Shown here piece by piece: positions 1 through 64,000 of a stretch of DNA of 64,000 nt. Where the stretch lies: contig QPGO01000117.1 of the NCBI GenBank assembly GCA_008632985.1, positions 1-64,000 of the forward strand, written 5' to 3'. The translations under genes were made by a program, and so were the position numbers. The notes under the pieces were generated by a model. That model was not told the DNA's origin and did no database searches. It worked only from the letters and a program-made list of their open reading frames with translations. Numbering within the stretch: the first letter of the stretch is position 1; every line of letters starts with the position of its first letter. The stretch is from Psammoneis japonica (Eukaryota).

Positions 1-1076
1 TGCAGCAGGCTGCTCCCATCAAGTTTCAAGGAGAAGAGGCAAGCCAAGGCCAGCTGGCCTGGTCTGGACCCTCCATTGACATCTTCCTGTTGCTGCCAAC
101 CACCAGCACAACCCACTGCATTGTGACAGCCCAAAAAAGAGCAGCCATCTCCTGCCATGCTGTGCAGGGAAGCTTGGGCTTGGCAGATCAACTGTGTGTG
201 TGCTGCCAGAAGATTGACTTTTTTGACTGCAGGGTCACCCAAAAGGGGTTTGGTGTTGTGCAGAAAGATAGATCCCACTGGGCCTGCTCCTGTGTGCACC
301 TGTGCTGGACTCAGCCAATGCTGAGCACCCTTGCAGCCCAGCAGCAATGAAGCCCTCCACCAAAATGTCTGCCAAAACCTCACTGTGCCACATCTGTGGT
401 CTGTGGCAAGTTGAGATGCTGGACAGGAATTGACCTGGGTGTTTCTCCACTGGCCACATCGACAAGCTGTGCCAGCAGCAAAGGGAGTGGTGCAGCAGTG
501 GACAAGGTTTGTGGCACAGTTGTGGCAGTGGCAACTGCAGCAACCACTGATCCTGAAGGCATGGCAACAGACACAGCCAGGTTGTGCCAGCTGGAAGAAG
601 AAGTGCTTGCTCCCAAGGATGGAGAGAGCTGACATCTGAGACTCTGTGGAAGGGGAAAACAGCAGCGCTGAGAAGTGCTCATTCTGGTCTGGCACAAATG
701 ACCACAGAAGAAGCAGTTGGGCTCACATGACTCACCTGTTGCATCTAGCCCAGGTGCCACAGTGTGTTCCTTGGCTGATCCCAGAGCAGGTGTGCAGCTT
801 TTCACTCACTCCACTTGCTGTGTCAGTTGTGCCCCCTCACTGGTTTGTTGTGCTTGGGTGCCCTGCACCCCATTGCATGGGTTTCACTCTTTGCTGCTGC
901 TGGCTGCTGCCCTCCCCACTTGCCTGCAGGGTGGTGCTGGCGTGACCCATCATTGTTGAGATTGTCATGTCCCTTGGCACTCTTGTCATCTCCTCTCAGT
1001 TTGCTGGCACCTGCGCCCTCTTCCCACGTGTTTTGAGCTCCTTCTTCCACCTGACAAATGCTGTCTCTCAAGCTCT

Positions 1077-1104
1077 TGTGTGTGTGTGTGTGTGTGTGTG
1101 TGTG
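1077..1104. repeat. (TG)14 microsatellite
   Basis: Perfect TG run read directly. Confidence 0.95.
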
Positions 1105-1257
1105 GCTCTTTCCTGTCTGAAGACACAAGGTGGGCTTGGACACCTGTGCTGCTCTCCTTGCCACATGTTCACACCAGCGCACACACAAAAACATGCCATT
1201 TGAGATGTGCTGTGAGCAGGTGTTGCCACGACAAATGCCACCTTGGGCCATTGTGCA

Positions 1258-1426
1258 TTACGGACTAGCGGTGTCGGGACAATCTAACGGACATCTAGGA
1301 CAGATGACAATCATGTGCTAGATGAGAAAGAAAGTGAGCAAAGGAGAGATCATCGGATCTCTCCATGCTGTCCATGCTAGTCTGTCCGACACAAGGGAGT
1401 GTGCTCCCCATCTCGGATGTCTGTCA
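1258..1426 (-). repeat. 3' LTR of the Copia-like element
   Basis: Matches 3762-3930 except at 7 TA/TG/CA dinucleotides. Confidence 0.92.
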
Positions 1427-2040
1427 CCTTCCCCTGATGAGCAATGCAATGCTCAACAAGAAAGAAAGAGACGATCCGAATAAAAAGAGAGGACCAGAAC
1501 AGCAAAGAACAAAAAAGAGCACCAAAAGAAATGGCCAAGACTTGGTCCGCAAACACGACAACAATCAACGACAACATCCCAACAAGCGACGAGCATGTCG
1601 GGAACAAAACATCCATCCCGCGCTCAACGCATCGGTCTTCGACAAAAAATGTCAAAGGTGGTTCCCAACAAATCTTTTGGATAAATTGAGTCGTGCACCA
1701 AAGAACAATTTTGTCAATCCAATGACAATCGACAGCAAAGAGACATTCTGGCGAGTCACCTGTCGCCAAAATCATCGGAAGAGATGGGGCCAAAAATGGA
1801 AATCCACCATGGGAGGATGCGGTGAAAATGAAGCAATGGCAATCCACCTGACAAGCCAATGTTTCTACCACCAAATGTGTCGCCCCTGAAAAACACATTG
1901 GACAAAACAAGCACATCATAAAGTCGCTCAACGTCGGAAGAACAGTGACGTGTCGTAGGTGAGCACCGCACGGCGTTCAAATCATGGTCGTCAAGTGCGG
2001 TTTCTTGGTTGAAGGTTGAATTCTCAACAGCCTGATGCGC

Positions 2041-2370
2041 TTCCTCTGCGCTGTAGGAATCCCTCCCATGATCAAAAAGCACAGGGTCATCATCAGGGAT
2101 GGTCGACAGGTCGGGAGTGCTAGAAAAAATGCCACTCGACACCACAACGGTCTTGACAGCGAAGGAGGAAAGAGGCGACACACTGGAAGAGTTGGTGTGA
2201 TGATCAATCGTGCACACTTCCTCTGCACGACATTGCTCCCTCCTTTGATCAGAAAATGAAGGATCATCATCAGCGATGGTGGACAGGTCCAGAGTGCCAT
2301 GAAAAGTGCAAATGGACACGACAACGGTCCTGACAACGGAGGAAAGAGACGTGACAGCAGAAGGCAGTAA
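2041..2370. repeat. Diverged internal tandem duplication, unit about 177 bp
   Basis: ttcctctgc...catcatcagNgatggt...gacagg...acaacggtc...ggaggaaagag occurs at about 2041 and about 2218. Confidence 0.75.
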
Positions 2371-2667
2371 GACTCCGTGGTCCTCTTTCATGACTGCCCT
2401 GCTTCTGTTGGTCTTGCTCGGACAATGGAAAGAATGGCGGCATCGTGTGTCCGAAACTGACGACGGCCGAACCAAAAATCCGAATGCGAATCAACTTGAC
2501 AACCAACAGAGTGCTGGCGGCATCCGCAAGTGTCAGATGACGGCGGGATGTAGGTGGCAAGCAGCTTGGGTGTAACCTTGGTGAGAGAGAGCAGTCCATC
2601 CTTGAGGTGAATGTGGCCCTTTTTGCATGGAACAACAGAATGGCCCGAAACAAAAAACTTTGGGGTC

Positions 2668-3558
2668 TCAAGCAGGCAGGCATGGACGTCGGCGGGAAGC
2701 ACTGCCCGATTTGGCATGAATTGCAAGGGATCCAGCACCAATGGCTGTAGATGGCTTACCCACCGGTTCCACAACAGACATGGCAGACTTGATGTTCAAA
2801 GAACTGTCATCCGCAGGGTCCATCCGAGAGTCCACAGCGAGTGCATCTTCAACACGAGACACAACAGCAGTGTTGTAGCTGCTGGCAGTAGAAGCGGGAT
2901 CTGGGCACAACTTGGACTCAGTGTGTGCATTAGAGCTCGAAATGCTCCTCAATCCATCAATCATGGCTTGCCCACACCCGTTTGGACCAGGCAAATGAGT
3001 TGCCAAGGCCTTGGCAAAGTCTTTGGGAGCAAGACCTGCAGCAGCAACCGGAGGGGATGCAGAACTTGAAGCAGTCGGTGGATCTGGGTGCGGATCATCG
3101 GAGATGTCATCCCAGCAATCACAACGCCGAAAACGAGGGCTGAAATGGAAACGTAGAGTCCCAACATGTGCATGCATGGTGTCGTCGTTCTCTGAGATCG
3201 CCTTGATCACAGTCTTCTGAAGAGCACTGAGGTTCAGGCGAACCGGGGAGCCTTGAGGGGTGGCTGCAAAGAGAGGAGCCTTTTCAATGATCGGTCCGAT
3301 TCGTGTGAGATCTTTAGTCAGGACAGCTTCAGGGATGACAAGATTGTGAACGATCTCATGTCGGAGGACAGTGACAGCATCGCTCTTGAGGCCTTGAGGG
3401 GCAAATCCATCCAAAAGATCTTCAGGAGCAGGGACCTCGTCCGAATGAAGGGTGTTCAGGAAAATGTGGGCATCGGGCAAGCGATTGTGTGGGCTGAATT
3501 CAACCCGCATCGTCTTGATCTTGGTCAAATCGACGGCGTTTTGATTTTTGTTCACCAT
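2668..3558 (-). pseudogene. Internal ORF of the LTR element (gag position, no recognisable domain)
   Basis: 296-aa ORF starting about 200 bp downstream of the PBS, in element orientation, nearly Tyr-free. Confidence 0.45.
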
Positions 3559-3761
3559 GGTTGCGCGGGAAAAAAAATCAAATTCCTGCGCAGAGCTCTG
3601 GCATGTGTTCTACGGTGGTCGTTTGATCACAAATCGAGAGGTGAAAAAACAGCTGTGACAATGATGACGATTTCAACGAAGAAAAGGTCGCCAAATCACA
3701 CAACAGGTGCTGCAGCAGAGGAGCACAGAGGAAGAGGAACAGCGCACTGCTGCTCATGACC

Positions 3762-3930
3762 TCACGGACTAGCGGCATCGGGACAATCTAACGGACATCT
3801 AGGACAGATGACAATTGTGCACTAGATGAGAAAGAAAGTGAGCAAAGGAGAGATCATCGGATCTCTCCATGCTGTCTGTGCCAGTCTGTCCGACACAAGG
3901 GAGTGCACTCCCCATCTCGGATGTCTGTCA
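3762..3930 (-). repeat. 5' LTR of the Copia-like element
   Basis: Direct repeat of 1258-1426, followed on the minus strand by the PBS-like motif. Confidence 0.92.
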
Positions 3931-4618
3931 GTGCATGTGCATCATCATTTCACATCTGAGGACATGCAGTGAACATGACCCCACATGCCCCCCTTGCATC
4001 TGCACGCAAGACCACACCCTCAAAATGTGCACACTGGGGTGCTGAGATGTGCGCTGAGTGGGTGCTGCTGCGCTGTGTCAGTGGACTCGAACACTCTTGC
4101 ACCAACCTGGCCTCAAACACTCTTGCACCCACACCATTTTGACCACAGGTGCCATTGCTTCTGTTGCAGTTGCTGCTCCAGTGAACACTCTGGAGAACAA
4201 TGGCGAGCTGTGAGCCACAGATGAGAGGGCGCTGTCTCTGCCACTCTTTTTCTTGCTGAAAAAATGCAAAAACACGATGTCACTCCCTCCCAGCTGCCCC
4301 CCAAAACACAGTGGGCACAATGGAGTGAGTCACCACACAATTTTAGAAAGCCTGTTGATTGCCGCATCTGCTCATTTCTGTCGTACATTGTCAATTCTTG
4401 TCACCATGGCGTGATTTGCTCAAAAAAAGCGCGAAAGTGTGGTGTCTGTTGGTTGCCAGCAGGTTGTGTGCGTCGTTTCGAATTTCACGAGGTCTGTCTC
4501 CTCTTGTCACAAAACCTCGCGCGCCGGAAATCTTGCCTGCTGTTTTTTTCTTGCGTCTCGCATCTCGCTCGGTGCCTTCGTTTGCATCTGTTGTTGCCCA
4601 TTTCTCAAAGAAAGCATC

Positions 4619-5386
4619 ATGTCCTCCGGTCTTGTCAAGTGTGACTGCATCGAGTGCCAGTCTGGGATGGCAATGCTGGATCCTGTGAATGGCATGCATG
4701 TGGACTTTTGCCAGAACTGTGGCCGTGCCTGTTGTTGCGGCTCCGGACCAACCCATGTGTCCTGTCCCTGCTGTCATCAATGCCAACAAGGAAAGTGTCT
4801 GGAAAAAGAAGATGCAGAAGAAGAAGAAGCAGAAGTCATTGAGCCTCCCAAGAAGAAACAGAACGTCACCAAAAAGGCGACCACTCCCAAGATTCCTCTG
4901 GCGGAACAGTCGGAGATTCGCATGGTGCGCGCCTCGTCGCAGCAGGGTGAGTTCTTGGCCGAGAATGTTCTGATCGACGACAATGGCAAGACCTTTTGGA
5001 AGTCAGAGCCTGTGAAACGAAAAGACCGCAAGGAACAGTGTGTGGAATTCCAACTGGCGCCCGACAAGAGTGTGCGCCGTTTGGGGTCGGTCTCCGTGGA
5101 CGAGACACGCCAGGTTGGACTGTCGGACTTTCGAATCGACTTTAGCGAGGATGGAACATTGTGGAAGCGTGGCCACTCTCTGTGGGGAACATCGTCGGCG
5201 GGGGACGGCGTGCGTTCCAATCATGATCTTGGAAACATTGTGGCTCGCTCGGTCAGGATTGTGTGCAAGAAACCAAGATCGTTCAACTCCGGAGTTGGCT
5301 TTGCGTTTGTGCAGTTCAATCGTGTGGCCAAAATGAGGGAACCAGGTGGCATCCTTTGTGATGAAGAAGAGAGTGGTGACTGTTGA
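4619..5386 (+). CDS. Protein with a C-terminal galactose-binding/discoidin (F5/8 type C)-like domain, probably TA-eroded
   Basis: ATG at 4619. Motif pattern RASSQ...AENVLIDD...TFWKS...EQCVEFQL...DFRIDFSEDGTLWK...ARSVRIV. No Tyr in 255 aa, with Cys/His at expected Tyr positions. Confidence 0.55.
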   Translation: MSSGLVKCDCIECQSGMAMLDPVNGMHVDFCQNCGRACCCGSGPTHVSCPCCHQCQQGKCLEKEDAEEEEAEVIEPPKKKQNVTKKATTPKIPLAEQSEIRMVRASSQQGEFLAENVLIDDNGKTFWKSEPVKRKDRKEQCVEFQLAPDKSVRRLGSVSVDETRQVGLSDFRIDFSEDGTLWKRGHSLWGTSSAGDGVRSNHDLGNIVARSVRIVCKKPRSFNSGVGFAFVQFNRVAKMREPGGILCDEEESGDC

Positions 5387-5770
5387 GCACTGCAGAACGT
5401 AACTTGTTGCCCAACTTAGTTGCCATCACGTGTGCATGACAGCCAGACCAGTGGCAAATGGGCCCAAAACCTAACGAGGATCTCTTAGACAGTGCACCAG
5501 GGCCCTCGGTCTGTCCTCCATGGCGACAGCTCCTGGCATGTCATGTGTTTCAGGCGCGTGAATGGATGGCTGAATGTGAACACGTGATGTTCGCCTGCCG
5601 AATGAGACAAGGACCGAAGCAACGTGAGTCACTCATTCACAGCGGCCTTTGCTGAAAGATGGATGATTCCAAGACAACACAGAATGCAGAAGTGGGGCGT
5701 CTGCTGAAATGGTTGCTGCAGAGTGCAAGTGCTGCTGTGCTGTCATTTAAAGCACCCACTTCAGTTTGAT

Positions 5771-7215
5771 TTAATTTGCTCTCCAGTGGAGATTCCAAAA
5801 CTGGGAGCAGCCGAACCCAATCACCACCACGGCCACAGCAACAGAAAGCTGCGTAACCAACCAATTCTTCTTTTCACAGGTGTCTTGGTCGAGATTTCCA
5901 TCCAGGCATCGAACAAAGTCGCGGCTCGAGTCATCGTGCTTTCGCATTTCGTCCACTTGGCTTCCCATGGGGGCGCACTTCATGATCATCCCAAGGATCC
6001 AACACTCAAACGCATTGGACGAGTTGACGCTCTTGCCTTGGGATCGGGCTTCCTTGACAAGCTTCTTCATGCCCTCGCGACGAGCTCCCCAGTCGTAGCA
6101 TGCAATGGCTTCTGCTGGACGCGCAGCCAGCTCGGCAAGTTTGGTGGCACAAACGCAGGCATCGGTTGTGGCACAATTCGTTCCTTGTCCGAGATGAGGA
6201 GACTGAGGATGAGCAGCGTCCCCAAGCAATGCGACCAGCTTTCCGGGACTCGAGCAGGGCAAGTCAACACGAGGAAGGTCAAAAATTGCAGCCTTGGTAA
6301 TCTGAGATGCGGGTGTCTCTTCCATCACTTTCATCATGACGGAGGACAATGGCGTCCCCTTGTCCTTGAGGGATTGCAGCAGTGCTGCCTTGGACTCATC
6401 CGTAAGAATTGCTCCTCCTCGGCAAGTCAAGTCTTCCGCAGTGCTGCCGGTTGGTCCATCGGCGGGTGAGCCAAGCACCCATGGAACCGTGCCATCTCCT
6501 GGTGAGATGAAGAATGAACCAGGTTGCTTGCCAGCACCCAGCATCCAAACAAACGAGTCACCCTTGAAGCTTTGCATGTCCTGGATGGCCTCCGTCGTGT
6601 CACATCTGCCCCAGCAGCACGTGACACCACAGTGTTCGAGAGGATCACCATCTTCTCCCTCGTCCTTGAACAGGCAATGTCGAATCTTGGAATGAACACT
6701 GTCGCAGCCGAGAAGGCATCGGCCCACAATCGTCGAACCGTCAGTCAAGTTGACCGCCACGTGTTGCTCGTCTAGATCTTCGGAAAAGGACTCGACCGCC
6801 ACACCACACTTCAACCAGTTCGCTTGGCATTCTTCTGACGCAAGGTCGAGAGCAGCGCGTTTTGCAACTGGGCTCGATGCGCCGATCCACAGCCCGACGA
6901 CAAGGCTTGAGGCATTTCAATGTTGCGGACCAACGTGCCTTCCATCGTTTCCATGTAAAAACCAACACAGTGTTTCAAGAAACCGTCCACAACCGACTTG
7001 GACAATCCGAGGCGGTTCTTCAAAATGTCAACCGTCGTGGGAGCAAGGTCAAAGCCAGCTCCGACATTGGAGCACAGCTTGCTGCGCATTGCCTTTTCCA
7101 ACACGACAAATGGAATGCCATGGTTCTGCAGAACCAACGCGGCAATCAATCCGCACGGCCCACCGCCAGCAATCAGAACGGGAGCAGACACAGGCTTGGG
7201 TGATGGCGACGACAT
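5771..7215 (-). pseudogene. FAD-dependent monooxygenase (aromatic hydroxylase/zeaxanthin epoxidase-like), frameshifted and TA-eroded
   Basis: Motifs VLIAGGGPCG (GxGxxG), LLGCDSVHSKIR (DG motif) and LLGDAAHPQSPHLGQG (GD motif), plus a C-terminal TM helix. Frameshift near 6842. Only two Tyr seen. Confidence 0.85.
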
Positions 7216-8091
7216 GGGCGAAGAGAAAATGCACCTTGCAGACAGTTGCTGGAAACTTTTTGTGAGAGCGGTGCCATCCGAAATTGTGAGGGGAGACACC
7301 GAAAGGGAAGACTCCATCCGCCTTGAAAGAATCGACGATCCGCCTTGAAGGGCTTCGGAACGGACAAGAACAGAGCTGTTGGCTGACGCATGTCATGATG
7401 ACAAGTGTCATGCTTCGGCAGCCTGCCGACTTTGTCATTTGGTCACAGGAAGAACCATCAACAATCAAAAGCGAAAAATGAATCCGCAGCCCCATGCTGG
7501 ATGCGCATCCGCCTTGAAGTCTTTTTGGAACAGAATAACCGAGAACCGTTCACGAATGACGTCAGTCTTGATGGGGGCTCACGGGCTCACCTACCGACAA
7601 CGCACCAACCATAGCTAACTACGACTTCCGCGCGCTGAAATAGCATGTCTCTCTTGCTTCTGTTGAGTCTAAAACCACTTTCGTGGATTACAGAACACTC
7701 TTATTCAATTCCATAGGAACATAGAAACCAGGAGAATGCACATTAGGTGCATCGTCCATCAGGGAGAAACAGCTTTCGATGTGATTGAGATATTGGTAAT
7801 ATCTCTTTTGGCGCATTTGTAATTCTAATTGATAGGACTATGTTTTAGAGGCTAACATTTTGTTGAGTGCAGTCATATCCCTGGTACTTGAAAACAGTAG
7901 AAGAGAATTGAAGCCGTTCCTGCTGATTAATGCGTACTACGCTCCCGGATAGAGGCTTGTGTGCCATCGAGAGAGCCAACTAGAAATTTTTGAGACAAAC
8001 CCCCCACAGCAGCAGTAGTAGTACAGCTGAAATGCCAGTTACATTATCAAGTTAATCTCTATAGCTCCTAATAGCTCTAGAGAGAGTACAA

Positions 8092-9555
8092 CTATGATTG
8101 TGCCTTTTGTCTAGGTGCCGGATCCCAATACCCCTTCCAATCTCCACCGCCAAGAAATTTGTACAGTCGCCGATTGTAAGGCGCATAAAAGTCTTCCAAC
8201 ATTTGTCGCGTTGTCGCATTCATAGCCATGGTGTAATTGCTAACCACCTTGTCTTTCTTGTCAGTCAGTTGGTGGTCCGGCAAATTCAAAAACTTTAGAA
8301 CCTTTTCATATTCCTTGTCCACATTCTTCTTCAAGTCTTCGGATCGAATCACTAAGATTTCCTTTTTAGGATCCCGTCCAACCTCCTTCATGGCTTGGAA
8401 CCAATGTCGCAATTGCATTTCATACATACCACGCCCAATCGGTCCCTCATGAGCCAGTCGCAAATACTCGGTCCACGCTTCATCTTCTTGGGGCGATCCG
8501 GCAAATTTGTTAAAGTTCACCTTGTTCCAATCATGCACGAGTCCGGCTTGCTTCATGAATTCAAAATCCTCTTCAATCCATCGCTCAAAGGACATTTTAA
8601 GATTGACACGCCGCACGGCATAGGCCCAATTGGAATACGCCCGATCGACGGGATTCCGCAACACCACTAGCAACTTGACCCATGGACAGACACAGAGAAT
8701 GCGTTGCGGAAGCATGGTGGAAAAGAACAAGTATCCCGGCGTGCCGTCAAAGGAAATGGACTTTTTGTTTTCTTCCAATGCCTTGTGATGGTAGTCAAGC
8801 GCATACATGTGTTGCCGTGCGGATTGGACCGCCGTTTTGCGGCTTGCCGTCACGTAATTGCCACGAAAGTTCTTGTTGAGAAAGAATTGTAACTCCTTGG
8901 TACGAGCGGGGATGACGGACGGGTGTTGTGTAATATAAGACGCGAGCGACGTTGTACCGCTTTTCTTGGCACCCGGCAATAAAAAGTAGGGAGCTCGCAA
9001 TTGCCAGGCATTGTCGCCTGTGGGATACCACTCGGCACCCTGCAATTCACAATACCGTTCCACAAAGGTGTCGTTGCCTGTTCTTGTAGAAGTAACGTTT
9101 GAACTATTCGTAACGTCAATAGCTGATGGCTGATCTTTTGTATCGGTTGTTGGCAAAGCATTTTTCGATTCCAATTCCGGCAGTTCCGAACGAGGCTTAT
9201 CGTCAATTCTGTGTTTCTTTTCTCGAAGACTCTCGAGTTCGTTGCTTTTCTCATCCTCTGGCGGTTCCTTTTCAGTCACGTAACTTTGCTGTTTTTCATT
9301 CATATTCTCTATTATTGTTTCTGTTTGTTTCGTCGGTTTCTTTTTTTCTATTGTCATTTCGTTGCTTTTGTTTTTCAACACCACTTTGGCTGGGTCACGG
9401 ACGAATTGAGAATGTCCCATCACAATCAACACCAAAAAGGCAAAGAAACATGTGATTTTCAAGCCACGATGGTGTGCCGCCATACTTGGTACATGATGAT
9501 CATTGCATGTCGTGTTGGACAAGAACAGCGGTTTCATCATCATCCTCGGGCACAA
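8092..9555 (-). CDS. Type II membrane sulfotransferase (heparan-sulfate 3-O-sulfotransferase-like)
   Basis: 5'PSB GAKKSGTTSL, 3'PB LRNPVDRAYS, N-terminal TM, C-terminal LEDFYAPYNRRL. Confidence 0.92.
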   Translation of the reverse strand: MCPRMMMKPLFLSNTTCNDHHVPSMAAHHRGLKITCFFAFLVLIVMGHSQFVRDPAKVVLKNKSNEMTIEKKKPTKQTETIIENMNEKQQSYVTEKEPPEDEKSNELESLREKKHRIDDKPRSELPELESKNALPTTDTKDQPSAIDVTNSSNVTSTRTGNDTFVERYCELQGAEWYPTGDNAWQLRAPYFLLPGAKKSGTTSLASYITQHPSVIPARTKELQFFLNKNFRGNYVTASRKTAVQSARQHMYALDYHHKALEENKKSISFDGTPGYLFFSTMLPQRILCVCPWVKLLVVLRNPVDRAYSNWAYAVRRVNLKMSFERWIEEDFEFMKQAGLVHDWNKVNFNKFAGSPQEDEAWTEYLRLAHEGPIGRGMYEMQLRHWFQAMKEVGRDPKKEILVIRSEDLKKNVDKEYEKVLKFLNLPDHQLTDKKDKVVSNYTMAMNATTRQMLEDFYAPYNRRLYKFLGGGDWKGYWDPAPRQKAQS

Positions 9556-9805
9556 ATCACAAACTTATTACGCCATGGCCGATGCTGCAGAAAAAAAAAA
9601 AGTACTTGGCGAAGCGGGCAAAATTCAAATGACATGCGGACGGATGACGGACAGGACATTGTGTATGACGTTTGTACTGGAAGACTGCCAGGAATTATAA
9701 GTATGTAGAATCCTTACCAAGCTTTACGTAACGAGTCATTTAACGGTATTTAACGTCTAACGTCCTTCGAAAAGTCACAAAGTCACGCCATATTTTTTTC
9801 TCACC

Positions 9806-11179
9806 ATGAGATTTCGCAACCGCATTCAACAAACACGAGGCCGACAACAGTTGCATCACAGTAGCACTAAGAAACACCATGTACTGATATCCGCTCGTCG
9901 CATTGTGCTTGTTGTTCTGACGAGTATTGTCGTGCTGTATCTAATTGTTGCGATTGCGTGGTATCGTCGTGATAATCAGCACAACAACAACAAGAATGCA
10001 TCAAGTCCTCATGGACCCAACCAGTTGTTGAGAAACACTGCAAATCAACAACAAATACGACGAGAAAACAAGATTCAAGCAAATGACGAGAAAATTAATT
10101 TATCGGCGGGAAGCATGCAGTACAAGGACTGGAGAGCGCTCGCCGTCAAACTCGCATCGTTGCCATCGCAAGAAGTTCTTGAAGCACTTGACGAACTCGA
10201 TCCGTTTGGAGTACGAACTTTTGAAAAGGATCTGTTACAGGCCGAAACTGATTTGAAGCGTGTTTTGACATTGGACGAAATTCAGCAATTGTTTCCGTGT
10301 CCACAAAATCGAATCAGTTTGCCAGATTTGCGACTACAACAGAAGGCACTCGATTTTCGCAATGCCAAGCCGGGTTCGTTTTTGTTTTTTCAACACTTGC
10401 GCAAAGCGGGTGGGACACACTTTTGTACACTTGCCCAAGCCAATTTACCAAAACGTGCACTGCCACCCTATTATTGCATGCCCGACATGGTTTGGAGTGG
10501 CAACAAGGCTGCGGGCTATTTGCATCATTGGAGCAATGCCGATATAGTTGCCAAGATGAAGCAACATCGTGTTGCTGGAAACGAATGGGATAATTTTGAT
10601 GTCAAGAACCATTTTGATTTGCCTGCCGTCTTTGCCACGTCGTTTCGTCGTCCTCTTGATCGGGCCTTGTCGCAATTTCGGTTTGAGTGTATCGAAGAGC
10701 GGGGTTGCAAAATCAAGGACGTGGGCAAGTGGTGGAAACGTCGAACCGACTTGAACAATGTCTACACGTGTACCTTTTCCGATGGGGACTGTCGGCAAAA
10801 GGTTTATACAGATGACTCGCTTTCCAAGCAACGAGGCGAAATGATGGGTACCGCACTGGATACCGTGGCAAAGTTCAATCTAGTCCTCGTTATGGAATGG
10901 TTGAGTTATGCAGCGCCGCAGGTGCAGAGCGTCTTGGGCTTTGCCGACACGTCCGTCTTGACAAAACGGGTACGGCCACACATTAATCAGGCACACCGAG
11001 AGGATGGTCAAGAACAAAATTTGGGTGCTGCGGGTATCGCAAAAGCAAGTTGGATCCCCAAGGATTATCTAACGGCAGAGCAATACGAAGACATGAGCAA
11101 TTCACTGGCACTGGACGAAATATTGACCGATGCAGCACGGCGACTGTTTCTAGAGAGACTGGTTTGTCCAGCCATATAA
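9806..11179 (+). CDS. Type II membrane sulfotransferase (Sulfotransfer_2-like)
   Basis: Motifs FFQHLRKAGGT and SFRRPLDRALSQF, N-terminal TM anchor. Confidence 0.88.
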   Translation: MRFRNRIQQTRGRQQLHHSSTKKHHVLISARRIVLVVLTSIVVLYLIVAIAWYRRDNQHNNNKNASSPHGPNQLLRNTANQQQIRRENKIQANDEKINLSAGSMQYKDWRALAVKLASLPSQEVLEALDELDPFGVRTFEKDLLQAETDLKRVLTLDEIQQLFPCPQNRISLPDLRLQQKALDFRNAKPGSFLFFQHLRKAGGTHFCTLAQANLPKRALPPYYCMPDMVWSGNKAAGYLHHWSNADIVAKMKQHRVAGNEWDNFDVKNHFDLPAVFATSFRRPLDRALSQFRFECIEERGCKIKDVGKWWKRRTDLNNVYTCTFSDGDCRQKVYTDDSLSKQRGEMMGTALDTVAKFNLVLVMEWLSYAAPQVQSVLGFADTSVLTKRVRPHINQAHREDGQEQNLGAAGIAKASWIPKDYLTAEQYEDMSNSLALDEILTDAARRLFLERLVCPAI

Positions 11180-11209
11180 AGAGAGTAACGAAAAACAAAG
11201 AATCGTGTA

Positions 11210-14200
11210 CTACTGAAACAAATGTAGATGCATGCGATAGAGATCTCCGCTTTTTACCGTGACCGGGATGACGCCAGACACCTCTTCATCCGCCGAGGCA
11301 GGAACACTGATTCTGCCGACGAGATTGGATCCCGCCTTGCTTGTAGTATGACGTGGAGCCGACTGGTGGTTGTACAACCACCGCGTGGCGGACGCAGTAG
11401 CTTGCTCGAGTCGTTTCTCGGCGGCTGTCGGCTTTGCCAAGGATTCTTGAAGCAACGCTCTGGAATTTGTCTTGTCGGAACGAGCTTGTTTCAAATCCAC
11501 AATCGACACGGACGCCTTGGCGAGACGAGAATAGCATCGTGGCGGCTGACAATTGCTGGAGACAGTGAAAACCGTCATCTTCGGGATCTTGCGTTTTCTC
11601 GTCTTCGCTTGTCGTTACACCAGGAAGAGGTGGAAGAGACATTAGCGTAGAAACAAAGGCTTGCGACTTGTATGCCGCAGCCTCGCGTCGTGCCGACTGC
11701 AGAGCGGGACGATACAAGGCTGTTTCCATTGCGGCAACACTAGCCGTGGACGCTGCGTCGACCGGAGGCTGCAAATCAAAACGTCCACGTCTCGAGTCGG
11801 TCGAGTACTCTGTAATGGCACTCACGCTGCGTTTGCCCATGTACGAGTTGCGTCTGCCACCTTTTTGTGGAGACTTTGAGTCTTTGAAAGACCGAATCTC
11901 TTGTTCATACTCGTCAACTTGACGTTGGAGCACGTCCATGGCCTCGGTGAGCTGTTGCAACAGACAAAGAATCGGCAATGAGAACTAAACGAAGAGGACG
12001 TTAATGAGAAAACGACTTGATCCAAGATGATCAGACTTACCACTCGATTCTCTTCCTTGACACTATTTAACTCCTCTGTAGACACCTGTTCTACGGATTT
12101 CTTCACTGGAGAAGAACCCTTTCGTGCCAAGAGCTTTTCCAGTTCCGACAGCCTTGCGTTCTGAATTGCAATTTCCTTCGACCGCGACGCCAAGCTCTGC
12201 GGGGCAAGACACAACATAGAGAATAAGCGTTGAATACAAGGATCTGGAGTATAGACAAAAGCAAAGCAAAAGGACTATACGCACCTTCTCCAAGCTGGAA
12301 ACCTTGGCATTTGCCAGATTGAGCTTGGGCTCATTGGCGACTGCATCGGACAGTTGCTGTTCAATGGTTCTAGTTCGCACCAAGAAATTGACATCCTCTT
12401 CGTCTCCATTGAGGGATCGTACTGCCCGAGACAGACTAGCAATACCACTCCACGGATCCTCTGCTTCAGGGGACAAGGGATGAAAGGTACTATTGTCCTC
12501 ATTATTGAGGCCGGCAGAACGAAGCGCGGCTGAAGTCTGCACCAACGCCTTCAGCACTTCATCTGCCGCGGACTCACATGTCGCCGCATTCGAGACGGTC
12601 GCACTGTCTTCCGACGACAACATAGCCTCCACACTTGCAAGCAGCTTTGACGAAGCTTCTTTCCACGGAGCTACAGGTTCCGCAACGCTTGCAACAACCT
12701 TTTCGTCGCTCACGTCTAACCTAGCCAAACGGACGCACGCCTTGGAGGCTTCAGAGCACACTTGATCAAGCTTTGACATTAACGAGCCGAGCACAGCCTT
12801 GGCTTCATTCGAAGCGCTCTGTCCCGACTCTTCTGCTGCAACCGCCGATGCAACAGCTGCTCCAGCAGCTAGGCAGGAGAACTTAGACACAGATGCATCT
12901 CTAAATAGCCCCCATCCCGGAGGCTTCCAGGCTACCGGAAGCAAAAGATTTCCGTCCGAATCAATCGCGGTGTTCAAATGTTCCATGGCATTCCGAATGC
13001 TCTGCTCAAACGATCCGAGATTGGTTTGGTGGGGTGAAAGCACGCCCTCTTCCTTGAGCGTTCTTAGCATATCACTCAGGGCAACGTCCACGTCTGAAAT
13101 GGAATGACCAACCAAGGAACCCAATTCCGCCGACGATTGCGGAGTCAAGAGATCTGGCCATTGCCCAGCCGACAAGAGCCTCAACAAATCCGCGGCAATA
13201 TCTGTCGTTGCGAGCGCAAACTTGGATTGGTGAATCATGTTTCCTACCGCCTGTGAAGCATCATCCGACAAGGTCAAAACCGTATTAGGATCAACCTCCA
13301 TGTCCTCGATAGAAAGAGTTTCGCTGGTGCCCATTCGTATCTTTTGCGTAAAGATTGTTGCGATTCCGTCTAAGGATCGCGATGCCTTTTCAACAAGCTT
13401 GGAAAGTAGCAGCTCGCCCTTGACGGACGCCAGTTCTGACGAGACAACACCCTGTGGTAAAAAACTTTCGAGTCGGTCCGACAAGTGACGAAGCACATGG
13501 GCTTCAATACGATCAATCACAGCCTCGGCCTCTCGCTTGCGAATGTTTGCACCGTCGGCAACAAGTTGAGAAGCCCGGGCAAGCGCCTTTTGGGTAGATT
13601 GCAACAAGTCTGATTTTTCTCCTTTTTCGCCCTTTTGTAATTCAAGGAGTGCACTCTTTTCTTGCTTGAGAGTCTCCACCGATGTTCGATAATTGCTGAC
13701 GGTCCGCTGAAAGTCTTCCTCACGGCGTCGTTGCCTACGAGAATAAGAAGTAGTCACAAACAGATTAGACAAAGAGGCTGACAAAACTAAGCCGCAACGA
13801 AATGCACGCGATATCATCCACACTCACAGTCGAATAGCTTCTTCTAAATTCCTCACAATCGTATCCCGTTCTTCCAAGTCTCGCTCGAGCGCCTTGGTTT
13901 CCTCTGCCTGCACTTCTTCCATTTCAGCCGTAATCTCGGAAGCCTGTTCCAACTCACGAATTGTCGTTTGCAGCGCGACATTGTCATCCTCTAAGGCCAT
14001 GACGCGATCGGACAAGTCCTCCACCATGCCTTCTAACGCACTGCCCTGTTCCACCATGTCTTTCAAGTCACTAACTTCTTCTTGTAGTTTAGCACGTTCC
14101 AGTTGCAGCGATTCGACTTGCGCCACAAGCTCGTTACCCGTGGCGGCATCTTTTTCGGCGGCACGCAAGTCACGAGACAAATCCATTTTTTCCATGGCCG

Positions 14201-15650
14201 ATTGTTCTCGTAGTCTGATTAATGCTTCTCGGAGACGGGCATTCTGAATCGACAAGGCTTGCACGGCATCATCGTCATCCGCGTTACCCGTCGACACTGC
14301 TTCAGTAGCAGACGCTGCCGCCGCTTTGCTGTTTTCAAATTCGAGCCGCGCTTCTTCCGCTTCCATTTGTGCCGTTTCTGCATCAATCTTGAGTTCCTCC
14401 ACTAAATCCTGAAGCGCTTCCTTTTCTTGTTGCAGCTCTTCTTTATCCAAGGCCAATTCCTCAATGGTGGTGTCCATTTCGAGTTTCTGTTTTTCCATTT
14501 CTTCCACGATGCGATGGGCCTTTTGCAATTCGGCTTGGAGTTTAGCCTGCTGTTTGTAGTGCTCGTGACTCGACGCTCCTCGAGACGATTCTTGCTGGCG
14601 CATGGCCTGCAATTCCAATTCCAACGCCGAGGCGGATGCTTTGGCTTCGGTAAATTCCGCTGCATCAGCTTTTCGGGCTTGTCGTTCCTGTTCCAAGTCG
14701 CTCTGTAGGGTTTTGGTTTCCTTTTCCAAGGACTGTATTTGATCCTGCAAATCGTTTCGTTCGGATTCAACTCGACTCAATTCACCCTTCGCCGCATTCA
14801 GCGCTTCTCGGGCATCTTCAAGAGTCATCACGGATGAGGATTCTTGTGCTTGCTGTTGTTTCTGAGTTTCCTCTTGTTCTTTGATAGCATCTAGAGCTTG
14901 TTTTGCCGAGTCTGCTTGTGTTTTTGCTTCGTTTGCTTCTTCTTGTGCCGTGGCGAGACTCTGCTTCAAGGAATCGTTCTCTTGAGCTTTGGACTGCAAT
15001 TCTGAAGTAAGACTCTCGACTTGAGTCTCGAGGGATACAATTTTAGATTGAAGAGCTTCGATTTCTTGTTTGGAAGGCCGCAAGGGAGATTTGGAAGTTG
15101 CCGATCGTGTTGGCGTGGTGCTACTAACAGTGGGTCTGGTTGGAGTCGTTCTCGTTGCTGCCGTCCGAGCCGTCATTCTGGAAGCCGCCGCTTCTTCTCG
15201 CCGTCTACGAATTTCGTCTAGTCTCGATCGAGCCGATGATGAGGATGACGGTGACGTCCTTGATGCTGTGGGAGACGTTGCTGCAGCTGTAGGAGATGAC
15301 ACAGCTTTGGGGGCGGGTGAAGACGTTGTCGTTCCACTCTTTGCCAGTTCTCGCTTCAACCGCAGCTCCTCCAACCTCGACAGTGTTCTTTTCTTGATAT
15401 GTGACTTTCGCACAAAAACTCCTCCGTTGGGACCACAAGTAAAGTACTGCTGACCTTGGACTGTGCCGTCGTTCTTGCCCATGCCTACTGATGCACCAGT
15501 GAGCTTGACGCCAACCCAATCCTGACCGTCAGCAAACGAAACCTTACCGAGATAGGCAACGATACCTTCGAGCGGTGCGTGTCCCTCCCCGCGCTCGACA
15601 TGGACCGGGTCATTGACCTTGAGGTCGGTGGTGCGCATAGGAGACGCCAT
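11210..15650 (-). CDS. DCTN1: Dynactin subunit 1 (p150Glued); exons approx. 15650-13828, 13734-12285, 12196-12041, 11951-11210
   Basis: N-terminal CAP-Gly domain (WVGVKL...GKNDGTVQG..YF), Ser/Pro/basic linker, long coiled coil with QNARLREALIRLRE. GT-AG introns. Apparent 1-bp frameshift near 11530. Confidence 0.9.
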
Positions 15651-15919
15651 GGTGAAACGAAAAAAGATTGTGCTGTTGCCAGAAGGTTGTCGCGCGCGGT
15701 TAGTCGGCGGTCATCCTAACAGGGGATCGAGCTCTAAAATACGAGCTCTTTTCGTTTGTTTGGCTGAGTACACGGACATCAACCAGCTTTTTGGATTTGC
15801 AGAGCAATCAACTCCACTCCACCCGTCAGACATGTACAAGGTCTGTTAATTTTATTACGTCATTGTGGCAGCCAAGGTCGGTTGCAGGCCTGGGAGGAGA
15901 GAGAGAAAAAGCACAGGTC

Positions 15920-16096
15920 AGGTGCAAATCATCATGATGCTCTGCATGTTTCTTGTCCTCGCACCACAATGACGAAGCCCTGATGGAAGCCCAACTTTGC
16001 AAGCTTTTCACCTGAAACTGTCAAGAACATCCACTGAAATCAGAAGTTCCATCAAACAGGGTTTTTCTTGTTCCACATTGACACATCTCAAACATG
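15920..16096 (-). pseudogene. Decayed copy of the neutral ceramidase last exon plus 3' UTR
   Basis: GTRKTLFDGTSDFSGCS*QFQVKSL vs GTRKILFGGTSDFSGCSRQFQVRSL at 44761-44850. The stop TAA has become CAA and a CGA has become TGA. Similarity continues into the 3' UTR. Confidence 0.85.
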
Positions 16097-17001
16097 ACTT
16101 TGCAAGGAATGCAGGCAATGGCAAGTTCCTTGTGTCCTTTGCAAGCAGATGATTCCCCAACACATGGCAACTCTGTGCAAAGATTCTTGAGGGTCAATGG
16201 CTTGGTTCTTTGGTCACCTGTGGGCTGGTCTTGGAGTGCTTGCAAGAGCACATGGCAAAGAGCCAGGCACCAATGTGTGTTGCTTGGTTTTGGGGCAAGG
16301 CTCAGAGGAGTGAGGCGGTGATCACTTTCTGCCTGTTGCTTCTGCTTTCCATCTTGATTCTTGTGGCCTCAGCACTGGCAGAGCAAAAGGCGCAAGGTGC
16401 ACCCATCCTCATCCAGTCATGGGTCTTTCCAGTTGTGAGATCCAAAGGTGGGTGCCACATCATCCATGGCAGCTGTGATGCCCCCCCTGCCACCAGTGTT
16501 TCAAATTGTTCAGCCAAGTGTCAGCCTTCCTGCATGGCAGCTGCAAATGCTCTGAGGGTGTGAATCTGATGTTGTTGGGCAATGGTGAGCTTGTCCATGA
16601 ACAGGTGGTCTTTGAGTTCAATTTTGCCAAGAACAACTTTTCCCAGTGGGTGAAAGCTGTGTCTTGCTTGTTCTTGTCAGTCTCTTTGGCATTTGCTTCT
16701 TGATGGGATCCTTTGGTGTCAAGGAGGAGGTTGGTTGGGAAACAACTTCTCTGGGCAGCAGCAAGATGCAAAAATTGTGATGAAGCAAAAGGGCAAGTGT
16801 GTCATCAGACAAGTTGCTGTCTCTCAACAGGCAGTTGCCAACAACATTCATTTTGTCTCCAGGAGCTGTTGGCTGAAGGATTGACTGTTGGCACCCATCA
16901 TGACAGATGCAAACTTGCTGGCAATTTCTGTCTGCTCTGGGTCAGTCTCTTTGTCAAAGTTGGATTTGCACAGCCAGCCCATGGTGGCAGTGCTGTTGTC
17001 C

Positions 17002-17049
<48 letters not shown>
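17002..17049. repeat. Compound (TG)n(AG)n microsatellite
   Basis: Read directly. Confidence 0.95.
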
Positions 17050-17050
<1 letters not shown>

Positions 17051-17599
17051 ACAAGAGAAAGGAGGGAAGTTGCCTTTGATGCAAGTGATCCACACACACA
17101 TGACGCTGGTGATGAATTTCTTGGTGTTGAGGGTGAGACTGTGAACCAGGTGATGGGGGAGCTCCCAACAATGTGCTCAACCCATTTGGACATTGCAGCT
17201 GCCAATGCAGTGTTCTGATGTGCATCCAATCAGCAGACATGGGCGGGTTTGTGGCAAGTGATCAGGCTCAGGTTGATGCCTGGGCATGGATCATGCTGAG
17301 TCAGCACAGATGGCATGAGAAATGGAAAGCATGCAGGACAATGTGTCCAAGATGGTTCAGGCAACCAACAAGCTGTTCAATCTCCTTGAAGGCACATCCT
17401 CCCCTCTTGACAAGTCTTTGGAGTTGCTTGGACCAGGCAATGAGTTTGTGTTTGGGAAGCACAGTGCGTGCATGTCGTTTGTTCGACAGTCAGCCAAGGG
17501 CTGTCCCAAGCACTTCAAGATGGTCTTTGGTGCAGAGCTTCTTCAAACAAGTGAGATCACCCCTGGCAAAATCTTTGTGAGGGTGAGCTGGTTGGCCAA

Positions 17600-18060
17600 T
17601 GTGTGAATTCCCGGAAGTGCTGTTGCTCTTCTCTTCATTCAATGTTGTCGTCAATGTCAGGTGCAGCTGTCACTGTGTTGTCAATGCAGACCTTGACTGT
17701 GCCCATCATGTTGTTTAGAGGAATGTTGACTGGCAAGTTGAGAGCTGGTGTGAATGGCACATCATTGCTTTCAAAGCAGTGAGAAGGAAGGTGATCAAGT
17801 GTGGGGTTGTGGGGGACTGGGTTCCAGGACTTGCATTGAAGGATGTCATTGGACAGACCACACACTGATTTGGAGAGATGTCACCCCACAGATTTGGGTT
17901 CAGCTTGCCTCTGAAGGCAAATCATCTGAGCTGACAATGGATTGCATGGTGCTGTGGCACTTTTCAAGTGGCCTTGGTGACGGGCCAACTTGTGGTCAAT
18001 CTTCTGCAGCCATCTCTTGGCATTTGCGTTGGGCTGTTCCTTGGGTTGCAAATGGGAAAT
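17600..18060 (-). mobile_element. Reverse transcriptase relic of a DIRS/Ngaro-like (YR) retrotransposon
   Basis: Across frames: KIDHKLA..GHL, PNLWGDIS..CGLSNDILQC, and VKVCIDNT..APDIDDN (a mutated YIDD motif). Confidence 0.55.
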
Positions 18061-18181
18061 CCCCAAAAATGACTGATTGTGGTCATTGCATTGACTTCTG
18101 CTCAAACAATGAAGATCACAGACAAGTGCAAAAGCAATTGCATCAAACAGTTTGTGACCCTTTCTTTCAAAATGACTCTTG

Positions 18182-18547
18182 TGCAGTGTGCGACTGTTGT
18201 GTGCACATGTGTGATCATGCGTTATTTGCACGTCAATCGTGCCACAGTCGTGGATGCGTGCGAAGGACAGAACGATCACACAGAGTTGATCGGAAGTCGA
18301 AAATCGCAAATACGATCGATGGACGATGCTGACATCTTATGTGTCAAAAGCAATCGCATTCGGACCATCTGTTGTCACGATTACATTCTCCGAAAGGCCT
18401 TTTGTCTGTAGAAGCAGCACAGAAGCTTTAGGCCATTGAGAACTCGTTCGGAGAAACCAAAATCAAAGAGCAAAATTTAATCTCATAATTTCCACTTTTT
18501 GCACACTGTTCTGCTTTCGTTTGCACTCGTTCTTCGAGCACAGTGCA
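18182..18547 (+). repeat. 5' LTR of the Gypsy element
   Basis: Ungapped match to 22454-22819. Confidence 0.95.
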
Positions 18548-21500
18548 TTGTGCACACACACCACAGAAGGTAAAAAGCACGGAAAATGAAAATTTTAACT
18601 GATGTGCCTTTGTAAATTCTTCTACAAACAGGAGCGAATCGCATCAGTTCTGCTGGAATCGATTTCCGAGCGGAAGAAGCTCAATCCGAGCAGCACCTCA
18701 AGATGGAACGCTGTTTTTCGTCTGCCAAACGAGAGGATTCGCTCTAATGCGGTCTGTTCCAAGCACCCAAGGATCAAGGGCTCTCAAGCACACCGCATTG
18801 TCAAAAAATCTACACCAATTCATGGTTGCAGAGAATGCAAGTTCCGAGTCGATCAGATCCGAGAAACACGTCTGCCATGCAAGGAGAGACTGTTGGAGAG
18901 TTTTTTGAGACCGAATCGATGATCCTCGAGTCCAAGGAGCAAGAGGGAATCGTTGGAAAGTGCCTCAAGCGTCTCACAACTCATGTCCTCTGAGGAAATG
19001 CACTTCAGAATCAGGGAAATTATTTTCGAGACGACCTGAAGAAACCAGAGCCGCTCAACAGCAAAGAAGCCTCTGACAGACCCAAGAGGTCAATGATGAG
19101 AGTCTGCATGACCCTCAGATCGATTCTAAGTCGAATCTAGCGGGAAAACGAGCGCTGAGTTGTCAGCCATCACTCGCACCGCAAGGATGGCAGCATCAGC
19201 CTGCTGTCCAAAATGTTGAACTGCTGGATCACACCCTTGACAAGCTGATTGAGGTTTGAGTCGTCCAGAGGTCGGCAAGGACGTCTGTGACAAAAAAATT
19301 TGTCAACTCAGGCTCTGATGGCGCAGTTGATTCCACAATCAAAAAGGTTCCAATTTTGGTTCCAAAAATGGTCTCCTGTGTGGTGCCAGAACAATCCAAA
19401 GTGAGTGCAAGGTCCAATCTTTCAACAAAGAACACCTGCATCACGGATTCAGGCCATTCTGCAAAAGAACTGGCGAAAGAATGCCGTGGACATGACAAAT
19501 GTGATCCAAAACGGCACAGTTCAAATGGCAATCGCACGCGGTCGCATCGCGATGACGACAATGCCTCTCGCAAAGAAGAGTTGAATGCTGTGGTTGTCCA
19601 AGCAGTTCAAAAAAATGCTCAAAGCGAGTTCTTCACACAAAGATAAAAAGCGCAAGAGCAAAAATTAAGACTCTAAAACGCTTGGCGAACAAAACCATCA
19701 ATTTAGAAAAAATTGACCCAATCGAGTCCGATCAAAAATTTGTGCCGCTCGAGGAGTGTAACGCGTCACAGGACGTCTGGAAACCCAGAAAAAGCATCAC
19801 AGTGTGTCACACGAGTCCTGTTCTCGCTGTCCACATGACTGCTGCTCTGAGAAAAGCAAAAAACAAGCTTCCACGTGTTCTCTCGACAAAGAACATCGTC
19901 AGCCCATGATTTTACGCAAAAATCGTGCGAAAGTTGAGAACCAAAACATCCGCCACCAAAAAACTTGGGAAACCAAGGGTGAGCTCTTTACGACTGACAG
20001 CAAACACCGAATTCAGTTCTCACTGCGCGAATTTAAGACTTGCTGACATTCAAACAGCACATGTCAACAACACCAAATGCCCTTCAAGGTCGAATGATGT
20101 GATCATGGGACGCGACTTAATGTCCAGTCTTGCAATCACACTAGACTGCGCAATTGAAGAAATCAAATGGGAATGAAGCAATTACCCTATGAAGAATGTT
20201 GATGCACTCTTCGACACAAAAATGTTCCAGCTGAATGCCGATCACATTGAAAAATGTCACACAGTGAATGGAGTTAACAACGAGACCGATGGTTCTCGAC
20301 TCACATTGTCACGCCGTCGATTCTAATCAAGTGACAGCTACAGCAATGCATCTAAACCAAAAGAAGATAAACCACTCAGTCTCCTTCTTATGAGGCTTAA
20401 AATCCTTTTGAAAAAGTTCATTGGACAAATGAATGGGAAGAACCAGTGGATCTCACCATGAAAAATCTGACGCGATCACGCGACGTGTGAGAACCTTCTC
20501 CTATCATAGTCTTTGGAGGCGTCCATTTGAAAGGAATTTAACCAATTATGAAAGATTGAAGATTTAAAAATGAAGTTGCGATTCAAACATGGAACACCAC
20601 GATGTAAAATCAAGAAAGCACACGTCGTGCTCACATCAGAATAATGCCGTGGGGGAAAACGAGTGCCATAGACTTCCAATAAGAATCTATAGAGCCCCAG
20701 ATATTTTCATACAACACATGAGCGAACTCATGACAGGTTTAAAGTTGTCAGAACGACCATGAATGAACGTTTGTGCCTGACAGAAAGTAACTTCAAAATG
20801 TCACCTGTACAAGAAAAACTTGAAATGGCATTCATACGACTAGAACAGTCGCTTTGAAGGTTAACAAACAAAAGTCCTTCACTACTTAACTTGAAAAATA
20901 TTATCAAGACTTCCACACGTAACGGCACACATCTGATTACAAAGAAAATGGAGGCGATTCCGGCAATCGCAACATTGAGCAAAACGTAAAGAATATTACG
21001 ACAGCTTGTCGATGTACGTTACTGCTATAAAGACATGTAGTCTCAATGATCTCCTGTACATTTCTAGCCAAATCCACCTCAATAAAGGTCAAACGGCAAA
21101 AGGACAAGTACAGAACGAAAAGTCTCCGAAAATATGGAGCGCATCATATCAAAAACTATGTTATTATCAAACATGGTATTGTAATATTCAAGTCACAACG
21201 GAAAAAGAACTTCTGTCCATAGTGGAAACACTTAATAATTCCCGGAATATACTGTTTGGCCAACAGATTATTATATATACGGTTCATAACACACAACGGA
21301 CATAGTCATGCGTTGACGACTTAAAATAAAAAATTTCAGTCCCGAATTAAAATACATCAAGGACAAGGCGAACGTCGTCGCAAGAGCGATCAGCCGACTT
21401 ACTATAAAAAAATAGAACCTATGGAAAACCTCAGCACAGAAGAGTTAGCTGAAAAGGTCCTACCAAAATCCTACGACAATGTCTTTCCGTTAAATTGCAA

Positions 21501-22453
21501 AGTTCTCGATACTGAACAAAACGGGATAAAGACATTTCCTCCAAATTGTCGGACGCGACATATCATACGAACACTTTTCGTCGAGGCGAGCGAGATCAAA
21601 AATGCTCATGTCATAAGGAAAAAATCGCCTTATTTAGGGACGGTTAAAGAAAAAATCAGTGACAGATTGGTATACATTATACGTACCTACTTCACATTGG
21701 CAAAAGACAATCTCACAGCACCCGTACGATTGTAATGTACGATGTACGAGGCAAGACATAAATAACGTCACACGAGATGTGCCAAAGATTCAGAAACAAA
21801 ACACAAAAATGGACATTATTTATCCGAATAGTGCACAAAAGCAGTGCCTTCGGAATGACGAAATGTCACCGGCATGTCAAAAAGAAACGTCCAAATAACG
21901 ATCAAAATCCAAAGGAAAGATGGTTGAAGTAATAAAGAAATCCATAAAGGAATCCATAACCATCCCAGGATTATCAAGACGAAATGGTTAGAAAATATCC
22001 TTGACCATCGTTAATTACTTACGATGCGTGGAAGTGCAGCAGAGCAATGTGGCACATATAAAGTTAGCCAGCCAGAACTACACGAACTCCACAAGTAAAG
22101 TGAACGCCATAATAATTAAAAGAGCGTACATTAAGTGCTGGGCACAATGCCAGGTACAATCGACATCATGAAAAACACTGCAGGACAATTGGTCCTTGTG
22201 TTCATGTCAACAAAGAACGTCAACGAGAACACTCGACACAATGCTGTGCACACATGCATGTAAAGTGAGAAACAAACGATGTCACTCTCACAAGACATTC
22301 GGAAATTGGAACGGCCCCACATGGCCCACACAAAACGACAACAGTCATCACCAATGGCACAATGCAGTGAACGTGGAGACATTGTTGACACTGTCAATGT
22401 CCGTCGAATGGTCCACTTAACAAATGACTCTAATGTGCAATTGGGGAGGCGAG

Positions 22454-22819
22454 TGCAGCACGCGACTGTTGTGCACATGCATGTGATTGCACATCATTTG
22501 TGTGTCAATCGCGCCACAGTCGTGGATGCGTGCGAAGGACAGAACGATCACACAGAGTTGATCGGAAGTCGAAAATCGCAAGTGCGATCGATGGACGATG
22601 CTGACATCTCATGTGTCAAAAGCAATCGTGTTCGGACTGTCTGTTGTCACGATTGTATTCTCCGAAAGGCCTTTTGTCTGCAGAAGCAGCACAGAAGCTT
22701 TGGGCCATTGAGAACTCGTTCGGAGAAACCAAAATCAAAGAGCAAAATTTAATCTCATAATTTCCACTTTTCGTGCACTGCTCTACTTTCGTTTGCACTC
22801 GTTCTTCGAGCACAGTGCA
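22454..22819 (+). repeat. 3' LTR of the Gypsy element
   Basis: Ungapped match to 18182-18547, preceded by the PPT. Confidence 0.95.
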
Positions 22820-22859
22820 CTTGAATGTGTGGACATTGCATTTGGACACTTTTGCTCAT

Positions 22860-23070
22860 TCTCACTCTGGAGCCAATTTGTCCCACTCTAGAGCTGTTTG
22901 ACTCTAGAGAGAATGTCACACTCTAGAATCTTGGGTTCTAGAATGTCACACTCTAGAACCATTCAATTCTAGAGTGGCACACTCCAGAACTGCTCAACTT
23001 CAGATTGTCCTGTTGTGCAGCCATTTGACTCTAGAATGTCACACTCTAGAACTGCTCAACTCCAGATTGC
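22860..23070. repeat. Minisatellite with TCTAGA every ~15 bp (~30-bp higher-order unit)
   Basis: Repeated tctagaatgtcacactctagaac, with TCCAGA/TCTGGA variants. Confidence 0.8.
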
Positions 23071-26019
23071 AACGGCTGCTGTTGAGTTTTGCTTGCATCT
23101 GTGGCAGCTGATGGCACCATGGGTTCCAGCTGATGGTGCCATTTTTTTTTACAGAGCTTGGCAACAACCAGGATCAGATTGCAGCTCAGCCAAGATGTGG
23201 TCCATGTTTGGGCACATGCTGCCATTTTTGAGCAATTCTTTCAAGCTGTTCCCATGGTGTTCACAAACCCAAGATTCCAGCATCTTGACAGATGTGACAC
23301 ACTTGAACATGCAACATCAGGCTCTCATCAATTCAGGCTCAAAGACACTGTTGATGAAGGGTCTGGGGAGATGTTGCATGCTCAGGAACAAGAGCCACAT
23401 GGGACACAACATGGCAGCTTCATGTCTCCCCTTGTGTGCAGTGTGCCAAATGACAAATGAAGCAAAATTGAGCATGACATCATGTGCTGGCTTTTGACAA
23501 CCTCAAATTTCACCCAGGTCATTGGTGCCAGGTGCATTGTCCAGAAACAGCTTGTCCTTTTCAAAGCACAAATCACTGATTCCTGGAGTTCAAATGAGAA
23601 CTTCATCAAAATTTCCATTCTCCTGTGCGCAAGTGCAAAATCAACTTTGCCACTGACAGCCAAGGGGAGATGTTCACAAGCAACCACTTGATCTGCAACA
23701 GATGACTTGCCATGCTGCTTCATTGAATTTGGTGTGAGCCTCTGAAAGGATTGATTGAGTCCTTGGCAAAGCAGTGAAATAGAACATGTGTTCCAGAAAG
23801 GAATCTAAACAGCAAATTGCTCTCATTCAATGGTGCTTTTGTTGCAGCATCGACAGTTGTGAGGACAGCAATGCAACATCCAATCAGAGTCAGAGCCACA
23901 AGAACTGTCAAGACAGAAAAGCAGTGTGCAGGTGGGAGAAACAGTGCTTCATCACTCTTGACAAGATTGCAAAACACAAGCAAGTGCATGAGCCGGCACC
24001 TTGCAACAACAGAAGCCCAGACATGAGAAAAAGCACCCAAGAACTGACAAGGCAGCTGGCCCTGCGGATTTGGAGAGATCCTTGAGGACATCTCAACAAC
24101 TGTCAATCACTGTCTGAGATGAGCAACAGACAAGTCAGTTAAAATGTGTGCACACTTCAGAGTGGCTGCATCTCAAGCATGCAAAACAATTTGCGCTCAC
24201 CCCATGGATGCCCAAATCACCTTCCATTTCCAAAAGCTCTTCTTTTCCATTTTTGACCAACTCCATCATGTGTCTGTGTAGATCAGAGTGCACCAAAAGC
24301 ATGAGATCTGTCGCACACAGGCCAGCTTGCAATTTCAAGACACGCTGCCAGATTCAGAGTGACCATCCATCAGATTTCTGCTTGACAGAACAGCAGCACT
24401 GAAAGGTAGAATCCTTGCATCCATCCCATTCCCAACAATGGCGAAGCCAATGTTTGGTTGACATGTGTGGGGAGCATTGTTGGTGGATGATGTCACTGCA
24501 CAATGTGCATTGACAACATCAGGGCTGCTTGCAGGAAAAGCCTGCATTTGACCCCACTCAGCCTGCAACATGCATGGCACCAGAGGTGCAAGAATTCTCA
24601 TCCACAAAAACAGCACAAGGAATGCTGTGAACCCCAGTGCACAACCACAAATGCAAGACAGCCCACTCTGCTTCAAATGGGTGCCTTGACATTTCCTGTT
24701 GCAACAGCACAAGCAATGGTCAGTGGAGTCTGTGAGAATGTTTCTTTGATGTGCAGACTTCCAAGCCACAAACAACAAACAGCAGAGAAAACAAGCTCGC
24801 GAGAAGGTGCAAGGCACCTCTTTGCTTTGCCAAAATGATGGATGCAATGCCAAGACAATTTGCACTTGACAAACTGACAGACATTTCCCATTGCAATTGC
24901 ACAAGTGCTGGCAGACAGTGGAGTCCACCATGAGAACATTTCTTTGACATGCAAGCTGTCCAAGAAGCCACAAATCACAAAGCGCAGAGCAGACAAGCTC
25001 ACAAGACATGCACGCCATTTTGCTTTGCTGAAATGATGGACATGACCAAGCCAATTTGCACTCGAGCAAATGGCAGTTGCAACAGTGTGGGACCCCTTTG
25101 AAAACATTTGACACCAGGAAGGCACAATTGCCGGGGAACATTCATCCTGAGAGATGCCATTGCTGAAATGCCTGACTGCAAACACAAAGAAAAAAGATGA
25201 AGGTGTGAGCACAAACAGCAAATTTTCTCCATTGCCCACAGTGCTGCTGAACTTTGCTCACCACCACCAACAAAGCAGATGTCACAGATTGGAAAGGAAG
25301 CAGTGGGCTGAGGTGCCGCTGCTCTGCTTTGGACACAGAGCTGTCTGAAGTGCTTTTGACATGTCATGCCATGCTGTTCTGCACCACTTTCTCCTTTGTA
25401 GAAGTTCTTGCAGGTGCAGCATGTTGGGACAGGCAGAAGTGCCAGCATTGTCCACCTCATTGCATTGTTTTGTCATTCGTGTGTGTGCTGAGTGCGTGAA
25501 TGGTGTGCGGCTGACAACAGACAATTCACACACCTCTGGCATGGCACAAGGTGTCATTGCTCCCAGACTGGAGTTTGCAGCAACCAGAACACCAATGGCG
25601 AGTGCAAATTTCAACAAAATTCCTCTTTCAGACCCTCTCTGTGAAAGAGAAATGAACTTAGAGTGCAGATGGCTTTTTTCTCAGCTCACAACATTTTTGT
25701 GCTTCATGCTTTTGGCACAACATTGTTTTGCCAAAAACAGAAGCACAAAATAAAAAACAACATTGCTGACCCCTCACAGGCATGAGGAAAATTCCGGTGG
25801 TGTCAAGAATGGATGTGTTGACAGTGACAGCTGCTGAACTGCTGCAAAAGGGCCTCAAGCTCACCTGTTGTGACTGTGCACAGCACACAGCACCAATGCA
25901 TTTGAAGTGTCAAAGACTTGAAAATTGCACTTGGCTTCACCCAGCAGCCTTGTAAATCCTTGGCTTTGCTGGCACATTGGACGTTGGCCTTGTGATCTTG
26001 CAAGTGGACAAAAAAAACA

Positions 26020-26215
26020 GTTCTGGAGCAGAGATCATCTCAGTTCTAGAATGTCCCACTCTAGAGCCATTTTAATTCTAGAATGCCATGTTCCAGAGCT
26101 GTTCAATTCTTGAGTGTCACATTCTAGAGCTGCACAATTCCAGAGTGTCACATTCCAGAACTGTTTGATTCCAGAGTGTGCCACAATCCAGGCTGCATTT
26201 GTCCACTCTAGAACT
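26020..26215. repeat. Second TCTAGA minisatellite, same orientation as 22860-23070
   Basis: tctagaatgtcccactctagagc and ttccagagtgtcacattccagaac variants. Confidence 0.8.
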
Positions 26216-27879
26216 GCAAGCTGTCTCACAGAAGGGACAAATCATGCACAAACCAAACTCTCCCTTGTGATGCAACAAATGTCTTGCTTTTTGTTCCAAA
26301 TCATGACTTTTTTGTTGTTTGAGTCTCACAACAGTCTTTTGTCAAACCTGTGGATTGCCATTTCAGGTCATTTTGGGGGTGTTCCTGGAGGCAAAGGGGG
26401 AGCTGTCAGCTGCAAAAGAGGGGGAGAAGACAAGTGGCAAGGAGGAACTTGACCCTCTTGTTGTGTCTTCTGACTTGGTCTGTCTCTCAGAGCAAAGAGA
26501 AACTTGATCCTTTCTTCTTGATGGTTCACAATTTGGAGCTGACAGGGGGTTGCAAGGTGGAGCTTGATCTTCTTGTTTCTTCCTGGCATTTTTTGTCTTC
26601 TTCTTGTTTTGCAGGCAAGCTCACATGTGCAAGCTGTTCAGAGCTGGGGTGTCACAGGAAGAAGGTTTGGGCAGTGGACATGGTTGTCCACCAGAGGATG
26701 GGCTTCTGAGGCTTTTCCTTGAGGTTTTGAGTGGCTGAACTTGTGAGAGAGGCAATGCAGCAGCCCTTGACATGGAACTTGTCACAGCATTCTTGAGTGC
26801 CTTTGACTTTTGGCAAAGATTTGATGTTCAGGTGAAATGCCTTGCTGCAGTCTTTGCCTTGTTTGAGTTTCCAGGTGGGTCAGTTGACTTTGGCACATGA
26901 AAATTAAGTTCATTGAACATCACACACATGGCCAAAGGAGTCAACACACTGTCTGATCTCTGTGTCCACACCAATGTCATGCACCACCACATGCTCAACC
27001 ACTGTGACTCACAGGATCAACAAATCATTGGAGGAGACACCAAAAGAGCATTTTTTGATTTGCTGGATCAGGCATGAACTTCAGCGAGGCAATTGCTGAC
27101 CTCCTGCACAAATGGCACAATTCAGTGACTGGAGTCCAAAGCACACTGCAAAGTGTGAGAGTGTGCTGCCAGTTCTCCTGCCCAACCTTTGTGGTGGCCA
27201 CCTGTTGCAAGGAGAGCAATGAAAGGGGCAACATCAACTTTTGGTGGTTGGCTGAGGAACACTTTTTCTTGGCTTCTTGGGACTTCACACTTGGGTGAGT
27301 GGCTGCATCATTTCCAAGCATCTGAGGACACTGCTGCAGTTGTTGATGCAACTGCCCACATGCAGAACAGCAACCATGAAGTTGCTCTCTTGAGCAACAC
27401 CCTCCATGCAATGGGGGGCCAAATGATCTGTAAATCCTCCTGGGCTGTTGAGTGATGACCCCAGTCTTTGTTGCAAGAACCATGTGTGAGAGAGCAACAC
27501 AAACAATTCCAAATTAACAAGCTCCCCTTGTTCACAACAAAGTGTGGGATTTGTGCACTGACAATTGTCCATCATTTCCAACAACTTTCTGTGGGTTCAA
27601 ATCAAGAACATGTCATCCCAATGAGTTTTGCACCACTCAACAAGTTGACAACAAAGTGTGCTCCATTGATGTTTTCTGAGAACTGATGGACATTCAATCA
27701 GCTCTTGACTGGTGTTCTCAAATTCCTGTTTTGGGGTGTTTCTCTTTGACTCATCTCAAATCTTTGGTTTGCATGTCATTTCCACAGTTGAGTTTTGCCA
27801 CACAATCTCATTTGGAGCAATGTTGCTGCCACTGCATGGTTTGCATTCACCAAATCTCAATCAACTCCAGTTCTCTGTG

Positions 27880-30500
27880 GCTTGCCACAATCTTTCTGCA
27901 CATTCCCCCTGTTGGCCCAGTCGCTCACTTGCAACATCTTGTTCAATTTCCACGACTGACCCATCAAAGAACTTGCTTGCCTTTGGCAACCATCCCTTGT
28001 TCTTTCTGCATGTTGCACCACTTCCTGGCCACAAACTTTCATCTGCTCCATTGGGCTCACTTGAGACATCTCACATGCACTTTCTTTTCTCACCATGTGA
28101 AAGGCCCTGCGTGGAGGGACCTCACAGCTCAAACACTTCGACTCAAACATTTTGCCCGGTGTTCGTCCATCCTTCCGACACTCCCGTGCTTTTTGCACGG
28201 CGAAACACACCATCCCACCATGATGAGCATGTCGATTGCGGCAGCCTCAATGTTGACATGGGAAGCAGAATCGGGGCATGAATGTCTTTCTTGTGCCCAC
28301 AAGAAGGTTCCTGCATGGCGGCTCCGCTTCCCAAACTCCATTTGAGTTGTGTTTTTTACATTTGAGTGACTCAACCTTGTTTGCTGCCTCCGACAGAGCA
28401 CGAGTGACAAGCCAAAGACCCCATCGCAAGAGGTTCTCCCATCACTGACACATGCATTGAATGGTTTTAAGAAAAACAATGGTTGCTTCAAATTGACCAT
28501 GACTCCTTTCACTGGATTCGCAACAGCAGCAGCCTGCCGGCATGCCTGCAAACTGGAAGTGTTGGCGCTGGCAGCGTCATCATTTGTGCTGGCAGCAATT
28601 CACATTGTTGTGGTTGTCATGCCTTGAGAATCAACAGATCAAGTCGTTTCCTTTTTACAAACAAGTGCATCTTGAATGTGTTTGTCCAATGCCGAGAAGT
28701 CTTCGATCATGTCATTTCCGAAATGTGTCATCTGGGCTGCCGTGTGTGTCATCATCAATCTTCTTGGTGGCGACACAAATGACACACTCTCACATTTTGC
28801 AGCAATGGTGTCTGAGCCGATCCATGATGGTGTTGCAGCGTGCTCTCACGTGCGTTTCACACCTTGCCGTTTGGATTGCACCTCTCTGTTGCACACATTG
28901 TGACAGAAGCAGGCATTTGCAGCCAAGGCAACCAGTCCGTGTGACCAACCTGCACTCCCAAAATGATCTGGTGCCCTGGTTTTGCATGAAGTGGACTGCA
29001 GTGCTCAAGCCACTTCTAAGAAAACCAGTGGGCTGTTCACTCTGTCTGCTTCCGACGCCAAATCCTGCACAGACCACCACCCAATGCCGCCGCAATGCCA
29101 AACCCAACTCTCCATCCGACCTCCAATGACAAATCCTGCACAGCCACACTTCACTGCCAACATCCAACACCTCCTGCGCAGCTTCAACGAGACCTGCATC
29201 AACGTGGTTGACTCCAACACCACAGACTGAAACGCCACCTGCTCCTGCCAGCACAACGTCACCTCCGCCATCAGCCATCAGCGATGACTCCAACATGCTG
29301 CCAGCGCAATCACCGCCAAGTGTCCCCACTTGCGCCAACGCCACTGACTGAATTGCCAGCTGCTCCAGATCCAGAGACAATGACGCCGCCTGCATCAACG
29401 TCGCCATCAACAACGCCACCTGTGCCGATGCAAATGCAGCAACACCGCACACACCTCCCTCTGCCCAACCTCTGATGCTGTGAGTCCTGCAAAGACACCC
29501 ACCCAGCACCGCCGCCATCACCGAATCCATCCATGCAAAGCGCGGCCAAGCCCCTGGTGTCCCCTTTGACGAAATCACCACCACCTCGGGCAACTCATGC
29601 TCGCTCCAACAAAGCACCCAACACGCCACCACCTGTGTCAAGAAGACTCCATGTCGGACTGCACAACTGAACCAACATTTCTGTGGCGACTCTTGGCTGA
29701 TGCGAGTCATTCAAAAATTTGCTTGAGCATGTGTGGGACCCAAAACATTGCGAGTGTCGCACAAACACATGTCCTGTGATTGTTTCATCCAAAGGAAGAA
29801 GCAATGTGAGTTTTTCATGTCGCTCGGAAAGAAAAAAATGTGAGGTGCTGAAAAGTTGAAAAGGTCATGAGATGACACTCTGCACAATGCCTCGCATGAT
29901 TTTTCTGCAGCGGATGGAAGAACAGACAATGTGCCGGGCCCACGGCTGTGATGTCCCACCTTTCACGTGGTGTTCTCAGCACTGCACTCCCAGTCTTGCA
30001 GCCCCCCATTGCTGTCCAGTTCATTGGCAACTTCTGTCAAAGCTGACATGTGCTCCTGTGTGTTCTGCTCTGTTTGCACCTTGACACTCTTGTTGCAACT
30101 CTTGAGAGACATCTCTCTTGCCTCCTTGAGCTTGTCTGCTGGCTCCTGCACCAATCCTTGTTCTGTTGGCTGTTCTGAGTCTTTCTCCAACAAGGTGAAT
30201 GTGCTCAAGCCATTGTCTGCATCCTTGTGCACTGCCATGGCTGTTTCTGGCATGATGCTTTTTCACACAAGTCCTCCCTTCTGGTGACAGAGTTCCCTCA
30301 TTGTTGACCTCAACATCACAGTCTCTCATCAAAGCACTCTCCTTGTTGTTGCTCTTCTTGCACTCTGCATGCCACACATCAACAAAGTTGTTTTTCATGA
30401 GCATGCACCCAAAAGCTTTGGCACACAACGTGTTCATCCTCATGGGGTGCAACTGCACAGTCTTGTGCTTTTGTTTGGCATCCAACCATGCCATGCATTC
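27880..30500 (-). pseudogene. Decayed TE-associated ORF interrupted by the 28091-29972 element
   Basis: Removing the insertion rejoins ...DWECSAE|KRKCM*DVSS...KNKGWLPK in frame. Its AKAFGCMLMKNN motif resembles DDTLALLLHHNF at about 16800. Confidence 0.4.
28091..29972. mobile_element. Non-autonomous TIR DNA transposon (CAC...GTG ends, CMC/Chapaev-like)
   Basis: 14-bp TIR CACCAYGTGAAAGG (28091-28104, 29959-29972). 4-bp TSD TTCT. Retains CpG, unlike its flanks. Confidence 0.75.
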
Positions 30501-30614
30501 AGTCAACAAGCATGTTTGTTTGTTTTGTTTTGCATGCCAGAAGGTGGGTCAACTCTCACTGGCCCTCAGACAGACATGCAGAGTGAGAGCGCCTTGTTGA
30601 TCTGTGCATTGCCC

Positions 30615-31480
30615 TTGTGAGACAATGTCAAATGTGCTTGCCTGCTGAAAAAAGCATGAGAGGCTTGTGAAGTGCACAAGAGCCATGTGACCTGATCAGC
30701 TGTGCAAGCAAATGTGGCACTGGATGACTGTTTTCTGCCAGCTGTGTCAGCCAATGGCAGCAGAGCAGTTGCCAGAGTTCTTGTTGAAAGAAGAGCTCTC
30801 CAGTGGGCACAGGAGTTGCAGGGGCAGGTGCTGCATCTCACAGCCTTCCTTCTTGGCAGTGAGCAGGACTTTTTTGGCAGGCCAAGAAGGGCAAGCAAAA
30901 GCTCACTGTCACCTCACCTTGCTGAGTCAAGATGGTGCTGAGAAAATTGCCAATTTCTTCTTTGCAGCAAAGACTTTGACTTCACCATCAAGAATCCTCA
31001 CATTGCCAGCATGGCCAACAGCTTCAACTTGTTTGTTGCTTGTGAGACAATGTCAATGTGCTTGCCTGCTGAAAAGCATGAGAGGCTTGTGAAGCACACA
31101 AGAGCCATGTTGTGACCTGATCAGCTGTGCAAGCAAATGGCATTGGATGGCTGTTCTTTGCTGGTTGCATCAGCGCGCCATTGGCAGCAGAGCAGTTGTC
31201 AGAGTTCTTGTTGAAAGAAGAGCTGCTTGCATTCTCTCCAGTGGGCACAGGATTTGCAGGGGCAGGTGCTGCATCTCACAGCCTTCCTTCTTGGCAGTGC
31301 ACAGGACCATTTTGGCAGACCAAGAAGGGCGAGCAAAAGCTTGCTTTCACCTGGCCTTGCTGCACCCTGATGGTGCTGAGAAAATTGCCAATTTCTCCTT
31401 TGCAGCAAAGACTTTGACTTCACCACCATCAAGAATCCTCACATTGCCAGCATGGCCAACAGCTTCAACTTGTTTGCTGC
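30615..31480. repeat. Tandem duplication of about 430 bp; a third partial copy lies at about 36360-36680
   Basis: gagacaatgtca...tgacctgatcagctgtgcaa...catcaagaatcctcacattgccagcatggccaacagcttcaacttg occurs twice. Confidence 0.85.
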
Positions 31481-31740
31481 TGGTGCTTTTTGAGCTTTGT
31501 TTCTGCACCCACAGGTGTTCAACCAACCTTCACCACTTGTTTGTCAGGTTGTCATCCTGTCTGCAGCTGTGGCGCAGTGCAAGGCAACTGCAGTCAGAGC
31601 CTCTTTGCAGCACAAGTTCTTGTGCACAGAGCTGTGATGGATGTGGAGCATCAGCCAGAGGTGTGTCACACAACACAGGACATCTTTGGCTGATGAAACC
31701 AAGAGAAAGCATCTCAAACTTTGCAGTGGAGAGGATGTTT

Positions 31741-32189
31741 TGCAACGCACAGCTGCCAATGAGAGTCAACGTATCACGGCGACGTGTTGCAGCCTTTAAA
31801 TGTCACAAAGGGCGTGACAAAAATGACCTTCTGTCTGCATGCATGCTGCACCGTGAATTCACAGCGGAGTGGTTCATCTCGCAACCATCAGGCAGGAGGC
31901 CAGGGGTTCGAAACCCTGAGTGGGAGTTGTCTGCAGCAACGTTGATCACGGTCGAACGCGCAAATCTCTGTGCAGTTCTGTGTGTTCCTTCGCACGCACC
32001 CACACTGTTCCGCCAAAACCGTGCAGTGTCAGTGCACGTCAGTAAAGAGCCGCATGGACGCGTGACACATGGGGAGGAGTGCAGTGTGCAGCTGCCAATG
32101 AGAGTCAATGCATCACGGCGACGTGTCACAGCCTTTAAATGTCACAAAGGGCGTGACAAAAACAACCTTTTGTCTGCATGCATGCTGCA
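31741..32189 (+). mobile_element. TRIM (449 bp) with 110-bp LTRs
   Basis: LTRs at 31741-31850 and 32080-32189 with TGCA...TGCA ends. TSD GTTT. PPT GGGGAGGAG (32071-32079). Confidence 0.9.
31853..31930 (+). promoter_or_regulatory. tRNA-derived segment with Pol III A and B boxes inside the TRIM
   Basis: A box (C/T)AGCGGAGTGG at 31862-31872 with D-stem GCGG/TCGC. B box GGTTCGAAACC at 31905-31915 with T-stem CAGGG/CCCTG. The anticodon arm is degraded. Confidence 0.7.
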
Positions 32190-32599
32190 GTTTTGCTCTG
32201 CAGTGGCGCAGCTTTTGGAGCACCAGAGAGACAGCTGTCATGGAGGGCAAGCAACACACAACAAAGAGGAGTTGCAAATTTGTTGCGGGTCCAAAGGGGG
32301 TGCTTCCTGCAAGGAAGCAATGCTGCTGCTTCACCTGACAATGCTTGCCACCCATCTCCCAGTGTCGTCAGAGGAGACACCTGAGACCATGATGTGTGCG
32401 CAGTTGAAGGGGCCAGTGTGTGCTTCAAGTGCGTGGGAACAGTTTCCAGCTGTGCACAGGCAGCTGTGCACTGATGAGAAAATTCTCTTGATTTTTTCCT
32501 TGAGCAGGGGTTTCATCCAAAGGATCACTTGAGAAAAAATCAAGGGGTGGCTTTGCCACAAAAGAATTGAAACAGCTGCGTTTCTTGTCCAAGAGAGAA

Positions 32600-34200
32600 A
32601 GCAAGACCCCTGATGATGGCACTCTGTGTCACTTTGCAAGGCACCACGCATCAGATTCAAAATCAAACAGGAAAGAAAGCTCTCCTCTCAGCGAGCCAAG
32701 CTTCAAAATGATGCTCAAGAACTGCTTGCTGCACACAGTGCATCATGTCCAAAAATTGCAACTTCAGAAAATTACAAAAAACTGGCAAAGTGGGAAATGA
32801 TGACCACTTTGCAACAAATTCAACTTCATGACATGAAACCATTTGGAAGCTTCTCCATGATCTCTGTTGCCTTGTTGGGTGACTCTGAAAGTGCAGCACT
32901 GCTGTGGCATTGTGTCCATCAGATCTTTGTCCTTCAAATTTGGGAACCTGCTGCAAGAACCCCCCAGCTCATTCAGCTCAGGACAAGTGGGCAAACCTCC
33001 CTTTCACAACCACTCAAAAGATCCAGCAAAGAACAGATTTGGGAATTCCACACCCTGTGTGGGTGGTTGTAAAGATCAACCTTCCACTGCAGCAGTGTTG
33101 TTGGTGCCAAAGGTGTTTGGTGTGCTGGAAAACCCCAACATGATGCAGGTTTGGAAAGACACAAAAAGTCTTGCCAATGCTGCAAAGGTGTTTGGCACAT
33201 TGGAGAACACCAAATCATTGACTTGGATGGCCTCTCTGGGCACATTGGGTTGCAGCTGGTTTTTTTGGATTGTTGCACTCATTGCAAAAACAAGTGGTGC
33301 ACAGAGCCAGATCACAGTCACAACCCAATGTGATTTTGCCACAGACAATTTTGTGCTTCTTGTTGTGCAGCTCAGTGAGGCAGTGTGGCATGCTGCAGAT
33401 GCAGCCTGGTTTGATGCAACATGCTGAGGGGCAAGATCTTTCTTCTTCTTCTTCTTCTTCCCTGGCACTTGACTGACCCCTCTGCAAAGACACAAGAGCC
33501 CCTTGAATGGAGCCAGAATTGCCAACAAAAAAAGCCAGATGTCCTCTTTTTGCATGCCATCTCTGTGACTCAGATGGGGGCATCTTGCTTTTCTGTCCCC
33601 TTTGACTGGCTGGCCTTCTGGCCAACATGCCTTGCAACTCTTGTGCTGAATGATCAGCTGGGTTGTGCTGGTGTGTGACAGCTGGTTGTTTCTGAACCTG
33701 TGACATGATGCCTGTCTGGATGACTTTGTTGCCCATGCATTGGGCCCAAATCTGCACATCTGACCAGGTGCCTGGTTTTTGCATTCCTTGTCATCTTTGT
33801 TGGGAGCATGCACTGCAACCCCCTGTCTCTCTGTTCTGTTGTCTTTTTGCAGATGTGGCCTTCCACAGCTGAAATGCACCATGGTGAGTGTGGCTGTTGC
33901 AGACAGCAAAAATCCAGACCTTGGCTCAGCTTTGCTCATTGACTCTGTCCAGCGTCCAATTGGCACACATCAACTGCTTCCCGCAGCAATGACCAGTCAG
34001 GTTTGGAGGGGTGTGTCTAGCTTTTTCATCCAAAAACAGCTGGGCTCACATTTCATCACTCCGCTCCAGCACTCTGGAGTTGTCTTTGTTCTGACTCCCA
34101 CTGCAACATCCTGACAGCATTGCTGCACTCAACCATTTCTGACAAAGGCCAGTTTTTCAGAGGTGCTCACATTTGCAGCAGAGCTTGGAAAACACCTTCA
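32600..34200 (+). repeat. Diverged ~1.6-kb direct repeat, copy 1 (unclassified TE relic)
   Basis: Shares gcatcagattcaaaatcaaacag, ctcaggacaagtgggcaaacct, tggagccagaat and aaaggccaNtttttcagaggtgctcac with 39010-40700. Confidence 0.8.
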
Positions 34201-37200
34201 TTGGGAGTGTGACATCCACGGCAGCTCAGCTGGTGCTGAAGAGTGGTTGCTTGCAACAGAGTTGCCAGAGCAACTCAATCCAAGATTGGGTTGCCAGCCC
34301 CCAAAGCCTGTAAAAATTCAAAGTGAAGAGCTGGCCCACAAAATGCTCTGCTTCTGGAGTTGTTGTTTTGAGAGCTTGGCAGAGCTCCAGACCCATTGCT
34401 GAGGGCAGTTTGCTCTGTTGAAAAGGAGCACTTCCAGCTTTGCCAGTCTCCAAGTCCATTGAATCTCCACAGTGCTAAAAAATGCAACACCTTCATTGAG
34501 CGAGAGTGGGCAGAGCCCAGAAAGGGCAGTGCTGCCTCAAGCTTTAAACAAGGGTTTTTGCATCTGTGTGGGCACCCCCTTTTTGTCATCAAAGCAGTTG
34601 CCAGTGGGCACTCCAGTGACTTTGGAACACCTCCTGTCAGCAACAGCAGCAACTCTGCATGGGCGAGGTGACCACATTGCACCTCATCACCCCACTCCAC
34701 TTTGTGACCTTTGCTTGCATTGCACCTCTGCCTTTGCCCTCAAGTTGCCATCCACAGTGACCCACACCATCTGCAAAAACTTTCCTTGCTTCCTGGGCCT
34801 CTGTGGCTGGTCAAAGGTGTCATTCTGCCTCTTTGCAACCCAGGAGGGGGACACCACCTGGCATTTGCTCTGTCATCTCCATTGTCTGGCAGCACTGTCT
34901 GTTGGTTTCCCACACCACTTGAAAGGGGCCAGCAGCCAGAAGCTTTCATCTGACCCAAGTGCTTGTCCAGCAGCAGCACACTCTCTCCCTTCCCCCAACA
35001 GTCAACCACATGCTGAGTGCCGCCAGAGTGCCACCACCTTCTTGCAATGGGTTGCCTTGCCACCTGCTGACATGTCTGGCAGATCTGCGCCATCCACAAA
35101 TGTGTGGAAGGTGCAGCGCTCATTTTGTGTCTGTTTCTAAAAGGCCGCATTGCTTTGATTTTGCTGCTTTGTTTTTCACATCAGCTGTCATGATGTTTGA
35201 CAATTGACTTCATGGCTGGACACAAAGGCAAAGTTTTGAAAAGTCAAAAACCAAAGTTTTCTGGGCCAATTTTGACAATTTGAGGTGACTCATTTTGAAA
35301 AATGGGCTCTTTGGAGCTGCTCTGAGATCTTTTGTCTTGGTGCATCGTGTGCCACAGACCACGGGGGTTGGGAGAATGCACAATTGTCTGTGTGGCTGTG
35401 GATCTTGCAATGGGTGGGCCTTGATCTGAGCTGAGGGCATCAGATGCTCACCGGTCATTTTGTGCACACATGCGCACAAAACAACAGACTGTCTCTGTGT
35501 GCCTCTGGAGCATGCCACCCAGAGGCTCACTCCACAACTTCTGAGCTGCTGGTTGGAAGCAGTGCCAAAGGAGGCAAAAACAGCAAAAACAGCCAGTGCT
35601 TCTGCAGAGCCTCGGGCCAAGCCTCTGCCAAGTGAGCATGGGGCAAGTGACAAGCTGGGGCAGCCACCCGCAGCTTCAAAGTGTGGCTTTGCTGTTGTGT
35701 TGTGGCAAGCATGCTGGTGCTGCTCTGACCCAGACCATTGTGCCACTTCATTCATTTTTTTGACATCTCATGCACTGATGTCACTTTGTGAGCCATGCAT
35801 CCATTTCATTGCTTCAAATCTTGAAAAGTGTCTGTTTCATTTGGTTTCATGCGTTTGTTGTGTTTTGTTTGAAAATTTCAAACTGCATGACATTTTTGAA
35901 GCCACCATGCAAACCACATGCTGGTCATGGTGCACAACCAAGTCACAGGGCTGGAACATGTCAGCATGATGTTCCTTGCACATGACAGAATGCAAAGGCA
36001 CAGCAAGTTTCCTGCCAGGAAAGATGGGAAGCTGGCTGGTGCTGGCATCAGCAACATCTTGGAAAGCCCTCCTCAATTAAGAGCACCAGGCATCTCATGG
36101 CTGTGCTGATTGTGTCATGTGAAGACACACACATTGATCTGTTTTCAGCACCCTGCAAACAGGAATGCACAGCCAGGGATGGGGTGACACACTCTCAGCT
36201 TCCAGGGCACACAGGGTGCTCAAAACCACAGAGCTTCTTGGACACCTCTGTGCAATCAGAGATCCATCCAGCACAGAAAATCAAACACCCAGGTCAGGAG
36301 ACAGATGTTGGGTCATGCCTGTTTTGACACACAAAAAAATCCAGCAAAGTCTGAACCCATGTGGCAGTCAACTTTTGCTGGCCCTCAGATGGAAATGCAG
36401 AGTGAGGATGCCTTGCTGATCTGTGCAGTGCCCTTGAGACAATGTCAAACGCACTTGCCTGCTGGAACATGGGAGGCTTGTGAAGCATGCAAGAGCCATG
36501 TGACCTGATCAGCTGTGCAACAAGCAAGCTGGCTTTGGACAGCTCTGTTTTCTGTGGTCACATTGGTGCAGCTGCAATTGCTGGAGTTTTTGTTGAAAGA
36601 AGAGCTCATTGTTCATCCTCTGCAACTGGCACAGGAGTCATGGGGACTGGTGCTGCATCTCACAGCCTTCCTTGGTTTTGGGGTCATCCAGTGCACAATC
36701 AACCCACAGCACAACAGCAACCCTGTTAAAAGAGTTGCCCAAATTTGTTGAACAATGCTTGCTGCCTGTCTCTTGCCATCACATGAGACATTTGAGATCA
36801 TGGTGTGTGCGCGGTTGAAGGGGCCAGTGTGCTTCAAGTGCACAGGCACACTTTCCGGCAATGCAGAACTGCAAACTGATGCAAATTGTCTTGATTTTTT
36901 CCTTGCGCAGGGGCTTCATCCACAAAGGATTGCTTGAGAAAAAATCAAAGGGGTGGCTTTGCCGTGCTGAAAAATTAAAAAAAGATTGAAAAAGTTGCAT
37001 TTCTTGCCCAAGAGAGATGTTGTAGTTTCACAGCTTGCTGCCCAGTGTGCATTTGGTTTCACTGACCCCAAATTCATCATGTGGCTTTCAAACACATTCC
37101 AATGCTGTCAACCTCTGTTGCCACATTGGCCGGGTGCAAAAGCCAAAAGGTGAGCACAAGACCCACTCAACCCAAGTTGCAAATGCAAATTTGCCACATT

Positions 37201-37379
37201 GATCACAATCGTCAATGTGTCTTCCACTGCAACTTTGTTTGTCTCTGTCCCACAAAATCTGCCTCCAACCCCAATGTTCCAAAACACTCCTTTGCACAAG
37301 CCATCAATCGACTGGCCTTGTGTGTGTCAAACACAGGAGGACAACACTTGGAATCCATGCCACAATCCAATGCCACATC

Positions 37380-38420
37380 GACTGTTCCACCAATTCCCAT
37401 GGTCTGCATCATCCAACTCCATCAACAAATGACTGTTGTCAGGACAATCCTTTCTCACATGCCCAACCTCATTGTGTTTCCAGCATCCAGTCTGCTTCTT
37501 CTTCTTGTGTGCAAAACTTGTGCCTTCCTCAGGTTTTTTGTTGGTCCTGCTGGTGTCCAACAACCACCTGTGGTGCCTCCTTGGCTGAACTGGGACAAAT
37601 GTCACCCCCCAATGTGAGCTGCTGATGAAGGTCTTTCAAGACATGCCAACATTCCTTGGCACCTTCCACTGGCATCACCGCTGACAAGAGCTTGTTCCTT
37701 TCTTTGTTCCAGGTGTCACAGGCTTCCTTGCTGAACCCATCTTGTCTCTCAGCAATTTCTTCCAGGATGGTCCTGCCATGGGACATCTCTGCTGCTTCAG
37801 CCATGTTCACAAACCAATTGTGATGATCTTGAAGTGCCTCTCCCTTGTCTTGACAAATGAGGGCCAACTGCTTCAAAGCCTTGACAGCCTGGGCATGCAA
37901 GTTTGTCTTCTCATTTGCATCAAACAAGATTGACTTGAGAACATCCAGCAGTGCCACCACTCCCCGCTCCTCAGCAACTCTTGCAAACTCTGCCACTCCT
38001 TCAATTTTGTGATGAATGGCCTTTGCACATTGCCCCACAATTGTGCTGAACACCCTCACCTTCTGCATCTTGCAGACCATGTTCTGTTTGGCACAGTGAC
38101 CACATTGCTTGCCCCCAGATTGCCTTGTCCTTCTTTGACAACATGGTGTCTCCCAATGGACAATCCAGATCTGTTGGCATGCTCTCCTGCCTCACAGATG
38201 CCAACACCTGCATCTTGTCTGGCCCAAACATTCTTCCAACAACACTCAACAATCTTCCTCATGGTTTCCATGTGACCTCTGCCTGTCATCCTGACTTGGC
38301 AATGGTGTCATGCACCCACTCCTTCAAATCTTTTGTGCTTTTGCACTCAGCTGTGTCCTTGCCCATGTTTTCTGGGACTTGTGTTGGAGTTTTGCTGCTT
38401 GCCAACTGCTGCACACTCTG
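37380..38420 (-). mobile_element. Copia (CoDi-like) gag relic with zinc knuckle
   Basis: KVRVFSTIVGQC...LLDVLKSILFDANEK...LKDLHQQLTLGGDICP, followed by CWKHNEVGHVRKDCP (degenerate CX2CX4HX4C). Confidence 0.75.
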
Positions 38421-38562
38421 TCTTGCCAGCCCCAACATGGCCTCACCACACCCTCTTTCAGCAGACCCTTGGCAGCTTCTTTGACAGCAAGGCCCTCAAG
38501 AGATTGTTTCTTTGCCCTCATCCAGCTGACTCGCTCATCACAATCTGCCAACACAAGGCATG

Positions 38563-38655
38563 CCTTTGGATTCCTGTCAACTTCCAGCTTTTCCTTTGGA
38601 TTCCTGTCAATCTCCCAGCCCTTGACTTTGGATTTCTGTCAACTTCCCAGCCTTT
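38563..38655. repeat. Three tandem copies of a ~31-bp unit
   Basis: ctttggattcctgtcaa...ccagc occurs three times. Confidence 0.8.
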
Positions 38656-39009
38656 CAACAACACCACTCCTTTGAGTGTAATGCCATGCCTTTTTAGCTT
38701 GTCCCGTGTTGTCAGAGTTTCACAGCTTGCTGACCACCACATGTGTGTTTTTGGTCTTGCCAACCCCAAACACACCATGTGGCTCACAAACACATTGCTG
38801 ATGGTGCTGTCAGCTGCTGTTGCCATGTTGTGCAGAAGCAAAATGAAGTGAGCACAAGACCCACAAGAACTCAACCCGAGTCATGAAAGCAAATTTGCCA
38901 CATTGTCCACAGTTGACAGTGTGTCTTGCTTCCATTGCAACTTTGTCTGTCTGTCCTGCAAAAAGTGCCTCTGACCACAATGTTCTGACAAAAGAAAGCA
39001 GTGCCCTTG

Positions 39010-40700
39010 ATGATGATGGTGCTGTGCATTGCTTTGAAAGGCACCAGGCATCAGATTCAAAATCAAACAGGGGACCTGCTCTCTCAGCCAGCCAAGCTTC
39101 AGCACAATGCTGAAGAGCTGCTTGCTCTGGACACAGCCTGTGTCCAAAAATTGCAACTTCAGAAATGACAAAAAACCAACAAAATGGGAAATTACAAATT
39201 TGCAACAAACCCAACTTCATGGTGTGAAACCATTTGGAAGGCAGCTTCTCCACAATCTCTGCTGCCTCATTGGGTGACTCTGAAAGCACCAAGCTGCTGT
39301 TGCATGGCTTTGTGCCCATCAGGTCCTTTTCCTTCACCAAATTTGGACACCTGCTGCAAACCAGCCACTCAGCTCAGGACAAGTGGGCAAACCTTTCTTT
39401 CACAATCACTCAAAAGATCCAGCAAAGAACAGGTTTGGAAATTCCACCCCCTGCATTGGTGATTGAAAAGGTCAATCTTTTGCTGCACACTGCCACACCC
39501 GCAGACTGTTTTTTTGGGCAAAGAACTTTGTGCAGCTTGAGAAAATTGTCTCAGGATCAAAACCAGCATGAGGTCCTCTTCTTGGTGCCAAAGGCATTTG
39601 GTGGTGCACTGGAAAAACCCAACATTTCACAGGCTTGGAAAGACTGATGAAAGTTTTGCCAGTGCTGCAAAGGTGTTTGCACATGACTTGAGAACACCAA
39701 ATCATCAATTTGGATGACATGGGTTGCCCACATGTTTGGCGTTTGGCGGTTGGGTCTCAATCCAATGGACTGACTGTGTCTCCTCCCTGCACCCATCAGA
39801 TTGAAGTTTTGGATCATCACAATCATTGCAGAAACATGTGGTGCACAGAGCCAGATTGCAGCCACAACCCAACTTGGTTTGGCCTCAGCCAGACAGTTTT
39901 GTGTGTTTGTTGCATGGCTCATGCAGCAGCAAGGCAGTGTGGCATGCTGCAGATGCAGCCTGGTTTGATGCAATGAGGAGCAAGATCTTTCCTCTTCCCT
40001 GACAATTGATTGACCCCTCTGCAATCCAATGGAGCCAGAATCATCACAGCTGCAGCCAGCAGCCAGATCATCTTTTTGCAAGATTTCTCCATGACTCAGA
40101 TGGCAGTGTCTTCTCTGTCCCCTTTCTTGACTGGCTGACCCTCTGGCCAACTTGTCACACAACTGCTGTGGATGATCAGCTGGATTGTTGCATGGCTGCC
40201 AGTTGCTCCTGAACCCACGGCACATCTTTCTCAACAATTTTGCTGCCCACGCATCATTGGACCCAAATCTGCCATCCAACTGAGTCATGGGGTGCTTTCA
40301 TTGTCATCTTTGTTGAGGGTGTGCACTGCAAACCTCTGCCTCTGTCTTGTTGTCTTTGCAGATGTGGGTTCTCCACAGCCAACAAACACCAAACAGTGAA
40401 TGTGGCTGTCACAGGCAACAACCCTGACCTTGGCACAGCTTCAAGCACTGACTCTGTCCAATGCCCAAGTGGTCTGCATCAATTGCTTCCTGCCACACAA
40501 TGACCAACCAGGTTTGGAGGGGTGTCCAGCTTCATCAAAAGACAGCCAGGTTCATGTTTCATCACTCCATCCCTGAGTGCTCCAGAGTTGTCTTTGTCCC
40601 ATCTCCCGCTGCAACATCCGACATTGTTGCTGCGCTCAACTGTTTGTGACAAAGGCCATTTTTTCAGAGGTGCTCACCTTTGTGGCAGAGTTTGCAAAAC
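39010..40700 (+). repeat. Diverged ~1.7-kb direct repeat, copy 2
   Basis: Collinear similarity to 32600-34200. Confidence 0.8.
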
Positions 40701-41348
40701 AACTCATGCAGTCTGTTGGAACATTGGGGCTGGAGAGGCAGTTTTCACATGACAGAGAGACAAGCTGCAGCTTGAGATGTGCTGGCGGCAATTGTAGACA
40801 GCATGGCAAGTTTGGCGCGCTTGCAGCTCAGATTGAGTTGCGGGTCTTGTGCTCACATTTTGGCTTCTGCACCCAGTTGACATGGCAATGACAGCTGGCA
40901 ACATCTGCCAATGTGCTTGCAAGCAACGCAGCTGGGCGTCACAGGAGGCGAGACCAAACGTGCGCCAGCTGGCAAGCTGTGAAACCCCAAAACTGTCAGA
41001 AAACATGGCGCCATCCTCCCAAAGTTTGTGAGAGCTCACGCAGCTGGCAACGGCAACTCAACTGCTTTTGCAGAGCCTTGGGCCGAGGAGCTTCTGTGAA
41101 GTGAGTGCAGAAGTGACTGGCTGGGGCAGCCACCCACAAAAACTCCAAAGCATGGCTCTGCGCTGTTGTGTTGTGATGTGCACACTGGTGCTCTGACACC
41201 ACCCAGAGTTGTGTGTTGAAAGCAAAGCCAGGCGCAGCTGAGCTTGCCACAGTCGCCAGCCACAGAAGGCTGGGCAGTTTTTGAGATTGAAGTGGAGCGT
41301 GTGCACTGGCAGACCTTTGCACCACTTTGTTTTTTGCTTTGCTTGCTA

Positions 41349-41582
41349 CCCTGCACAAGAAGTCTGGAATGTTGAACTGCGTAGAAACCGTCGTAGAATC
41401 AGCACCAGGGTGGTCAAAAAAGTCTGGAATATCCGATTTTGACAGAAAACACGTAGAATCTGGTGTAGAGTCAGTACCAGGAATATCCAGAAAAACACGA
41501 AAAATCCCGCTATTCCAGACTTTATTGGCTTTTCTGGTACAAATTCTACGCAGGAATGATGTTCCAGACTTTTTGTATCGGG
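41349..41582. mobile_element. MITE (234 bp) with TA TSD, Tc1/mariner-type
   Basis: Imperfect ~40-bp TIR: CCC..ACAAGAAGTCTGGAA..CTGCGTAGAA vs the reverse complement of the right end. TA lies on both sides (41347-48, 41583-84). Internal AGTCTGGAAT and CGTAGAA repeats. Confidence 0.82.
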
Positions 41583-42057
41583 TAGCTTGGCATGCATGTC
41601 ACGCACTGACAGATGATGTCACTTTGCAGTGCATCCGTTTCATTGCTTTAAAAATCTTAAACTTTGTCCGTTTTTATGCGTTTTGTTCGTTTGTTGTTTG
41701 TTGTTTTTGAATTTCAAACGGCACGGCATTTTTGAATTTTGAAACTCGCCCGCCCGGGAATTCCCTCGCATGCTTGCATCATGAATTTATTAGAGAATGA
41801 TGTGGTGGTAATAAACAATGACACGTTGACTAAGGTGGCTGGATCTGTATGTGACATCCATCATTTTTAAAAATATAAATGAAAACGACACACCTCTCGC
41901 ATCATGACCGTTGTGATCTGCAGTATCAGTTTTCAGTCACACTCTGTTATGCTATGCTAGCTAGCTAGACTGCAGCAAACGTCAACCTCTTCATGCTGCA
42001 AGCAAACGTTGGTTGAGCAAACTGCTCACAAATTTCAAGTCTCTCGAAATCAAACCA

Positions 42058-44369
42058 ATGTTGTTGACGATGCAGATGATTAGCAAGCTTCTTCTGGTGT
42101 CAGCCGCGATGTGTAGCGCCTGCTGCAAATCTGCCTTCGCTCAAGACAATGAGGTGAGACACTTCCTACTGCATTGCAGTCTTTATCAGCGGAGAAGTGG
42201 GTATCCTCTTATTGTCTCCCATGCTAATTCTCCGGCATTCGTTGTTACTGCATTGTTCTCACCTCTGTCGTTTCCATTCTCGCCTTTTGCGTGGCGACAA
42301 TCTTTCATAATCAAAGATGGTCGATGACAATGCCGGCGTCAAAATGCACAACCTTCGTCATGGTACTGGTGCCGTTGATATCTTTCGACCTCGTAGTCTC
42401 GTTGACAAGGAGAGTATTCCGGGTCACCGTGACTTGGGAATCGACGAGACTGGCATTGTCCCGGTTGGCAACACCAACGGAGTACCTCCAGGTCGAACGG
42501 CATCGCTTTTTTCAGGCGACTTGATGCTGACTAGATCGGAAGCCGAAGACTTATACTCGACAGAATTTATATATCAGCTTGAAAGTGAAGACTTCCAGTT
42601 TTTGGATCTTGATATTCCTACTGGACCTGACCGGCGTGATCTTGCGGTGAGACTTGGAAGACTCTGGCCAGATCGCAATGCAGAGGGACGTTTGGAAGTT
42701 TATTATCGATTCGACCCAACTACGATTCCACCTACTGCTGCTACTCGGCGAACTGCTGCTCGGAATGCCATGGATCGGTTGGAAGACTCCGGAGTCGTTC
42801 GGTTTGTTGAAAGAACTACCGAGGCAAATTTCTTTGAGTTTGCAAACCTCGATGCGACCACCTGCTACTCCACACAGGTTGGTTGGAATGGCGGAGTTGG
42901 GCCTCAGTCCGTCATTAATTTGGGATTTTGTAACAGCAACACCCCAAATGACCAAAGCGACATCATGCATGAGATATTCCATACATTGGGATTTTGGCAT
43001 GAACACTCACGACCGGATCGCGACAGCTTCATTACCATTACTTCGACTGTGGCGAACAGCAACTGGGCAATTTTAGCAGCCGCAGATGTTGATAGCCTTG
43101 GCTCTGCCTATGACTATGCATCCTTCATGCATTACCCTACTGGCGCTTTTAGTGGAGACTTCACCTTCACTTTGGACAATACACAGCCCGCCTGTCTCAA
43201 TACTATCGGGGTAGGTCACAAAAGAGGCCCTAGCTGGGAAGACATTGAACAGTTACGTCTCCGATACCATTGTGCGGCTGGCTCTCGCACCGGACCAGTG
43301 AACATTGCTGACTACTGCACCACGGATTGTCAATGCTGGGAAAATGCGCTCGGAGATTGTGACAGCGACAACGAATGCCAAGGTAAGGCAGCTATTGTTT
43401 CGAAAATAAGACGGGAAAGTAAAACACTTTTCTCTCACTTTTCATTTTGCTTGTTCCTTTTCAGGAGATCTTATATGCGGCGAGGCCAGGGATCCAGGTC
43501 CAGAAAACTGGATCTGCGAACCAATGGTCCGTGTTCTCCCAGAAAACATGTGCCGTGTAAACACTCAACCCGTGGCTTCATGCCAGGATGTCACCAGGTC
43601 TGCGAATGCTAATTGTGCTTACGAGGTTCAACTCAGTGATGTTGACGCCGGTTCTTTCGATCCCGATGGTCATGTCAACCCTCCCACAGTTGAGCTCATT
43701 ACCCTGGGTGGCACCACTCTTTCACTCGGACAGACAGCCGTCCAAGTCAGAATTACGGATACAAGCCCTCCGTTTCTCTTTGACGAGTGCACGGCTCGTG
43801 TGACAGTCGTTGACACCACCGCCCCGACTATCACATGTCCGGCAGATATCACCGTGAACAACGATATCGGGGACTGCGGTGCTGTGGTCCCGTATTCATT
43901 ACCAGATGCACAGGACAACTGTTTAACAGCTCTGACGCGGACCGCCGGTCTCGCCCCCGGTGCGCGCTTTCCTGTTGGAACTACAACGGTGACGTACCAA
44001 GCCATTGATCAAGGCTTCCTCACGGCCTCCTGTAGCTTCACTGTCACTGTCGTCGACAACGAGGCACCCACGGCACAGTGTGTTCCAGATCCGGACTCCC
44101 CAATTTTCCATTTTGTTGATCGCTGGATTGTAAGCGCCACTGACAACTGCGGAGTTACGGGCTTTGGAGTTCGGAATGCCGGCGACGATGCCTTTCCTGG
44201 TCCTTTCGATGCGACAGGTACAAAGATCAAGTACATCGATATCCCAATTTGTAAGACTTTACAGTCCGAAGGAATAACAGAAGTTGATTACAAACTCACG
44301 GGGTGCGGCCCTCCGAAGGTGTTTGCATCCGATCTCGCAGGTAATACCGGCATTGTTGCCTGCTCCTAG
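42058..44369 (+). CDS. Secreted astacin-family (M12A) zinc metalloprotease with C-terminal HYR domains; introns approx. 42154-42316 and 43383-43465
   Basis: Signal peptide, HEIFHTLGFWHEHSRPDRD, Met-turn SFMHY, and HYR motif DTTAPTITCPADI...FPVGTTTVTYQAID. Confidence 0.9.
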
Positions 44370-44760
44370 GCATGGCCAGAATGACAACATGCTGTAACGA
44401 TAATGTCAGTTTCAGATGGACACACGACATCAAAACATCAGTTAAACTAAACCAGTCGATACCAATAACACAAGCTATTAGCGCTCTTTGCACTGAATAT
44501 ACGGTATATGAGTTCCTACTTCTGAACTCGCAAGCACGTTTTAGTTGAAGAGGAAGATAGATACCGGTAGCACTAGAGATAGAGCGCGCGCCCGGGCTCG
44601 GAGGGCGGACATCTTCAGGTTGCGTTTGTCCGAAGCCTTACTAGCAGCCAAACACTGAAAACATGAAGAAGGCTATCAACCTTGTACGGTGCTAATCATC
44701 ACGTATCACGTTGCAGGTTTGTCTTCGACACAATGGTGAAGCGCCATTGGAGAACCGACA

Positions 44761-47691
44761 TTACAAGCTTCTCACCTGGAACTGTCGAGAACATCCACTA
44801 AAATCAGAAGTACCACCGAACAGGATCTTTCTTGTTCCAAAATGACATATCCGATACACGCCTATCGGCGTTTCAGAGTGAATATCCCAGGTAATTTCAG
44901 CAAAAGAAGAGCCTTTCAGGATATCTTCCTTCCAGAAAAACCGCGTACACCAATCGCCATCGACGTACTTTGTTGTCCATGTGCCATCGTCTTGGTTCAG
45001 ACGGTCAACAGAAAGAAACGTATCTTCAATTCTTTGGTTGTTTCTGGGGTTTCCTGTTCGAAATGAAACGATAACCCTGTCACCAATGTTATACTCCTCT
45101 TTTGCATCGATCGCCATTGACCCGTACTATGGTGACAAGGAGACGAGATCTGACAATTTTAGAAAACTGATTCTCCTCGGGGTTCCAGAGGGAGAGTGAA
45201 AGAGCAACAAAGCTACAGCTCAAGGACGTACCTTCCTCCCGAATCCAATGGTATCAAACACAACAGGTGGGAGCAGCGATATCTGCTTCTGCGACAAGTC
45301 TTGAGGGGCTGGATCTGAGGCTGAAGGATTGTCTTCGAGTAGATCACGCGTGATACGTTCAAATTCTTGAATATAAGCCTTAGAGTGTGTGGCCCGTACA
45401 AAGTTGAAGCAGCCTCATACCTCTGGCCTGCATACTCCTCAATGGTCGTCACATAATGAGTATATGAGTTCGCCAACCCAGCAATCGTGACTATGGGATC
45501 TTTCACTCCTTTCTGAACTAGAGTGTCTCGGACTGCGCTGCGAAGTCGTCTACCAGCCATGGTAGTGAATTCAGAAGGAACATTGAGAATGAAAAGCTGG
45601 CCAACCCGAAAGATTGAAATAGGAAGAGTCGAAGAGACCCAGTCGTAAGGAAGCGTCACTGAGCCCAACTGTGCGAGAATGGGCTTCGGGGCCTGGCATT
45701 GATTATCATCTTTCGTTGGAGGAGAAAGAAAGCCAGACACAAGGTTCCAAAACGGATTTGGCTACGATTGCCCAGCAATGACACAATAAAAAGCGCAGCA
45801 AGTGAGAGTAAAATGAATAAAAACTTGTGAGATGTTGCGTGGGCCCCAACTTACACTGGTGGTACCCTGTTCAAAAATGGAGCTGAGCAAACATGAAGAG
45901 ACGCACGCGTCAGAGTGGAGAAAAGCAAAAATATAGTAATCCCAAACGTGTTTGATACAGTTTGCAGAGAACCCAGAGAGCCAGAAAACTTACATAGTGG
46001 GGCCATCCGTGGTGCCAGCAGCAAACGCGTACCCCAACGCAGCACTGCATGTAGTCGCAGTGCTTCCGTCATCCAAGAGAACGGCACGTTTCTCCATGTT
46101 AATGAACGAGTGTCGGAAATCAACGTCACCGCTAAGCGTTTTACTTGTTGCAGTATCCTGATAAAGCTCAACTGCCTTTTCGTACTGTTTGCGACTAATA
46201 ATCTCGGTCGACTCGAACATATCGTTGCCAGGGCCAAAGGCGATGCAGAGCTCACTTTTGCCGTTACAAGTGGATGATTCCACGTCACATGGCAATCCTG
46301 AAAATGCAGTAAATCGTTATGGAATCAAATAGAATTAGCACGTGCTGTGAGCTGATAAACTGGAGATTCAGGATAAATCGGTCTCACCGGTATCGATGCA
46401 TCGTGGTCCGTTGGTATTCGGAGATATATCCCCGAGGTTGGTCGAAGCAAAAGCACCAACGAACTTTCCTTTACCAGGTAATGTGTCTTTTCCGTTGAAA
46501 TGCTTTTCCATCAAATACGATGCGTATCCTTTGTTATCTCCTGAAATGAGCTACAACAACAGGACACCAAAACGGGAAACAGGGTGAGCAGGTAAATCTT
46601 CTTTCCTCTCCCTGTTTTACTTTTTCTCTCACTCACAGAGTTTGTTCTGTTCATGCTTGTTCCATGAACAGCAAACCAAGACAAAGCGCCAACATCTGCT
46701 CCATTTTCCGAAGTGAACTTGAGGAGCAGCATGGTCTTATCTGTATCACCTTCATCTGCATACTCATTTCGCTCGCTTTGGGGATTCAGCAAGTAGCTGG
46801 ACGGGGATCGGTTAATGTTTGAATCGAGTAAGGGGCCGCTCGACGCGTCAATGTTTCCAGGTTCAAGATTGTCATAGGCTCTAATTTTTTGCAGCAACGA
46901 ATCCATTAGAATGGTAACGAGACTATGACACTGAAACTTTTTTAATGAACGCACCTTTTAATCGACTGAGCAATCCCTTCTACAAAGGCATCCATGGTTT
47001 CATCCACAAAGCCAAGGCTTGTCACCTGGTACAGCGTGTACTGAAGAAAACCAGCGGGTCCGGAATGCGTGTGCGTCCCGCTAATGCTTAGGTTTTCCAA
47101 ATGGCATAGTGGTTTTCCTGAGTTGCCCTGCACAGGGAGTAGCTCTTGTAACCGACGGACGACGCGAATGTTTATCAAATCACTTCCCATGCCGGCGTCA
47201 ATGCTAACAAAGCAAATTGTTTCCTCTGGTTCAGCAAGTAGAGATGCCGTCTTCTCGTTCAGCCGTGTAGCATCGTTTTCGAATTGCCGACGCAAAAGAG
47301 ATCGATCGCGACCTTTTTCTTCATGACTTGTTTCTACAGTGCTAGCAATTGGCTGCTTTGCCACGATGAAGGCACGGGAACGCAAACGTTGATGAATCCC
47401 TTGCGCTTTTTGTGTTGGGTCTCCGTATCCCATAAAGTTGACATTTGCAGCAGGTCCTGTGCTGTAGGAATACAAGAGGCAAACGTCCACAGATTACATT
47501 AATTTGTCAAGCGTCAAGCAACAACAACAACAGACAGATGTAAATCCCTGAACTTACATGTCGTATATTCCCGTTCCAATCAAGTAATTACTACCGTCCT
47601 GATTCTGTGCAACTGCACACAACAGACAAGCCTGAAGAAGAAGACATTGCAAGAACACAGTGCGCATCATTGTCGCTGCCGACAAGGGCAT
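44761..47691 (-). CDS. Neutral ceramidase (ASAH2-like), multi-exon
   Basis: Motifs GTHTHSGP, WFAVHGTSM, AAGTTDGP, EFTTMAGRR and YEAASTLYGP. Signal peptide. GT-AG introns. Apparent frameshift near 45380. Confidence 0.93.
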
Positions 47692-48127
47692 GGTCGATTG
47701 GGTGTGAGGTGCAGTGAACTGCGTTGCCCTTACCACTGATCATGGTGGATGGTGGAAGAATGAAGAAAAAGCTTCCACGAATGAGCTGGCAACTTTAATT
47801 TTGGATTTGAAATTTTGTCAGAATTTGCAGGAATTTGTAAATTTTCAAAACAAACGGGATTCGGAAATCCACATGGCCAACGGAAAACTCACGAACCCCG
47901 TTATTTAATAATACTTTATATGAACCATCAATCTTTAATAGTTTTTATTCTAAATGACAAATTTTAACTGTCCAACCTACCTGCATGTTGCCGTACAGTT
48001 TTTCGTACAAAATTACGTGGACCGAGACTCTGTTGAAACACACTCTAAAAAAAGACGACAATGATGTTGTGAATACTTGTTTGATCACTACGTTACAAAG
48101 TCTGATTCTCTCTTTATACTTCCAACA

Positions 48128-51100
48128 ATGGAAGCCAACGGCTGGGACGATTCAGCCCGTCCCTCTAGTTCGATACGACCCCCGCAACACCACGCTCACG
48201 ACTCGGACGAGGATTGGTCATCCACGGACGGTTCCTTTCAACAAGAAACGGCCCCGTCATCTCCCTTTGGGCACATGACGTATGCTCTGCGTCGTCCTGC
48301 GGCCGTGGTTCGTACCAATAGCATTGGCTCGTCTGCCGAGACGAACAACAACAAGAATCCGAATGAACAAATTGGATTTCACCCCGGCCAGCAAACCCGT
48401 CACCGCTCCCCAATTCCTCCTCAGCACAAGGCGCAACTACAGCAACAGCAGCAGCAACAGCATGCTACGAGTAAACCAACCGCAGCACGCCGGACAGCAC
48501 CACGCATCCATCCGCAGCAGCAGCAACAACGTCCGTTGAAGTTTGGGAGTGTCGTGCGTCTGTTTGTCGTGATTGGAGGTTTGGGATATGCGGTGTTGAT
48601 GATGATGCTGTTCTCCAATCCCAACTTTTCGTCGGATTATCCGGTGGTGTATCCCAATTCCAATCGGCACTCGTTTTCATCACGACACGCGGCCGACATG
48701 GCGAGGTATGACCTTCGACGTCAATCGGAAAAGGAAGCCAAGAAGCGTGCTCAAGAGCGCCGACGCAAAACGAAACCAAAATCATATTCCAAACAAAATT
48801 TACAGCGCTACGAAATTCTACTGGCGGACGACGAACGCCGTGGAGCGGCCACACCGGATCCCATTTACATGGGACGCAAACAACCGACACCGGCAAGTCT
48901 TTCGGATCTCTGCGGAACGCATGCTCGCAACGCGTCTCTGTCGCATGCCAATTCCTATCTGGCGTACGATGCCTTGAATGAAAAGGCACGCGTCATGATT
49001 ACCGGCATTTTAAATCCCATTGGCTTTCATTTGGCACTCAAATTGCAACAAGAATGCGGCGTCCAAGTCATGACGGGAATTGATCCCATGTATCCCAACA
49101 CGGTGGCGAATCGTCTCGACATTTTGCCACGCATTCAAACGCTGGCCACCATGATTCCCAAAATGGTACAACCCATCGTTCTACCTTATATTGGCTTGAA
49201 TCCACGCATCAACACCAAACGACGCAGTGGAAAACGTCCGTTATTGTTGGACAGCACGAGAGAATTCAATTTGCTTTCGTTTCATCCCACTCACATTGTG
49301 CATTTGGCATCGTACACGCCGGAAATGTATCAAGACGTCAAGGCCCGTAAAGAGGGACGCATCAATGTCAATTCTCCCTATGTCAAGGACGAAACGTACC
49401 CACCCATGTATTATGCTCGTTCCAGCATGATGGCCATGGAACACGTGCTGAGTTCGGTTGCGGGTGAGGGAAATTTTCACAATCGACCGCACGTGACGTA
49501 TGCATCATCCTTGGATGTATCTTCTTCATCCTCTGGAAAGCAGGATTTTCATTCCAAACTCAAATTGGTGGATGAAGTCATGGCGGATGCCTATCATTCC
49601 ATCAAGGGTGTCACGGCGGTGGGATTGCGTTTGCCACGAGCCATTTATGGACCACACGGTAGACCCGATACGCCCGAACACGATTTGGCACAAGCGGTGG
49701 TGCGAGATTGGCATTTAGACGTGTCGTCGTCGTCCTTGTTGGACAAGGCCAATGTGACGAATGCCGAGCGAGACTTTTTGTTTGTGGATGGTATGTTGTT
49801 GTAAAACTGTGCAAAGATGGATATGTTGTGTGCAGATTATGTGTGATTGTTGCTCAGTTCCATCGCTCCTTTCATTATTGTTGTCGTTGTTGCAGACGTT
49901 GTGGACGCCATTATTGCAGCCATGCAGTACCGTCCCGAGAGCTCTTCGCCAGCCGTCTTTGATATCGGACCCGCTTCTGTCTCGTCTCTGAGTCGGGCGG
50001 CAGAAATTATGGAAAACTTGAAACCCTTGGGATCCCCACAAGTGGCGCTGTCGACCTCGGTGCGTTCCGGACTCGACTATCCCAAGACAGCCAATTATCT
50101 CAAGTGGTCTCCCACGACGCCACTGACTCTGGGCATTCAAAAACTCTTGGCGTGGCACTTGGACGAAAAGAATCCCTACGGTGCACCGCTGCCCCAACCG
50201 AAATCGTACAAGCAAGCCACGCTGGCACCCAAACCAGAGTCGGCCTATGAAACGGGCGATGCCTTTTTGGAACGACACTCGGCACCCACGTGTGCCGTGG
50301 ATGATGTGTATTGTCATTTGGGATCGCTACCCTTGCCTTGCGTTTCCGAGTGCACCACCAAGACGCATTGTGCTCCGTCCGTGCTCGATGACATGCTGGA
50401 GCTATCCAAGGAAGTGACCAAGGGATGTGATATCATCATGTACACGCAGTCGCTCGGCTATGATGTGCAGGATTTGAATCTGGAATCGCAATACATGGAG
50501 GATGGGAAGCGGATTGTTTGTAACTTTGCCTTCATTCCCAAAGACAGCAAGCTGACCAAGACGGTGACGAAAAAGGTTCCATCCGAACAGCTTGAGAAGT
50601 TTGGTGTCAAGATAGACAAGGATCGTCCGATTGGGAAGAACGACGATTGGAAGGCCTTAATGGCCGCTTGCTGTACAAGGGTTGGATTCTCTTGTGGGTC
50701 GACGACGGATTGAAACCACTCTCACAGGCGGATGAGTACTTGTTGAAAATGACACCGGCAAAATTTTTTGCCAAGAGTGTCACGCATGCCATGTACGTGT
50801 CGGAAGACTTTCCAGTGACACCCAACATTCAGGATGTGCTGTTTCTTGCCGATGAGACGTTTCGTCCCCGTTTCAAACGACGTTCTGTCTATCGCAACGA
50901 AGACGATGGCAAGAAGCACAAGTATGTGTTGGAGGAAGAACCAGAACGTCGAGCCGTCTTGCTCGCGTCTCCGCTGAAGAGAATGAAGATGGGCAACCAG
51001 CTGGACAAGACGGAAAAGATGACCGTGCATGATGCCACCAAGTACATGATTTTTGAGACTGGTGGTGATCCAATGGCTGCGGAACCAATTGAGTTGCGAA

Positions 51101-51638
51101 AACAACGAGAATTCTACGAGCGAGTCCCTACCTTTGTCAATCGAATGGATATGCGTTCACCCTTGAGAACATTTATCACTATGAACTTCAGAATTGGATT
51201 CGTTCGCGATGGATTGTGCACGACTTAAGGGTGGATGAAGGCAGAGAGGTTCGGTGCAAGTGGTACAGTGAGCATGTTCAGTGGAACAATGAATTGGATC
51301 AGCTCAGTTTTGGTCATGTCATGAACATGCTGGAGCTGAAACGTCGCTTGGTTCGAAACGAGCCCGATGAGCGCGCTCGTAACGCGGAAGAACGGCCAGA
51401 AATATTGAAAGAGCTTACTGACGCACACGAGTGGCACGGAATTCTTGGTGTGCGCAGTCTTGCGGAGCTGAAGGAAGTGGAGCGCACTGCAAAAGAAGAT
51501 GAGGTTGTTGAAGAGAATCCTGTTGAAGAGATGGAGAAGGATCCGATTTGGTATGTGAGAATATTGAGCGAACGCTTCATGCTACAGGCGAGAAAGGCGT
51601 GGGTCGAAAGACAAAGGAGAAAGATGAAAAAGCGTTAA
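48128..51638 (+). CDS. Type II membrane protein: NAD-dependent epimerase-like domain fused to a DUF616 (TOD1/MUCI70-like) domain
   Basis: TM helix. Epimerase fold motifs VMITGILNPIGFHLA, PTHIVHLA, IYGPHGRPD and RDFLFVD. C-terminal CKWYSE..DQLSF. Intron at about 49791-49895. Apparent frameshifts near 50650 and 51170. Confidence 0.65.
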
Positions 51639-51770
51639 GCTGGTTCTATAGAATCTGTTATTGTATACAGTGTTGCTCTCTAGCTAGTTGCTGTCTCTTA
51701 GGAGCTTTGCAATTGCGAATACACCAATGAATATTTAAAGCCTTCCTTCTATTGTTATTAGACGGCAATT

Positions 51771-54700
51771 CTATGAGGTCTTGTCACTTGACCAATAGGA
51801 AATGACGCCATTCAAGGTTATGGGATCTTTGAAGTCGATTTGCTGTGCCTTCCCATCTGCCACCATCTTCGGTAACTGATTTGAGAGCACGGCACTTTCA
51901 CCAGTGGCGCGCCAGACTGTAATGTGTGAGAAAGTATTGCTCGGCCCTGGAACGGAAAGTTTGTGCTCGTCGTTTGTGGCCGAAGCGATTGTGGCCGACA
52001 ATGCCGCCACTCTCTCACCCCACAATAAGCCATTCGCTGTCACCTCGACGGGATGGCCTTCCACGGCATCGTAATTCTCGCGCATTGTCTTCTGGTCCAC
52101 ATTATTGTGATGCGCCATAGTCACATGAGTATTCTTTATGAATCCAGGTCCCGAGAACATTTCTGCGCGTGATTCCTCTTCTTTTCCTTCATCGCATGCC
52201 ACGAGAAAGCGGGAGATGGCGGATTCGCTCGATTCTGCACAACTCTTCAACAACTCATGTACCTCAGTAACATTGACGTCAACCGACACGATTTTGATAA
52301 AGGGCCTACTAGGCTCTAAAGGCACCTGCAGGCCATCCAGGCCTTGCATTCGTGATTTCACTTGGGCAACAAACGACTGTCTAGATTCTTCAGGGTCGAC
52401 ACTTAGGCCGTCGAGCATTTCTTTGTGAGCACCAATTACCTTCCGCAGACGATCCTCGGTACGATCAATCTGTTCGTCTTGTTTGTTCTTTCCCGATTTC
52501 TTTTCCCATCCAACCTTATCCAACGATTCGGAAAGGAAAAGTGAGAACACGGACCGATGCAAAAACAGATTTCTGATGGCTGAATCATACCTGAACTTGC
52601 AGTGCTTCTATAAGAGCCGCTTCCAAATCAGGGGGCAAGGGCGGAAGACTCTTTTCAGCAAAGAAAGGAACTCTTATTGGCGGCATCGACGACATTGCCC
52701 CAGTTTTCTCCGTGCCCATTTTCAAAGCATCAACAAACTGATCCGCAGCTATTCTTCTATATAAACCAAAGAAACTCGCGACGATCATACATGCGTGTTT
52801 TGTTGCCCCATCAAGATTTCCGTTATGCGAACCTGCTGGTCGATCCAGTACTCTAGACATGCACACTGCTAGATAGTGTAGCGAGAATGGATAGTAGTTG
52901 ACAATATCTCGGTCAAAAACCCCATTCTTCAATCTTGCCCCTGTGATAGCCGTTGTTTGCACCGCAACGTCATCTGGAAGAACAGCGACCGCGACCCCTG
53001 CTGACGTCGAGAAAGCATTCCCTATTGATATCCAGGCGGTAGGAGGCGAGTTTTTATCGGCGACAATGACCGATGAGGGATCCATGTCCCTCTTCTGCTT
53101 GACATGTTGCCAGTACTTCTTATTCATTTTGTCACCTTCCAGAATTGATACCGTGCGTTTGGGCTCAGCACTATTTCCGTCATGCAAAGACGCCAGATCC
53201 GATGAAATGTGCTCAAGCTCTTGGTTCGTCTTGGAGTTACAGAGAGTGCTCTTTCCACTCCCTGGGATTGCCGGAAAATACATGAGCAGCCCTGGCCTTG
53301 TATCGGGTTGAGAAACAGCTTTCGATAGCGACCAAAGCCTTCTTAGAATTGCTTTCACGTCCTTGTTTTCCCTAAAGTCTTCTTGACTCTGGATACTGGG
53401 CATTATACCAGAAACTTCTAAGACTGCACAAGCATTTTTCCTCCATGATTGAGCTTTTCCATAAAGCATCGCGCGATCTTTGTCAGTTTGTTCCAAGACT
53501 TTCATACTCGTCATGTCACAGTCCACGAGAACAACAAATATCGAGTCTCTGAACTTTTTCAATTGCTGACGAACAGACTTCACCCCCACCCCAACACTGC
53601 CACTGTATATAACTCCAGCACCTTGCGGGGCAATCGATATTATCAGTTCACCCTCAGATATCTTCCCAATGTCGTTACGCTGCCGTACCCCATCGAGTTC
53701 AACTGAGAGATAGCTCGCAAATCGATCAGCTGTTTCGCTTTCCCATGAAACCACAATGACGGCACCACGAAAGGCGGATGGGGTCTTCCTCTTCCCAGTA
53801 GTTTTGATATGGTTATTATCGTAGAGGTCCCGAAACCGTTCAAAATGGTCGAGATAGAACATTGCATTTAACTGCAACAAGTTCCCGTCGCTGTGCGTTT
53901 TCGATGCGCTTCCTTCCATATTATCATAGGCGTACAGAGCCCAAGAATGAAAGAACGGTTGCCACTTCTTCATCCCTCCTTGTGAGATTTCCCACTTTTT
54001 CAATAGATTTATCGCGAATTGGTCAAAGGCATCTGGACCACCGCTTTTCAAAACAGAGAGGCCGTTTCGGCACACAAACGTTCGAATCATGTATGGCAGG
54101 AACTTCATTTTGAGAATCAGCGTGTCATCTTCATTGGTCTTTCCACGTAGTTCAGTCTTTGGGATAGGCACACCCGCATCGCATCTTCCTGTGGCGGTGC
54201 TACTACTGTCTTCTGTCAAGAGCTCCAAACAGCACCCGCGAAACAAGGCCATTTCTCCTTCGTTTCTTCGTTTATGAAACTTTTGAAACGTGACATCCGA
54301 GTGAACTTGAACGATACAGAGCCATCGGCTACCCTGTGGCTCCACTTCTCGAAAGATTTTGTAAGCTACCGGGCCTCTCAAGCCATCAAGAGTGGAAATC
54401 ATTTTGGCTATCCTTTCTGACTCGTTGTCATGGCATTGCATCTGTTCAACCATGTCCGGTAGGTTCACGCGGTCCCCGTCCTTTTCTCCACTCCAACGCG
54501 CTACAGTCCGTCGTTGATCCTTTCCATCACTTTCAGCCAAGACTGTCCCCACAGCTTCCCTGAAATTTTCGTCGTTGAGTCGCTTCCCGCTTGGTGTGTC
54601 AACCAAGCATCTATCAAAGATATCACGTACGTTTGTAGTCAGCACGGGTGGCAACGTTTTGGATGGTGCTTCCTCTGCAGTGACAAGGTCAAATGATGGT

Positions 54701-55731
54701 GGTGTTTCTGGTGGCACACTGGCCAAAATCTGCATGGACGCACGCGCTAGACGGTTCATGGATTCGAGTTGTTGCTCACGTCCATCATTGCCATAGGCAA
54801 CGAATCGAATGACAATACCTTCCAAAATGTTTCCTTGAAAGTCAACATGAGGGTACATGCTGCAGACGTGCGAGTCAGCAGACTCAGAAAGCGCTCGAAT
54901 CGTACTATCTGCTAGCCCAGTTTCCCGAGTCGTATCATAGAGACGAAACAAGGCCTCGACACTGGATGATTCCGCAAACACCCACGAATCATTGTGAGGC
55001 AAACGAAACTTTTGAGCCAAGGCTACCACTTCTGATGTGGAATAGAAGCGCTCTGCTTGCTTGTCGGCAACAGCCGTCAATATTAAAAAATCCTTTTTGG
55101 GAATATCGCCGTGATGGCCCAAGATGCTCGTTACGAGTTCAAACGCGAGCGTCAACCGATTCTGCAAAATGTAGCTACTGCATTCCTGAAACGCTTGTTC
55201 GGCACTAGTTCCCTTTTCATTATACCACGCTCGAAAAAAATGTTGACGCAGAATAATTTCTCCCACGTGCGTAAATTGGTTTTCGGTTGCATTCTTGCTG
55301 TAAAAGCGCTGCCCTCCACTCCATAGCAAGAGCGATCCAGACTGTTTGAGAGAAACTTCGAGATAGCCATCGTTAGACGTGACTCTTTCCTTCATCCGTC
55401 TTCGAATATCCTGGTTGTTGCGGGTTTCGTTCTCAAACTTTGGGAGGAAAATAGCTTCGAGTCTGAGCTTTTGGAGTCGTGAAGGAGGCTGCATGTTGAC
55501 AATCGATGTTTCCTGAATGGAGGCAGTCAAGTTGTCGACTGAACTGCTGTTTTCAACGGATTCTTCGTCGTCTAGTTCTTCTACGTGTCGCTTACGACCG
55601 CTCTGTTGATTTGCAAGGGGTAGCGTTTCGTCCTGATGCGGGTTTCCGATCATGTTTTGACGACGGCGGCTCCAGAAGTATTCTGCGGCCATCGTCGTTC
55701 GTCCGCCGCCGCCTACCCGCGCAGTGTTCAT
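51771..55731 (-). CDS. Plant-type tRNA ligase (Trl1/RNL: ligase-kinase-CPDase); intron approx. 52515-52590
   Basis: Ligase motifs EVSLKQSGSL, ELVTSILGHHG, QGNILEGIV and KMKFLPYMIRTF. P-loop FPAIPGSGKS and ADKN. 2H motifs HVTM and HITV. Confidence 0.85.
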
Positions 55732-55988
55732 GGATTTCCTATCGTTCTTGGGCTGGTAATCTTTTAGAAGGTCCTGCCGGCTTGCGAATGTTGAAGTACA
55801 GAGACTAGTGCTACATATTATCCGTATATATTTATACGTATGTACGACCAATATGAGAAGTTGTGTAGAGAAGTGTCAACTCAAGGTGAAGTGATTTGAG
55901 TGAACCTCGGTTCCGTGTTCCTTGAAAGCGCGAACCATTCCGCTCACAAATTCGAGAGAATCCAAAAACAAACGAACATCACCCCATC

Positions 55989-56768
55989 ATGAAGCTCGAC
56001 TCCCTCCCCGCCACGGCCGCCTTTGGTATTCTATCCACTTTGACAGGCCCAGTCATTGTACAGTGGTAAGATTATGCGATCTTCCTTTGTTAGAGGATGA
56101 GACGAGCGCTCCAGTCGCACCGGCAGTTGAAAGAACGAGTTGGTCGTGTTTGAGATGTTCGTCGCTGACACTGGGGTTCTTTATCTTTTCAACAGGTTCA
56201 TGCTACCGGAGAGTGCACCGTTCTTACCCGATATGGCTTCTAGCGATAAAGCGGTCATGACGTTCGAAAGAACGTGCCACATCGGCAACATTTTGGCCCT
56301 TTCGCTGTTGATTGCCTATTACGTCATGGAGCAGCCAAAGCTCTTCAAGCAAGACCACTACGGCTACTTCTTGGTCGCGTTGTTGCTCCAGCACGTGATT
56401 GAGCACTATCAGCACGAGACAGGGGGATCTACCACCGACAGCATTCTCAAAGAGAATCGCATTTGGACTACTTATGCTGTAGCTGTTTTTCACCTCTACT
56501 GTCTTACTCACGGGGATACCACAAGACCTACTTGCGCATGGCCGCTGAACCTTTCTTTGTCTACATGGCCTTGATTGGTAATATTATCGGCTTCCACGCG
56601 AGTTTCTCCACCAACTGGACGACCGGAACATACGTTGCCTTGCCAGGAGGCTGGCCGTACAATGTCCGCGTCGTCAATTTTTTTGCTTCCCTTGGACTCG
56701 TTGGTTTCCTCGTCAAGAAGTATTTCGACATTCACGGCGAACAGGCCAACAAGCTCAAGGCAGTTTAG
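55989..56768 (+). CDS. Hypothetical multi-pass membrane protein; intron approx. 56066-56196
   Basis: ATG at 55989, GT-AG intron, several hydrophobic helices, apparent frameshift near 56510. Confidence 0.6.
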
Positions 56769-57214
56769 TCAGCTTCCTTGCACGTGAAAAGTGATGCATG
56801 TCTCATTCTATTCTTCTTCCATGTTCCATCCATCCATGATTCATGATCTGTGATTGCGTATCAAGTGCATACTGATGAATTCTCCGAGGACTACATTCTT
56901 CAATCTATAGCATCGGCCAAAGGAGGTGGCTATACCGTACACAAGTACTTCTAGTAGTGAGCTGACCAGTTTCAAGTTATTCTCAAGAAGCAAACGATCG
57001 TCTTCAAGCGAAGCTCTCCTCAATCCGTTGTGGGCTAGCGTGCTCTTGTAGATTGAATTCATAAAAATAACAAGGTATGTATAAAATATTATATTCAATA
57101 TGTCGTGATGTTGAAAATCGATGGTGCGAGCGATGGAGCCATGAGGCCATGAGCCATCATACGCCGACAGCCGATTGCTAGCCTAGCGTTGCACCATTAG
57201 CTGAGGACATTGTC

Positions 57215-59038
57215 ATGGCAGAGCCACTGTTTGCTGCTGCCTTTGCCGCTGGGGTGTTGGAGGGAGGATCTATTTTATGGAGCGCTCAAGGAGCTTCTGA
57301 AGAGAATGACGATAATGATAAGTCGTCCTCGCCTCCTCATGTTATGATCGGTGTGTCATCTCTGTTGTATGGCACCGCCGCGCTTCCCGCTTCCGTTATT
57401 GGAGCTTCACCAGGGCCTTCAATTCTATCGAGACTTCCCTACTGTCCTCCTTTACTTGTTGAGGTGCCAGAGCATGCAAAAGCTTCAGAAGCAACGAATG
57501 AGAATGATTCAGGGGTGGCTCAGGAACGCGCTTCAGAGTCTGGAGCACCGCCAGAAGAGAAGCCAATGTCTCAAGTCGAAAGACGCTCTGAGCTGATTCG
57601 TCGGGCACGCGAGGAGAATCGGAAGTTGATGGCTTCCGTCAAACAGCAGCGTGCTGCAAGTAAGGTTGTTTCCCGGAGCAAGACACCAAGTGTTCCTTTG
57701 ATGAATCGCTATTTTTCAACACTTGACGGAAGGCCCCTTTCTACTCCACTAGCAGAAGGCATGAGAAGAGCTCGAATTCTTCTTGTAGGTGCAGGTTTGG
57801 TCGCAACTATTTTTTCTTATCAATCACAAAAATCGCAGGAAATTAATGATCAGACGGCAAGCGACGGATCCGATCAACCGAAATGTTCTACCCGCAATGA
57901 TAGCGTTGCCGTAAAGGATTACGTCAAGGGTCATCCAGGGGGCACTGCAATACGACTCATGAATGAACCCCATAATGGAATCATCAAGAATACTGTTCCG
58001 TTTGTCTATGGAAATCCAAGCATATGCTCAAACGACACCTCGCAAGTCTTTTGGAGACTAGGACGGTCCCCTGATGAATGGAAGCAGCTGCCGATCACCA
58101 AAGATTGGTTGATACGTCCCTCTCACTCTGAAAAGGATGGATCGATAAGTTCAGAACCTTTTTTGGTTGTGGAATCGGATATATCCTTACCCTTCTGTGA
58201 TAATGGCTTGGACCACCAAAGTTTTCAACCCGGCACCTTGGAATCTACTCGCTTCATGTCTCGCGTCATTGAGACAGCAATTGGCGGGCGTGCTGATACT
58301 TTTGGATCGATAGGCCCACTTGTTGTGTCTATCATTATAGGTTCGGAAGAACTTCTCTCTGAAACGAGACAAAATGAAATTTACGTTGATGGGCGTGCAG
58401 CTTTCGCAAAGCAGGTTGAAAATGTCTTGGAAGAACTGCGACGAACTAATTTAGATGAGGGGCTGCAGCCTGACTCCGATGGTAGTGATGCTGAAGTGGA
58501 AGCAGAGTCTGAAGGCGACAACGCTGCGATGACGCAATTTATGTCTTACTTTGATTTCGTCGGCGAGAAGATTCGACACGGCGGCGCCTCTGTTCTCAAA
58601 GTAGCATCAAAGTTGGTGGCTCGTGGAGATAACAAGATTGTTCATTTGTATACTGATAGTCAAGAGATTGCGGCATGGCTTTTGTTTACCATGCCTACAT
58701 GGACTGTTGTCTGGCACGACGTTTCCGAAAGGAACTTGGTGGATGCGGCATTTGAGCATGACGGCCTATCCGTTGTTTGTTGCAGCTCGGACGTGGCAAC
58801 CAGCATGGTTGTCACAGAATCGTTGCGGCAGGCAAACGGTGTTGATGGCGAGGTGCTGGCAATTTTCCAACACAGCTCGTCACAAGTCTCGCTCAAGTGG
58901 TTAGCGGGGGACGCATCATGCTTGTCTACAATCAGTGTTGAAAACTATCACGAAAGCCTATTTTCAGAGATTAAGCGGATGCTGAAAAGCGGGAAAACAC
59001 CGCATACAATCCAAGAGCTAATGAATGAGAGGGCATAG
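57215..59038 (+). CDS. Hypothetical protein (607 aa)
   Basis: Long uninterrupted ORF in normal-composition DNA with one or two hydrophobic segments. Confidence 0.7.
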   Translation: MAEPLFAAAFAAGVLEGGSILWSAQGASEENDDNDKSSSPPHVMIGVSSLLYGTAALPASVIGASPGPSILSRLPYCPPLLVEVPEHAKASEATNENDSGVAQERASESGAPPEEKPMSQVERRSELIRRAREENRKLMASVKQQRAASKVVSRSKTPSVPLMNRYFSTLDGRPLSTPLAEGMRRARILLVGAGLVATIFSYQSQKSQEINDQTASDGSDQPKCSTRNDSVAVKDYVKGHPGGTAIRLMNEPHNGIIKNTVPFVYGNPSICSNDTSQVFWRLGRSPDEWKQLPITKDWLIRPSHSEKDGSISSEPFLVVESDISLPFCDNGLDHQSFQPGTLESTRFMSRVIETAIGGRADTFGSIGPLVVSIIIGSEELLSETRQNEIYVDGRAAFAKQVENVLEELRRTNLDEGLQPDSDGSDAEVEAESEGDNAAMTQFMSYFDFVGEKIRHGGASVLKVASKLVARGDNKIVHLYTDSQEIAAWLLFTMPTWTVVWHDVSERNLVDAAFEHDGLSVVCCSSDVATSMVVTESLRQANGVDGEVLAIFQHSSSQVSLKWLAGDASCLSTISVENYHESLFSEIKRMLKSGKTPHTIQELMNERA

Positions 59039-59073
59039 CGAGTGGAATTCCAAACTATCCGTTATTGGAGATC

Positions 59074-62000
59074 TTATGCAGAAGCGCTGCTAGCTAAGGA
59101 AGGGTGCATCGAATCACCGTTGAAGCTCACGAAGCCATTAGAAGAGTGCTGACGGCGTCGCTGGGGTTTCGTCTTTGTGATGAGAGTGTAGTCGATGATC
59201 TCTGGCTCGAATCGCTTTGAATGCCGTTCTGGGACCCATTTGCTCGGCCTCTCCCATGACCAACTCGGTGAAACAGTTTTCACGCTACCACTGTGTTTTC
59301 GCGCCGAATGCTCGCTCATGTTACCATCCCACTCTGTGTCCTTTATCCAACGCTTTGGTACCCGATGGATTCCGATCGCAAATACCTCCAGATCCCCATC
59401 CTTAGTTACATGGACTCGCAAGAAATTTTTCCAATGACGGATACGCAATGACGAGAAGCCTTCGTTCGGCTGCGCTTTGAAGACATTGAGAGTCAGCGCG
59501 AGCCATGTACCAATGACATTTCCGGCGAAAGGAATCGCAAGGATGAAAAAATACAGACTCATCGCTGCCAGATACGCCAAGATTGTGCCGCGGTCAATCA
59601 GAAAGAATCGCCGTTTGTCGCTACGAAGCAAGCAGTCCATGCCTTTTGAACACAGGATCTTACACATGTCAGTATGCTTTTGCGCGATCGTGCCTGGTAA
59701 ATCAAAGACGTCAAGGGTTGTCTCAATCAGCGGGACACGTTCATAAACCCAAGTTGTTGCATTGGCAACAAGACCATAGGCCTGTGCGTGCAACTGGCTT
59801 TTAAAATCCTGACTCAGTCCCTCATTTGCTGGCGGTATTGCGGAACTAAAAAAGTCTGAGAAGTGCTCCCTGTATTCGGCGTATAGCGAAGAGGCCAGGT
59901 CTATTGCATCATCCTTCTTTGGGCGTTTTATCTTTTTTGCAGTGGAAAGCACCTTTACGATTCCTTCTTGAATGCTCCATTCCGTCATGCATTCCACAAA
60001 GACAAGGCAAACCAATGCGGAACCGACATGGCTTACAGTGTGTGATAATCCCCAGAGCAGGCGCGTTGACGTCTTCAACTTGCTGTCGGTACACAAATAA
60101 TGCGCAATCGCCAGTCCGATTGTAAAGACCAATGAGATTTTTCCTGTGGCGAAGATTTCGATCATCAGACCAAGGACGGTCTTTGCAAGCCACATAATGA
60201 GGTAAAGAATGCTGTGCGACGAGTTGAATGAAAGGTAATCAGCTAGAAGTGCAGCGCAAGAGTAGGAGGATTGAGTGCGGACAGAGACATGTTTCGAGTA
60301 ACGATGACCGAAGCATATGAAAAAGCTTACAGTAGATGCCACACAGAGGGAAGAAAGAAGAGGCAACACCGAAATAAATAGTTGCTCCAAACATGTCGAA
60401 CGCCCAGTTTCGCCATCGGAACTGTCAACGGGTGAAAAGCGGGGGTGAGAACATGTCAAACCAACGTCCACAAGGTCGAAACTGTATCGTACCTGCCACA
60501 TGTTGAGCCATCCAAGACGATACGATGTCTTTTCATCTGGATAGGCGCAAACTCTTGTATAGCCATCTTGATCTTCCCCCACTCTGATGTTCTTTTCGTA
60601 TGTGTGGCTATCGAAAGAAATGGCTCGTCGCAGTGAGTTGCTGTTTGGACGATCTTAAGTTGAAAATTAGAGATACTTACGTTCCATGCAAGAAAGCACC
60701 ACCTCCCCCCGATACGATGAGCTGAGGAAGAGATTTGACTTGTGTGGCTCCGTCCTCTGATGATCGAGGACGCACTGGCACGTGTCGAGTGTAGTGATGG
60801 AGATCTCCTGCAAATCGCGCTCTTATTCTCCTACCGAGATGATGCTTCATCAACTCGCGTAGATAGCTCTCCGGTAAATCATCAGGGCCCCTTTTCTCGT
60901 CGGCACTCAAGACCCAGTGAGGCTCGTGTGTCAAAACGATGCATGAATCCGTGGGACCCATTTCATTGCTCACGACATTGACGAAAAAATTGAACTGAAG
61001 AAAGAACCGGGTCAGATGTGTCGGTGCCTCGCTTCTGCGTCGGGTTATCAATATCAAGATGTCGGTACTACACAACTTACTTGATTCAGGTCAATGTCGG
61101 CGGATAGTCCCAGGTCGAAAGCAAAGAGCCACCAACCATGAGTGAGCTTCAGTGCAAAATATGAACGCTTTTGGGGCATGAGCCAGCCTCCGAGCCAGTC
61201 TCGAGAAAGGATATAGCGGTTGTATGTTATAAGACCGTCAAACCTGATGCACCGCAGTTTCAGGAGATTCGTCAGGTGCCTGGGTTGGGTTGACGATTTC
61301 ACGTTAAATGAGAAGAAAATGGACTTACCAGTCGTGATTTCCGGGGATGGCGAAAACGCTCGGCCCTTTATACAGCTTCAGAAGCTCATGCGCAGGTTGC
61401 TTCTTCGATACGTCCTTTTGAAAACAGTGCTTCCACCCTTTCACAGGAAGAGCGGGTTTTCTTACTGATATCTGTTCTCGTCGAAATGAAGGGGGAGGGG
61501 ACATAGCGTCCTCAAAGGTGCGAAAGAATCTCTTCTCGTAGCTATTGCAAGAGATGGGGGTAGAGTTTAGATCAAGCCGAAATTCAAAGTAGGACAGTTA
61601 AATCATCATAACCTTTGTCCATAGAAAAGCTCACCTTTCTTCATTCGGATGCGGATAAGCTAAGTCGCCCCCGATCACCAAGAATTGTCCTCTTGGCAAC
61701 ACTCTTGCTGGCGTACGTCGCGATTTGACGTAAAGCTTGGGTTGTGCCAGCATTCTAGCCACTTGGTAAGAGGAGTCGAACCCATCCCCACAATCAGCTA
61801 CAAAGTCGAACCACATCTCCTGTTTGTCCTCCAGTGATGAATCTTCGTTGCATTCGACGCTCGGTCGACAGTCAAACAAGGACCCTGGAGGGTAATTGCT
61901 TGGGTCGAACCTTCTGGGAGAAGAGGTTTCAGTTTCGCCTTCAATATGGCTCTCTGACCTTTCGACCACTGCTGGTTGCATAAGACTTCTTGCATCGAAT

Positions 62001-63254
62001 CTCCCTAAAAACACTTTCAACTCAATCAATGTATCAAAGACGGTATGAACTAGCAGAATCGAGTACCACGACACCTGTGTAAATACGGATGTAGTGTTAG
62101 AAGTCCATGTCGAGAAAGTCACAAAATACAAATTGCAGCAACGGGTTTGTTTACCATTGGCATAGTTCCTTCTGGTCTTTCAAGTGTTTCATCCTCTGTA
62201 GACTTCTCTTCAGAAAGGTCGTCGTCTTCATTCGAGTAGACGGACGACGAATCTTCAATGAACTCTGTACTATCTTCACGATCCGAGAGGTATCCACTAA
62301 CTCCAGTTCGTGATATTACATCTTGATGACCATTGAGATCCATCAATGAGCCAACACTTGGGTGACTTGGTAGAGAAGCTGGTTTTTGTATCAAATTCTT
62401 TCCACCGAATTCATCCAGAAAGTGAACAGCTAGAATTACAAGCACGAATGCTCCCCAAACACACCAAATGTATGACTCGTGAACACCATGGCCACCATCC
62501 GTTTCTTGGTGATCCATCAAGCCACCAAATGTCAGCGGAGAAAATAATACCCGACAGACAGCCCCAGCACCATCTTCGACCTCTACCTTAAAGGCCGACA
62601 TGTCACTTGACCAGCAATGTGCAAACAAGAAACAGACACCGGCAGAACACAGAGCAGAAGTCCGTACAAGTTTACGAAAGGGTCGTTGAAATGCAACCAT
62701 GACGGGTCGCTTCTTTTTTCTGTGAGGATAATCTTTCAGCTCATTTCTTTGCTTGATTTCATCATAGGCATAGTACATGACACGTATAATCAGCCGTCCA
62801 AAGACAAGAGCAGCAATCGTGGCAAACATCATGGGGAAAAAGAGAGCTGCCGCCGTGATTTCATTGTAGTGAGAAGAAAAGTGCGGAATCACAGTCAAAG
62901 CGGTTGCCGATAAGACCCATCCGTAAAGAAGAATTGTCATGTGTGTATAAGTGGATGCCGAACGCCGCTCACGCTGAGAAAGCAACAGAGAACACACAAC
63001 ACACGAGATTGTTGGAATAGAGCCTCAAGAAAAAAGAAAGTTAGAAGCACACTACCGCATCGCAACCTTACCAATGGATTGATAAAAGCTGATGCACTCG
63101 ATCGGAAAAACAGAACCAATAATAATAACATTGTCACAGAAATCCAAGACATAAACTGCTCTTCCGTCTTGACACCAGAAAAGTCAAAGTAGGACGGCAT
63201 TGTCGTATTCCTCGCCGCTGGAACCTTTCGTTCAACTTTAATCATTGGCGACAT
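59074..63254 (-). CDS. Membrane-bound calcineurin-like metallophosphoesterase, multi-exon
   Basis: WFDFVADCGDG, GGDLAYP, IPGNHD|WFDGL split across an intron, GDLHHY and SGGGGAFLH, plus multiple TM helices. Confidence 0.88.
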
Positions 63255-64000
63255 TTTCAATAGCAATCATATAAAGCAATCGATGATCCTTTCCTTCATA
63301 GGACGCCTTGTCGTTTGAAAACAATGCTTTGTTCTCATTCAAAAAAGGCCGTGACAAGTGTCGAAGTGTGTGATGTCGACTTCACGTGCTGGAGCTGGGA
63401 ACCCGCCAGAATGTTGAAGTGTGGCCGATTGACACGGGAAACCCGGATATTACTTGTCAGTACTATCAGCGTAGAAACCTACGGTGAGTCAGTGACTCAG
63501 TCGTGTTTTTCGAAACCGCGAACACGTAACCCACGACTGCCTCGCCATGTACTTTTGATTATTCCGATCGTTCGCGTCGCGGTCCTTCGTCCGGACCTCA
63601 TCACCGTCCCGAACTGGAACGAGTTTGAAGTTGTATGTTGCATGTTGCATCGGCCACTCTGTCACCATATGATACTTCACTTTATCATCTCTTTTGAGTG
63701 TGGCCGTTTAGCTTAGAGCCGAAAACCATAGTTTTGAGATTCAAAAGCACGCATCAATGAAGAATCGCGTTGAATATCGAGGGATCAGAAGACTAACGAG
63801 TTCCGCACGCCTGAATCATCATTGCCGGTCAACACTCGTTGCAGCATCATGTCGTTTTCTTTCCGTCGGGAGTAGAGACTTCAAAATATATGGCACCATT
63901 CCAAAGCATGGCAAGGGTGTTGAAATCTCACAGTATGCAGAGGTAAAGGTCGCTTGAACTTTGATCTGCGTTCCTGTACGTAGCCGAGATTGATTCTCAA

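Follow-up and report, generated by a model that had tools for sequence, protein, structure and literature searches.

TpA-restricted hypermutation of a copia-type LTR element and of two neighbouring host genes on the insertion allele in the diatom Psammoneis japonica

The stretch of Psammoneis japonica DNA analysed here, referred to as the window, comprises the first 64,000 nucleotides of contig QPGO01000117.1 (C117). The named matches to one protein encoded in it come from diatoms, at 33-45% identity. Near its left end, the window carries a non-autonomous Ty1/copia element of 2,673 bp on the minus strand (1258..3930), delimited by two LTRs and by a GTGCA target-site duplication on both sides (1253..1257 and 3931..3935). 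The 3′ LTR (1258..1426) and the 5′ LTR (3762..3930), both on the minus strand and 169 bp long, enclose an internal region (1427..3761, minus strand) that contains 18 TA and 110 CG in 2,335 bp. A polypurine tract adjoins the 3′ LTR (1427..1436, minus strand), recognised from its sequence and present at the same end in family copies. At the other end lies the primer-binding site (PBS; 3752..3761, minus strand), which pairs with the anticodon arm of the host tRNA-Met(CAT) except at a mutated TA. A 313-codon open frame (2668..3609, minus strand) is probably gag, judging by its position, and a Pfam scan of the element's frames, including this one, matched no family. The internal region also holds a direct repeat of 127 bp (2040-2166 and 2217-2343, 76% identical), whose copy number differs among the short family members. 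At the LTR ends (1258-1260 and 3762-3764), the element strand does not read TG..CA, and the 3′ end of the LTR includes one mutable TpA column.

The LTR search covered the 91.4-Mb assembly (597 contigs), with 40 of 133 candidates scored, and family relatives of 2.5-3.7 kb and of ~7 kb were retrieved. Since the window copy matches the ~7-kb relatives over ~970 bp at its 5′ end and ~350 bp at its 3′ end, it was classified as a non-autonomous derivative. The 7-kb relative L049 possesses gag_pre-integrs, SH3_retrovirus and RVT_2 domains in the copia order, the RVT_2 match (E 9e-6) being under the cut-off. No integrase core was detected in L049, and the integrase/RVT_2 region is absent from the window copy. 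The passages on the CoDi Ty1/copia elements of diatoms in PMC2806351 describe LTRs, a 5-bp target-site duplication and hemizygous insertion as found here, the same domain order as in our 7-kb relatives, and some families that lack TG..CA ends as the window element does; the window copy differs from those elements in being a 2.7-kb non-autonomous derivative.

The insertion site lies in an older island (1..1257, with 2 TA and 7 CG, and continuing to ~4430) that is poor in TA and CG in both alleles. Two host genes follow on the right. Gene A (4619..5386, plus strand) encodes a protein of 255 aa with F5/8 type C and XRCC1_N matches, and gene B (5771..7215, minus strand) encodes a FAD_binding_3 monooxygenase that is 482 aa long on the allele without the element. 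Upstream of gene A, a 93-bp stretch (4333-4425) has four matches of 76-80% elsewhere in the genome. Across the window, genes have an observed/expected ratio of TA of ~0.5, and repeat blocks one of 0.0-0.2.

The two LTRs align without gaps at an offset of 2504 and differ at 12 bases, all of them transitions. These fall into seven dinucleotides, with TA/CA at 1259 and 1378 and TG/CA at 1272, 1312, 1316, 1373 and 1402, while seven CpGs (1261, 1269, 1275, 1288, 1354, 1387 and 1414) are identical in both copies. The alignment thus confirmed the counts of discordant dinucleotides and shared CpGs in the original prediction, which had been silent on four TpAs that are also shared (1266, 1285, 1296 and 1319). 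When 12 random transitions were placed on the LTR in 200,000 trials, at most three TG/CA double differences arose, as compared with the five seen. Although 7% of the bases differ between the two LTRs, none of the 129 positions outside the TpA and CpG columns does. Dating by LTR divergence therefore fails in this genome, as the differences of the window pair all lie in TpA or CpG columns. The PBS had been said to show the same change, and its minus strand indeed reads GGTCATGAGC.

To establish the original state of the discordant columns, we tallied them over 74 distinct family LTR copies placed by BLAST mapping, and CG at all five TG/CA columns was not what we saw. Three of the five are TpA columns: TA was found in 1 of 70 copies at 1316 (CG in 2; a MAFFT alignment gave TA in 3/44, and the BLAST value is used here), in 7 of 72 at 1373 (CG in 0) and in 4 of 73 at 1402 (CG in 1). 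Column 1272 (n = 65) reads CA in 38 copies, TG in 25, CG in 2 and TA in none, not even in the three LTRs that are least eroded. It was probably a TpA originally, as its profile resembles that of the G-TA columns and not that of the eight CpG columns, which have CG in 49-89% of the family copies. Column 1312, with CG in 50 of 71 copies, is a CpG site. The assertion that every CpG had been spared therefore did not survive, because the window pair has lost this one CpG twice, in opposite directions in the two LTRs. The original state is kept at 6/12 TpA and 7/8 CpG columns in the 3′ LTR and at 4/12 and 7/8 in the 5′ LTR, which amounts to 10/24 and 14/16 for the pair, and its CpG loss does not depart significantly from the family rate (P = 0.21). 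In addition, numerous CA and TG columns do not vary among the family copies.

Rates were obtained from 22 LTR pairs whose target-site duplications matched at 4 or 5 bases, with one repeated site skipped. The paired LTRs differed at 118 of 236 TpA positions, at 54 of 170 CpG positions and at 27 of 2795 other positions (1%). The TpA state was retained at 29% and the CpG state at 76% of the sites, corresponding to 1.25 and 0.28 hits per site, i.e., a rate difference of ~4.5-fold. The original prediction that TpA is lost faster is thus upheld, with the TG/CA pairs here arising mainly from TpA, and so is its view that CpG decay is not their main source, but CpGs are not untouched and its title overstated their preservation. 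A 1.3-kb internal stretch compared between 16 copies and one partly spared copy had lost 705 of 781 TpA and 345 of 825 CpG, figures that are rough because the reference copy is not a direct ancestor (4-14% other differences). Among the family PBSs (n = 35), 22 carry CA, 11 carry TG and 2 carry TA, and three further strings are other variants. In its TA form, the PBS matches the anticodon arm of the host tRNA-Met(CAT) over 10 nt; the tRNA was found at one of the six loci scanned out of nine pattern matches. Given that the PBS must pair with this tRNA, TA is the ancestral state.

What the original prediction had missed is that the mutation reaches ~3.5 kb beyond the element, into the two host genes on the insertion allele. 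Window positions 3940-7400 have one full-length second copy, on contig C94, which is colinear with window positions 3-62699 at 95-100% identity, lacks the element and has one GTGCA at the site. From this colinearity over 62 kb, we infer that C94 is the empty allele and not a segmental duplicate. The empty-site joint is present in contigs of the public run X1, which also show the two alleles next to each other at 6069-6341 (11 differences and 0); this rules out an assembly error, but X1 may be the assembly's own sample and not an independent population.

Comparison with C94 revealed an allele-specific tract (4431..7440) of host DNA, single-copy apart from its allele, from which TpA has been erased. 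At its 89 C94 TpAs the window reads TG 39 times, CA 37 times, TA 12 times and AA once, while 171 of the 188 C94 CpGs are kept, 12 have become TG or CA and 5 are otherwise different. Thus 76/88 TpA and 12/183 CpG were turned into TG/CA (P = 5e-41), or 1.99 versus 0.068 hits per site. In the reverse direction, TA in the window facing TG/CA in C94 occurs nowhere in 4431-7430 and once at 7536. The right edge of the tract is sharp, between 7455 and 7592. In the genic DNA past it (7931-15750), 238 TpAs are kept and two are lost each way. No small repeat was found at this edge, as 7220-7720 matches only the C94 allele. The loss of CpG is also raised within the tract, 12/183 against 10/1702 in genic controls (~11-fold, P = 1e-7), which indicates that the two processes share territory, and they may have a common trigger.

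Compared with the empty allele, gene A has 11 missense changes and has lost 7 of its 7 tyrosines, and gene B has 34 missense codons and has lost 11 of 13 tyrosines, i.e., 18 of 20 for both genes together. In gene B, a 4-nt deletion near 6823 also shifts the frame, leading to a stop at residue 135. At 21 TpA-type missense sites of gene B compared with 51 homologues, the C94 residue is the commoner one at 18, the window residue at 2, with one tie. A single insertion is thus tied to the ruin of two adjacent gene copies.

The spectrum in the tract is narrow. Counted per strand-site, A>G changes occurred at 76/180 TA, 5/403 AA, 3/443 CA and 2/441 GA sites. The non-TA A sites together show 10/1287, and one of these ten, at 7140, is more plausibly a change at a CpG in C94; a single transversion was found at TA. 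In two genic controls, 2/482 and 7/1496 TA strand-sites were lost. The next base matters as well: relative rates were TAC 1, TAT 0.78, TAG 0.44 and TAA 0.23 in the family (781 site-copy observations) and TAC 1, TAT 1.28, TAG 0.49 and TAA 0.35 in the tract alone. This preference accounts for the surviving TpAs of the window LTR pair being CTAG and CTAA.

The two LTRs of a pair differ, TG and CA both arise in each copy, and genes of the host are mutated too, so the change took place after insertion, in chromosomal DNA. TG and CA outcomes are both present within single element copies. TpA loss is nearly equal in the tract and the element body (0.86 versus 0.84), whereas CpG loss differs four-fold (0.066 versus 0.24). 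One insertion is represented on two contigs, whose 6.5-kb block differs at 68 CpG-type, 10 TpA-type and 8 TG/CA sites; because this divergence is mainly at CpG, most of the TpA loss preceded the parting of the two. At 28559-32621 of the window, TpA had already been lost and the differences between the alleles are mostly at CpG, 24 in one direction and 13 in the other, so that CpG decay is ongoing on both homologues. Strand coordination was not found in the element copies, neither for TpA (249/502 versus 260 expected; P = 0.9, 0.68 and 0.69 at three distances) nor for CpG (P = 0.08-0.24). In the host tract, like outcomes cluster, TG and CA forming 28 runs over the 76 sites (P = 0.007, or 0.019 if tested within contexts), the left part being TG-rich (30/41) and the right part CA-rich (26/35; z = +2.5 and -2.4 after context). 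This split was chosen post hoc and the coding part of gene A shows no excess (10 versus 9.1), which makes it a weak lead only.

The erased zone overruns the window element by ~3.5 kb, while some LTRs that border normal DNA are spared. One 2.5-kb copy (L050 391-2886, on G000:C18) keeps its TpAs over 1.5 kb and has lost them over ~1 kb, with a sharp edge between the two parts, and both of its flanks are TA-poor. Since the erased zone overruns repeat ends, stops inside repeats or spares them altogether, targeting by chromatin domain is favoured over targeting by homology. Spreading is not the rule, as several other insertions have normal TA less than 0.5 kb from the LTR. The right end of our tract lies 240-380 bp upstream of the gene B start codon, and given this position the tract may have been laid along a transcription unit running into the transposon. 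That this insertion caused the tract is suggested by one allele pair: when empty-site alleles were sought for two other insertions, their flanks matched other repeat families. No second copy of the DNA to the left of the island was found, C117 starts at window base 1, and another allele-specific cause may lie further to the left.

In a 4.6-kb insertion at 18182-22819 of the window, absent from C94 and with no notable Pfam match in six frames, TA counts per 250 bp are low towards the left end (0-7 up to 20500) and the right end (1-3 near 22250-22750) and normal in between (13-21 at 20500-22250), as if erasure had entered from erased flanks. The segment 26343-28558 is also absent from C94 and is nearly without TA and CG; it is either an old insertion or a C94 deletion. 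Elsewhere in the genome, a member of another repeat family (L096 1-1683; 1043 candidates, 40 scored, 95-96% identical) is TA-poor and CG-rich.

Taken together, we consider it probable that the locus records a post-insertion, domain-targeted A:T>G:C hypermutation at TpA that is separate from CpG decay. A host mutator would work on chromosomal DNA once a transposon has inserted, turning TpA into TpG or CpA through a single A:T>G:C transition at each site, on one strand or the other, with A before a pyrimidine preferred. Its target would be a silenced chromosomal domain and not the repeat sequence itself, hence the overrun by kilobases or the halt inside an element. The TpA process would act early and run near to saturation, and a slower second process, CpG decay, presumably by methyl-C deamination, would follow in the same domains. 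The spectrum, its direction, the timing after insertion, the context rule and the spread into single-copy genes on the allele with the element are demonstrated by the data, whereas the targeting by chromatin domain and the causal role of this insertion are deduced. The absence of strand coordination in the element copies speaks against the preferred reading in so far as a processive single-strand enzyme is imagined.

We also considered a homology trigger like that of RIP, by which paired repeats would be recognised, for instance around sex, and mutated at TpA with leakage into the flanks. Many repeat families are affected here, fungal RIP is described in PMC2973834 as leaking at least 930 bp into single-copy DNA, and diatoms have the RID-related DNMT4 according to the part of PMC9998398 on these enzymes, with many C5-methyltransferase loci in this genome. 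Nevertheless, such a trigger is unlikely: over 3 kb the single-copy tract has lost TpA as completely as the repeat has, after which the erasure ends abruptly without fading, parts of repeats are spared (1.5 kb of a 2.5-kb copy, and LTRs beside normal DNA), the base change is opposite to that of RIP, and strand coordination is absent. Slightly less probable still is error-prone patch repair, in which mismatches from methyl-C deamination would lead to long-patch resynthesis by a Pol eta-type polymerase that mutates A at WA. The clustering of TG/CA outcomes in the tract, the raised CpG loss there and the second rank of the AA context (5/403) would suit this explanation, and an excerpt of PMC7884765 describes how, following C deamination, Pol eta acts at WA hotspots within the excised patches. 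Against it, TA exceeds AA 34-fold before correction for saturation, transversions are almost absent, TpA loss is equal where CpG loss is four-fold lower and came earlier, and the clustering is absent in element copies. Pol eta is far less selective than the spectrum seen here.

Two other explanations were given very little weight. Changes made during retrotransposition, either by RNA editing or by reverse-transcriptase error, would be in line with the presence of two A_deamin loci and with the preference of ADAR-type editing for a 5′ U noted in the consulted text of bioRxiv 10.64898/2026.01.13.699255, but the paired LTRs differ and both strands are mutated; for the host tract this origin is refuted, as host genes that never transposed are mutated as heavily, and we regard it as highly improbable overall. 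Methyl-CpG decay combined with a general avoidance of TpA, or an artefact of assembly, has a negligible probability. It is true that column 1312 is a CpG, that CpG decays across the family and that the TA observed/expected ratio is near 0.5 even in genes, but wherever the tRNA, the empty allele or the homologues give the direction of change, the starting state is TA, which refutes CpG decay on its own, and an artefact is ruled out by the presence of both alleles in X1.

The hypermutation that we prefer has a close counterpart in the chlorarachniophyte Bigelowiella natans, in which integrated NCLDV and virophage DNA undergoes TpA-restricted A:T>G:C hypermutation, at a rate per generation raised ~1000-fold in a subset of clonal lines, according to the consulted text of Mettrop et al. 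(bioRxiv 10.64898/2026.01.13.699255). The change described there is the same TpA>TpG/CpA on both strands, chromosomal and regional, and an adenine deaminase is proposed in both cases; the diatom spectrum conforms to this type, with 76/180 TA strand-sites against 10/1287 other A sites and 39 TG against 37 CA. As in that text, the bulk genome is spared here and TpA-poor sequences are associated with transposons, being enriched in transposon domains in Bigelowiella, but the diatom region overruns the foreign DNA. Our host is a stramenopile, the targets are LTR retrotransposons mutated close to saturation instead of integrated viral DNA, and the rate is read from scars, whereas it was measured in Bigelowiella. 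What the diatom locus adds is the spread into single-copy genes on one allele, the preference for a 3′ pyrimidine and the accompanying CpG decay; the words diatom, stramenopile, flanking, CpG and LTR are absent from the text of the preprint that was available to us. Literature searches for a report from diatoms found none and returned only this preprint, with subscription journals thinly covered. The allele pair thus offers a before-and-after record of a mutation process that has so far been measured in one unrelated alga, in one preprint.

Fungal RIP, as far as it is treated in PMC2973834, likewise introduces transitions at specific dinucleotides, by which inserted repeats are ruined and which spread into neighbouring single-copy genes. 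In contrast to it, the dominant change here is TA>TG/CA, which removes TpA, while RIP is C:G>T:A, mostly at CpA, and creates TpA. RIP is triggered by sequence duplication, acts before meiosis and needs RID; here, the mutated DNA comprises repeats and also 3 kb of single-copy DNA, some parts of repeats are spared, and the erased edges do not follow repeat ends. Diatom transposons are CpG-methylated (passages in PMC2806351 and PMC9998398), for which DNMT5 is responsible (PMC9998398); this methylation plausibly accounts for the slower CG>TG/CA decay, and it cannot alter TpA.

The empty allele shows the direction of the change, a selectivity of ~30-fold over CpG decay in host DNA and a context rule that can guide the search for the enzyme. 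Adenine deamination by a TadA/ADAT-type enzyme is our guess at the chemistry, with about even chances within the preferred explanation, because the spectrum consists purely of A>G changes and TAC is preferred, as it is by engineered TadA. The TAC motif of engineered TadA is reported in PMC9126838, in a passage that concerns RNA off-targets. A thymine lesion on the opposite strand fits equally, as TpA is palindromic and a lesion of A is indistinguishable from one of T. If a natural, regionally targeted DNA adenine mutator exists, it would represent a novel form of genome defence and be relevant to base editing. A tentative extension, which we hold to be possible but somewhat doubtful, is that diatoms have an adenine-targeting genome defence, in which an enzyme recruited to freshly silenced chromatin would rewrite most TpAs of double-stranded chromosomal DNA over sharply bounded kilobase tracts, shortly after the arrival of a transposon, with neighbouring host alleles destroyed as collateral. 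If true, stramenopiles and rhizarians would possess, in common or by convergence, a natural DNA adenine editor with regional guidance.

The deaminase inventory of the genome comprises MafB19/dCMP-type matches at five places and A_deamin matches at two loci, and C5-methyltransferase matches number 27, one locus adjoining a chromodomain frame. None of these deaminase and methyltransferase matches stands out as a candidate; the deaminases resemble ordinary tRNA or salvage enzymes, and a scan of deaminase frames detected no chromatin-binding domain. The two A_deamin loci (L115 and L116/L117) are of the ADAT1/ADAR type, and unicellular eukaryotes usually carry one such locus. At L103 (319-1791, minus strand), a single frame joins a zinc deaminase of the MafB19/dCMP type to DIOX_N and 2OG-FeII_Oxy domains, a fusion that possibly serves nucleobase salvage. 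Finally, C5 DNA methyltransferase genes at L110-L112 (G000:C301 and C297), some of them with stops, themselves lie in DNA from which TA has been erased and in which CG is retained.

Follow-up and report, generated by a model that had tools for sequence, protein, structure and literature searches.

TpA-directed hypermutation has probably swept recently across single-copy genes of diatom lineage at a repeat border

We analyzed a 64-kb stretch of diatom DNA (the window), in which a sequence-only reading had flagged two host-like genes that are almost devoid of tyrosine. Our results indicate that regional A:T>G:C hypermutation directed at TpA has probably swept, in recent time, through single-copy genes of the diatom lineage at the border of repeat DNA. 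On this reading, TA would become TG when one strand is changed and CA when the other is, over a block that measures 7.6 kb or more, borders old repeat DNA and would take in two single-copy genes of diatom ancestry. Because tyrosine codons are TAY, tyrosine is replaced by cysteine (TGY) or histidine (CAY), and ATA, CTA, GTA and TTA codons and T|A codon junctions would also be targets. Reading frames stay open whether or not the encoded proteins work, because a new TGA arises only from TAA.

Extent and composition of the TpA-depleted block

In the segment originally flagged (4400–7590), TA occurs 14 times in 3191 nt, compared to 114.4 occurrences expected from the density in unaffected DNA of the 64-kb window (35.8 per kb; Poisson P = 1.9e-32), and rho(TA) is 0.081 compared to 0.529 in the unaffected DNA. 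CpG is nearly intact in the same segment, with a rho(CG) of 0.823 compared to 1.008, in agreement with the sequence-only reading, which had described CpG as retained. Per target site, ~88% of TA but only ~18% of CpG has been lost from 4400–7590, and dinucleotide counts show that TG and CA are enriched there, where TA is depleted. The depleted block exceeds the originally flagged segment and occupies all of 1–7590 (Table 1), with a GC fraction of 0.52–0.55 compared to 0.43–0.49 immediately outside.

The right edge of the block is abrupt and falls between 7536 and 7592, with 1 TA in 7401–7591 and 12 in 7601–7800. TA is depleted in all three codon phases of the discoidin-like and FAD monooxygenase ORFs, with 0.4 (discoidin-like ORF), 1.4 and 0.8 (two FAD ORFs) TA per 100 codons compared to 6.4–11.9 in neighboring ORFs. 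The TA depletion is bounded, with an edge at 7592 and normal TA in the neighboring ORFs. Older blocks elsewhere in the window (16001–18000 and 23001–41000) have rho(CG) values of 0.03–0.3.

Part of the block is repeat DNA. At 5 dinucleotides, one copy of a 167-nt MITE-like element has TG where the other has CA, and at 1 further site the two copies have TA versus CA; mutation acted on these copies in place, after insertion. Pfam searches with the 8 ORFs of 1–4400 detected no transposon or viral domain; the ORF at 6–722 matched no family, and the ORF at 2671–3558 on the minus strand, inside the block, had no homologs and no Pfam family.

Table 1. Features of the depleted block and its flank (window coordinates).
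Feature	Position	Strand	Evidence
TA-depleted block	1..7590		46 TA compared to 272 expected; rho(TA) 0.03–0.18 per kb; continues past the left end of the window
Older repeat-like DNA without TA and CpG, enriched in TG/CA	1..1200		rho(TA) 0.04 and rho(CG) 0.04 in 1–1000; 0–1 CG per 200 nt
167-nt high-copy MITE-like element, copy 1, partly mutated in place	1260..1426	+	93% identical to 3764–3930
167-nt high-copy MITE-like element, copy 2	3764..3930	+	Summed contig depth 17914 in bin 3800–3973 compared to ~58 in the flank
ORF A: Cys-rich N-terminus and F5/8 type C (discoidin-like) domain, 255 codons	4619..5386	+	PF00754; relatives P0041–P0046
FAD-dependent monooxygenase (PF01494) pseudogene	5771..7317	-	N part 6850–7317 and C part 5771–6847, in different frames
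Frameshift (one base missing or two extra)	6848..6850	-	Between ...HRAQLQNALL and DLASEE..., from codon-by-codon reading
Unaffected flank: TA-normal spacer and sulfotransferase gene (8092–9564)	7592..9564	-	TA counts; PF00685, E 5e-14

Tyrosine loss in the two genes

Residues 104–218 of ORF A match PF00754 (E 6.8e-8; 33.1 bits, cutoff 28.2). PF01834 (XRCC1_N) likewise scores on residues 102–153 (26.3, cutoff 21). A word-indexed protein search with ORF A gave no match, and an exhaustive HMMER search recovered 21 relatives. As the sequence-only reading had stated, ORF A has no tyrosine (0 of 255 codons), compared to 0.5–4.0% in the nine long ORFs analyzed elsewhere in the window; tyrosine content is 2.0–5.0% in the discoidin-like relatives. 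Cysteine accounts for 6.7%, 5.6% and 3.3% of residues in the discoidin-like ORF and the two FAD ORFs, respectively, compared to 0.2–3.5% in the nine other long ORFs. ORF A reads RACCCGSGP and KEQCVEFQL where relatives conserve RAYCYGSGP and KEQYVEFQL. The open frame of ORF A proves nothing about function, because the TpA process makes no stops.

Both parts of the FAD monooxygenase score above the cutoff for PF01494 (FAD_binding_3), with E values of 2.4e-8 for the N part and 3.5e-9 for the C part, and the IAGGGPCG of this copy aligns with the IAGAGPCG of orthologs at the dinucleotide-binding GxGxxG motif. Tyrosine is found at 2 of 480 codons (1 of 358 and 1 of 122), matching the earlier count of about two, and makes up 1.6–3.7% of residues in FAD-family orthologs. 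The nearest of these orthologs come from a Bacillariaceae MAG and Seminavis robusta and are 50% and 45% identical, respectively. Both genes have diatom or other stramenopile relatives (S. robusta, the Bacillariaceae MAG and Aplanochytrium) and are not a viral insert. At the 12 columns where at least 30% of nine FAD orthologs have tyrosine, the FAD copy has cysteine at five, histidine at two, tyrosine at two, and phenylalanine, leucine and glutamine at one each; each ortholog, left out in turn, had 0–1 cysteine or histidine at these columns.

The sequence-only reading had pointed to four motifs with cysteine or histidine at plausible tyrosine positions. Three of them (EHCGVTCCWG, DLPCSS and EQCVEF) do fall on tyrosine or aromatic columns in relatives, but IRHCLF was a poor example, as orthologs have S, K, A, Q or R at its histidine, mostly cysteine at its cysteine, and no tyrosine. 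Rather than sharing cysteine and histidine with the window, orthologs keep tyrosine or another aromatic residue and have a normal tyrosine content. A native low-TA composition was rejected because orthologs have normal tyrosine.

The frameshift that divides the FAD gene between two frames had escaped the sequence-only reading. An intron in place of the frameshift between the two FAD parts was rejected, as the alignment with orthologs has no extra residues. Only one contig crosses this position; it has other-version alleles on both sides, aligns with no gap and so carries the same frameshift. Because the frameshift is common to the window and this sole contig, the FAD gene was probably dead before the latest TA changes and makes no case for spread into working genes. 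Of 73 columns that are invariant in orthologs, the FAD copy departs at 9 (12%), compared to 8.8% in the closest ortholog; the range is 0–8.8% across the eight orthologs that are closer, and P0017 reaches 22%. Changed invariant motifs include CDGIHS>CDSVHS, DLTRRGG>DLTCRGG and TDAYV>TDACV. This signal of long-term decay is weak (12% compared to 8.8%), and we do not argue from it that the pseudogene is old.

Less-mutated versions of the locus in one sample

Contigs of runs X1 and X2 were matched to the window at a likeness of at least 80%. Both are presumed to be DNA runs, and they come from one sample and are not independent. X1 differs from the window at 75 positions, and at 60 of these X1 has T or A where the window has C or G. 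We counted classes on the best-supported 40 differences, beyond which there are 45 further ones. Among these 40, the window has TG or CA against TA at 30 and TA against TG at 1; the remainder consists of 4 with CA in the window against CG and 5 that are neither TA-type nor CpG-type. Change at this locus has a direction and is specific to one dinucleotide, and derived states are strongly over-represented in the version carried by the window, mostly on one haplotype. The sequence-only reading had called the erosion recent, and polymorphism within one sample bears this out.

At 11 codons, other versions have TAT or TAC where the window has TGT, TGC, CAT or CAC, restoring tyrosine from cysteine at 8 and from histidine at 3, as expected from the proposed TAY>TGY/CAY codon effect. 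Tyrosine-restoring alleles in ORF A lie at 4731, 4737, 4754, 5040, 5174, 5358 and 5382, and the TGA stop of this ORF is TAA in another version (change at 5385). The ATA and silent NTA changes that had been suggested as a check are present between versions (ATA>ACA, CTA>CTG, GTA>GTG), as are TTA>TTG/TCA and T|A>T|G, and the suggested look at the other haplotype yielded less-mutated versions with TA where the window has TG or CA. At 17 non-synonymous TA-type differences, the ortholog residue is that of the other version at 12, that of the window at 2, and neither at 3. Synonymous TA-type coding differences number 6, and the 17:6 ratio gives no sign of purifying selection. Scans of metagenome contigs for the DNA locus of an ortholog, with alignment A2 and then with P0041, returned none.

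If the genes had been silenced or inactivated first, by the FAD frameshift and by heterochromatin spreading over a dispensable locus, TA might have been lost slowly and passively. The frameshift, present in both versions and older than the latest TA changes, is consistent with such a history, as are the TA losses common to all versions, which are the majority, the lack of TG-versus-CA swaps among the best-supported 40 differences, and the partial loss of CpG (rho 0.82 compared to 1.01), with 4 CpG-type differences in the same direction. A steady clock, however, is at odds with 30 window-derived TA losses compared to 1 in other versions among the best-supported 40, an asymmetry that indicates episodic and allele-specific activity, and passive loss fits poorly with the disappearance of ~88% of TA compared to ~18% of CpG from the same DNA. 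We therefore consider prior silencing with passive loss to be quite improbable. It differs from regional hypermutation chiefly in the order of events.

Variant contigs have depths of 29–34 out of 53–71, and the contig of the flank (7456–9000) has 0 differences, is identical in all versions, and has a depth of 58.3. Half-depth variants next to a flank of this depth fit one locus with two haplotypes rather than a repeat. Between 4611 and 5354, the X1 and X2 contigs conflict at 11 of 14 sites, indicating either more than two versions or contigs that mix haplotypes. No second copy of at least 80% likeness was found among the contigs, with depth ~1x that of the flank, and no further copy of the genes was found within the 64-kb window. 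Contig depth and the 64-kb window thus fit a single copy.

The sequence-only reading had left a choice between a mutator that spreads into genes and a duplicated or captured segment, and the ~1x depth and lack of a second copy in contigs or window favor the former. A segmental duplicate or transposon cargo, struck by RIP-like repeat targeting and with intact parents elsewhere, appears unlikely. With every TA erased, just ~3.6% of bases are altered; a parent copy of recent origin would still be >90% identical and should match at the 80% threshold. The frameshift in the FAD copy and the presence of two high-copy 167-nt elements in the block, with old repeat DNA adjoining, are what a duplicate might show, and the best database relatives are only 50–62% identical, which implies that the genome's own gene set is absent from the databases. 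Summed depth, which is not itself a copy number, is nevertheless 39–89 compared to 58.3 for the flank, and the depth of variant contigs is about half, like that of alleles; the window contains no second copy, and the 8 ORFs of 1–4400 lack transposon or viral domains.

Systematic errors at methylated motifs are known in some long-read assemblies, and an error of base-calling or polishing at a modified TA motif could in principle mimic TA loss, as could native composition or a foreign origin, for which the GC of the block, above that of its neighbors, might be cited. We regard these explanations as very improbable. In X1 k-mer contigs, we found 86% of sampled 31-letter words of 4400–7700, and several contigs show 0 differences from the TA-free sequence. 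Where versions differ, they do so directionally, and they all share one flank sequence; changes fall at conserved tyrosine columns of diatom orthologs, and the genes are closest to proteins of diatoms and not of viruses. RNA editing of the ADAR type was rejected, as the changes are in assembled DNA and in contigs of presumed-DNA runs.

Residual TA in depleted blocks (123 sites) is enriched 4.9-fold in CTAG and 3.6-fold in TTAA, and ATAT and CTAT are absent. At 22 of 30 polymorphic sites, the base 3' of the changed A, read on the strand of that A, is a pyrimidine (P = 0.008); informative sites for this preference divide 14 to 6 (P = 0.058). In the CpG-keeping block, the predicted product of a T-A-pyrimidine preference and the other product were gained equally (10.5 and 9.5 per kb). 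In 23001–41000 the corresponding values are 33.6 and 10.1, but this comparison is confounded by CpG loss (26.0 per kb). Together, these results are only suggestive of a preference for A before a pyrimidine.

Relation to known systems and implications

According to the main text of a 2026 preprint (Mettrop et al., bioRxiv 10.64898/2026.01.13.699255), DNA of giant viruses and virophages integrated in Bigelowiella natans undergoes TpA-restricted hypermutation. The same source describes TpA>TpG/CpA changes in single-copy silent regions of only some mutation-accumulation lines, a directly measured mutation rate ~1000-fold over background, TpA at 3.3% compared to 6.0% of dinucleotides, and a proposed adenine deaminase that acts on DNA (bioRxiv 10.64898/2026.01.13.699255). 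To judge by that account, the diatom locus and B. natans share almost exclusive TpA>TpG/CpA change, bordered regions, an apparently single-copy target and uneven activity, seen there in some lines and here mostly on one version of the locus. They differ in that genes of diatom ancestry and transposon-like DNA of a diatom are affected here, as opposed to viral inserts in a chlorarachniophyte; depletion is ~8-fold here (14 compared to 114) and mild there; and rates were measured directly in B. natans, whereas the diatom locus is known from within-sample polymorphism. Word searches of the preprint's main text gave no mention of the base after A or of tyrosine, its text offers no evident description of effects of Tyr>Cys/His on proteins or of diatoms, and the literature matches listed include no description of TpA hypermutation in diatoms. 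As far as these sources extend, the process has so far been described only in the B. natans preprint.

By analogy with B. natans, the agent at the diatom locus may be an adenine deaminase acting on DNA, perhaps with a preference for A followed by a pyrimidine. Its target could be a domain of silent chromatin, nucleated by repeats and bounded by the start of the sulfotransferase gene unit, and CpG would decay in this domain independently and far more slowly.

RIP converts CpA to TpA (C:G>T:A), raises TpA and AT content, and makes stop codons. TpA-directed hypermutation resembles RIP in that transitions at one dinucleotide come in a burst over a region associated with repeats, leave many-change alleles and damage neighboring single-copy genes. 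It is the opposite of RIP in that TpA is destroyed, GC rises to 0.52–0.55, and no stops are created. In the part of the literature concerned with the AvrLm6 region of Leptosphaeria maculans, leakage of RIP damages single-copy genes beside repeats and declines with distance from the repeat (PMC2973834). By contrast, the diatom block has a sharp edge 3.6 kb past the nearest repeat copy and no gradient.

When 5-methylcytosine in methylated repeats is deaminated, CpG decays and a palindromic dinucleotide likewise becomes TG/CA, as in the older blocks of the window (16001–18000 and 23001–41000). In 4400–7590, unlike in CpG decay, CpG is largely kept (rho 0.82) and TA is nearly gone, and the two processes are thus separable. 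ADAR and TadA/ADAT2 carry out A-to-I editing, in which A is read as G, in a natural role on RNA, and the natural site of TadA is U-A-C. ADAR prefers a 5' U, according to the preprint on B. natans (bioRxiv 10.64898/2026.01.13.699255). As with these enzymes, A is read as G at the diatom locus and T/U before the edited A is favored, and the U-A-C site of TadA would be in line with a preference, if there is one, for a pyrimidine after the A; unlike their natural edits, the changes are fixed in genomic DNA.

If regional TpA hypermutation is the correct reading, the locus is a natural before/after pair, in which versions of the genes from one sample are separated by little other than TA>TG/CA, and this pair gives the direction, site preference and protein consequences of the mutator. 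The process would then not be confined to viral or transposon DNA and would rewrite host coding sequence without truncation, TA loss would be faster than, and separate from, CpG decay, and the DNA-adenine editing enzyme and the mark of the region would become testable in a culturable diatom.

A broader proposal, which we put forward tentatively and think somewhat doubtful, is that diatoms have episodic, allele-specific DNA adenine editing of silent chromatin domains, not of repeats per se, by an enzyme that may be TadA/ADAT2-like and act at T-A-pyrimidine, which is the tyrosine codon. Such editing would overrun single-copy host genes at domain borders and would represent an old, widespread eukaryotic genome defence that is the mirror of RIP. 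If so, full-length proteins with wholesale Tyr>Cys/His replacement would constitute a route of gene loss and a source of abrupt protein change, and occurrence in both a rhizarian and a stramenopile would point to an old and widespread eukaryotic defence chemistry.

Dinucleotide composition and coding content of the depleted block

By dinucleotide profile, the window contains three kinds of DNA: normal DNA, with rho(TA) of ~0.53 and rho(CG) of ~1.0; DNA poor in both TA and CpG; and TA-poor DNA that keeps CpG. Positions 4400–7590 belong to the last kind and contain 14 TA dinucleotides in 3191 nt compared to 114.4 expected from the window's normal DNA (P = 1.9e-32), a depletion that is real and far above chance; rho(CG) here is 0.82, in agreement with the earlier claim that CpG is retained. 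The right edge of the block is sharp, with the final isolated TA at 7536 and normal TA density from 7592, and GC content is 0.52–0.55 within the block vs 0.43–0.49 immediately outside. From the second copy of a MITE-like element to the discoidin-like ORF (3800–4400), we counted 3–5 CpG per 200 nt compared to 5–18 in the genes to the right; thus, CpG loss is graded inside the TA-poor block and TA loss is uniform.

Features of the window, allelic tyrosine sites, and ortholog motifs
Feature	Position	Strand	Detail
TA and CpG both depleted	1–1200, 16001–18000, 23001–41000		TG/CA enriched; dinucleotide profile
TA depleted, CpG kept	~1200–7590		dinucleotide profile
ORF A (discoidin-like)	4619–5386	+	255 codons; Cys-rich N-terminus; F5/8 type C domain
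FAD monooxygenase	5771–7317	-	PF01494 match in both N and C parts
ORF	2671–3558	-	starts MVNKNQ...
ORF	1759–2490	-	two ~45-residue repeats (...VVVS..DLSTI.DDDP...)
ORF pair, near-identical peptides	18073–18411, 22264–22752		...VNRATVVDACEGQNDHTELIGSRKSQ...
Gypsy-like RT/RNase H fragment	20979–21735		...LLSIVETLNNSRNILFGQQIIIYTVHNT...
Tyr in other versions, Cys in window	ORF A residues 38, 40, 141, 247, 255
Tyr in other versions, His in window	ORF A residues 46, 186
Tyr in other versions, Cys in window	FAD residues 101, 117, 143
Tyr in other versions, His in window	FAD residue 95
FAD ortholog>window motifs			RY>HC; KY..TCYWG>EH..TCCWG; DLPYSS>DLPCSS
FAD ortholog>window motifs			SPYLG>SPHLG; TDAYV>TDACV; RYAP>KCAP

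The sequence-only reading held that the two genes of this segment, ORF A and the FAD gene, had been rewritten from Tyr to Cys or His. The window is eukaryotic and resembles diatom DNA, its best protein relatives belonging to Seminavis robusta and a Bacillariaceae MAG. The ORF A domain (PF00754, E 6.8e-8) exceeds its cutoff. The FAD gene lies in two frames, with an N part ending ...HRAQLQNALL and a C part restarting DLASEE..., and the break at ~6848–6850 corresponds to two extra bases or one lost base. An intron at this junction was ruled out; the ortholog alignment continues unbroken across 6848–6850, indicating a frameshift. ORF A, described as lacking Tyr, has none in 255 codons, and the FAD gene, credited with about two, has 2 in 480; the Tyr content of nine further long ORFs in the window is 0.5–4.0%. 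TA dinucleotides number 0.4–1.4 per 100 codons in ORF A and the FAD parts vs 6.4–11.9 in the same nine ORFs, and the depletion covers all three codon phases. ORF A and the FAD C part have elevated Cys (5.6–6.7%).

An A:T>G:C change at TpA makes no stop codon, because a new TGA arises only from TAA, and such mutation does eliminate TAA and TAG. RIP makes stop codons. With TAA and TAG lost and none gained, depleted DNA (1–41100) carries long open frames in all six frames. The open frame of ORF A therefore says nothing about protein function, and ORF length in depleted blocks is worthless as gene evidence. Protein-like open frames also occur on the minus strand at 1759–3609, in the TA-poor, CpG-keeping block; the two ORFs there matched no Pfam family and no homolog, and they may represent a third affected gene. 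Elsewhere, the two ORFs encoding near-identical peptides suggest a putative LTR-like direct repeat pair flanking the gypsy-like fragment. TA is normal at 20001–22000 (rho 0.47–0.82), and 18001–20000 is TA-poor with CpG kept; this region may be a half-mutated element.

Orthologs and less-mutated alleles

For the FAD C part, we found 40 relatives and aligned nine (handles P0001-5, 8-10, and 17). At the 12 columns with at least 30% Tyr in these orthologs, the window has Cys at five, His at two, Tyr at two, and Phe, Leu, and Gln at one each; in a leave-one-out comparison, each ortholog has Cys/His at 0 or 1 of the Tyr-rich columns. A word-indexed protein search with ORF A gave no match; an exhaustive search gave 21 relatives, of which six were aligned, and in the window RAYCYGSGP becomes RACCCGSGP and KEQYVEFQL becomes KEQCVEFQL. 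At four further Tyr columns ORF A has Phe, which is not a possible product of a TpA mutator. The Tyr content of the relatives is normal (1.6–3.7% in the FAD family, 2.0–5.0% in the ORF A family), and, in contrast to the refuting case named in the sequence-only reading, the orthologs do not share the window's Cys/His residues at the Tyr-rich columns beyond the 0 or 1 noted above. Among four peptides originally offered as examples, EHCGVTCCWG, DLPCSS, and EQCVEF held up and IRHCLF did not, because none of the FAD orthologs has Tyr there.

A search for sequencing runs gave three DNA runs, all from one sample, and no RNA run; contigs of the DNA runs were placed on 3800–9000 at ≥80% likeness. Run X1 differs from the window at 75 places, with C or G in the window vs T or A at 60. 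We classified the best-supported 40 of 85 differences: 30 have TG/CA in the window vs TA, four CA vs CG, one TA vs TG, and five are of other types. Less-mutated versions of the locus are present in the same sample. Depth in the variant contigs is roughly half the local value (33.8/71.1 and 29/53.3), and a flank contig at 7456–9000 shows 0 differences at a depth of 58.3. Sites with a variant contig alone have mean depths of 55.3 (3 differences) and 46.6 (10 differences), as expected by our arithmetic for a contig crossing heterozygous sites. No second copy at least 80% like 3800–9000 was seen among the sample's contigs, and the contig depths fit one locus with two haplotypes, with the caveat that contig depth, when summed, does not measure copy number. 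At 4611–5354, run X2 is less mutated still, with 14 differences comprising 12 restored TA and two restored CG; only three of these are also in X1, indicating more than two versions or haplotypes mixed in contigs.

The other versions restore 11 Tyr codons, eight of them Cys and three His in the window. The other predicted codon classes are all represented among the alleles: ATA>ACA (Ile>Thr) and silent CTA>CTG, GTA>GTG, and TTA>TTG, together with CTA>CCA, TTA>TCA, T|ATG>T|GTG (Met>Val), and the stop change TAA>TGA. At 17 non-synonymous TA-type differences, the ortholog residue matches the other version at 12, the window at two (ORF A 247 and FAD 174), and neither at three. Two CpG-type changes likewise harm the window version; one is Arg>Cys in DLTRRGG, where Arg is invariant in nine orthologs. 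Non-synonymous and synonymous TA-type coding differences number 17 and 6, compared to a rough neutral expectation of ~64% non-synonymous derived from the TA phase distribution in the window's normal ORFs, and thus we saw no sign of purifying selection in this comparison.

Order of events and site preference

One contig, which matches the other version's alleles to the left and right of the FAD frameshift, is ungapped there. The frameshift is thus common to both versions and predates the latest TA changes, by which time at least the FAD gene was probably already dead. TG-vs-CA swaps are absent from the best 40 of 85 differences, indicating that most TA losses are common to all versions. Unshared TA losses, counted at the listed sites only, number 30 in the window vs one in other versions (rough Fisher P = 2e-11), which looks like a further burst on a single haplotype. 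At 5358–5435, eight heterozygous TA-type differences fall within 78 nt, and seven in succession share one strand type (TG in the window). A runs test by hand over all 30 sites gave ~11 runs vs 15.7 expected, which hints weakly at mutational events that are clustered and coherent in strand.

The sole internal repeat of 1–8000 is a 167-nt element present at 1260–1426 and 3764–3930 in the same orientation (93% identical). It is very high-copy in the sample, with a summed contig depth of 17914 (bin 3800–3973) vs ~58. The two copies have TG vs CA at the same dinucleotide at five sites and TA vs CA at one, indicating that one ancestral TpA was struck independently, on opposite strands, after each copy's insertion. 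CTAG and CTAA sites are retained in both copies, and other TA is gone.

Among 123 surviving TA in depleted blocks, CTAG is over-represented 4.9-fold and TTAA 3.6-fold, ATAT and CTAT are absent, and a purine follows in 103. The base that follows the changed A, read on the strand of that A, is a pyrimidine at 22 of the 30 polymorphic sites (P = 0.008); sites with this context on one strand only gave the predicted product in 14 cases vs 6 (P = 0.058). A product-based test was positive in the large repeat block, where CpG loss confounds it, and null in the CpG-keeping block, and we therefore regard a T-A-pyrimidine preference as suggestive only. If it is true, all Tyr codons (TAY) would be ideal sense-strand targets, which would account for the excess of Cys over His. 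On the plus strand of depleted blocks 1–7590, 16001–19900, and 22600–41100, surviving TA are RTAR 40 times vs YTAY 16 times (P = 0.0007), compared to near equality in normal DNA (288 vs 309); this asymmetry could reflect the direction of replication or transcription of the mutator.

Relation to described hypermutation systems

No account of TpA hypermutation in diatoms appeared among the literature matches listed. The nearest description is of Bigelowiella natans mutation-accumulation lines (Mettrop et al., bioRxiv 10.64898/2026.01.13.699255), in which 231 of 302 nuclear point mutations fell within two integrated viral regions, nearly all A>G or T>C and every one of these on TpA. The larger viral region is single copy and silent, activity occurred in some lines only, much as the burst here affects one haplotype, and an ADAT2-like adenine deaminase was proposed; word searches of its main text gave no mention of diatoms, tyrosine, or trinucleotide or downstream context. 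For collateral damage to adjacent genes, the nearest analogue is the RIP 'leakage' described for Leptosphaeria maculans and Neurospora (PMC2973834), whose chemistry is opposite and whose effect declines with distance, whereas the block in the window has a sharp edge.

Most likely, regional and episodic TpA-directed A:T>G:C hypermutation of DNA has overrun single-copy genes of host ancestry bordering repeat DNA. Orthologs and less-mutated alleles both support the reading that tyrosines of ORF A and the FAD gene were replaced by Cys and His.

Follow-up and report, generated by a model that had tools for sequence, protein, structure and literature searches.

Two nearly TpA-free blocks in a 64-kb window of Psammoneis japonica DNA: probable local TpA to TpG/CpA hypermutation of silent DNA

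Organization of the locus and dinucleotide composition

The window analysed here is the whole stretch of 64,000 nucleotides from contig QPGO01000117.1 of Psammoneis japonica, and it contains two blocks in which the dinucleotide TpA has nearly disappeared. The left block (1..7560) contains 0-7 TA in each 500 bp where 24-31 would be expected, and the main block occupies positions 15900..41340. It had originally been predicted that the repeat-rich DNA is depleted of TA and the flanking genes are not, and this is borne out by observed/expected (o/e) ratios of 0.03-0.09 in the blocks versus 0.53 in 30.5 kb of flanking genes, where the CpG o/e is 1.02. The borders are sharp, within about 50-100 bp, with gaps in TA from 6956 to 7536, from 15856 to beyond 16400 and from 40795 to 41347, and with dense TA outside them. 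The right border of the left block falls between the TA at 6956 and those at 7536/7592. The main block ends at 41300-41347 and begins about 150-200 bp upstream of the upper end of a CAP-Gly open reading frame (ORF; 13827-15710, minus strand), a gene covered by a spliced, RNA-like read run (X2).

Two classes of depleted DNA have been distinguished. The deepest blocks (1-1000, 16001-18000, 23001-28000, 30001-31500 and 32501-40500; 17.5 kb) retain 38 TA (o/e 0.03) and 83 CG (o/e 0.08), with TG and CA raised to 1.85 and 1.86. The “TA-only” blocks (1501-7500, 28001-30000 and 31501-32500; 9 kb) have a TA o/e of 0.09 and a CG o/e of 0.68; thus, within the left block, CpG is also gone in 1-1000 and mostly retained in 1501-7500. 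Between 22820 and 41000 there are 50 TA, compared with 1199 +/- 27 in 200 mononucleotide shuffles and about 635 expected at a gene-like o/e. The losses and gains are balanced: in the TA-only class 439 TA and CG were lost and 440 TG and CA gained, and in the deep class the figures are 1544 and 1479, with CpG loss supplying about 62% of that class's TG/CA surplus and TpA loss the remainder. The gains of TG (2038) and CA (2003) are equal. From genes to depleted DNA, AA moves from 1.15 to 1.24 and TT from 1.19 to 1.20, overall A+T is unchanged, and AT is the only A-containing dinucleotide depleted besides TpA, as a by-product of ATA/TAT loss. The G+C content of the depleted DNA is 0.45-0.52.

Within the main block, the deep segment 16001..18000 has 1 TA and 10 CG in 2 kb and is single-copy by k-mer depth. 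According to the dinucleotide counts, both TA and CG are lost in 23001..28000, where a Pfam scan of the ORFs revealed no recognisable protein remnant, and TA is lost with CpG partly retained in 28001..30000, where no homologue was found for the ORF at 28793-29710 (minus strand). The segment 30001..40500 is mostly deep, with CpG retained in 31501-32500, and carries old internal duplications of 70-87% identity (nine pairs with 377 transitions, 167 transversions and 85 discordant CA/TG steps); a search of 1.84 billion representatives gave no homologue of its ORF at 31093-32529 (plus strand). The CpG loss, the second depleted block at 1-7,560 and a core of normal TA at 20,500-22,200 go beyond the original prediction. 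No comparable window was found in 314 kb of gene-rich, diatom-like metagenome contigs, a weak test in that silent DNA is hardly sampled there.

Repeated elements in the depleted blocks

An LTR retrotransposon lies at 18178..22823 on the plus strand. It is identified as such by its 366-bp LTRs (18182-18547 and 22454-22819) with TG..CA ends, the 4-bp target duplication CTTG and the purine tract GGGGAGGCGAG preceding the 3' LTR; its internal ORFs are broken. Pfam scans gave no reverse transcriptase, integrase or gag match in the element, and an RT_RNaseH match (PF17917, 20979-21302) scores 23.1 bits, below the cut-off of 24.8. The LTR structure of the predicted “Gypsy” element stands, and the family name, based on this one sub-threshold match, is tentative. 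K-mer depth reaches 27,379 for the LTR and 4,800-7,700 for the internal part, compared with about 60 for genes. The 5' half has a TA o/e of 0.19 and a CG o/e of 0.94, and a core of 1.7 kb (20500..22200) is spared, with a normal 4-11 TA per 100 bp.

Alignment of the two LTRs over 366 columns reproduces the counts first made by eye. There are 35 differences at 25 sites, all 35 being transitions, with 0 transversions and 0 indels, and 33 of them fall in shared YpR steps. By site, they comprise 10 CA/TG, 8 TA versus TG/CA, 5 CG versus TG/CA and 2 others; the site reading TACA in one copy and TGTA in the other is located at 18382-18385. Outside TpA, a single A to G change occurs (18310). Both copies retain 2 TA steps and 21 CG steps, and a further 8 TA steps survive in a single copy.

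The second element, a multi-copy element of 2.7 kb (1253..3936, plus strand), has terminal direct repeats of 167 bp (1260-1426 and 3764-3930) and a 6-bp duplication, GTGCAT (1253-1258 and 3931-3936). Its k-mer depth is 1000-5300, versus about 60 in genes. The terminal repeats differ at 11 of 167 positions, all of them transitions within YpR steps (5 CA/TG and 1 CA/TA), so that transitions account for 46 of 46 differences in both terminal-repeat pairs together. The element is possibly absent from one allele: a joint of 1252 to 3931 is seen in the reads, a weak hint in that its short side spans just 24 letters.

At the edge of the main block, a repeat fragment (15921..16087, plus strand) has a sister copy in normal DNA at 44688-44851. 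At 4 TA and 5 CG steps of the sister, TG/CA stands in the depleted copy; the reverse is seen at 1 step.

Single-copy reading frames and comparison with read runs

Two single-copy ORFs of the left block are also affected. The first (4415..5383, plus strand) carries an F5/8 type C (discoidin) domain identified by Pfam and encodes 0% Tyr and 8% Cys. The other is an FAD-dependent monooxygenase-like gene (PF01494; 5774..7392, minus strand) in two frames, 6814-7392 and 5774-6916, whose closest relatives are diatom proteins with 45-47% identity. Its Tyr codons have been converted: at seven Tyr-rich columns of the alignment the window has Y once, C three times, and H, F and Q once each. The k-mer depth of these ORFs is 50-70.

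The window was compared with X1, an accurate-read DNA run giving contigs of k-mer depth of about 60 and up to 315 kb, and with X2. X1 may be the source data of the window's assembly, and as such it speaks, through its depth, against an artefact of the technology and does not represent an independent individual. Over the TA-free stretches 16640-16993 and 17062-18181, X1 contigs (depth 61-65) show 0 differences from the window. Elsewhere in depleted DNA, X1 differs at 10 of 748 and 8 of 934 positions, versus 2 of 6684 and 0 of 2230 in genes. Nine of the 13 differences listed for 4000-7450 are TA in X1 where the window has TG/CA, and five of these restore Tyr codons. Both X1 and X2 carry TA at 4731, 4737 and 4754, which turns the window's Cys, Cys and His back to Tyr, and the X1 variants at 6615 and 6634 bring back TAC (Tyr) in the monooxygenase ORF. 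Three TG/CA swaps are also found between X1 and the window, each of which requires two independent hits. An X2 contig differs from the window at 14 of 744 positions over 4611-5354. The contig depths of X1, 46.6-55.3 versus 58-65, fit heterozygosity. The near-confinement of the X1-window differences to TpA sites in depleted DNA suggests that the hypermutation is recent or ongoing.

Direction, rate and context of the changes

The direction of change, TA to TG/CA, is shown concordantly by the repeat copy in normal DNA, the conserved Tyr codons and the X1 variants, which upholds the predicted A:T to G:C change at TpA on both strands. The TpA changes arose after insertion, as shown by the divergence of an LTR pair whose 4-bp target duplication is intact, and by the second repeat pair. 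In the LTR pair, the hit probability per copy is 0.67 for TA (1.10 hits per site), 0.11 for CpG and 0.006 for other sites. The corresponding rates are about 190 : 19 : 1, the last figure deriving from 2 background changes, and TpA loss is thus faster than CpG decay. Young elements, from which TA has gone (o/e 0.19) and in which CG stays (0.94), agree with this order. The CpG component (CG to TG/CA) is evident in the older blocks from the sister copy, the o/e values and the mass balance.

Among 96 surviving TA steps, ATAT is represented 0 times, ATAC/GTAT once and GTAC once, and CTAG (24) and TTAA (13) are enriched; TAG is the most resistant context. These counts suggest that the 3' neighbour orders the attack on TpA as T > C > A > G, a ranking that rests on few independent sites because the CTAG survivors are concentrated in one element's terminal repeats and in a pair of 31-nt tandem arrays. 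The flanking bases have a weak effect on CG to TG/CA loss.

Evaluation of alternative explanations

On the basis of one 64-kb window from one sample, the two blocks have probably become nearly TpA-free through local TpA to TpG/CpA hypermutation of silent DNA. Decay of methylated CpG as the only process, with the discordant CA/TG sites derived from CG and the elements TA-poor from the start, would agree with the deep-block CpG o/e and with the large share of CpG loss in the TG/CA surplus there, and the CA/TG sites are formally ambiguous. It is nevertheless very unlikely: TA is gone where CpG stays, as in the 5' half of the LTR element, eight LTR sites pair TA with TG/CA, many more CG than TA steps survive in both LTRs, the Tyr codons converted in the window are restored in X1, and the sister copy in normal DNA has TA at the TG/CA of the depleted copy. 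A CG ancestry of the TG/CA sites, considered from the outset as an objection, accounts for the larger part of the surplus in the oldest blocks, and the TpA effect stands beside it. A modified base at heterochromatic TpA could also have been misread as TG/CA during sequencing or assembly. This would explain why X1 has TA at the nine listed TG/CA sites, which lie between 4731 and 7003, the platforms of the assembly and of X1 being off record. Such an artefact is scarcely credible because X1 reproduces the TA-free stretches base for base, which bears on the base-calling check proposed at the start; X1's own 6484-7231 is still strongly TA-poor, its depth and 315-kb contigs would be beyond noisy long reads, and X2, spliced and hence RNA-derived, is concordant.

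GC-biased gene conversion or biased mismatch repair among repeat copies would fit the A:T to G:C direction and the location in repeated DNA. The effect, however, is limited to TpA, with AA, TT and A+T unchanged, single-copy ORFs are hit too, and TG versus CA at one site of two copies represents divergence and not conversion, making this explanation highly improbable. The same low probability applies to selection against TA and CG, whether through a nuclease, a binding factor or suppression of TATA-like promoters, given that the DNA is decayed, non-coding and without recognisable function, that ORFs have lost conserved Tyr codons and that TA loss tracks element age. A further possibility concerns the modified base and not the pattern: in silent chromatin, a TET/JBP-type oxidase could convert the thymine of TpA to 5-hydroxymethyl- or 5-formyluracil, giving T to C in place of deaminated adenine. 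5-Formyluracil mispairs with G at replication, TpA is palindromic, so that T to C and A to G on the opposite strand are indistinguishable, and the equal gains of TG and CA agree with this route. It is considered rather unlikely; no evidence of such bases in diatoms was found in the literature searched, and an ADAT2-like deaminase is preferred, without experiment, by the authors of the preprint on Bigelowiella natans discussed below.

Comparison with known systems

The statement in the original prediction that no described system has this signature has to be withdrawn, since a 2026 preprint reports that NCLDV and virophage DNA integrated in the B. natans genome undergoes TpA to TpG/CpA hypermutation (Mettrop et al., bioRxiv 10.64898/2026.01.13.699255). 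According to the preprint, of 231 new mutations recorded in two regions of integrated viral DNA, 230 are TpA to TpG/CpA, the rate is about 6e-7 per site per generation, the genome contains 124 clusters of TpA-poor, CpA+TpG-rich windows, and transposon domains occur among the TpA-poor genes. The two cases share changes by transition only, from A:T to G:C and at TpA of both strands, restriction to discrete silent regions, a rate exceeding background by orders of magnitude and a long-term TpA-poor, CpA+TpG-rich trace. In the window, CpG to TpG/CpA changes add a component of 5 of 25 LTR sites, and the depletion is near total (0.03) compared with a modest Rho of 0.45 in the NCLDV region of B. natans. 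The hosts are a rhizarian and a diatom-like stramenopile, respectively. The targets in B. natans are giant virus and virophage inserts, whereas those in the window are LTR elements, unidentifiable old DNA and two host-like ORFs, with no viral hallmark in Pfam scans of 112, 39 and 44 ORFs. CpG loss and a flanking-base preference, described here, are absent from the main text of the preprint, which in turn presents de novo mutations, the window being known from sequence comparison. The signature has thus been described once before, and the window adds a stramenopile case in which saturation is much further advanced.

Fungal RIP is premeiotic and repeat-dependent. It changes C:G to T:A mostly at CpA and makes TpA and AT-rich DNA, the opposite of the near-absence of TpA seen here, where G+C is still close to 48-50%. 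RIP resembles the window in being transition-only, inactivating duplicated or mobile DNA, leaking into single-copy neighbours and leaving a strong dinucleotide skew (PMC2621366). Methylated-CpG decay shares the CG to TG/CA change of the older blocks, proceeds in the LTR pair at about one tenth of the TpA rate, and cannot reach TpA; diatom transposons are methylated at CpG (PMC9998398, PMC5124317).

ADAR and APOBEC enzymes resemble the window in deaminase hypermutation of retroelements. ADAR favours a 5' U and a 3' G, and this preferred context (TAG) is the most resistant one here. Moreover, editing before integration would yield identical LTRs and changes on one strand, whereas the LTRs of the window differ and both strands are equally affected. 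In tRNA, A34 is preceded by U33, which would make T-A a natural context for the ADAT2/TadA family. Amphioxus BjADAT2 deaminates A and C in DNA, as reported in the contexts GAA (adenine) and TCG (cytosine), its adenine context differing from the TpA of the window (PMC10354150).

Proposed mechanism and significance

The preferred explanation, local hypermutation at the DNA level, would convert TpA to TpG or CpA (A:T to G:C) at individual sites and on either of the two strands. Its target domain would be the silent DNA of mobile elements and decayed remnants, where it would run until TpA is nearly extinct. From the same DNA, CpG would be lost more slowly to TpG/CpA, as usually happens to methylated CpG. 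The process may be the same as the one seen in B. natans mutation-accumulation lines. An enzyme would drive the process, most simply through adenine deamination to hypoxanthine where T precedes the A, and the process may serve genome defence or be its by-product. It would be guided by the chromatin state and not by the repetition of a sequence in itself.

The target fits neither “repeats” nor “foreign DNA” neatly, as two single-copy ORFs are hit and only part of the high-copy LTR element has been affected, its core being untouched. Of the originally proposed repeat targeting, the silent, mobile-element-rich domain remains and the restriction to repeats is not supported.

A broader reading, speculative and at present rather doubtful, is a single chromatin-guided DNA adenine-deaminase defence common to stramenopiles and rhizarians, and hence old in the SAR group, acting per chromosome copy in dividing diploid cells, preferring T-A-pyrimidine and erasing TpA almost totally in silenced DNA, both ahead of CpG methylation and independently of it. 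If this were true, comparison of this genome, B. natans and diatoms free of the signature could name the enzyme.

Targeted A:T to G:C hypermutation of nuclear DNA was first reported in that single 2026 preprint. A second lineage implies that the process is no quirk of one strain and is not restricted to viral inserts, and tens of kilobases can be rewritten by it. It also offers a comparative handle for tracking down the enzyme, potentially a DNA adenine editor of natural origin that is specific for its context, and TpA depletion could be used to date and recognise silenced DNA in algal genomes. The depleted DNA contains 80 TAA/TAG stops, compared with 562 in an equal length of genes, and this scarcity leads to long false ORFs without tyrosine, against which genome annotation should be guarded.

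Dinucleotide composition of the window

Three kinds of DNA are told apart by sliding-window composition. The genes (7.6-15.8 kb and 41.5-64 kb) have an observed/expected (o/e) ratio of 0.53 for TpA and 1.02 for CpG. The "TA-only" blocks (1501-7500, 28001-30000 and 31501-32500; 9 kb) have ratios of 0.09 and 0.68, respectively, and the "deep" blocks (1-1000, 16001-18000, 23001-28000, 30001-31500 and 32501-40500; 17.5 kb) contain 38 TA (0.03) and 83 CG (0.08), with TG at 1.85 and CA at 1.86. No block of the window has lost CpG while keeping TpA. The sliding-window check proposed in the original prediction, run on the 64 kb, thus confirms a loss of TA from repeat-rich DNA (0.03-0.09) next to genes of normal TA content (0.53). 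Region 22820-41000 holds 50 TA, against 1199 ± 27 after shuffling (200 shuffles).

With the gene-like o/e values taken as baseline, the combined loss of TA and CG in the "TA-only" class is 439 and the gain of TG and CA is 440; the "deep" class has lost 1544 and gained 1479, with TpA contributing 38% and CpG 62% of the loss. AT is lowered and GC raised in the depleted DNA, both as a consequence of changes at ATA/TAT and GTA/TAC. Triplets TAA and TAG, counted on both strands, number 80 in depleted DNA versus 562 in genes of equal length, which results in many long ORFs in every frame; in these ORFs Tyr accounts for 0-0.8% and Cys for up to 11.5% of residues.

The TA content stops abruptly at three places: TA-free gaps run from 6956 to 7536, from 15856 to past 16400, and from 40795 to 41347. 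The block borders fall at 7,540-7,590, 15,860-15,950 and 41,300-41,350. On its left side, the main block starts some 150-200 bp upstream of the upper end of the CAP-Gly ORF (13827-15710, minus strand), a gene covered up to 15649 by a spliced contig of the RNA-like run X2. A perfect (GA)15.5 microsatellite is located at 17019-17049, within the deepest TA/CG-free block.

Terminal repeats and sequence context

The 366-bp LTRs of the element at 18182-22819 are bounded by TG..CA. Together with a purine tract and a target duplication of 4 bp (CTTG), this indicates that both LTRs were identical at insertion. At present 35 of 366 positions differ, all by transitions and without indels. Shared YpR steps account for 33 of these differences (10 CA/TG, 8 TA vs TG/CA and 5 CG vs TG/CA), the remaining two being 18310 A/G and 18509 T/C; the counts read by eye in the original prediction are therefore reproduced by alignment. 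Both LTRs have kept 2 TA as compared with 21 CG, and the per-copy hit probability is 0.67 for TA and 0.11 for CG, with 0.006 changes per site elsewhere, so that most CA/TG sites must descend from TA. The LTR structure of the element stands, while its assignment to Gypsy relies on one RT_RNaseH match below the Pfam cut-off, the sole Pfam signal among the 20 short ORFs scanned. TA is nearly absent from 18,200-20,500 and 22,200-22,800 and normal at 20,500-22,200; CpG is retained over the whole element.

A second, multi-copy element of 2.7 kb (1253-3936) has terminal repeats of 167 bp and a 6-bp duplication (GTGCAT). All 11 differences between its terminal repeats are transitions located in YpR steps. 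A contig of the accurate-read DNA run X1 joins 1252 directly to 3931, like an empty site of this element, the short side of the junction having 24 letters where 31 are required.

Among the 96 TA surviving in the depleted blocks, ATAT is absent and ATAC/GTAT and GTAC occur once each, whereas CTAG (24) and TTAA (13) are enriched. For the 3' neighbour of the mutated A, these contexts suggest the order T > C > A > G. The CTAG survivors are not independent, as they lie largely within two related 31-nt tandem arrays and the terminal repeats of one element. The arrays, which hold most of the surviving CTAG of the depleted block, are located just downstream of the 3' LTR (22910-23052, 4.6 copies) and 3 kb beyond (26040-26195, 5 copies). 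At CpG the flank shift is mild (GCG 0.40 vs 0.21), and no TCG-type motif has been found at the CpG flanks. Strand-coordinated clusters of TG versus CA have not been detected by a runs test of "deep" blocks against genes; the similar values (z = -2.4 and z = -2.6, respectively) give no sign of processive one-strand action.

Direction of change and reality of the depletion

Three independent lines of sequence comparison agree on TA as the ancestral state, and bear out the proposed direction. The sister copy of the fragment on the margin of the depleted block (15921-16087) lies in normal DNA (44688-44851); TA (4 steps) or CG (5 steps) in the sister corresponds to TG/CA in the fragment, and the reverse is seen in one step. 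The second line is ORF 5774-6916 (minus strand), encoding a FAD-monooxygenase whose closest relatives are diatom proteins with 45-47% identity. Of the seven alignment columns where Tyr is present in 40% or more of 10 relatives, the window retains it in one and shows Cys in three; the other three hold His, Phe and Gln. The third is provided by run X1, which among the differences listed for 4000-7450 reads TA at 9 of 13 sites. Five of these nine variants restore Tyr at Cys/His codons, and in two cases the column is aromatic among the relatives; at 6870, the X1 variant agrees with the relatives less closely than the window does. An origin of the TG/CA sites from CG instead of TA is opposed by the TA steps of the sister copy and by the Tyr codons. 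The FAD-monooxygenase gene (5774-7392, minus strand) is itself divided into two frames (6814-7392 and 5774-6916) overlapping by about 100 bases, owing to either a frameshift or a short intron.

A basecalling origin of the signature would require other reads to show TA at these positions. The X1 contigs, with a k-mer depth of about 60, breaks at repeats and a maximum length of 315 kb, appear to exceed what noisy long reads could give. Over the TA-free stretches 16640-16993 and 17062-18181 they are identical to the window, and at 6484-7231 they are TA-poor as well. A technology artefact is therefore very unlikely to be the source of the depletion. As the window may itself derive from the X1 data, X1 does not represent a second individual, though it is useful against such an artefact.

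Run X2 differs from the window at 14 of 744 positions in 4611-5354. Although the run is recorded as "DNA?", X2 is read as RNA-derived because its contig passes over intervals of 89, 88 and 93 bases (11952-12040, 12197-12284 and 13734-13826), each bounded by CT..AC. Read on the minus strand, the three omitted segments would be short introns of the GT..AG type, and ORFs 12066-13823 and 13827-15710 (CAP-Gly) probably belong to a single gene. The stretches free of X2 (5,337-8,004 and 16,009-20,000) have been left out of any argument for silence. Within the 96 bases at 9983-10078, at least seven of the differences listed set X2 apart from the window and from X1 alike. In the sense orientation of ORF 9761-11176 at least four of these read A>G; RNA editing, a further allele or an error at the contig end could be responsible.

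Signs of recent or ongoing change

In genes, X1 and the window differ at 2 of 6684 and 0 of 2230 positions, as against 10 of 748, 8 of 934 and 3 of 709 in parts of the depleted DNA. Site-level comparison covers 40 of the 199 differences between the runs and the window. At least three TG<->CA swaps (523-4, 866-7 and 987-8) separate X1 from the window, and each such swap at one step needs two independent hits. The depth of X1 contigs with differences (46.6-55.3) is lower than that of contigs without (58-65), which fits heterozygous sites and hints at allele-by-allele action of the mutator.

Targets and host lineage

The 112 ORFs of 15.5-41.7 kb gave nothing over the Pfam threshold, and Pfam matches among the 39 ORFs of 1-7.6 kb are confined to the two host-like genes (4415-5383, F5/8 type C, and the FAD-monooxygenase). 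ORF 28793-29710 (minus strand) has no match among 5,847 candidates and ORF 31093-32529 (plus strand) none in 1.84 billion representatives. The "deep" blocks contain old internal duplications and no recognisable protein. By k-mer depth, 16-18 kb and 4.0-7.3 kb lie at about 60-90; the element at 1.3-4.0 kb has a depth of 1000-5300, and the LTR reaches 27,379. Depletion of single-copy-like and high-copy DNA alike suggests that the target is a domain; of the predicted "repeats or heterochromatin", a silent domain is favoured over repeats as such.

The intronless tRNA ligase gene (52588-55875, minus strand; 1096 aa, RNA_lig_T4_1 domain) matches diatom proteins at 35-46% identity, which places the host among the diatoms or their close relatives; with the closest at only 44-46% the host lineage appears sparsely represented in databases. 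Around homologues of this ligase, 38 diatom-like loci from metagenomes (314 kb) were divided into 570 segments of 1 kb; none has a TA o/e below 0.2 (minimum 0.29), which tells little, since these contigs are gene-rich. A neutral/alkaline ceramidase gene (44764-47493, minus strand) in DNA of normal composition is split into at least four ORF pieces and hence has introns.

Comparison with a published system

The core of the original prediction, a targeted A:T->G:C mutator acting on TpA in silent DNA, holds on the grounds of composition, the LTR pair and polarity. Literature searches turned up neither this signature in diatoms nor a repeat defence that works by A-to-G change. The sole published match that they gave is a preprint on Bigelowiella natans (Mettrop et al., bioRxiv 2026), so the claim that no described system shares the signature does not survive. 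According to its main text, of 231 new mutations that arose in mutation-accumulation lines within an integrated giant-virus region and a virophage region, 230 were TpA->TpG/CpA. Per site and generation the rate was about 6e-7, only 11 of 15 lines showed hypermutation, and the genome contains 124 clusters of TpA-poor, CpA+TpG-rich windows. An ADAT2-like DNA adenine deaminase is put forward by its authors, who cite amphioxus ADAT2, for which the text of PMC10354150 describes DNA deamination at GAA and TCG, not TpA. For the mutator of the window, we infer both enzymology and targeting signal.

The window is a second, much more saturated instance of TpA hypermutation, in a stramenopile. Compared with the main text of the preprint, it differs in its targets, in a slower CpG decay superimposed on the TpA loss, in a flanking-base preference, on which the supplementary tables and motif figure of the preprint may hold data, and in the hints that single alleles are hit.

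Follow-up and report, generated by a model that had tools for sequence, protein, structure and literature searches.

The sequence analysed here, hereafter the window, is a single 64-kb stretch of diatom DNA, from which all counts are taken. In this window TpA is converted to TpG or CpA after insertion, in chromosomal DNA and within sharply bounded domains. The transitions are very probably specific to TpA and governed by its flanks, the pair that mutates being that of 5'-TAY. Overall, we favour with moderate confidence a flank-dependent TpA transition hypermutation acting across diatom repeats and pseudogenes, with a deaminase as its likeliest agent; the adenine-deaminase step, taken by itself, is tentative.

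Bounded domains depleted in TpA

About half of the window consists of repeat or pseudogene DNA nearly devoid of TpA (Table 1). TA occurs at 2.1-7.6 per kb in this purged DNA and at 35.7 per kb in genic DNA. The observed/expected ratio (O/E) of TA is 0.53 in genic DNA, 0.13 in DNA purged of TA only, and 0.03 in DNA doubly purged of TA and CG, and that of CA is 1.18, 1.51, and 1.85 in the same order. The tRNA-ligase ORF of the window has matches in diatom proteins at 36-45% identity. Contigs of run X1 (~62x) reproduce the unique purged stretches with 0-3 other letters, and with none at 16001-18180, although the platform of the run is not recorded and the data are possibly those of the assembly. 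The read layout was viewed for 40 of 1517 variant rows.

Table 1 Features of the window
Feature	Position	Strand	Remarks
TA-purged domain, CpG kept	1251-7500		Pfam-matching ORFs stripped of tyrosines inside
Repeat pair 1260-1426/3764-3930	1260-3930	+	93% identical
FAD-monooxygenase-like ORF (pseudogene)	5774-6916	-	Polarises mutations: Tyr to Cys/His
Doubly purged (TA + CG) domain	16001-18180		Unique depth; 2 kb holds 1 TA and 10 CG
5' LTR of degenerate 4.6-kb LTR retroelement	18181-18547	+	Direct repeat with 22453-22819, 91% identical
LTR element internal region	18548-22452	+	TA gradient; word depth 4800-8900 vs ~62 in unique DNA
3' LTR of 4.6-kb LTR retroelement	22453-22819	+	Direct repeat with 18181-18547
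First TCTAGA array	22880-23060 (tandem 22887-23045)		31-bp units; 8 intact TCTAGA; some TCCAGA/TTCAGA
Long tract purged of TA + CG	23001-41000		CG partly kept at 28001-30000 and 31741-32250
Second TCTAGA array	26040-26215 (tandem 26045-26207)		31-bp units; 5 intact TCTAGA; some TCCAGA/TCTTGA
Tandem pair TRIM_A	30614-31485	+	Copies 30614-31044 and 31039-31485, 87% identical
TRIM_B	31741-32189	+	110-bp direct repeats 31741-31850 and 32080-32189; very high-copy family

Four repeat pairs are aligned: the LTR pair, TRIM_B, TRIM_A, and the pair 1260-1426/3764-3930, which lies outside the region covered by the initial annotation. In three young pairs all 51 mismatches are transitions, with no transversion among them, and 47 fall in YR steps; the LTR pair has 27 of its 29 mismatches there. 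The YR columns of the four pairs comprise 19 CA/TG, 6 TA/CA, 4 TA/TG, and 7 TA/TA, together with 32 CG/CG, 6 CG/TG, and 2 CG/CA. Because 32 CpGs remain intact, the 19 CA/TG double differences are not derived from CpG. TRIM_A holds no TA, four of these double differences, and 24 other substitutions; the pair at 1260/3764 contributes five double differences and four of the seven TAs retained in both copies (CTAG three times, CTAA once).

The direction of change can be read from the FAD-monooxygenase-like ORF. Nine of its alignment columns carry tyrosine in 30% or more of 10 homologues; in these it has Cys four times and His, Tyr, Phe, Leu, and Gln once each. The Cys and His codons, written with the preceding base, are C|TGC (three times), G|TGC, and A|CAC. 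In a control gene, Cys occupies none of 33 Tyr columns (p=0.0011).

Inside the LTR element TA is almost gone from 18.7-20.2 kb but close to its normal level at 20.5-22.2 kb, observed/expected counts in 250-bp bins being 0/18 at 19251 and 21/24 at 21001. That this 3' interior is hardly purged though both LTRs are counts against the explanation we favour. The sole basis for the putative Gypsy label of the element is a sub-threshold RT_RNaseH match at 20979-21302 (23.1 bits; cut-off, 24.8). The depth of the bin at 31661-32189, which holds TRIM_B, is 78987, compared with ~62 for unique DNA.

Flanking bases and the survival of TpA

The initial annotation proposed that YTAR sites survive. In 30.5 kb of purged DNA, TCTAGA arrays excluded, the proposal holds strongly: 54 of 118 surviving TAs are YTAR, 60 are mixed, and 4 are RTAY, whereas the flank composition of CA/TG predicts 23, 52, and 24%, respectively (binomial p=7e-8 for YTAR and 1e-9 for RTAY). 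It fails window-wide, where the rarest NTAN words are CTAA/TTAG, TTAA, and CTAG (O/E 0.23-0.30; GTAC, 0.40). The excess is invisible on that scale because 1123 of the 1377 TAs belong to ordinary genic DNA, in which 16% are YTAR and 31% RTAY.

The aligned pairs show the same bias. TAs kept in both members were described as mostly CTAG, CTAA, or TTAA; in accordance, six of the seven over the four pairs are YTAR (CTAG three times, TTAA twice, CTAA once; the other is ATAA), as are two of three in the two pairs originally named. In comparison, YTAR accounts for 2 of 10 TAs confined to a single copy (Fisher p=0.015), and Y..R flanks surround 1 of 19 CA/TG double differences (p=2e-4), the others being R..Y (11), Y..Y (6), and R..R (1). 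Survivors in young DNA purged of TA only are Y..R in 39 of 87 cases and R..Y in 4. Loss of TA per copy is ~0.9 at sites with one or two permissive flanks (0.89 at non-YTAR sites) and ~0.3 at Y-TA-R. Contrary to the flank rule, Y..Y flanks occur in 2 of 6 TA/CA single differences and in 6 of 19 double differences.

Relative to genic DNA, survival is 0.44 for TTAA, 0.23 for CTAG, 0.20 for CTAA/TTAG, 0.16 for GTAA/TTAC, and 0.10 for CTAC/GTAG, and falls to 0.07 for ATAA/TTAT, 0.02 for ATAG/CTAT and for ATAC/GTAT, 0.01 for GTAC, and 0 for ATAT. These values fit a per-strand rule, A>G at 5'-TAN with N = T > C > G > A, the fitted decay exponents being 2.60 for TAT, 1.62 for TAC, 0.89 for TAG, and 0.41 for TAA. 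The fit of the additive per-strand model is marginal (chi2 21.0, 12 df), that of uniform decay far worse (143.9, 15 df). Exponents and model thus support the expected bias of TAY over TAR. In doubly purged DNA, mixed-context products are skewed to RCAR+YTGY (1455, vs 843 RTGR+YCAY) relative to genic DNA (1333 vs 1104; p=2e-9), the coding baseline being a poor proxy for ancestral repeats. Each flank may work on its own strand, though the younger DNA purged of TA only shows no significant skew against the same baseline (627 vs 498; p=0.59).

In terms of base pairs, the T:A pair that mutates is very probably the one whose A precedes a pyrimidine or, equivalently, whose T follows a purine, with the +1 order T > C > G > A. 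R-TA-Y sites (ATAT, GTAC, ATAC/GTAT) would be targeted on both strands and disappear, and TTAA, CTAG, and CTAA/TTAG, with TAY on neither strand, would persist. The TCTAGA arrays were likewise said to persist. Two arrays do hold 13 of the 19 TCTAGA words in the window, but about 8 of about 22 units, counted by eye, read TCCAGA, TTCAGA, or TCTTGA, so their decay is slowed rather than prevented. On this reading they persist because CTAG presents no TAY on either strand.

A possible secondary target at CAY draws on the flanks of CpG: 6 of 8 CG/TG and CG/CA differences are R..Y, compared with 3 of 32 retained CpGs (p=5e-4). Likewise, R..Y makes up 40% of the CpGs remaining in doubly purged DNA vs 22% of those in genic DNA; the most frequent context among the former is GCGC (21 of 105). 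Action on CAY would generate CpG at R-CG-Y; CpG loss would be a separate, slower process of older repeats, probably via 5mC deamination.

Candidate agents

The agent would be a sequence-reading base-modifying enzyme aimed at silent or repeated DNA. The likeliest is an adenine deaminase acting at 5'-TAY, where A would become inosine and be read as G; restriction to transitions, with T on the 5' side of the target and a pyrimidine on the 3' side, is compatible with a DNA adenine deaminase. A processive single-strand deaminase would be expected to leave strand-coordinated runs. The initial annotation called for a search for such clusters, and their absence from the window counts against such an enzyme (522 of 1014 adjacent pairs in the same state; 511 +/- 16 in permutations). 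Nor is CA:TG over-dispersed (chi2/df 1.10). The natural loop of TadA is UACG, and the +1 preference here, T >= C, speaks against a TadA-type enzyme, which has C there. No deaminase-like HxE...PCxxC motif is found within the 64-kb window.

Thymine-directed chemistry, in which T at 5'-R-T-A in silent DNA is modified or removed to give T>C, for example by TET/JBP-type oxidation to 5-hydroxymethyluracil or by a glycosylase followed by misrepair, is unlikely, though the strongest of the alternatives. Because 5'-RTA is 5'-TAY on the opposite strand, the same T:A pair is attacked and all the sequence evidence suits it equally. JBP-type enzymes and dinoflagellate hydroxymethyluracil prefer T before A, and the absence of strand-coordinated runs suits an enzyme on duplex DNA. 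However, a route through glycosylase and abasic site is expected to give some transversions, and the young pairs have 0 of 51.

Regeneration of TpA is improbable. A context-blind purge followed by dipyrimidine C>T (YCA>YTA, which the opposite strand shows as TGR>TAR) would produce a YTAR excess, and a flank-weighted gain model with two, one, or no paths gives YTAR:mixed:RTAY of 47:53:0, close to the observed 46:51:3. However, TAs that both copies share at one site are true survivors and are nearly all YTAR, doubly lost sites are almost never Y..R, and 6 of 10 single-copy TAs lie in RTA or TAY contexts, which are impossible under the gain model. The bias, moreover, is already present in young DNA purged of TA only.

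Error-prone patch repair of the Pol eta type at WA motifs, the first candidate of the initial annotation, is very improbable. At WA, Pol eta errs most often by TA>TG, a point in its favour, and transversions make up roughly half of Pol eta hypermutation at A:T. Also in favour of Pol eta are the four non-YR substitutions of the LTR and TRIM_B pairs (18310, 18509, 31745, 31831), all AA/AG in purine orientation as annotated, with no GA/GG in young pairs, and at least two private A>G changes of the LTR-element copy in AA context (19066 and 20396). The count is exact, but the excess is within chance (4 of 154 A-preceded vs 0 of 133 G-preceded purine columns; Fisher p=0.13; binomial 0.083), and CA/CG is no rarer in young pairs (7 of 166). 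AA>AG has no preference over GA/GG in TRIM_A (5/127 vs 5/77; 10 of its 24 non-YR substitutions are transversions) or in nine older pairs (58/630 vs 53/436). Nor is AA depleted: from genic through TA-only to doubly purged DNA, its O/E reads 1.17, 1.19, and 1.22. Accordingly, the suggested WA>SA bias is not borne out, and AA>AG as a secondary target is not demonstrable; a secondary target, if any, would be N-A-Y with N = C or A, not G. Further against Pol eta, TA loss per copy at non-YTAR sites far exceeds the few per cent of AA columns that differ, the strong +1 pyrimidine effect is foreign to WA, and strand-coordinated patches are absent. The lack of transversions is contrary to hypermutation involving Pol eta, described as producing both transitions and transversions in a review that names WA as a hotspot (PMC6423074). 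An adenine deaminase or a thymine-directed enzyme is the better, if unproven, fit.

Least probable of all is that retroelement RNA or cDNA was edited before integration, or that modified bases gave rise to errors of assembly or base calling: retroelements are among the targets, and a misreading of symmetric modified dinucleotides as TG or CA is conceivable, but the two LTRs of one element diverge both ways, with TG and CA in each copy, non-retroelement DNA (the FAD-monooxygenase pseudogene, unique-depth tracts) is purged too, and the k-mer contigs, maybe of the assembly's own data, repeat the purged sequence.

Comparison with known systems

RIP, known from Neurospora and other ascomycetes, is C>T at CpA and creates TpA. 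Like the diatom process, it is transition-only and dinucleotide-specific, mutates both strands of chromosomal DNA, and inactivates repeats or duplicated genes domain by domain. The chemistry and footprint are opposite, since the diatom process destroys TpA and makes CpA/TpG. Pol eta mutagenesis at WA in somatic hypermutation shares frequent TA>TG and differs in targeting AA nearly equally and in yielding transversions, neither of which is seen here. TadA/ADAT2-type deaminases and base editors resemble the diatom process in making only A>G and in preferring an A flanked by pyrimidines, T on its 5' side, the TadA variant ABE8e A48E being reported to edit A within 'YAC' (PMC13109818); they differ in their natural substrate, the tRNA anticodon loop, and the diatom process has +1 T >= C and lacks strand-coordinated clusters.

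The closest case known, as reported, comes from the chlorarachniophyte Bigelowiella natans, in which viral inserts, integrated giant-virus and virophage DNA, are hypermutated A:T>G:C at TpA only (Mettrop et al., bioRxiv 10.64898/2026.01.13.699255, 2026). According to that preprint, 230 of 231 viral-insert mutations in mutation-accumulation lines are A>G or T>C, all these at TpA; reverse transcriptase and DDE domains are over-represented in TpA-poor coding sequences; the Discussion summarises RIP as above; and the authors likewise propose an adenine deaminase, a homologue of ADAT2. Both systems have transitions only at TpA, to TpG/CpA, confinement to delimited tracts of selfish or non-host DNA, and long-term TpA depletion with CpA+TpG gain. 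However, the B. natans process was measured de novo, whereas the diatom case is deduced from one window. The targets shown mutating in B. natans, a rhizarian, are single-copy viral inserts still at 3.3% TpA, and those of the diatom, a stramenopile, are LTR/TRIM repeats and pseudogenes at TA O/E 0.03-0.13, with CpG loss too. The TAY>TAR rule does not appear in the main text of the preprint, from which the words 'context', 'flanking', and 'trinucleotide' are absent. YTAR survival would be a sequence signature by which to recognise the enzyme responsible for this rare form of genome defence.

TpA-purged domains and the mutations within them

The window carries the footprint of TpA-targeted hypermutation: the mutations fall almost only on TpA, giving TpG or CpA, they are exclusively transitions in the young repeat pairs, and they are restricted to bounded regions, the remaining DNA being normal. 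The observed/expected ratio (O/E) of TA, 0.32 for the whole window, drops to 0.19 in 18182-32189; CA and TG stand at 1.4-1.7. Along the window, TA per kb is bimodal (0-10 versus 30-45), and the domain edges at ~7500, 16000, and 41000 are sharp at 250-bp resolution. Genic DNA (7501-16000 and 41001-64000) has 35.7 TA per kb (O/E 0.53), and the repeats and pseudogenes, which make up ~30 kb of the window, have as few as 2.1-7.6. In purged DNA, TA O/E is 0.03-0.13, CA O/E is 1.51-1.85, and GC is steady at 0.45-0.50. Purged tracts either keep CpG (TA-only purged) or have lost it as well (doubly purged).

Features of the window; word depth is that of run X1, a public read run with a depth of ~62 over unique DNA
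Feature	Position	Strand	Remarks
Tracts without TA and CpG	1-1250, 16001-18180, 23001-28000, 30001-31740, 32251-41000		CG O/E 0.09
TA-purged tracts, CpG kept	1251-7500, LTR element, 28001-30000, TRIM_B
TA-purged domain, CpG normal	1251-7500 (~6 kb)		ORFs with Pfam matches
F5/8 type C ORF	4415-5383		In the 1251-7500 domain
FAD_binding_3 ORF	5774-7392	Minus	In the 1251-7500 domain
5' LTR bin	18161-18700		Word depth 28661
TRIM_B bin	31661-32189		Word depth 78987
TCTAGA arrays	22880-23060, 26040-26215	Same orientation	31-bp units

The longest ORF, a tRNA ligase (52588-55875, minus strand), matches only diatom proteins (36-45% identity), indicating that the window is nuclear diatom DNA. Among 500-bp windows, 51 of 128 have a TA O/E below 0.15 here, compared with 0 of 500 in 30 other diatom-like loci (TA O/E 0.46-0.88, similar to the genic DNA of the window); these loci were found via the tRNA ligase, and their mostly genic contigs say little on the repeats of other diatoms. 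The purged unique stretches are matched by contigs of run X1 (~62x word depth) with 0-3 other letters; no sequencing platform is recorded for this run, which may be the very data behind the assembly.

In the three young repeat pairs (the LTR pair, the short TRIM_B pair, and 1260-1426/3764-3930), every one of the 51 mismatches is a transition, and YR steps hold 47 of them. Variant places in the read layout comprise 1203 transitions and 301 transversions. When TRIM_A is added as a fourth pair, the YR columns are CA/TG 19, TA/CA 6, TA/TG 4, TA/TA 7, CG/CG 32, CG/TG 6, and CG/CA 2. The presence of CA and TG at one site means that both copies altered an ancestral palindromic step. That step was TA, because 32 CpGs are intact; with 8 changed, CpG decay is ruled out as the origin of these double differences. 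By simple counting, each copy has lost ~0.78 of its TAs; the figure is 0.30 for YTAR sites and 0.89 for all others. Differences between the two LTRs of one element run in both directions, and DNA other than retroelements is affected, so the process acts on chromosomal DNA after insertion.

The FAD-monooxygenase-like ORF in a purged domain offers a second view of direction. Tyr is found in at least 30% of 10 homologues at nine columns, in which the ORF itself has C in four and H, Y, F, L, and Q in one each; C occupies 0 of 33 Tyr columns in a control gene (p=0.0011). The ORF thus polarises the TpA mutation independently, Tyr having become Cys or His. The ORFs of the 1251-7500 domain have 0-0.5% Tyr, with 5-8% Cys in two of four and 1.9-2.6% in the other two. 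They look like gene copies struck by the same hypermutation, which remain open because TAA and TAG have been erased. The region 31093-32532 and other purged tracts contain long ORFs (e.g., 479 aa) in several frames, without family match, as a TA step is part of two of the three stop codons.

The purge of the LTR element, whose internal region is 18548-22452, is uneven: TA is nearly absent from the LTRs and the first 1.7 kb, and at 20.5-22.2 kb it stands at 60-90% of the expected level, RTAY shows no deficit (33 of 122), and the copy number is similar. Possible causes are spreading that starts in the LTRs, an association with transcription, and recent conversion with an unpurged copy as donor. 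A Pfam search of its 24 internal ORFs gave only a sub-threshold RNase H-like match. Word depth in the bins of the element is 4800-28661, ~80-450 times that of unique DNA, and TRIM_B exceeds unique DNA more than 1000-fold. The TRIM_B and LTR families, very abundant, CpG-retaining, and only partly TA-purged, are probably young; the TRIM_B pattern had 0 matches in metagenome contigs. Contigs link 18177 to 22845 and 22843 across inserts of 25 and 23 other letters, which are distinguished by CA/TG steps, at depths of 37.1 and 34.5, about half that of unique DNA. These junctions may represent an allele or paralogue that lacks the LTR element. The two TCTAGA arrays flank ~3 kb that has neither TA nor CG, and they may mark the ends of an old non-autonomous element.

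Influence of the flanking bases

The initial annotation proposed that YTAR sites survive, and inside purged DNA the effect is strong. Of 118 surviving TAs, counted with the TCTAGA arrays left out, 54 are YTAR, 60 are mixed, and 4 are RTAY, compared with 23/52/24% predicted from the flanks of CA/TG steps in purged DNA. The YTAR and RTAY shares are 16% and 31% in genic DNA and 19% and 27% in the unpurged interior of the LTR element, and every contrast with the survivors has a p value below 1e-5. YTAR words are the rarest in a window-wide NTAN table, which is unusable as a test because it mixes genic and purged DNA and is dominated by 1123 genic TAs. Relative to genic DNA, survival is highest for TTAA (0.44), followed by CTAG (0.23), CTAA/TTAG (0.20), GTAA/TTAC (0.16), and CTAC/GTAG (0.10), and falls to 0.07 for ATAA/TTAT, 0.02 for ATAG/CTAT and for ATAC/GTAT, 0.01 for GTAC, and 0 for ATAT.

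The same pattern appears in the repeat pairs. TAs kept in both copies are Y..R in 6 of 7 cases, and the 19 sites lost in both copies are R..Y in 11, Y..Y in 6, and R..R and Y..R in one each (p=2e-4). The TCTAGA arrays do persist, as also proposed, with 13 intact sites and several units reading TCCAGA; they need no special protection, because their sites are C-TA-G.

The predicted TAY>TAR bias is likewise present. The fitted per-strand decay of A>G at 5'-TAN has exponents of 2.60 for TAT, 1.62 for TAC, 0.89 for TAG, and 0.41 for TAA, and the additive per-strand model fits with a chi2 of 21.0 on 12 df, against 143.9 on 15 df for uniform decay. Per-strand action predicts that R-TA-R gives R-CA-R and Y-TA-Y gives Y-TG-Y. 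In the mixed contexts of doubly purged DNA, R-CA-R plus Y-TG-Y number 1455 against 843 for the alternative products (genic DNA, 1333 against 1104; p=2e-9); in TA-only purged DNA the bias is not significant (627 against 498; p=0.59 relative to the same genic counts). Per-strand action of the flanks is the best description rather than a demonstrated one, the baselines being uncertain.

An excess of YTAR could also arise if new TAs were regained by C>T at dipyrimidines, and this model predicts YTAR, mixed, and RTAY sites at 47:53:0, nearly the observed split. However, TAs common to both repeat copies are true survivors, 6 of 10 one-copy TAs are in contexts that the gain route does not reach, and the YTAR bias is already present in young, CpG-retaining purged DNA. 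Regain is therefore disfavoured relative to survival.

R..Y flanks surround 6 of the 8 CG/TG and CG/CA differences, compared with 3 of 32 kept CpGs (p=5e-4). A weak side activity on CAY, which would create CpG, is possible. The doubly purged tracts hold 105 remaining CpGs, of which 40% are R-CG-Y (22% in genic DNA) and 21 are GCGC, the commonest context, a flank bias opposite to that of the surviving TAs. These CpGs may be newly made from RTGY/RCAY.

Secondary targets and candidate agents

AA>AG had been named as a secondary target on a WA-like pattern. The underlying count is right, as the four non-YR substitutions in the two pairs considered are all AA/AG, but it is neither significant nor general. 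In the young pairs, AA/AG differences occur at 4 of 154 sites and GA/GG at 0 of 133 (p=0.13; binomial 0.083). CA/CG differences (7 of 166, mostly CAY with 6 of 79) are at least as frequent as AA/AG, contrary to the proposed WA>SA bias. TRIM_A (30614-31044/31039-31485), the third pair within 18182-32189, shows 24 substitutions outside YR steps, 10 of them transversions, and differs at 5 of 127 AA/AG and 5 of 77 GA/GG sites; nine older pairs have 58 of 630 and 53 of 436, respectively. AA O/E is not lowered by the purge (1.17 in genic, 1.19 in TA-only purged, and 1.22 in doubly purged DNA). In favour of a side target are A-A-Y at three of the four AA/AG sites, young pairs free of GA/GG, and two private A>G changes of the LTR-element copy in AA context. 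Private differences, at which the window stands alone against all other contigs, number 10 among the 40 of 1517 variant rows listed, a biased handful: the A>G type in AA (two), CA (two), and TA (one), the C>T type (three), and transversions (two). A weak side activity on N-A-Y, where N is not G, is possible; the WA motif is not supported.

The pattern fits a sequence-reading, base-modifying enzyme, and our preferred guess is an adenine deaminase at 5'-TAY. Such a deaminase, one of two agents suggested in the initial annotation, is possible. Of the YAC context expected for a TadA/ADAT2-like enzyme, the pyrimidine rule agrees with the window, and the base before the mutated A is T far above C and A, with G lowest; the +1 position, however, is not specific for C (T 2.60, C 1.62). 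TadA derivatives are described as preferring 'YAC' (PMC13109818), and the B. natans preprint proposes an ADAT2 homologue as the candidate enzyme (10.64898/2026.01.13.699255). A 5'-TAY site reads 5'-RTA on the opposite strand, so an A-directed and a T-directed enzyme cannot be told apart by sequence alone. The HxE...PCxxC deaminase motif was not found within the 64-kb window.

Strand-coordinated runs, a suggested check, are not seen: 522 of 1014 adjacent pairs are in the same state, compared with 511 +/- 16, a test of limited power, given that only some CA/TG steps derive from TA. Both this result and the order T >= C at +1 make a TadA-like single-strand deaminase somewhat less likely. Patch repair by Pol eta, the other suggested agent, is unlikely: 0 of 51 mismatches are transversions, the +1 effect is strong, and no strand-coordinated runs are present. 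In addition, its WA repair needs AA as a target comparable to TA, at odds with AA/AG at 4 of 154 and AA O/E of 1.17-1.22. Biased gene conversion is ruled out by the unchanged GC and the dinucleotide-specific effect.

Relation to known systems and implications

Fungal RIP is C>T mutation at CpA, yielding TpA-rich, GC-poor repeats. The footprint in the diatom is the opposite and is not that of RIP, with TpA erased, CpA/TpG doubled, and GC at 0.45-0.50. To our knowledge, targeted A:T>G:C DNA hypermutation was first described in eukaryotes in a single 2026 preprint. A literature search on diatoms with TpA depletion or repeat-induced point mutation returned nothing relevant among the papers listed, that preprint, on Bigelowiella natans, being the only relevant paper found.

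In mutation-accumulation lines of B. natans, the preprint reports 231 of 302 nuclear mutations in integrated giant virus and virophage, of which 230 are A>G or T>C, all 230 on TpA, at ~6e-7 per site per generation, a de novo rate ~1000-fold over background (10.64898/2026.01.13.699255). The diatom case is of the same kind, in another supergroup. The B. natans mutations were observed de novo, whereas those of the diatom window are known from their footprint. Compared with what the preprint describes, the TpA erosion in the diatom is far more complete, its targets include retroelements and pseudogenes, and it is accompanied by CpG loss. The flank rule is not reported in the preprint's main text, where the words flanking, context, trinucleotide, and diatom are absent.

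We propose tentatively, at less than even confidence, a diatom genome-defence enzyme ('reverse RIP') that would recognise 5'-TAY in silent or repeated DNA, whichever strand carries it, and change A to G, as part of an old, SAR-wide DNA-editing immunity. The age and breadth would follow from the same TpA-only signature being seen live in a chlorarachniophyte. If so, TpA, and hence TAA/TAG stops and all tyrosine codons, would be erased from transposons and stray gene copies, CpG would be made at RTGY/RCAY as a by-product, and the enzyme could be sought by its four-letter fingerprint. The flank rule (TAT >= TAC > TAG > TAA, with YTAR spared) is a checkable fingerprint for candidate deaminases or thymine-modifying enzymes. 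Purged DNA, nearly without TAA/TAG, has many long spurious ORFs and real pseudogenes that stay open, so gene prediction is misled in such genomes. With a second case, far more complete and in a diatom, TpA hypermutation would no longer be peculiar to one alga, and its targets would extend beyond viral inserts to retrotransposons and pseudogenes.
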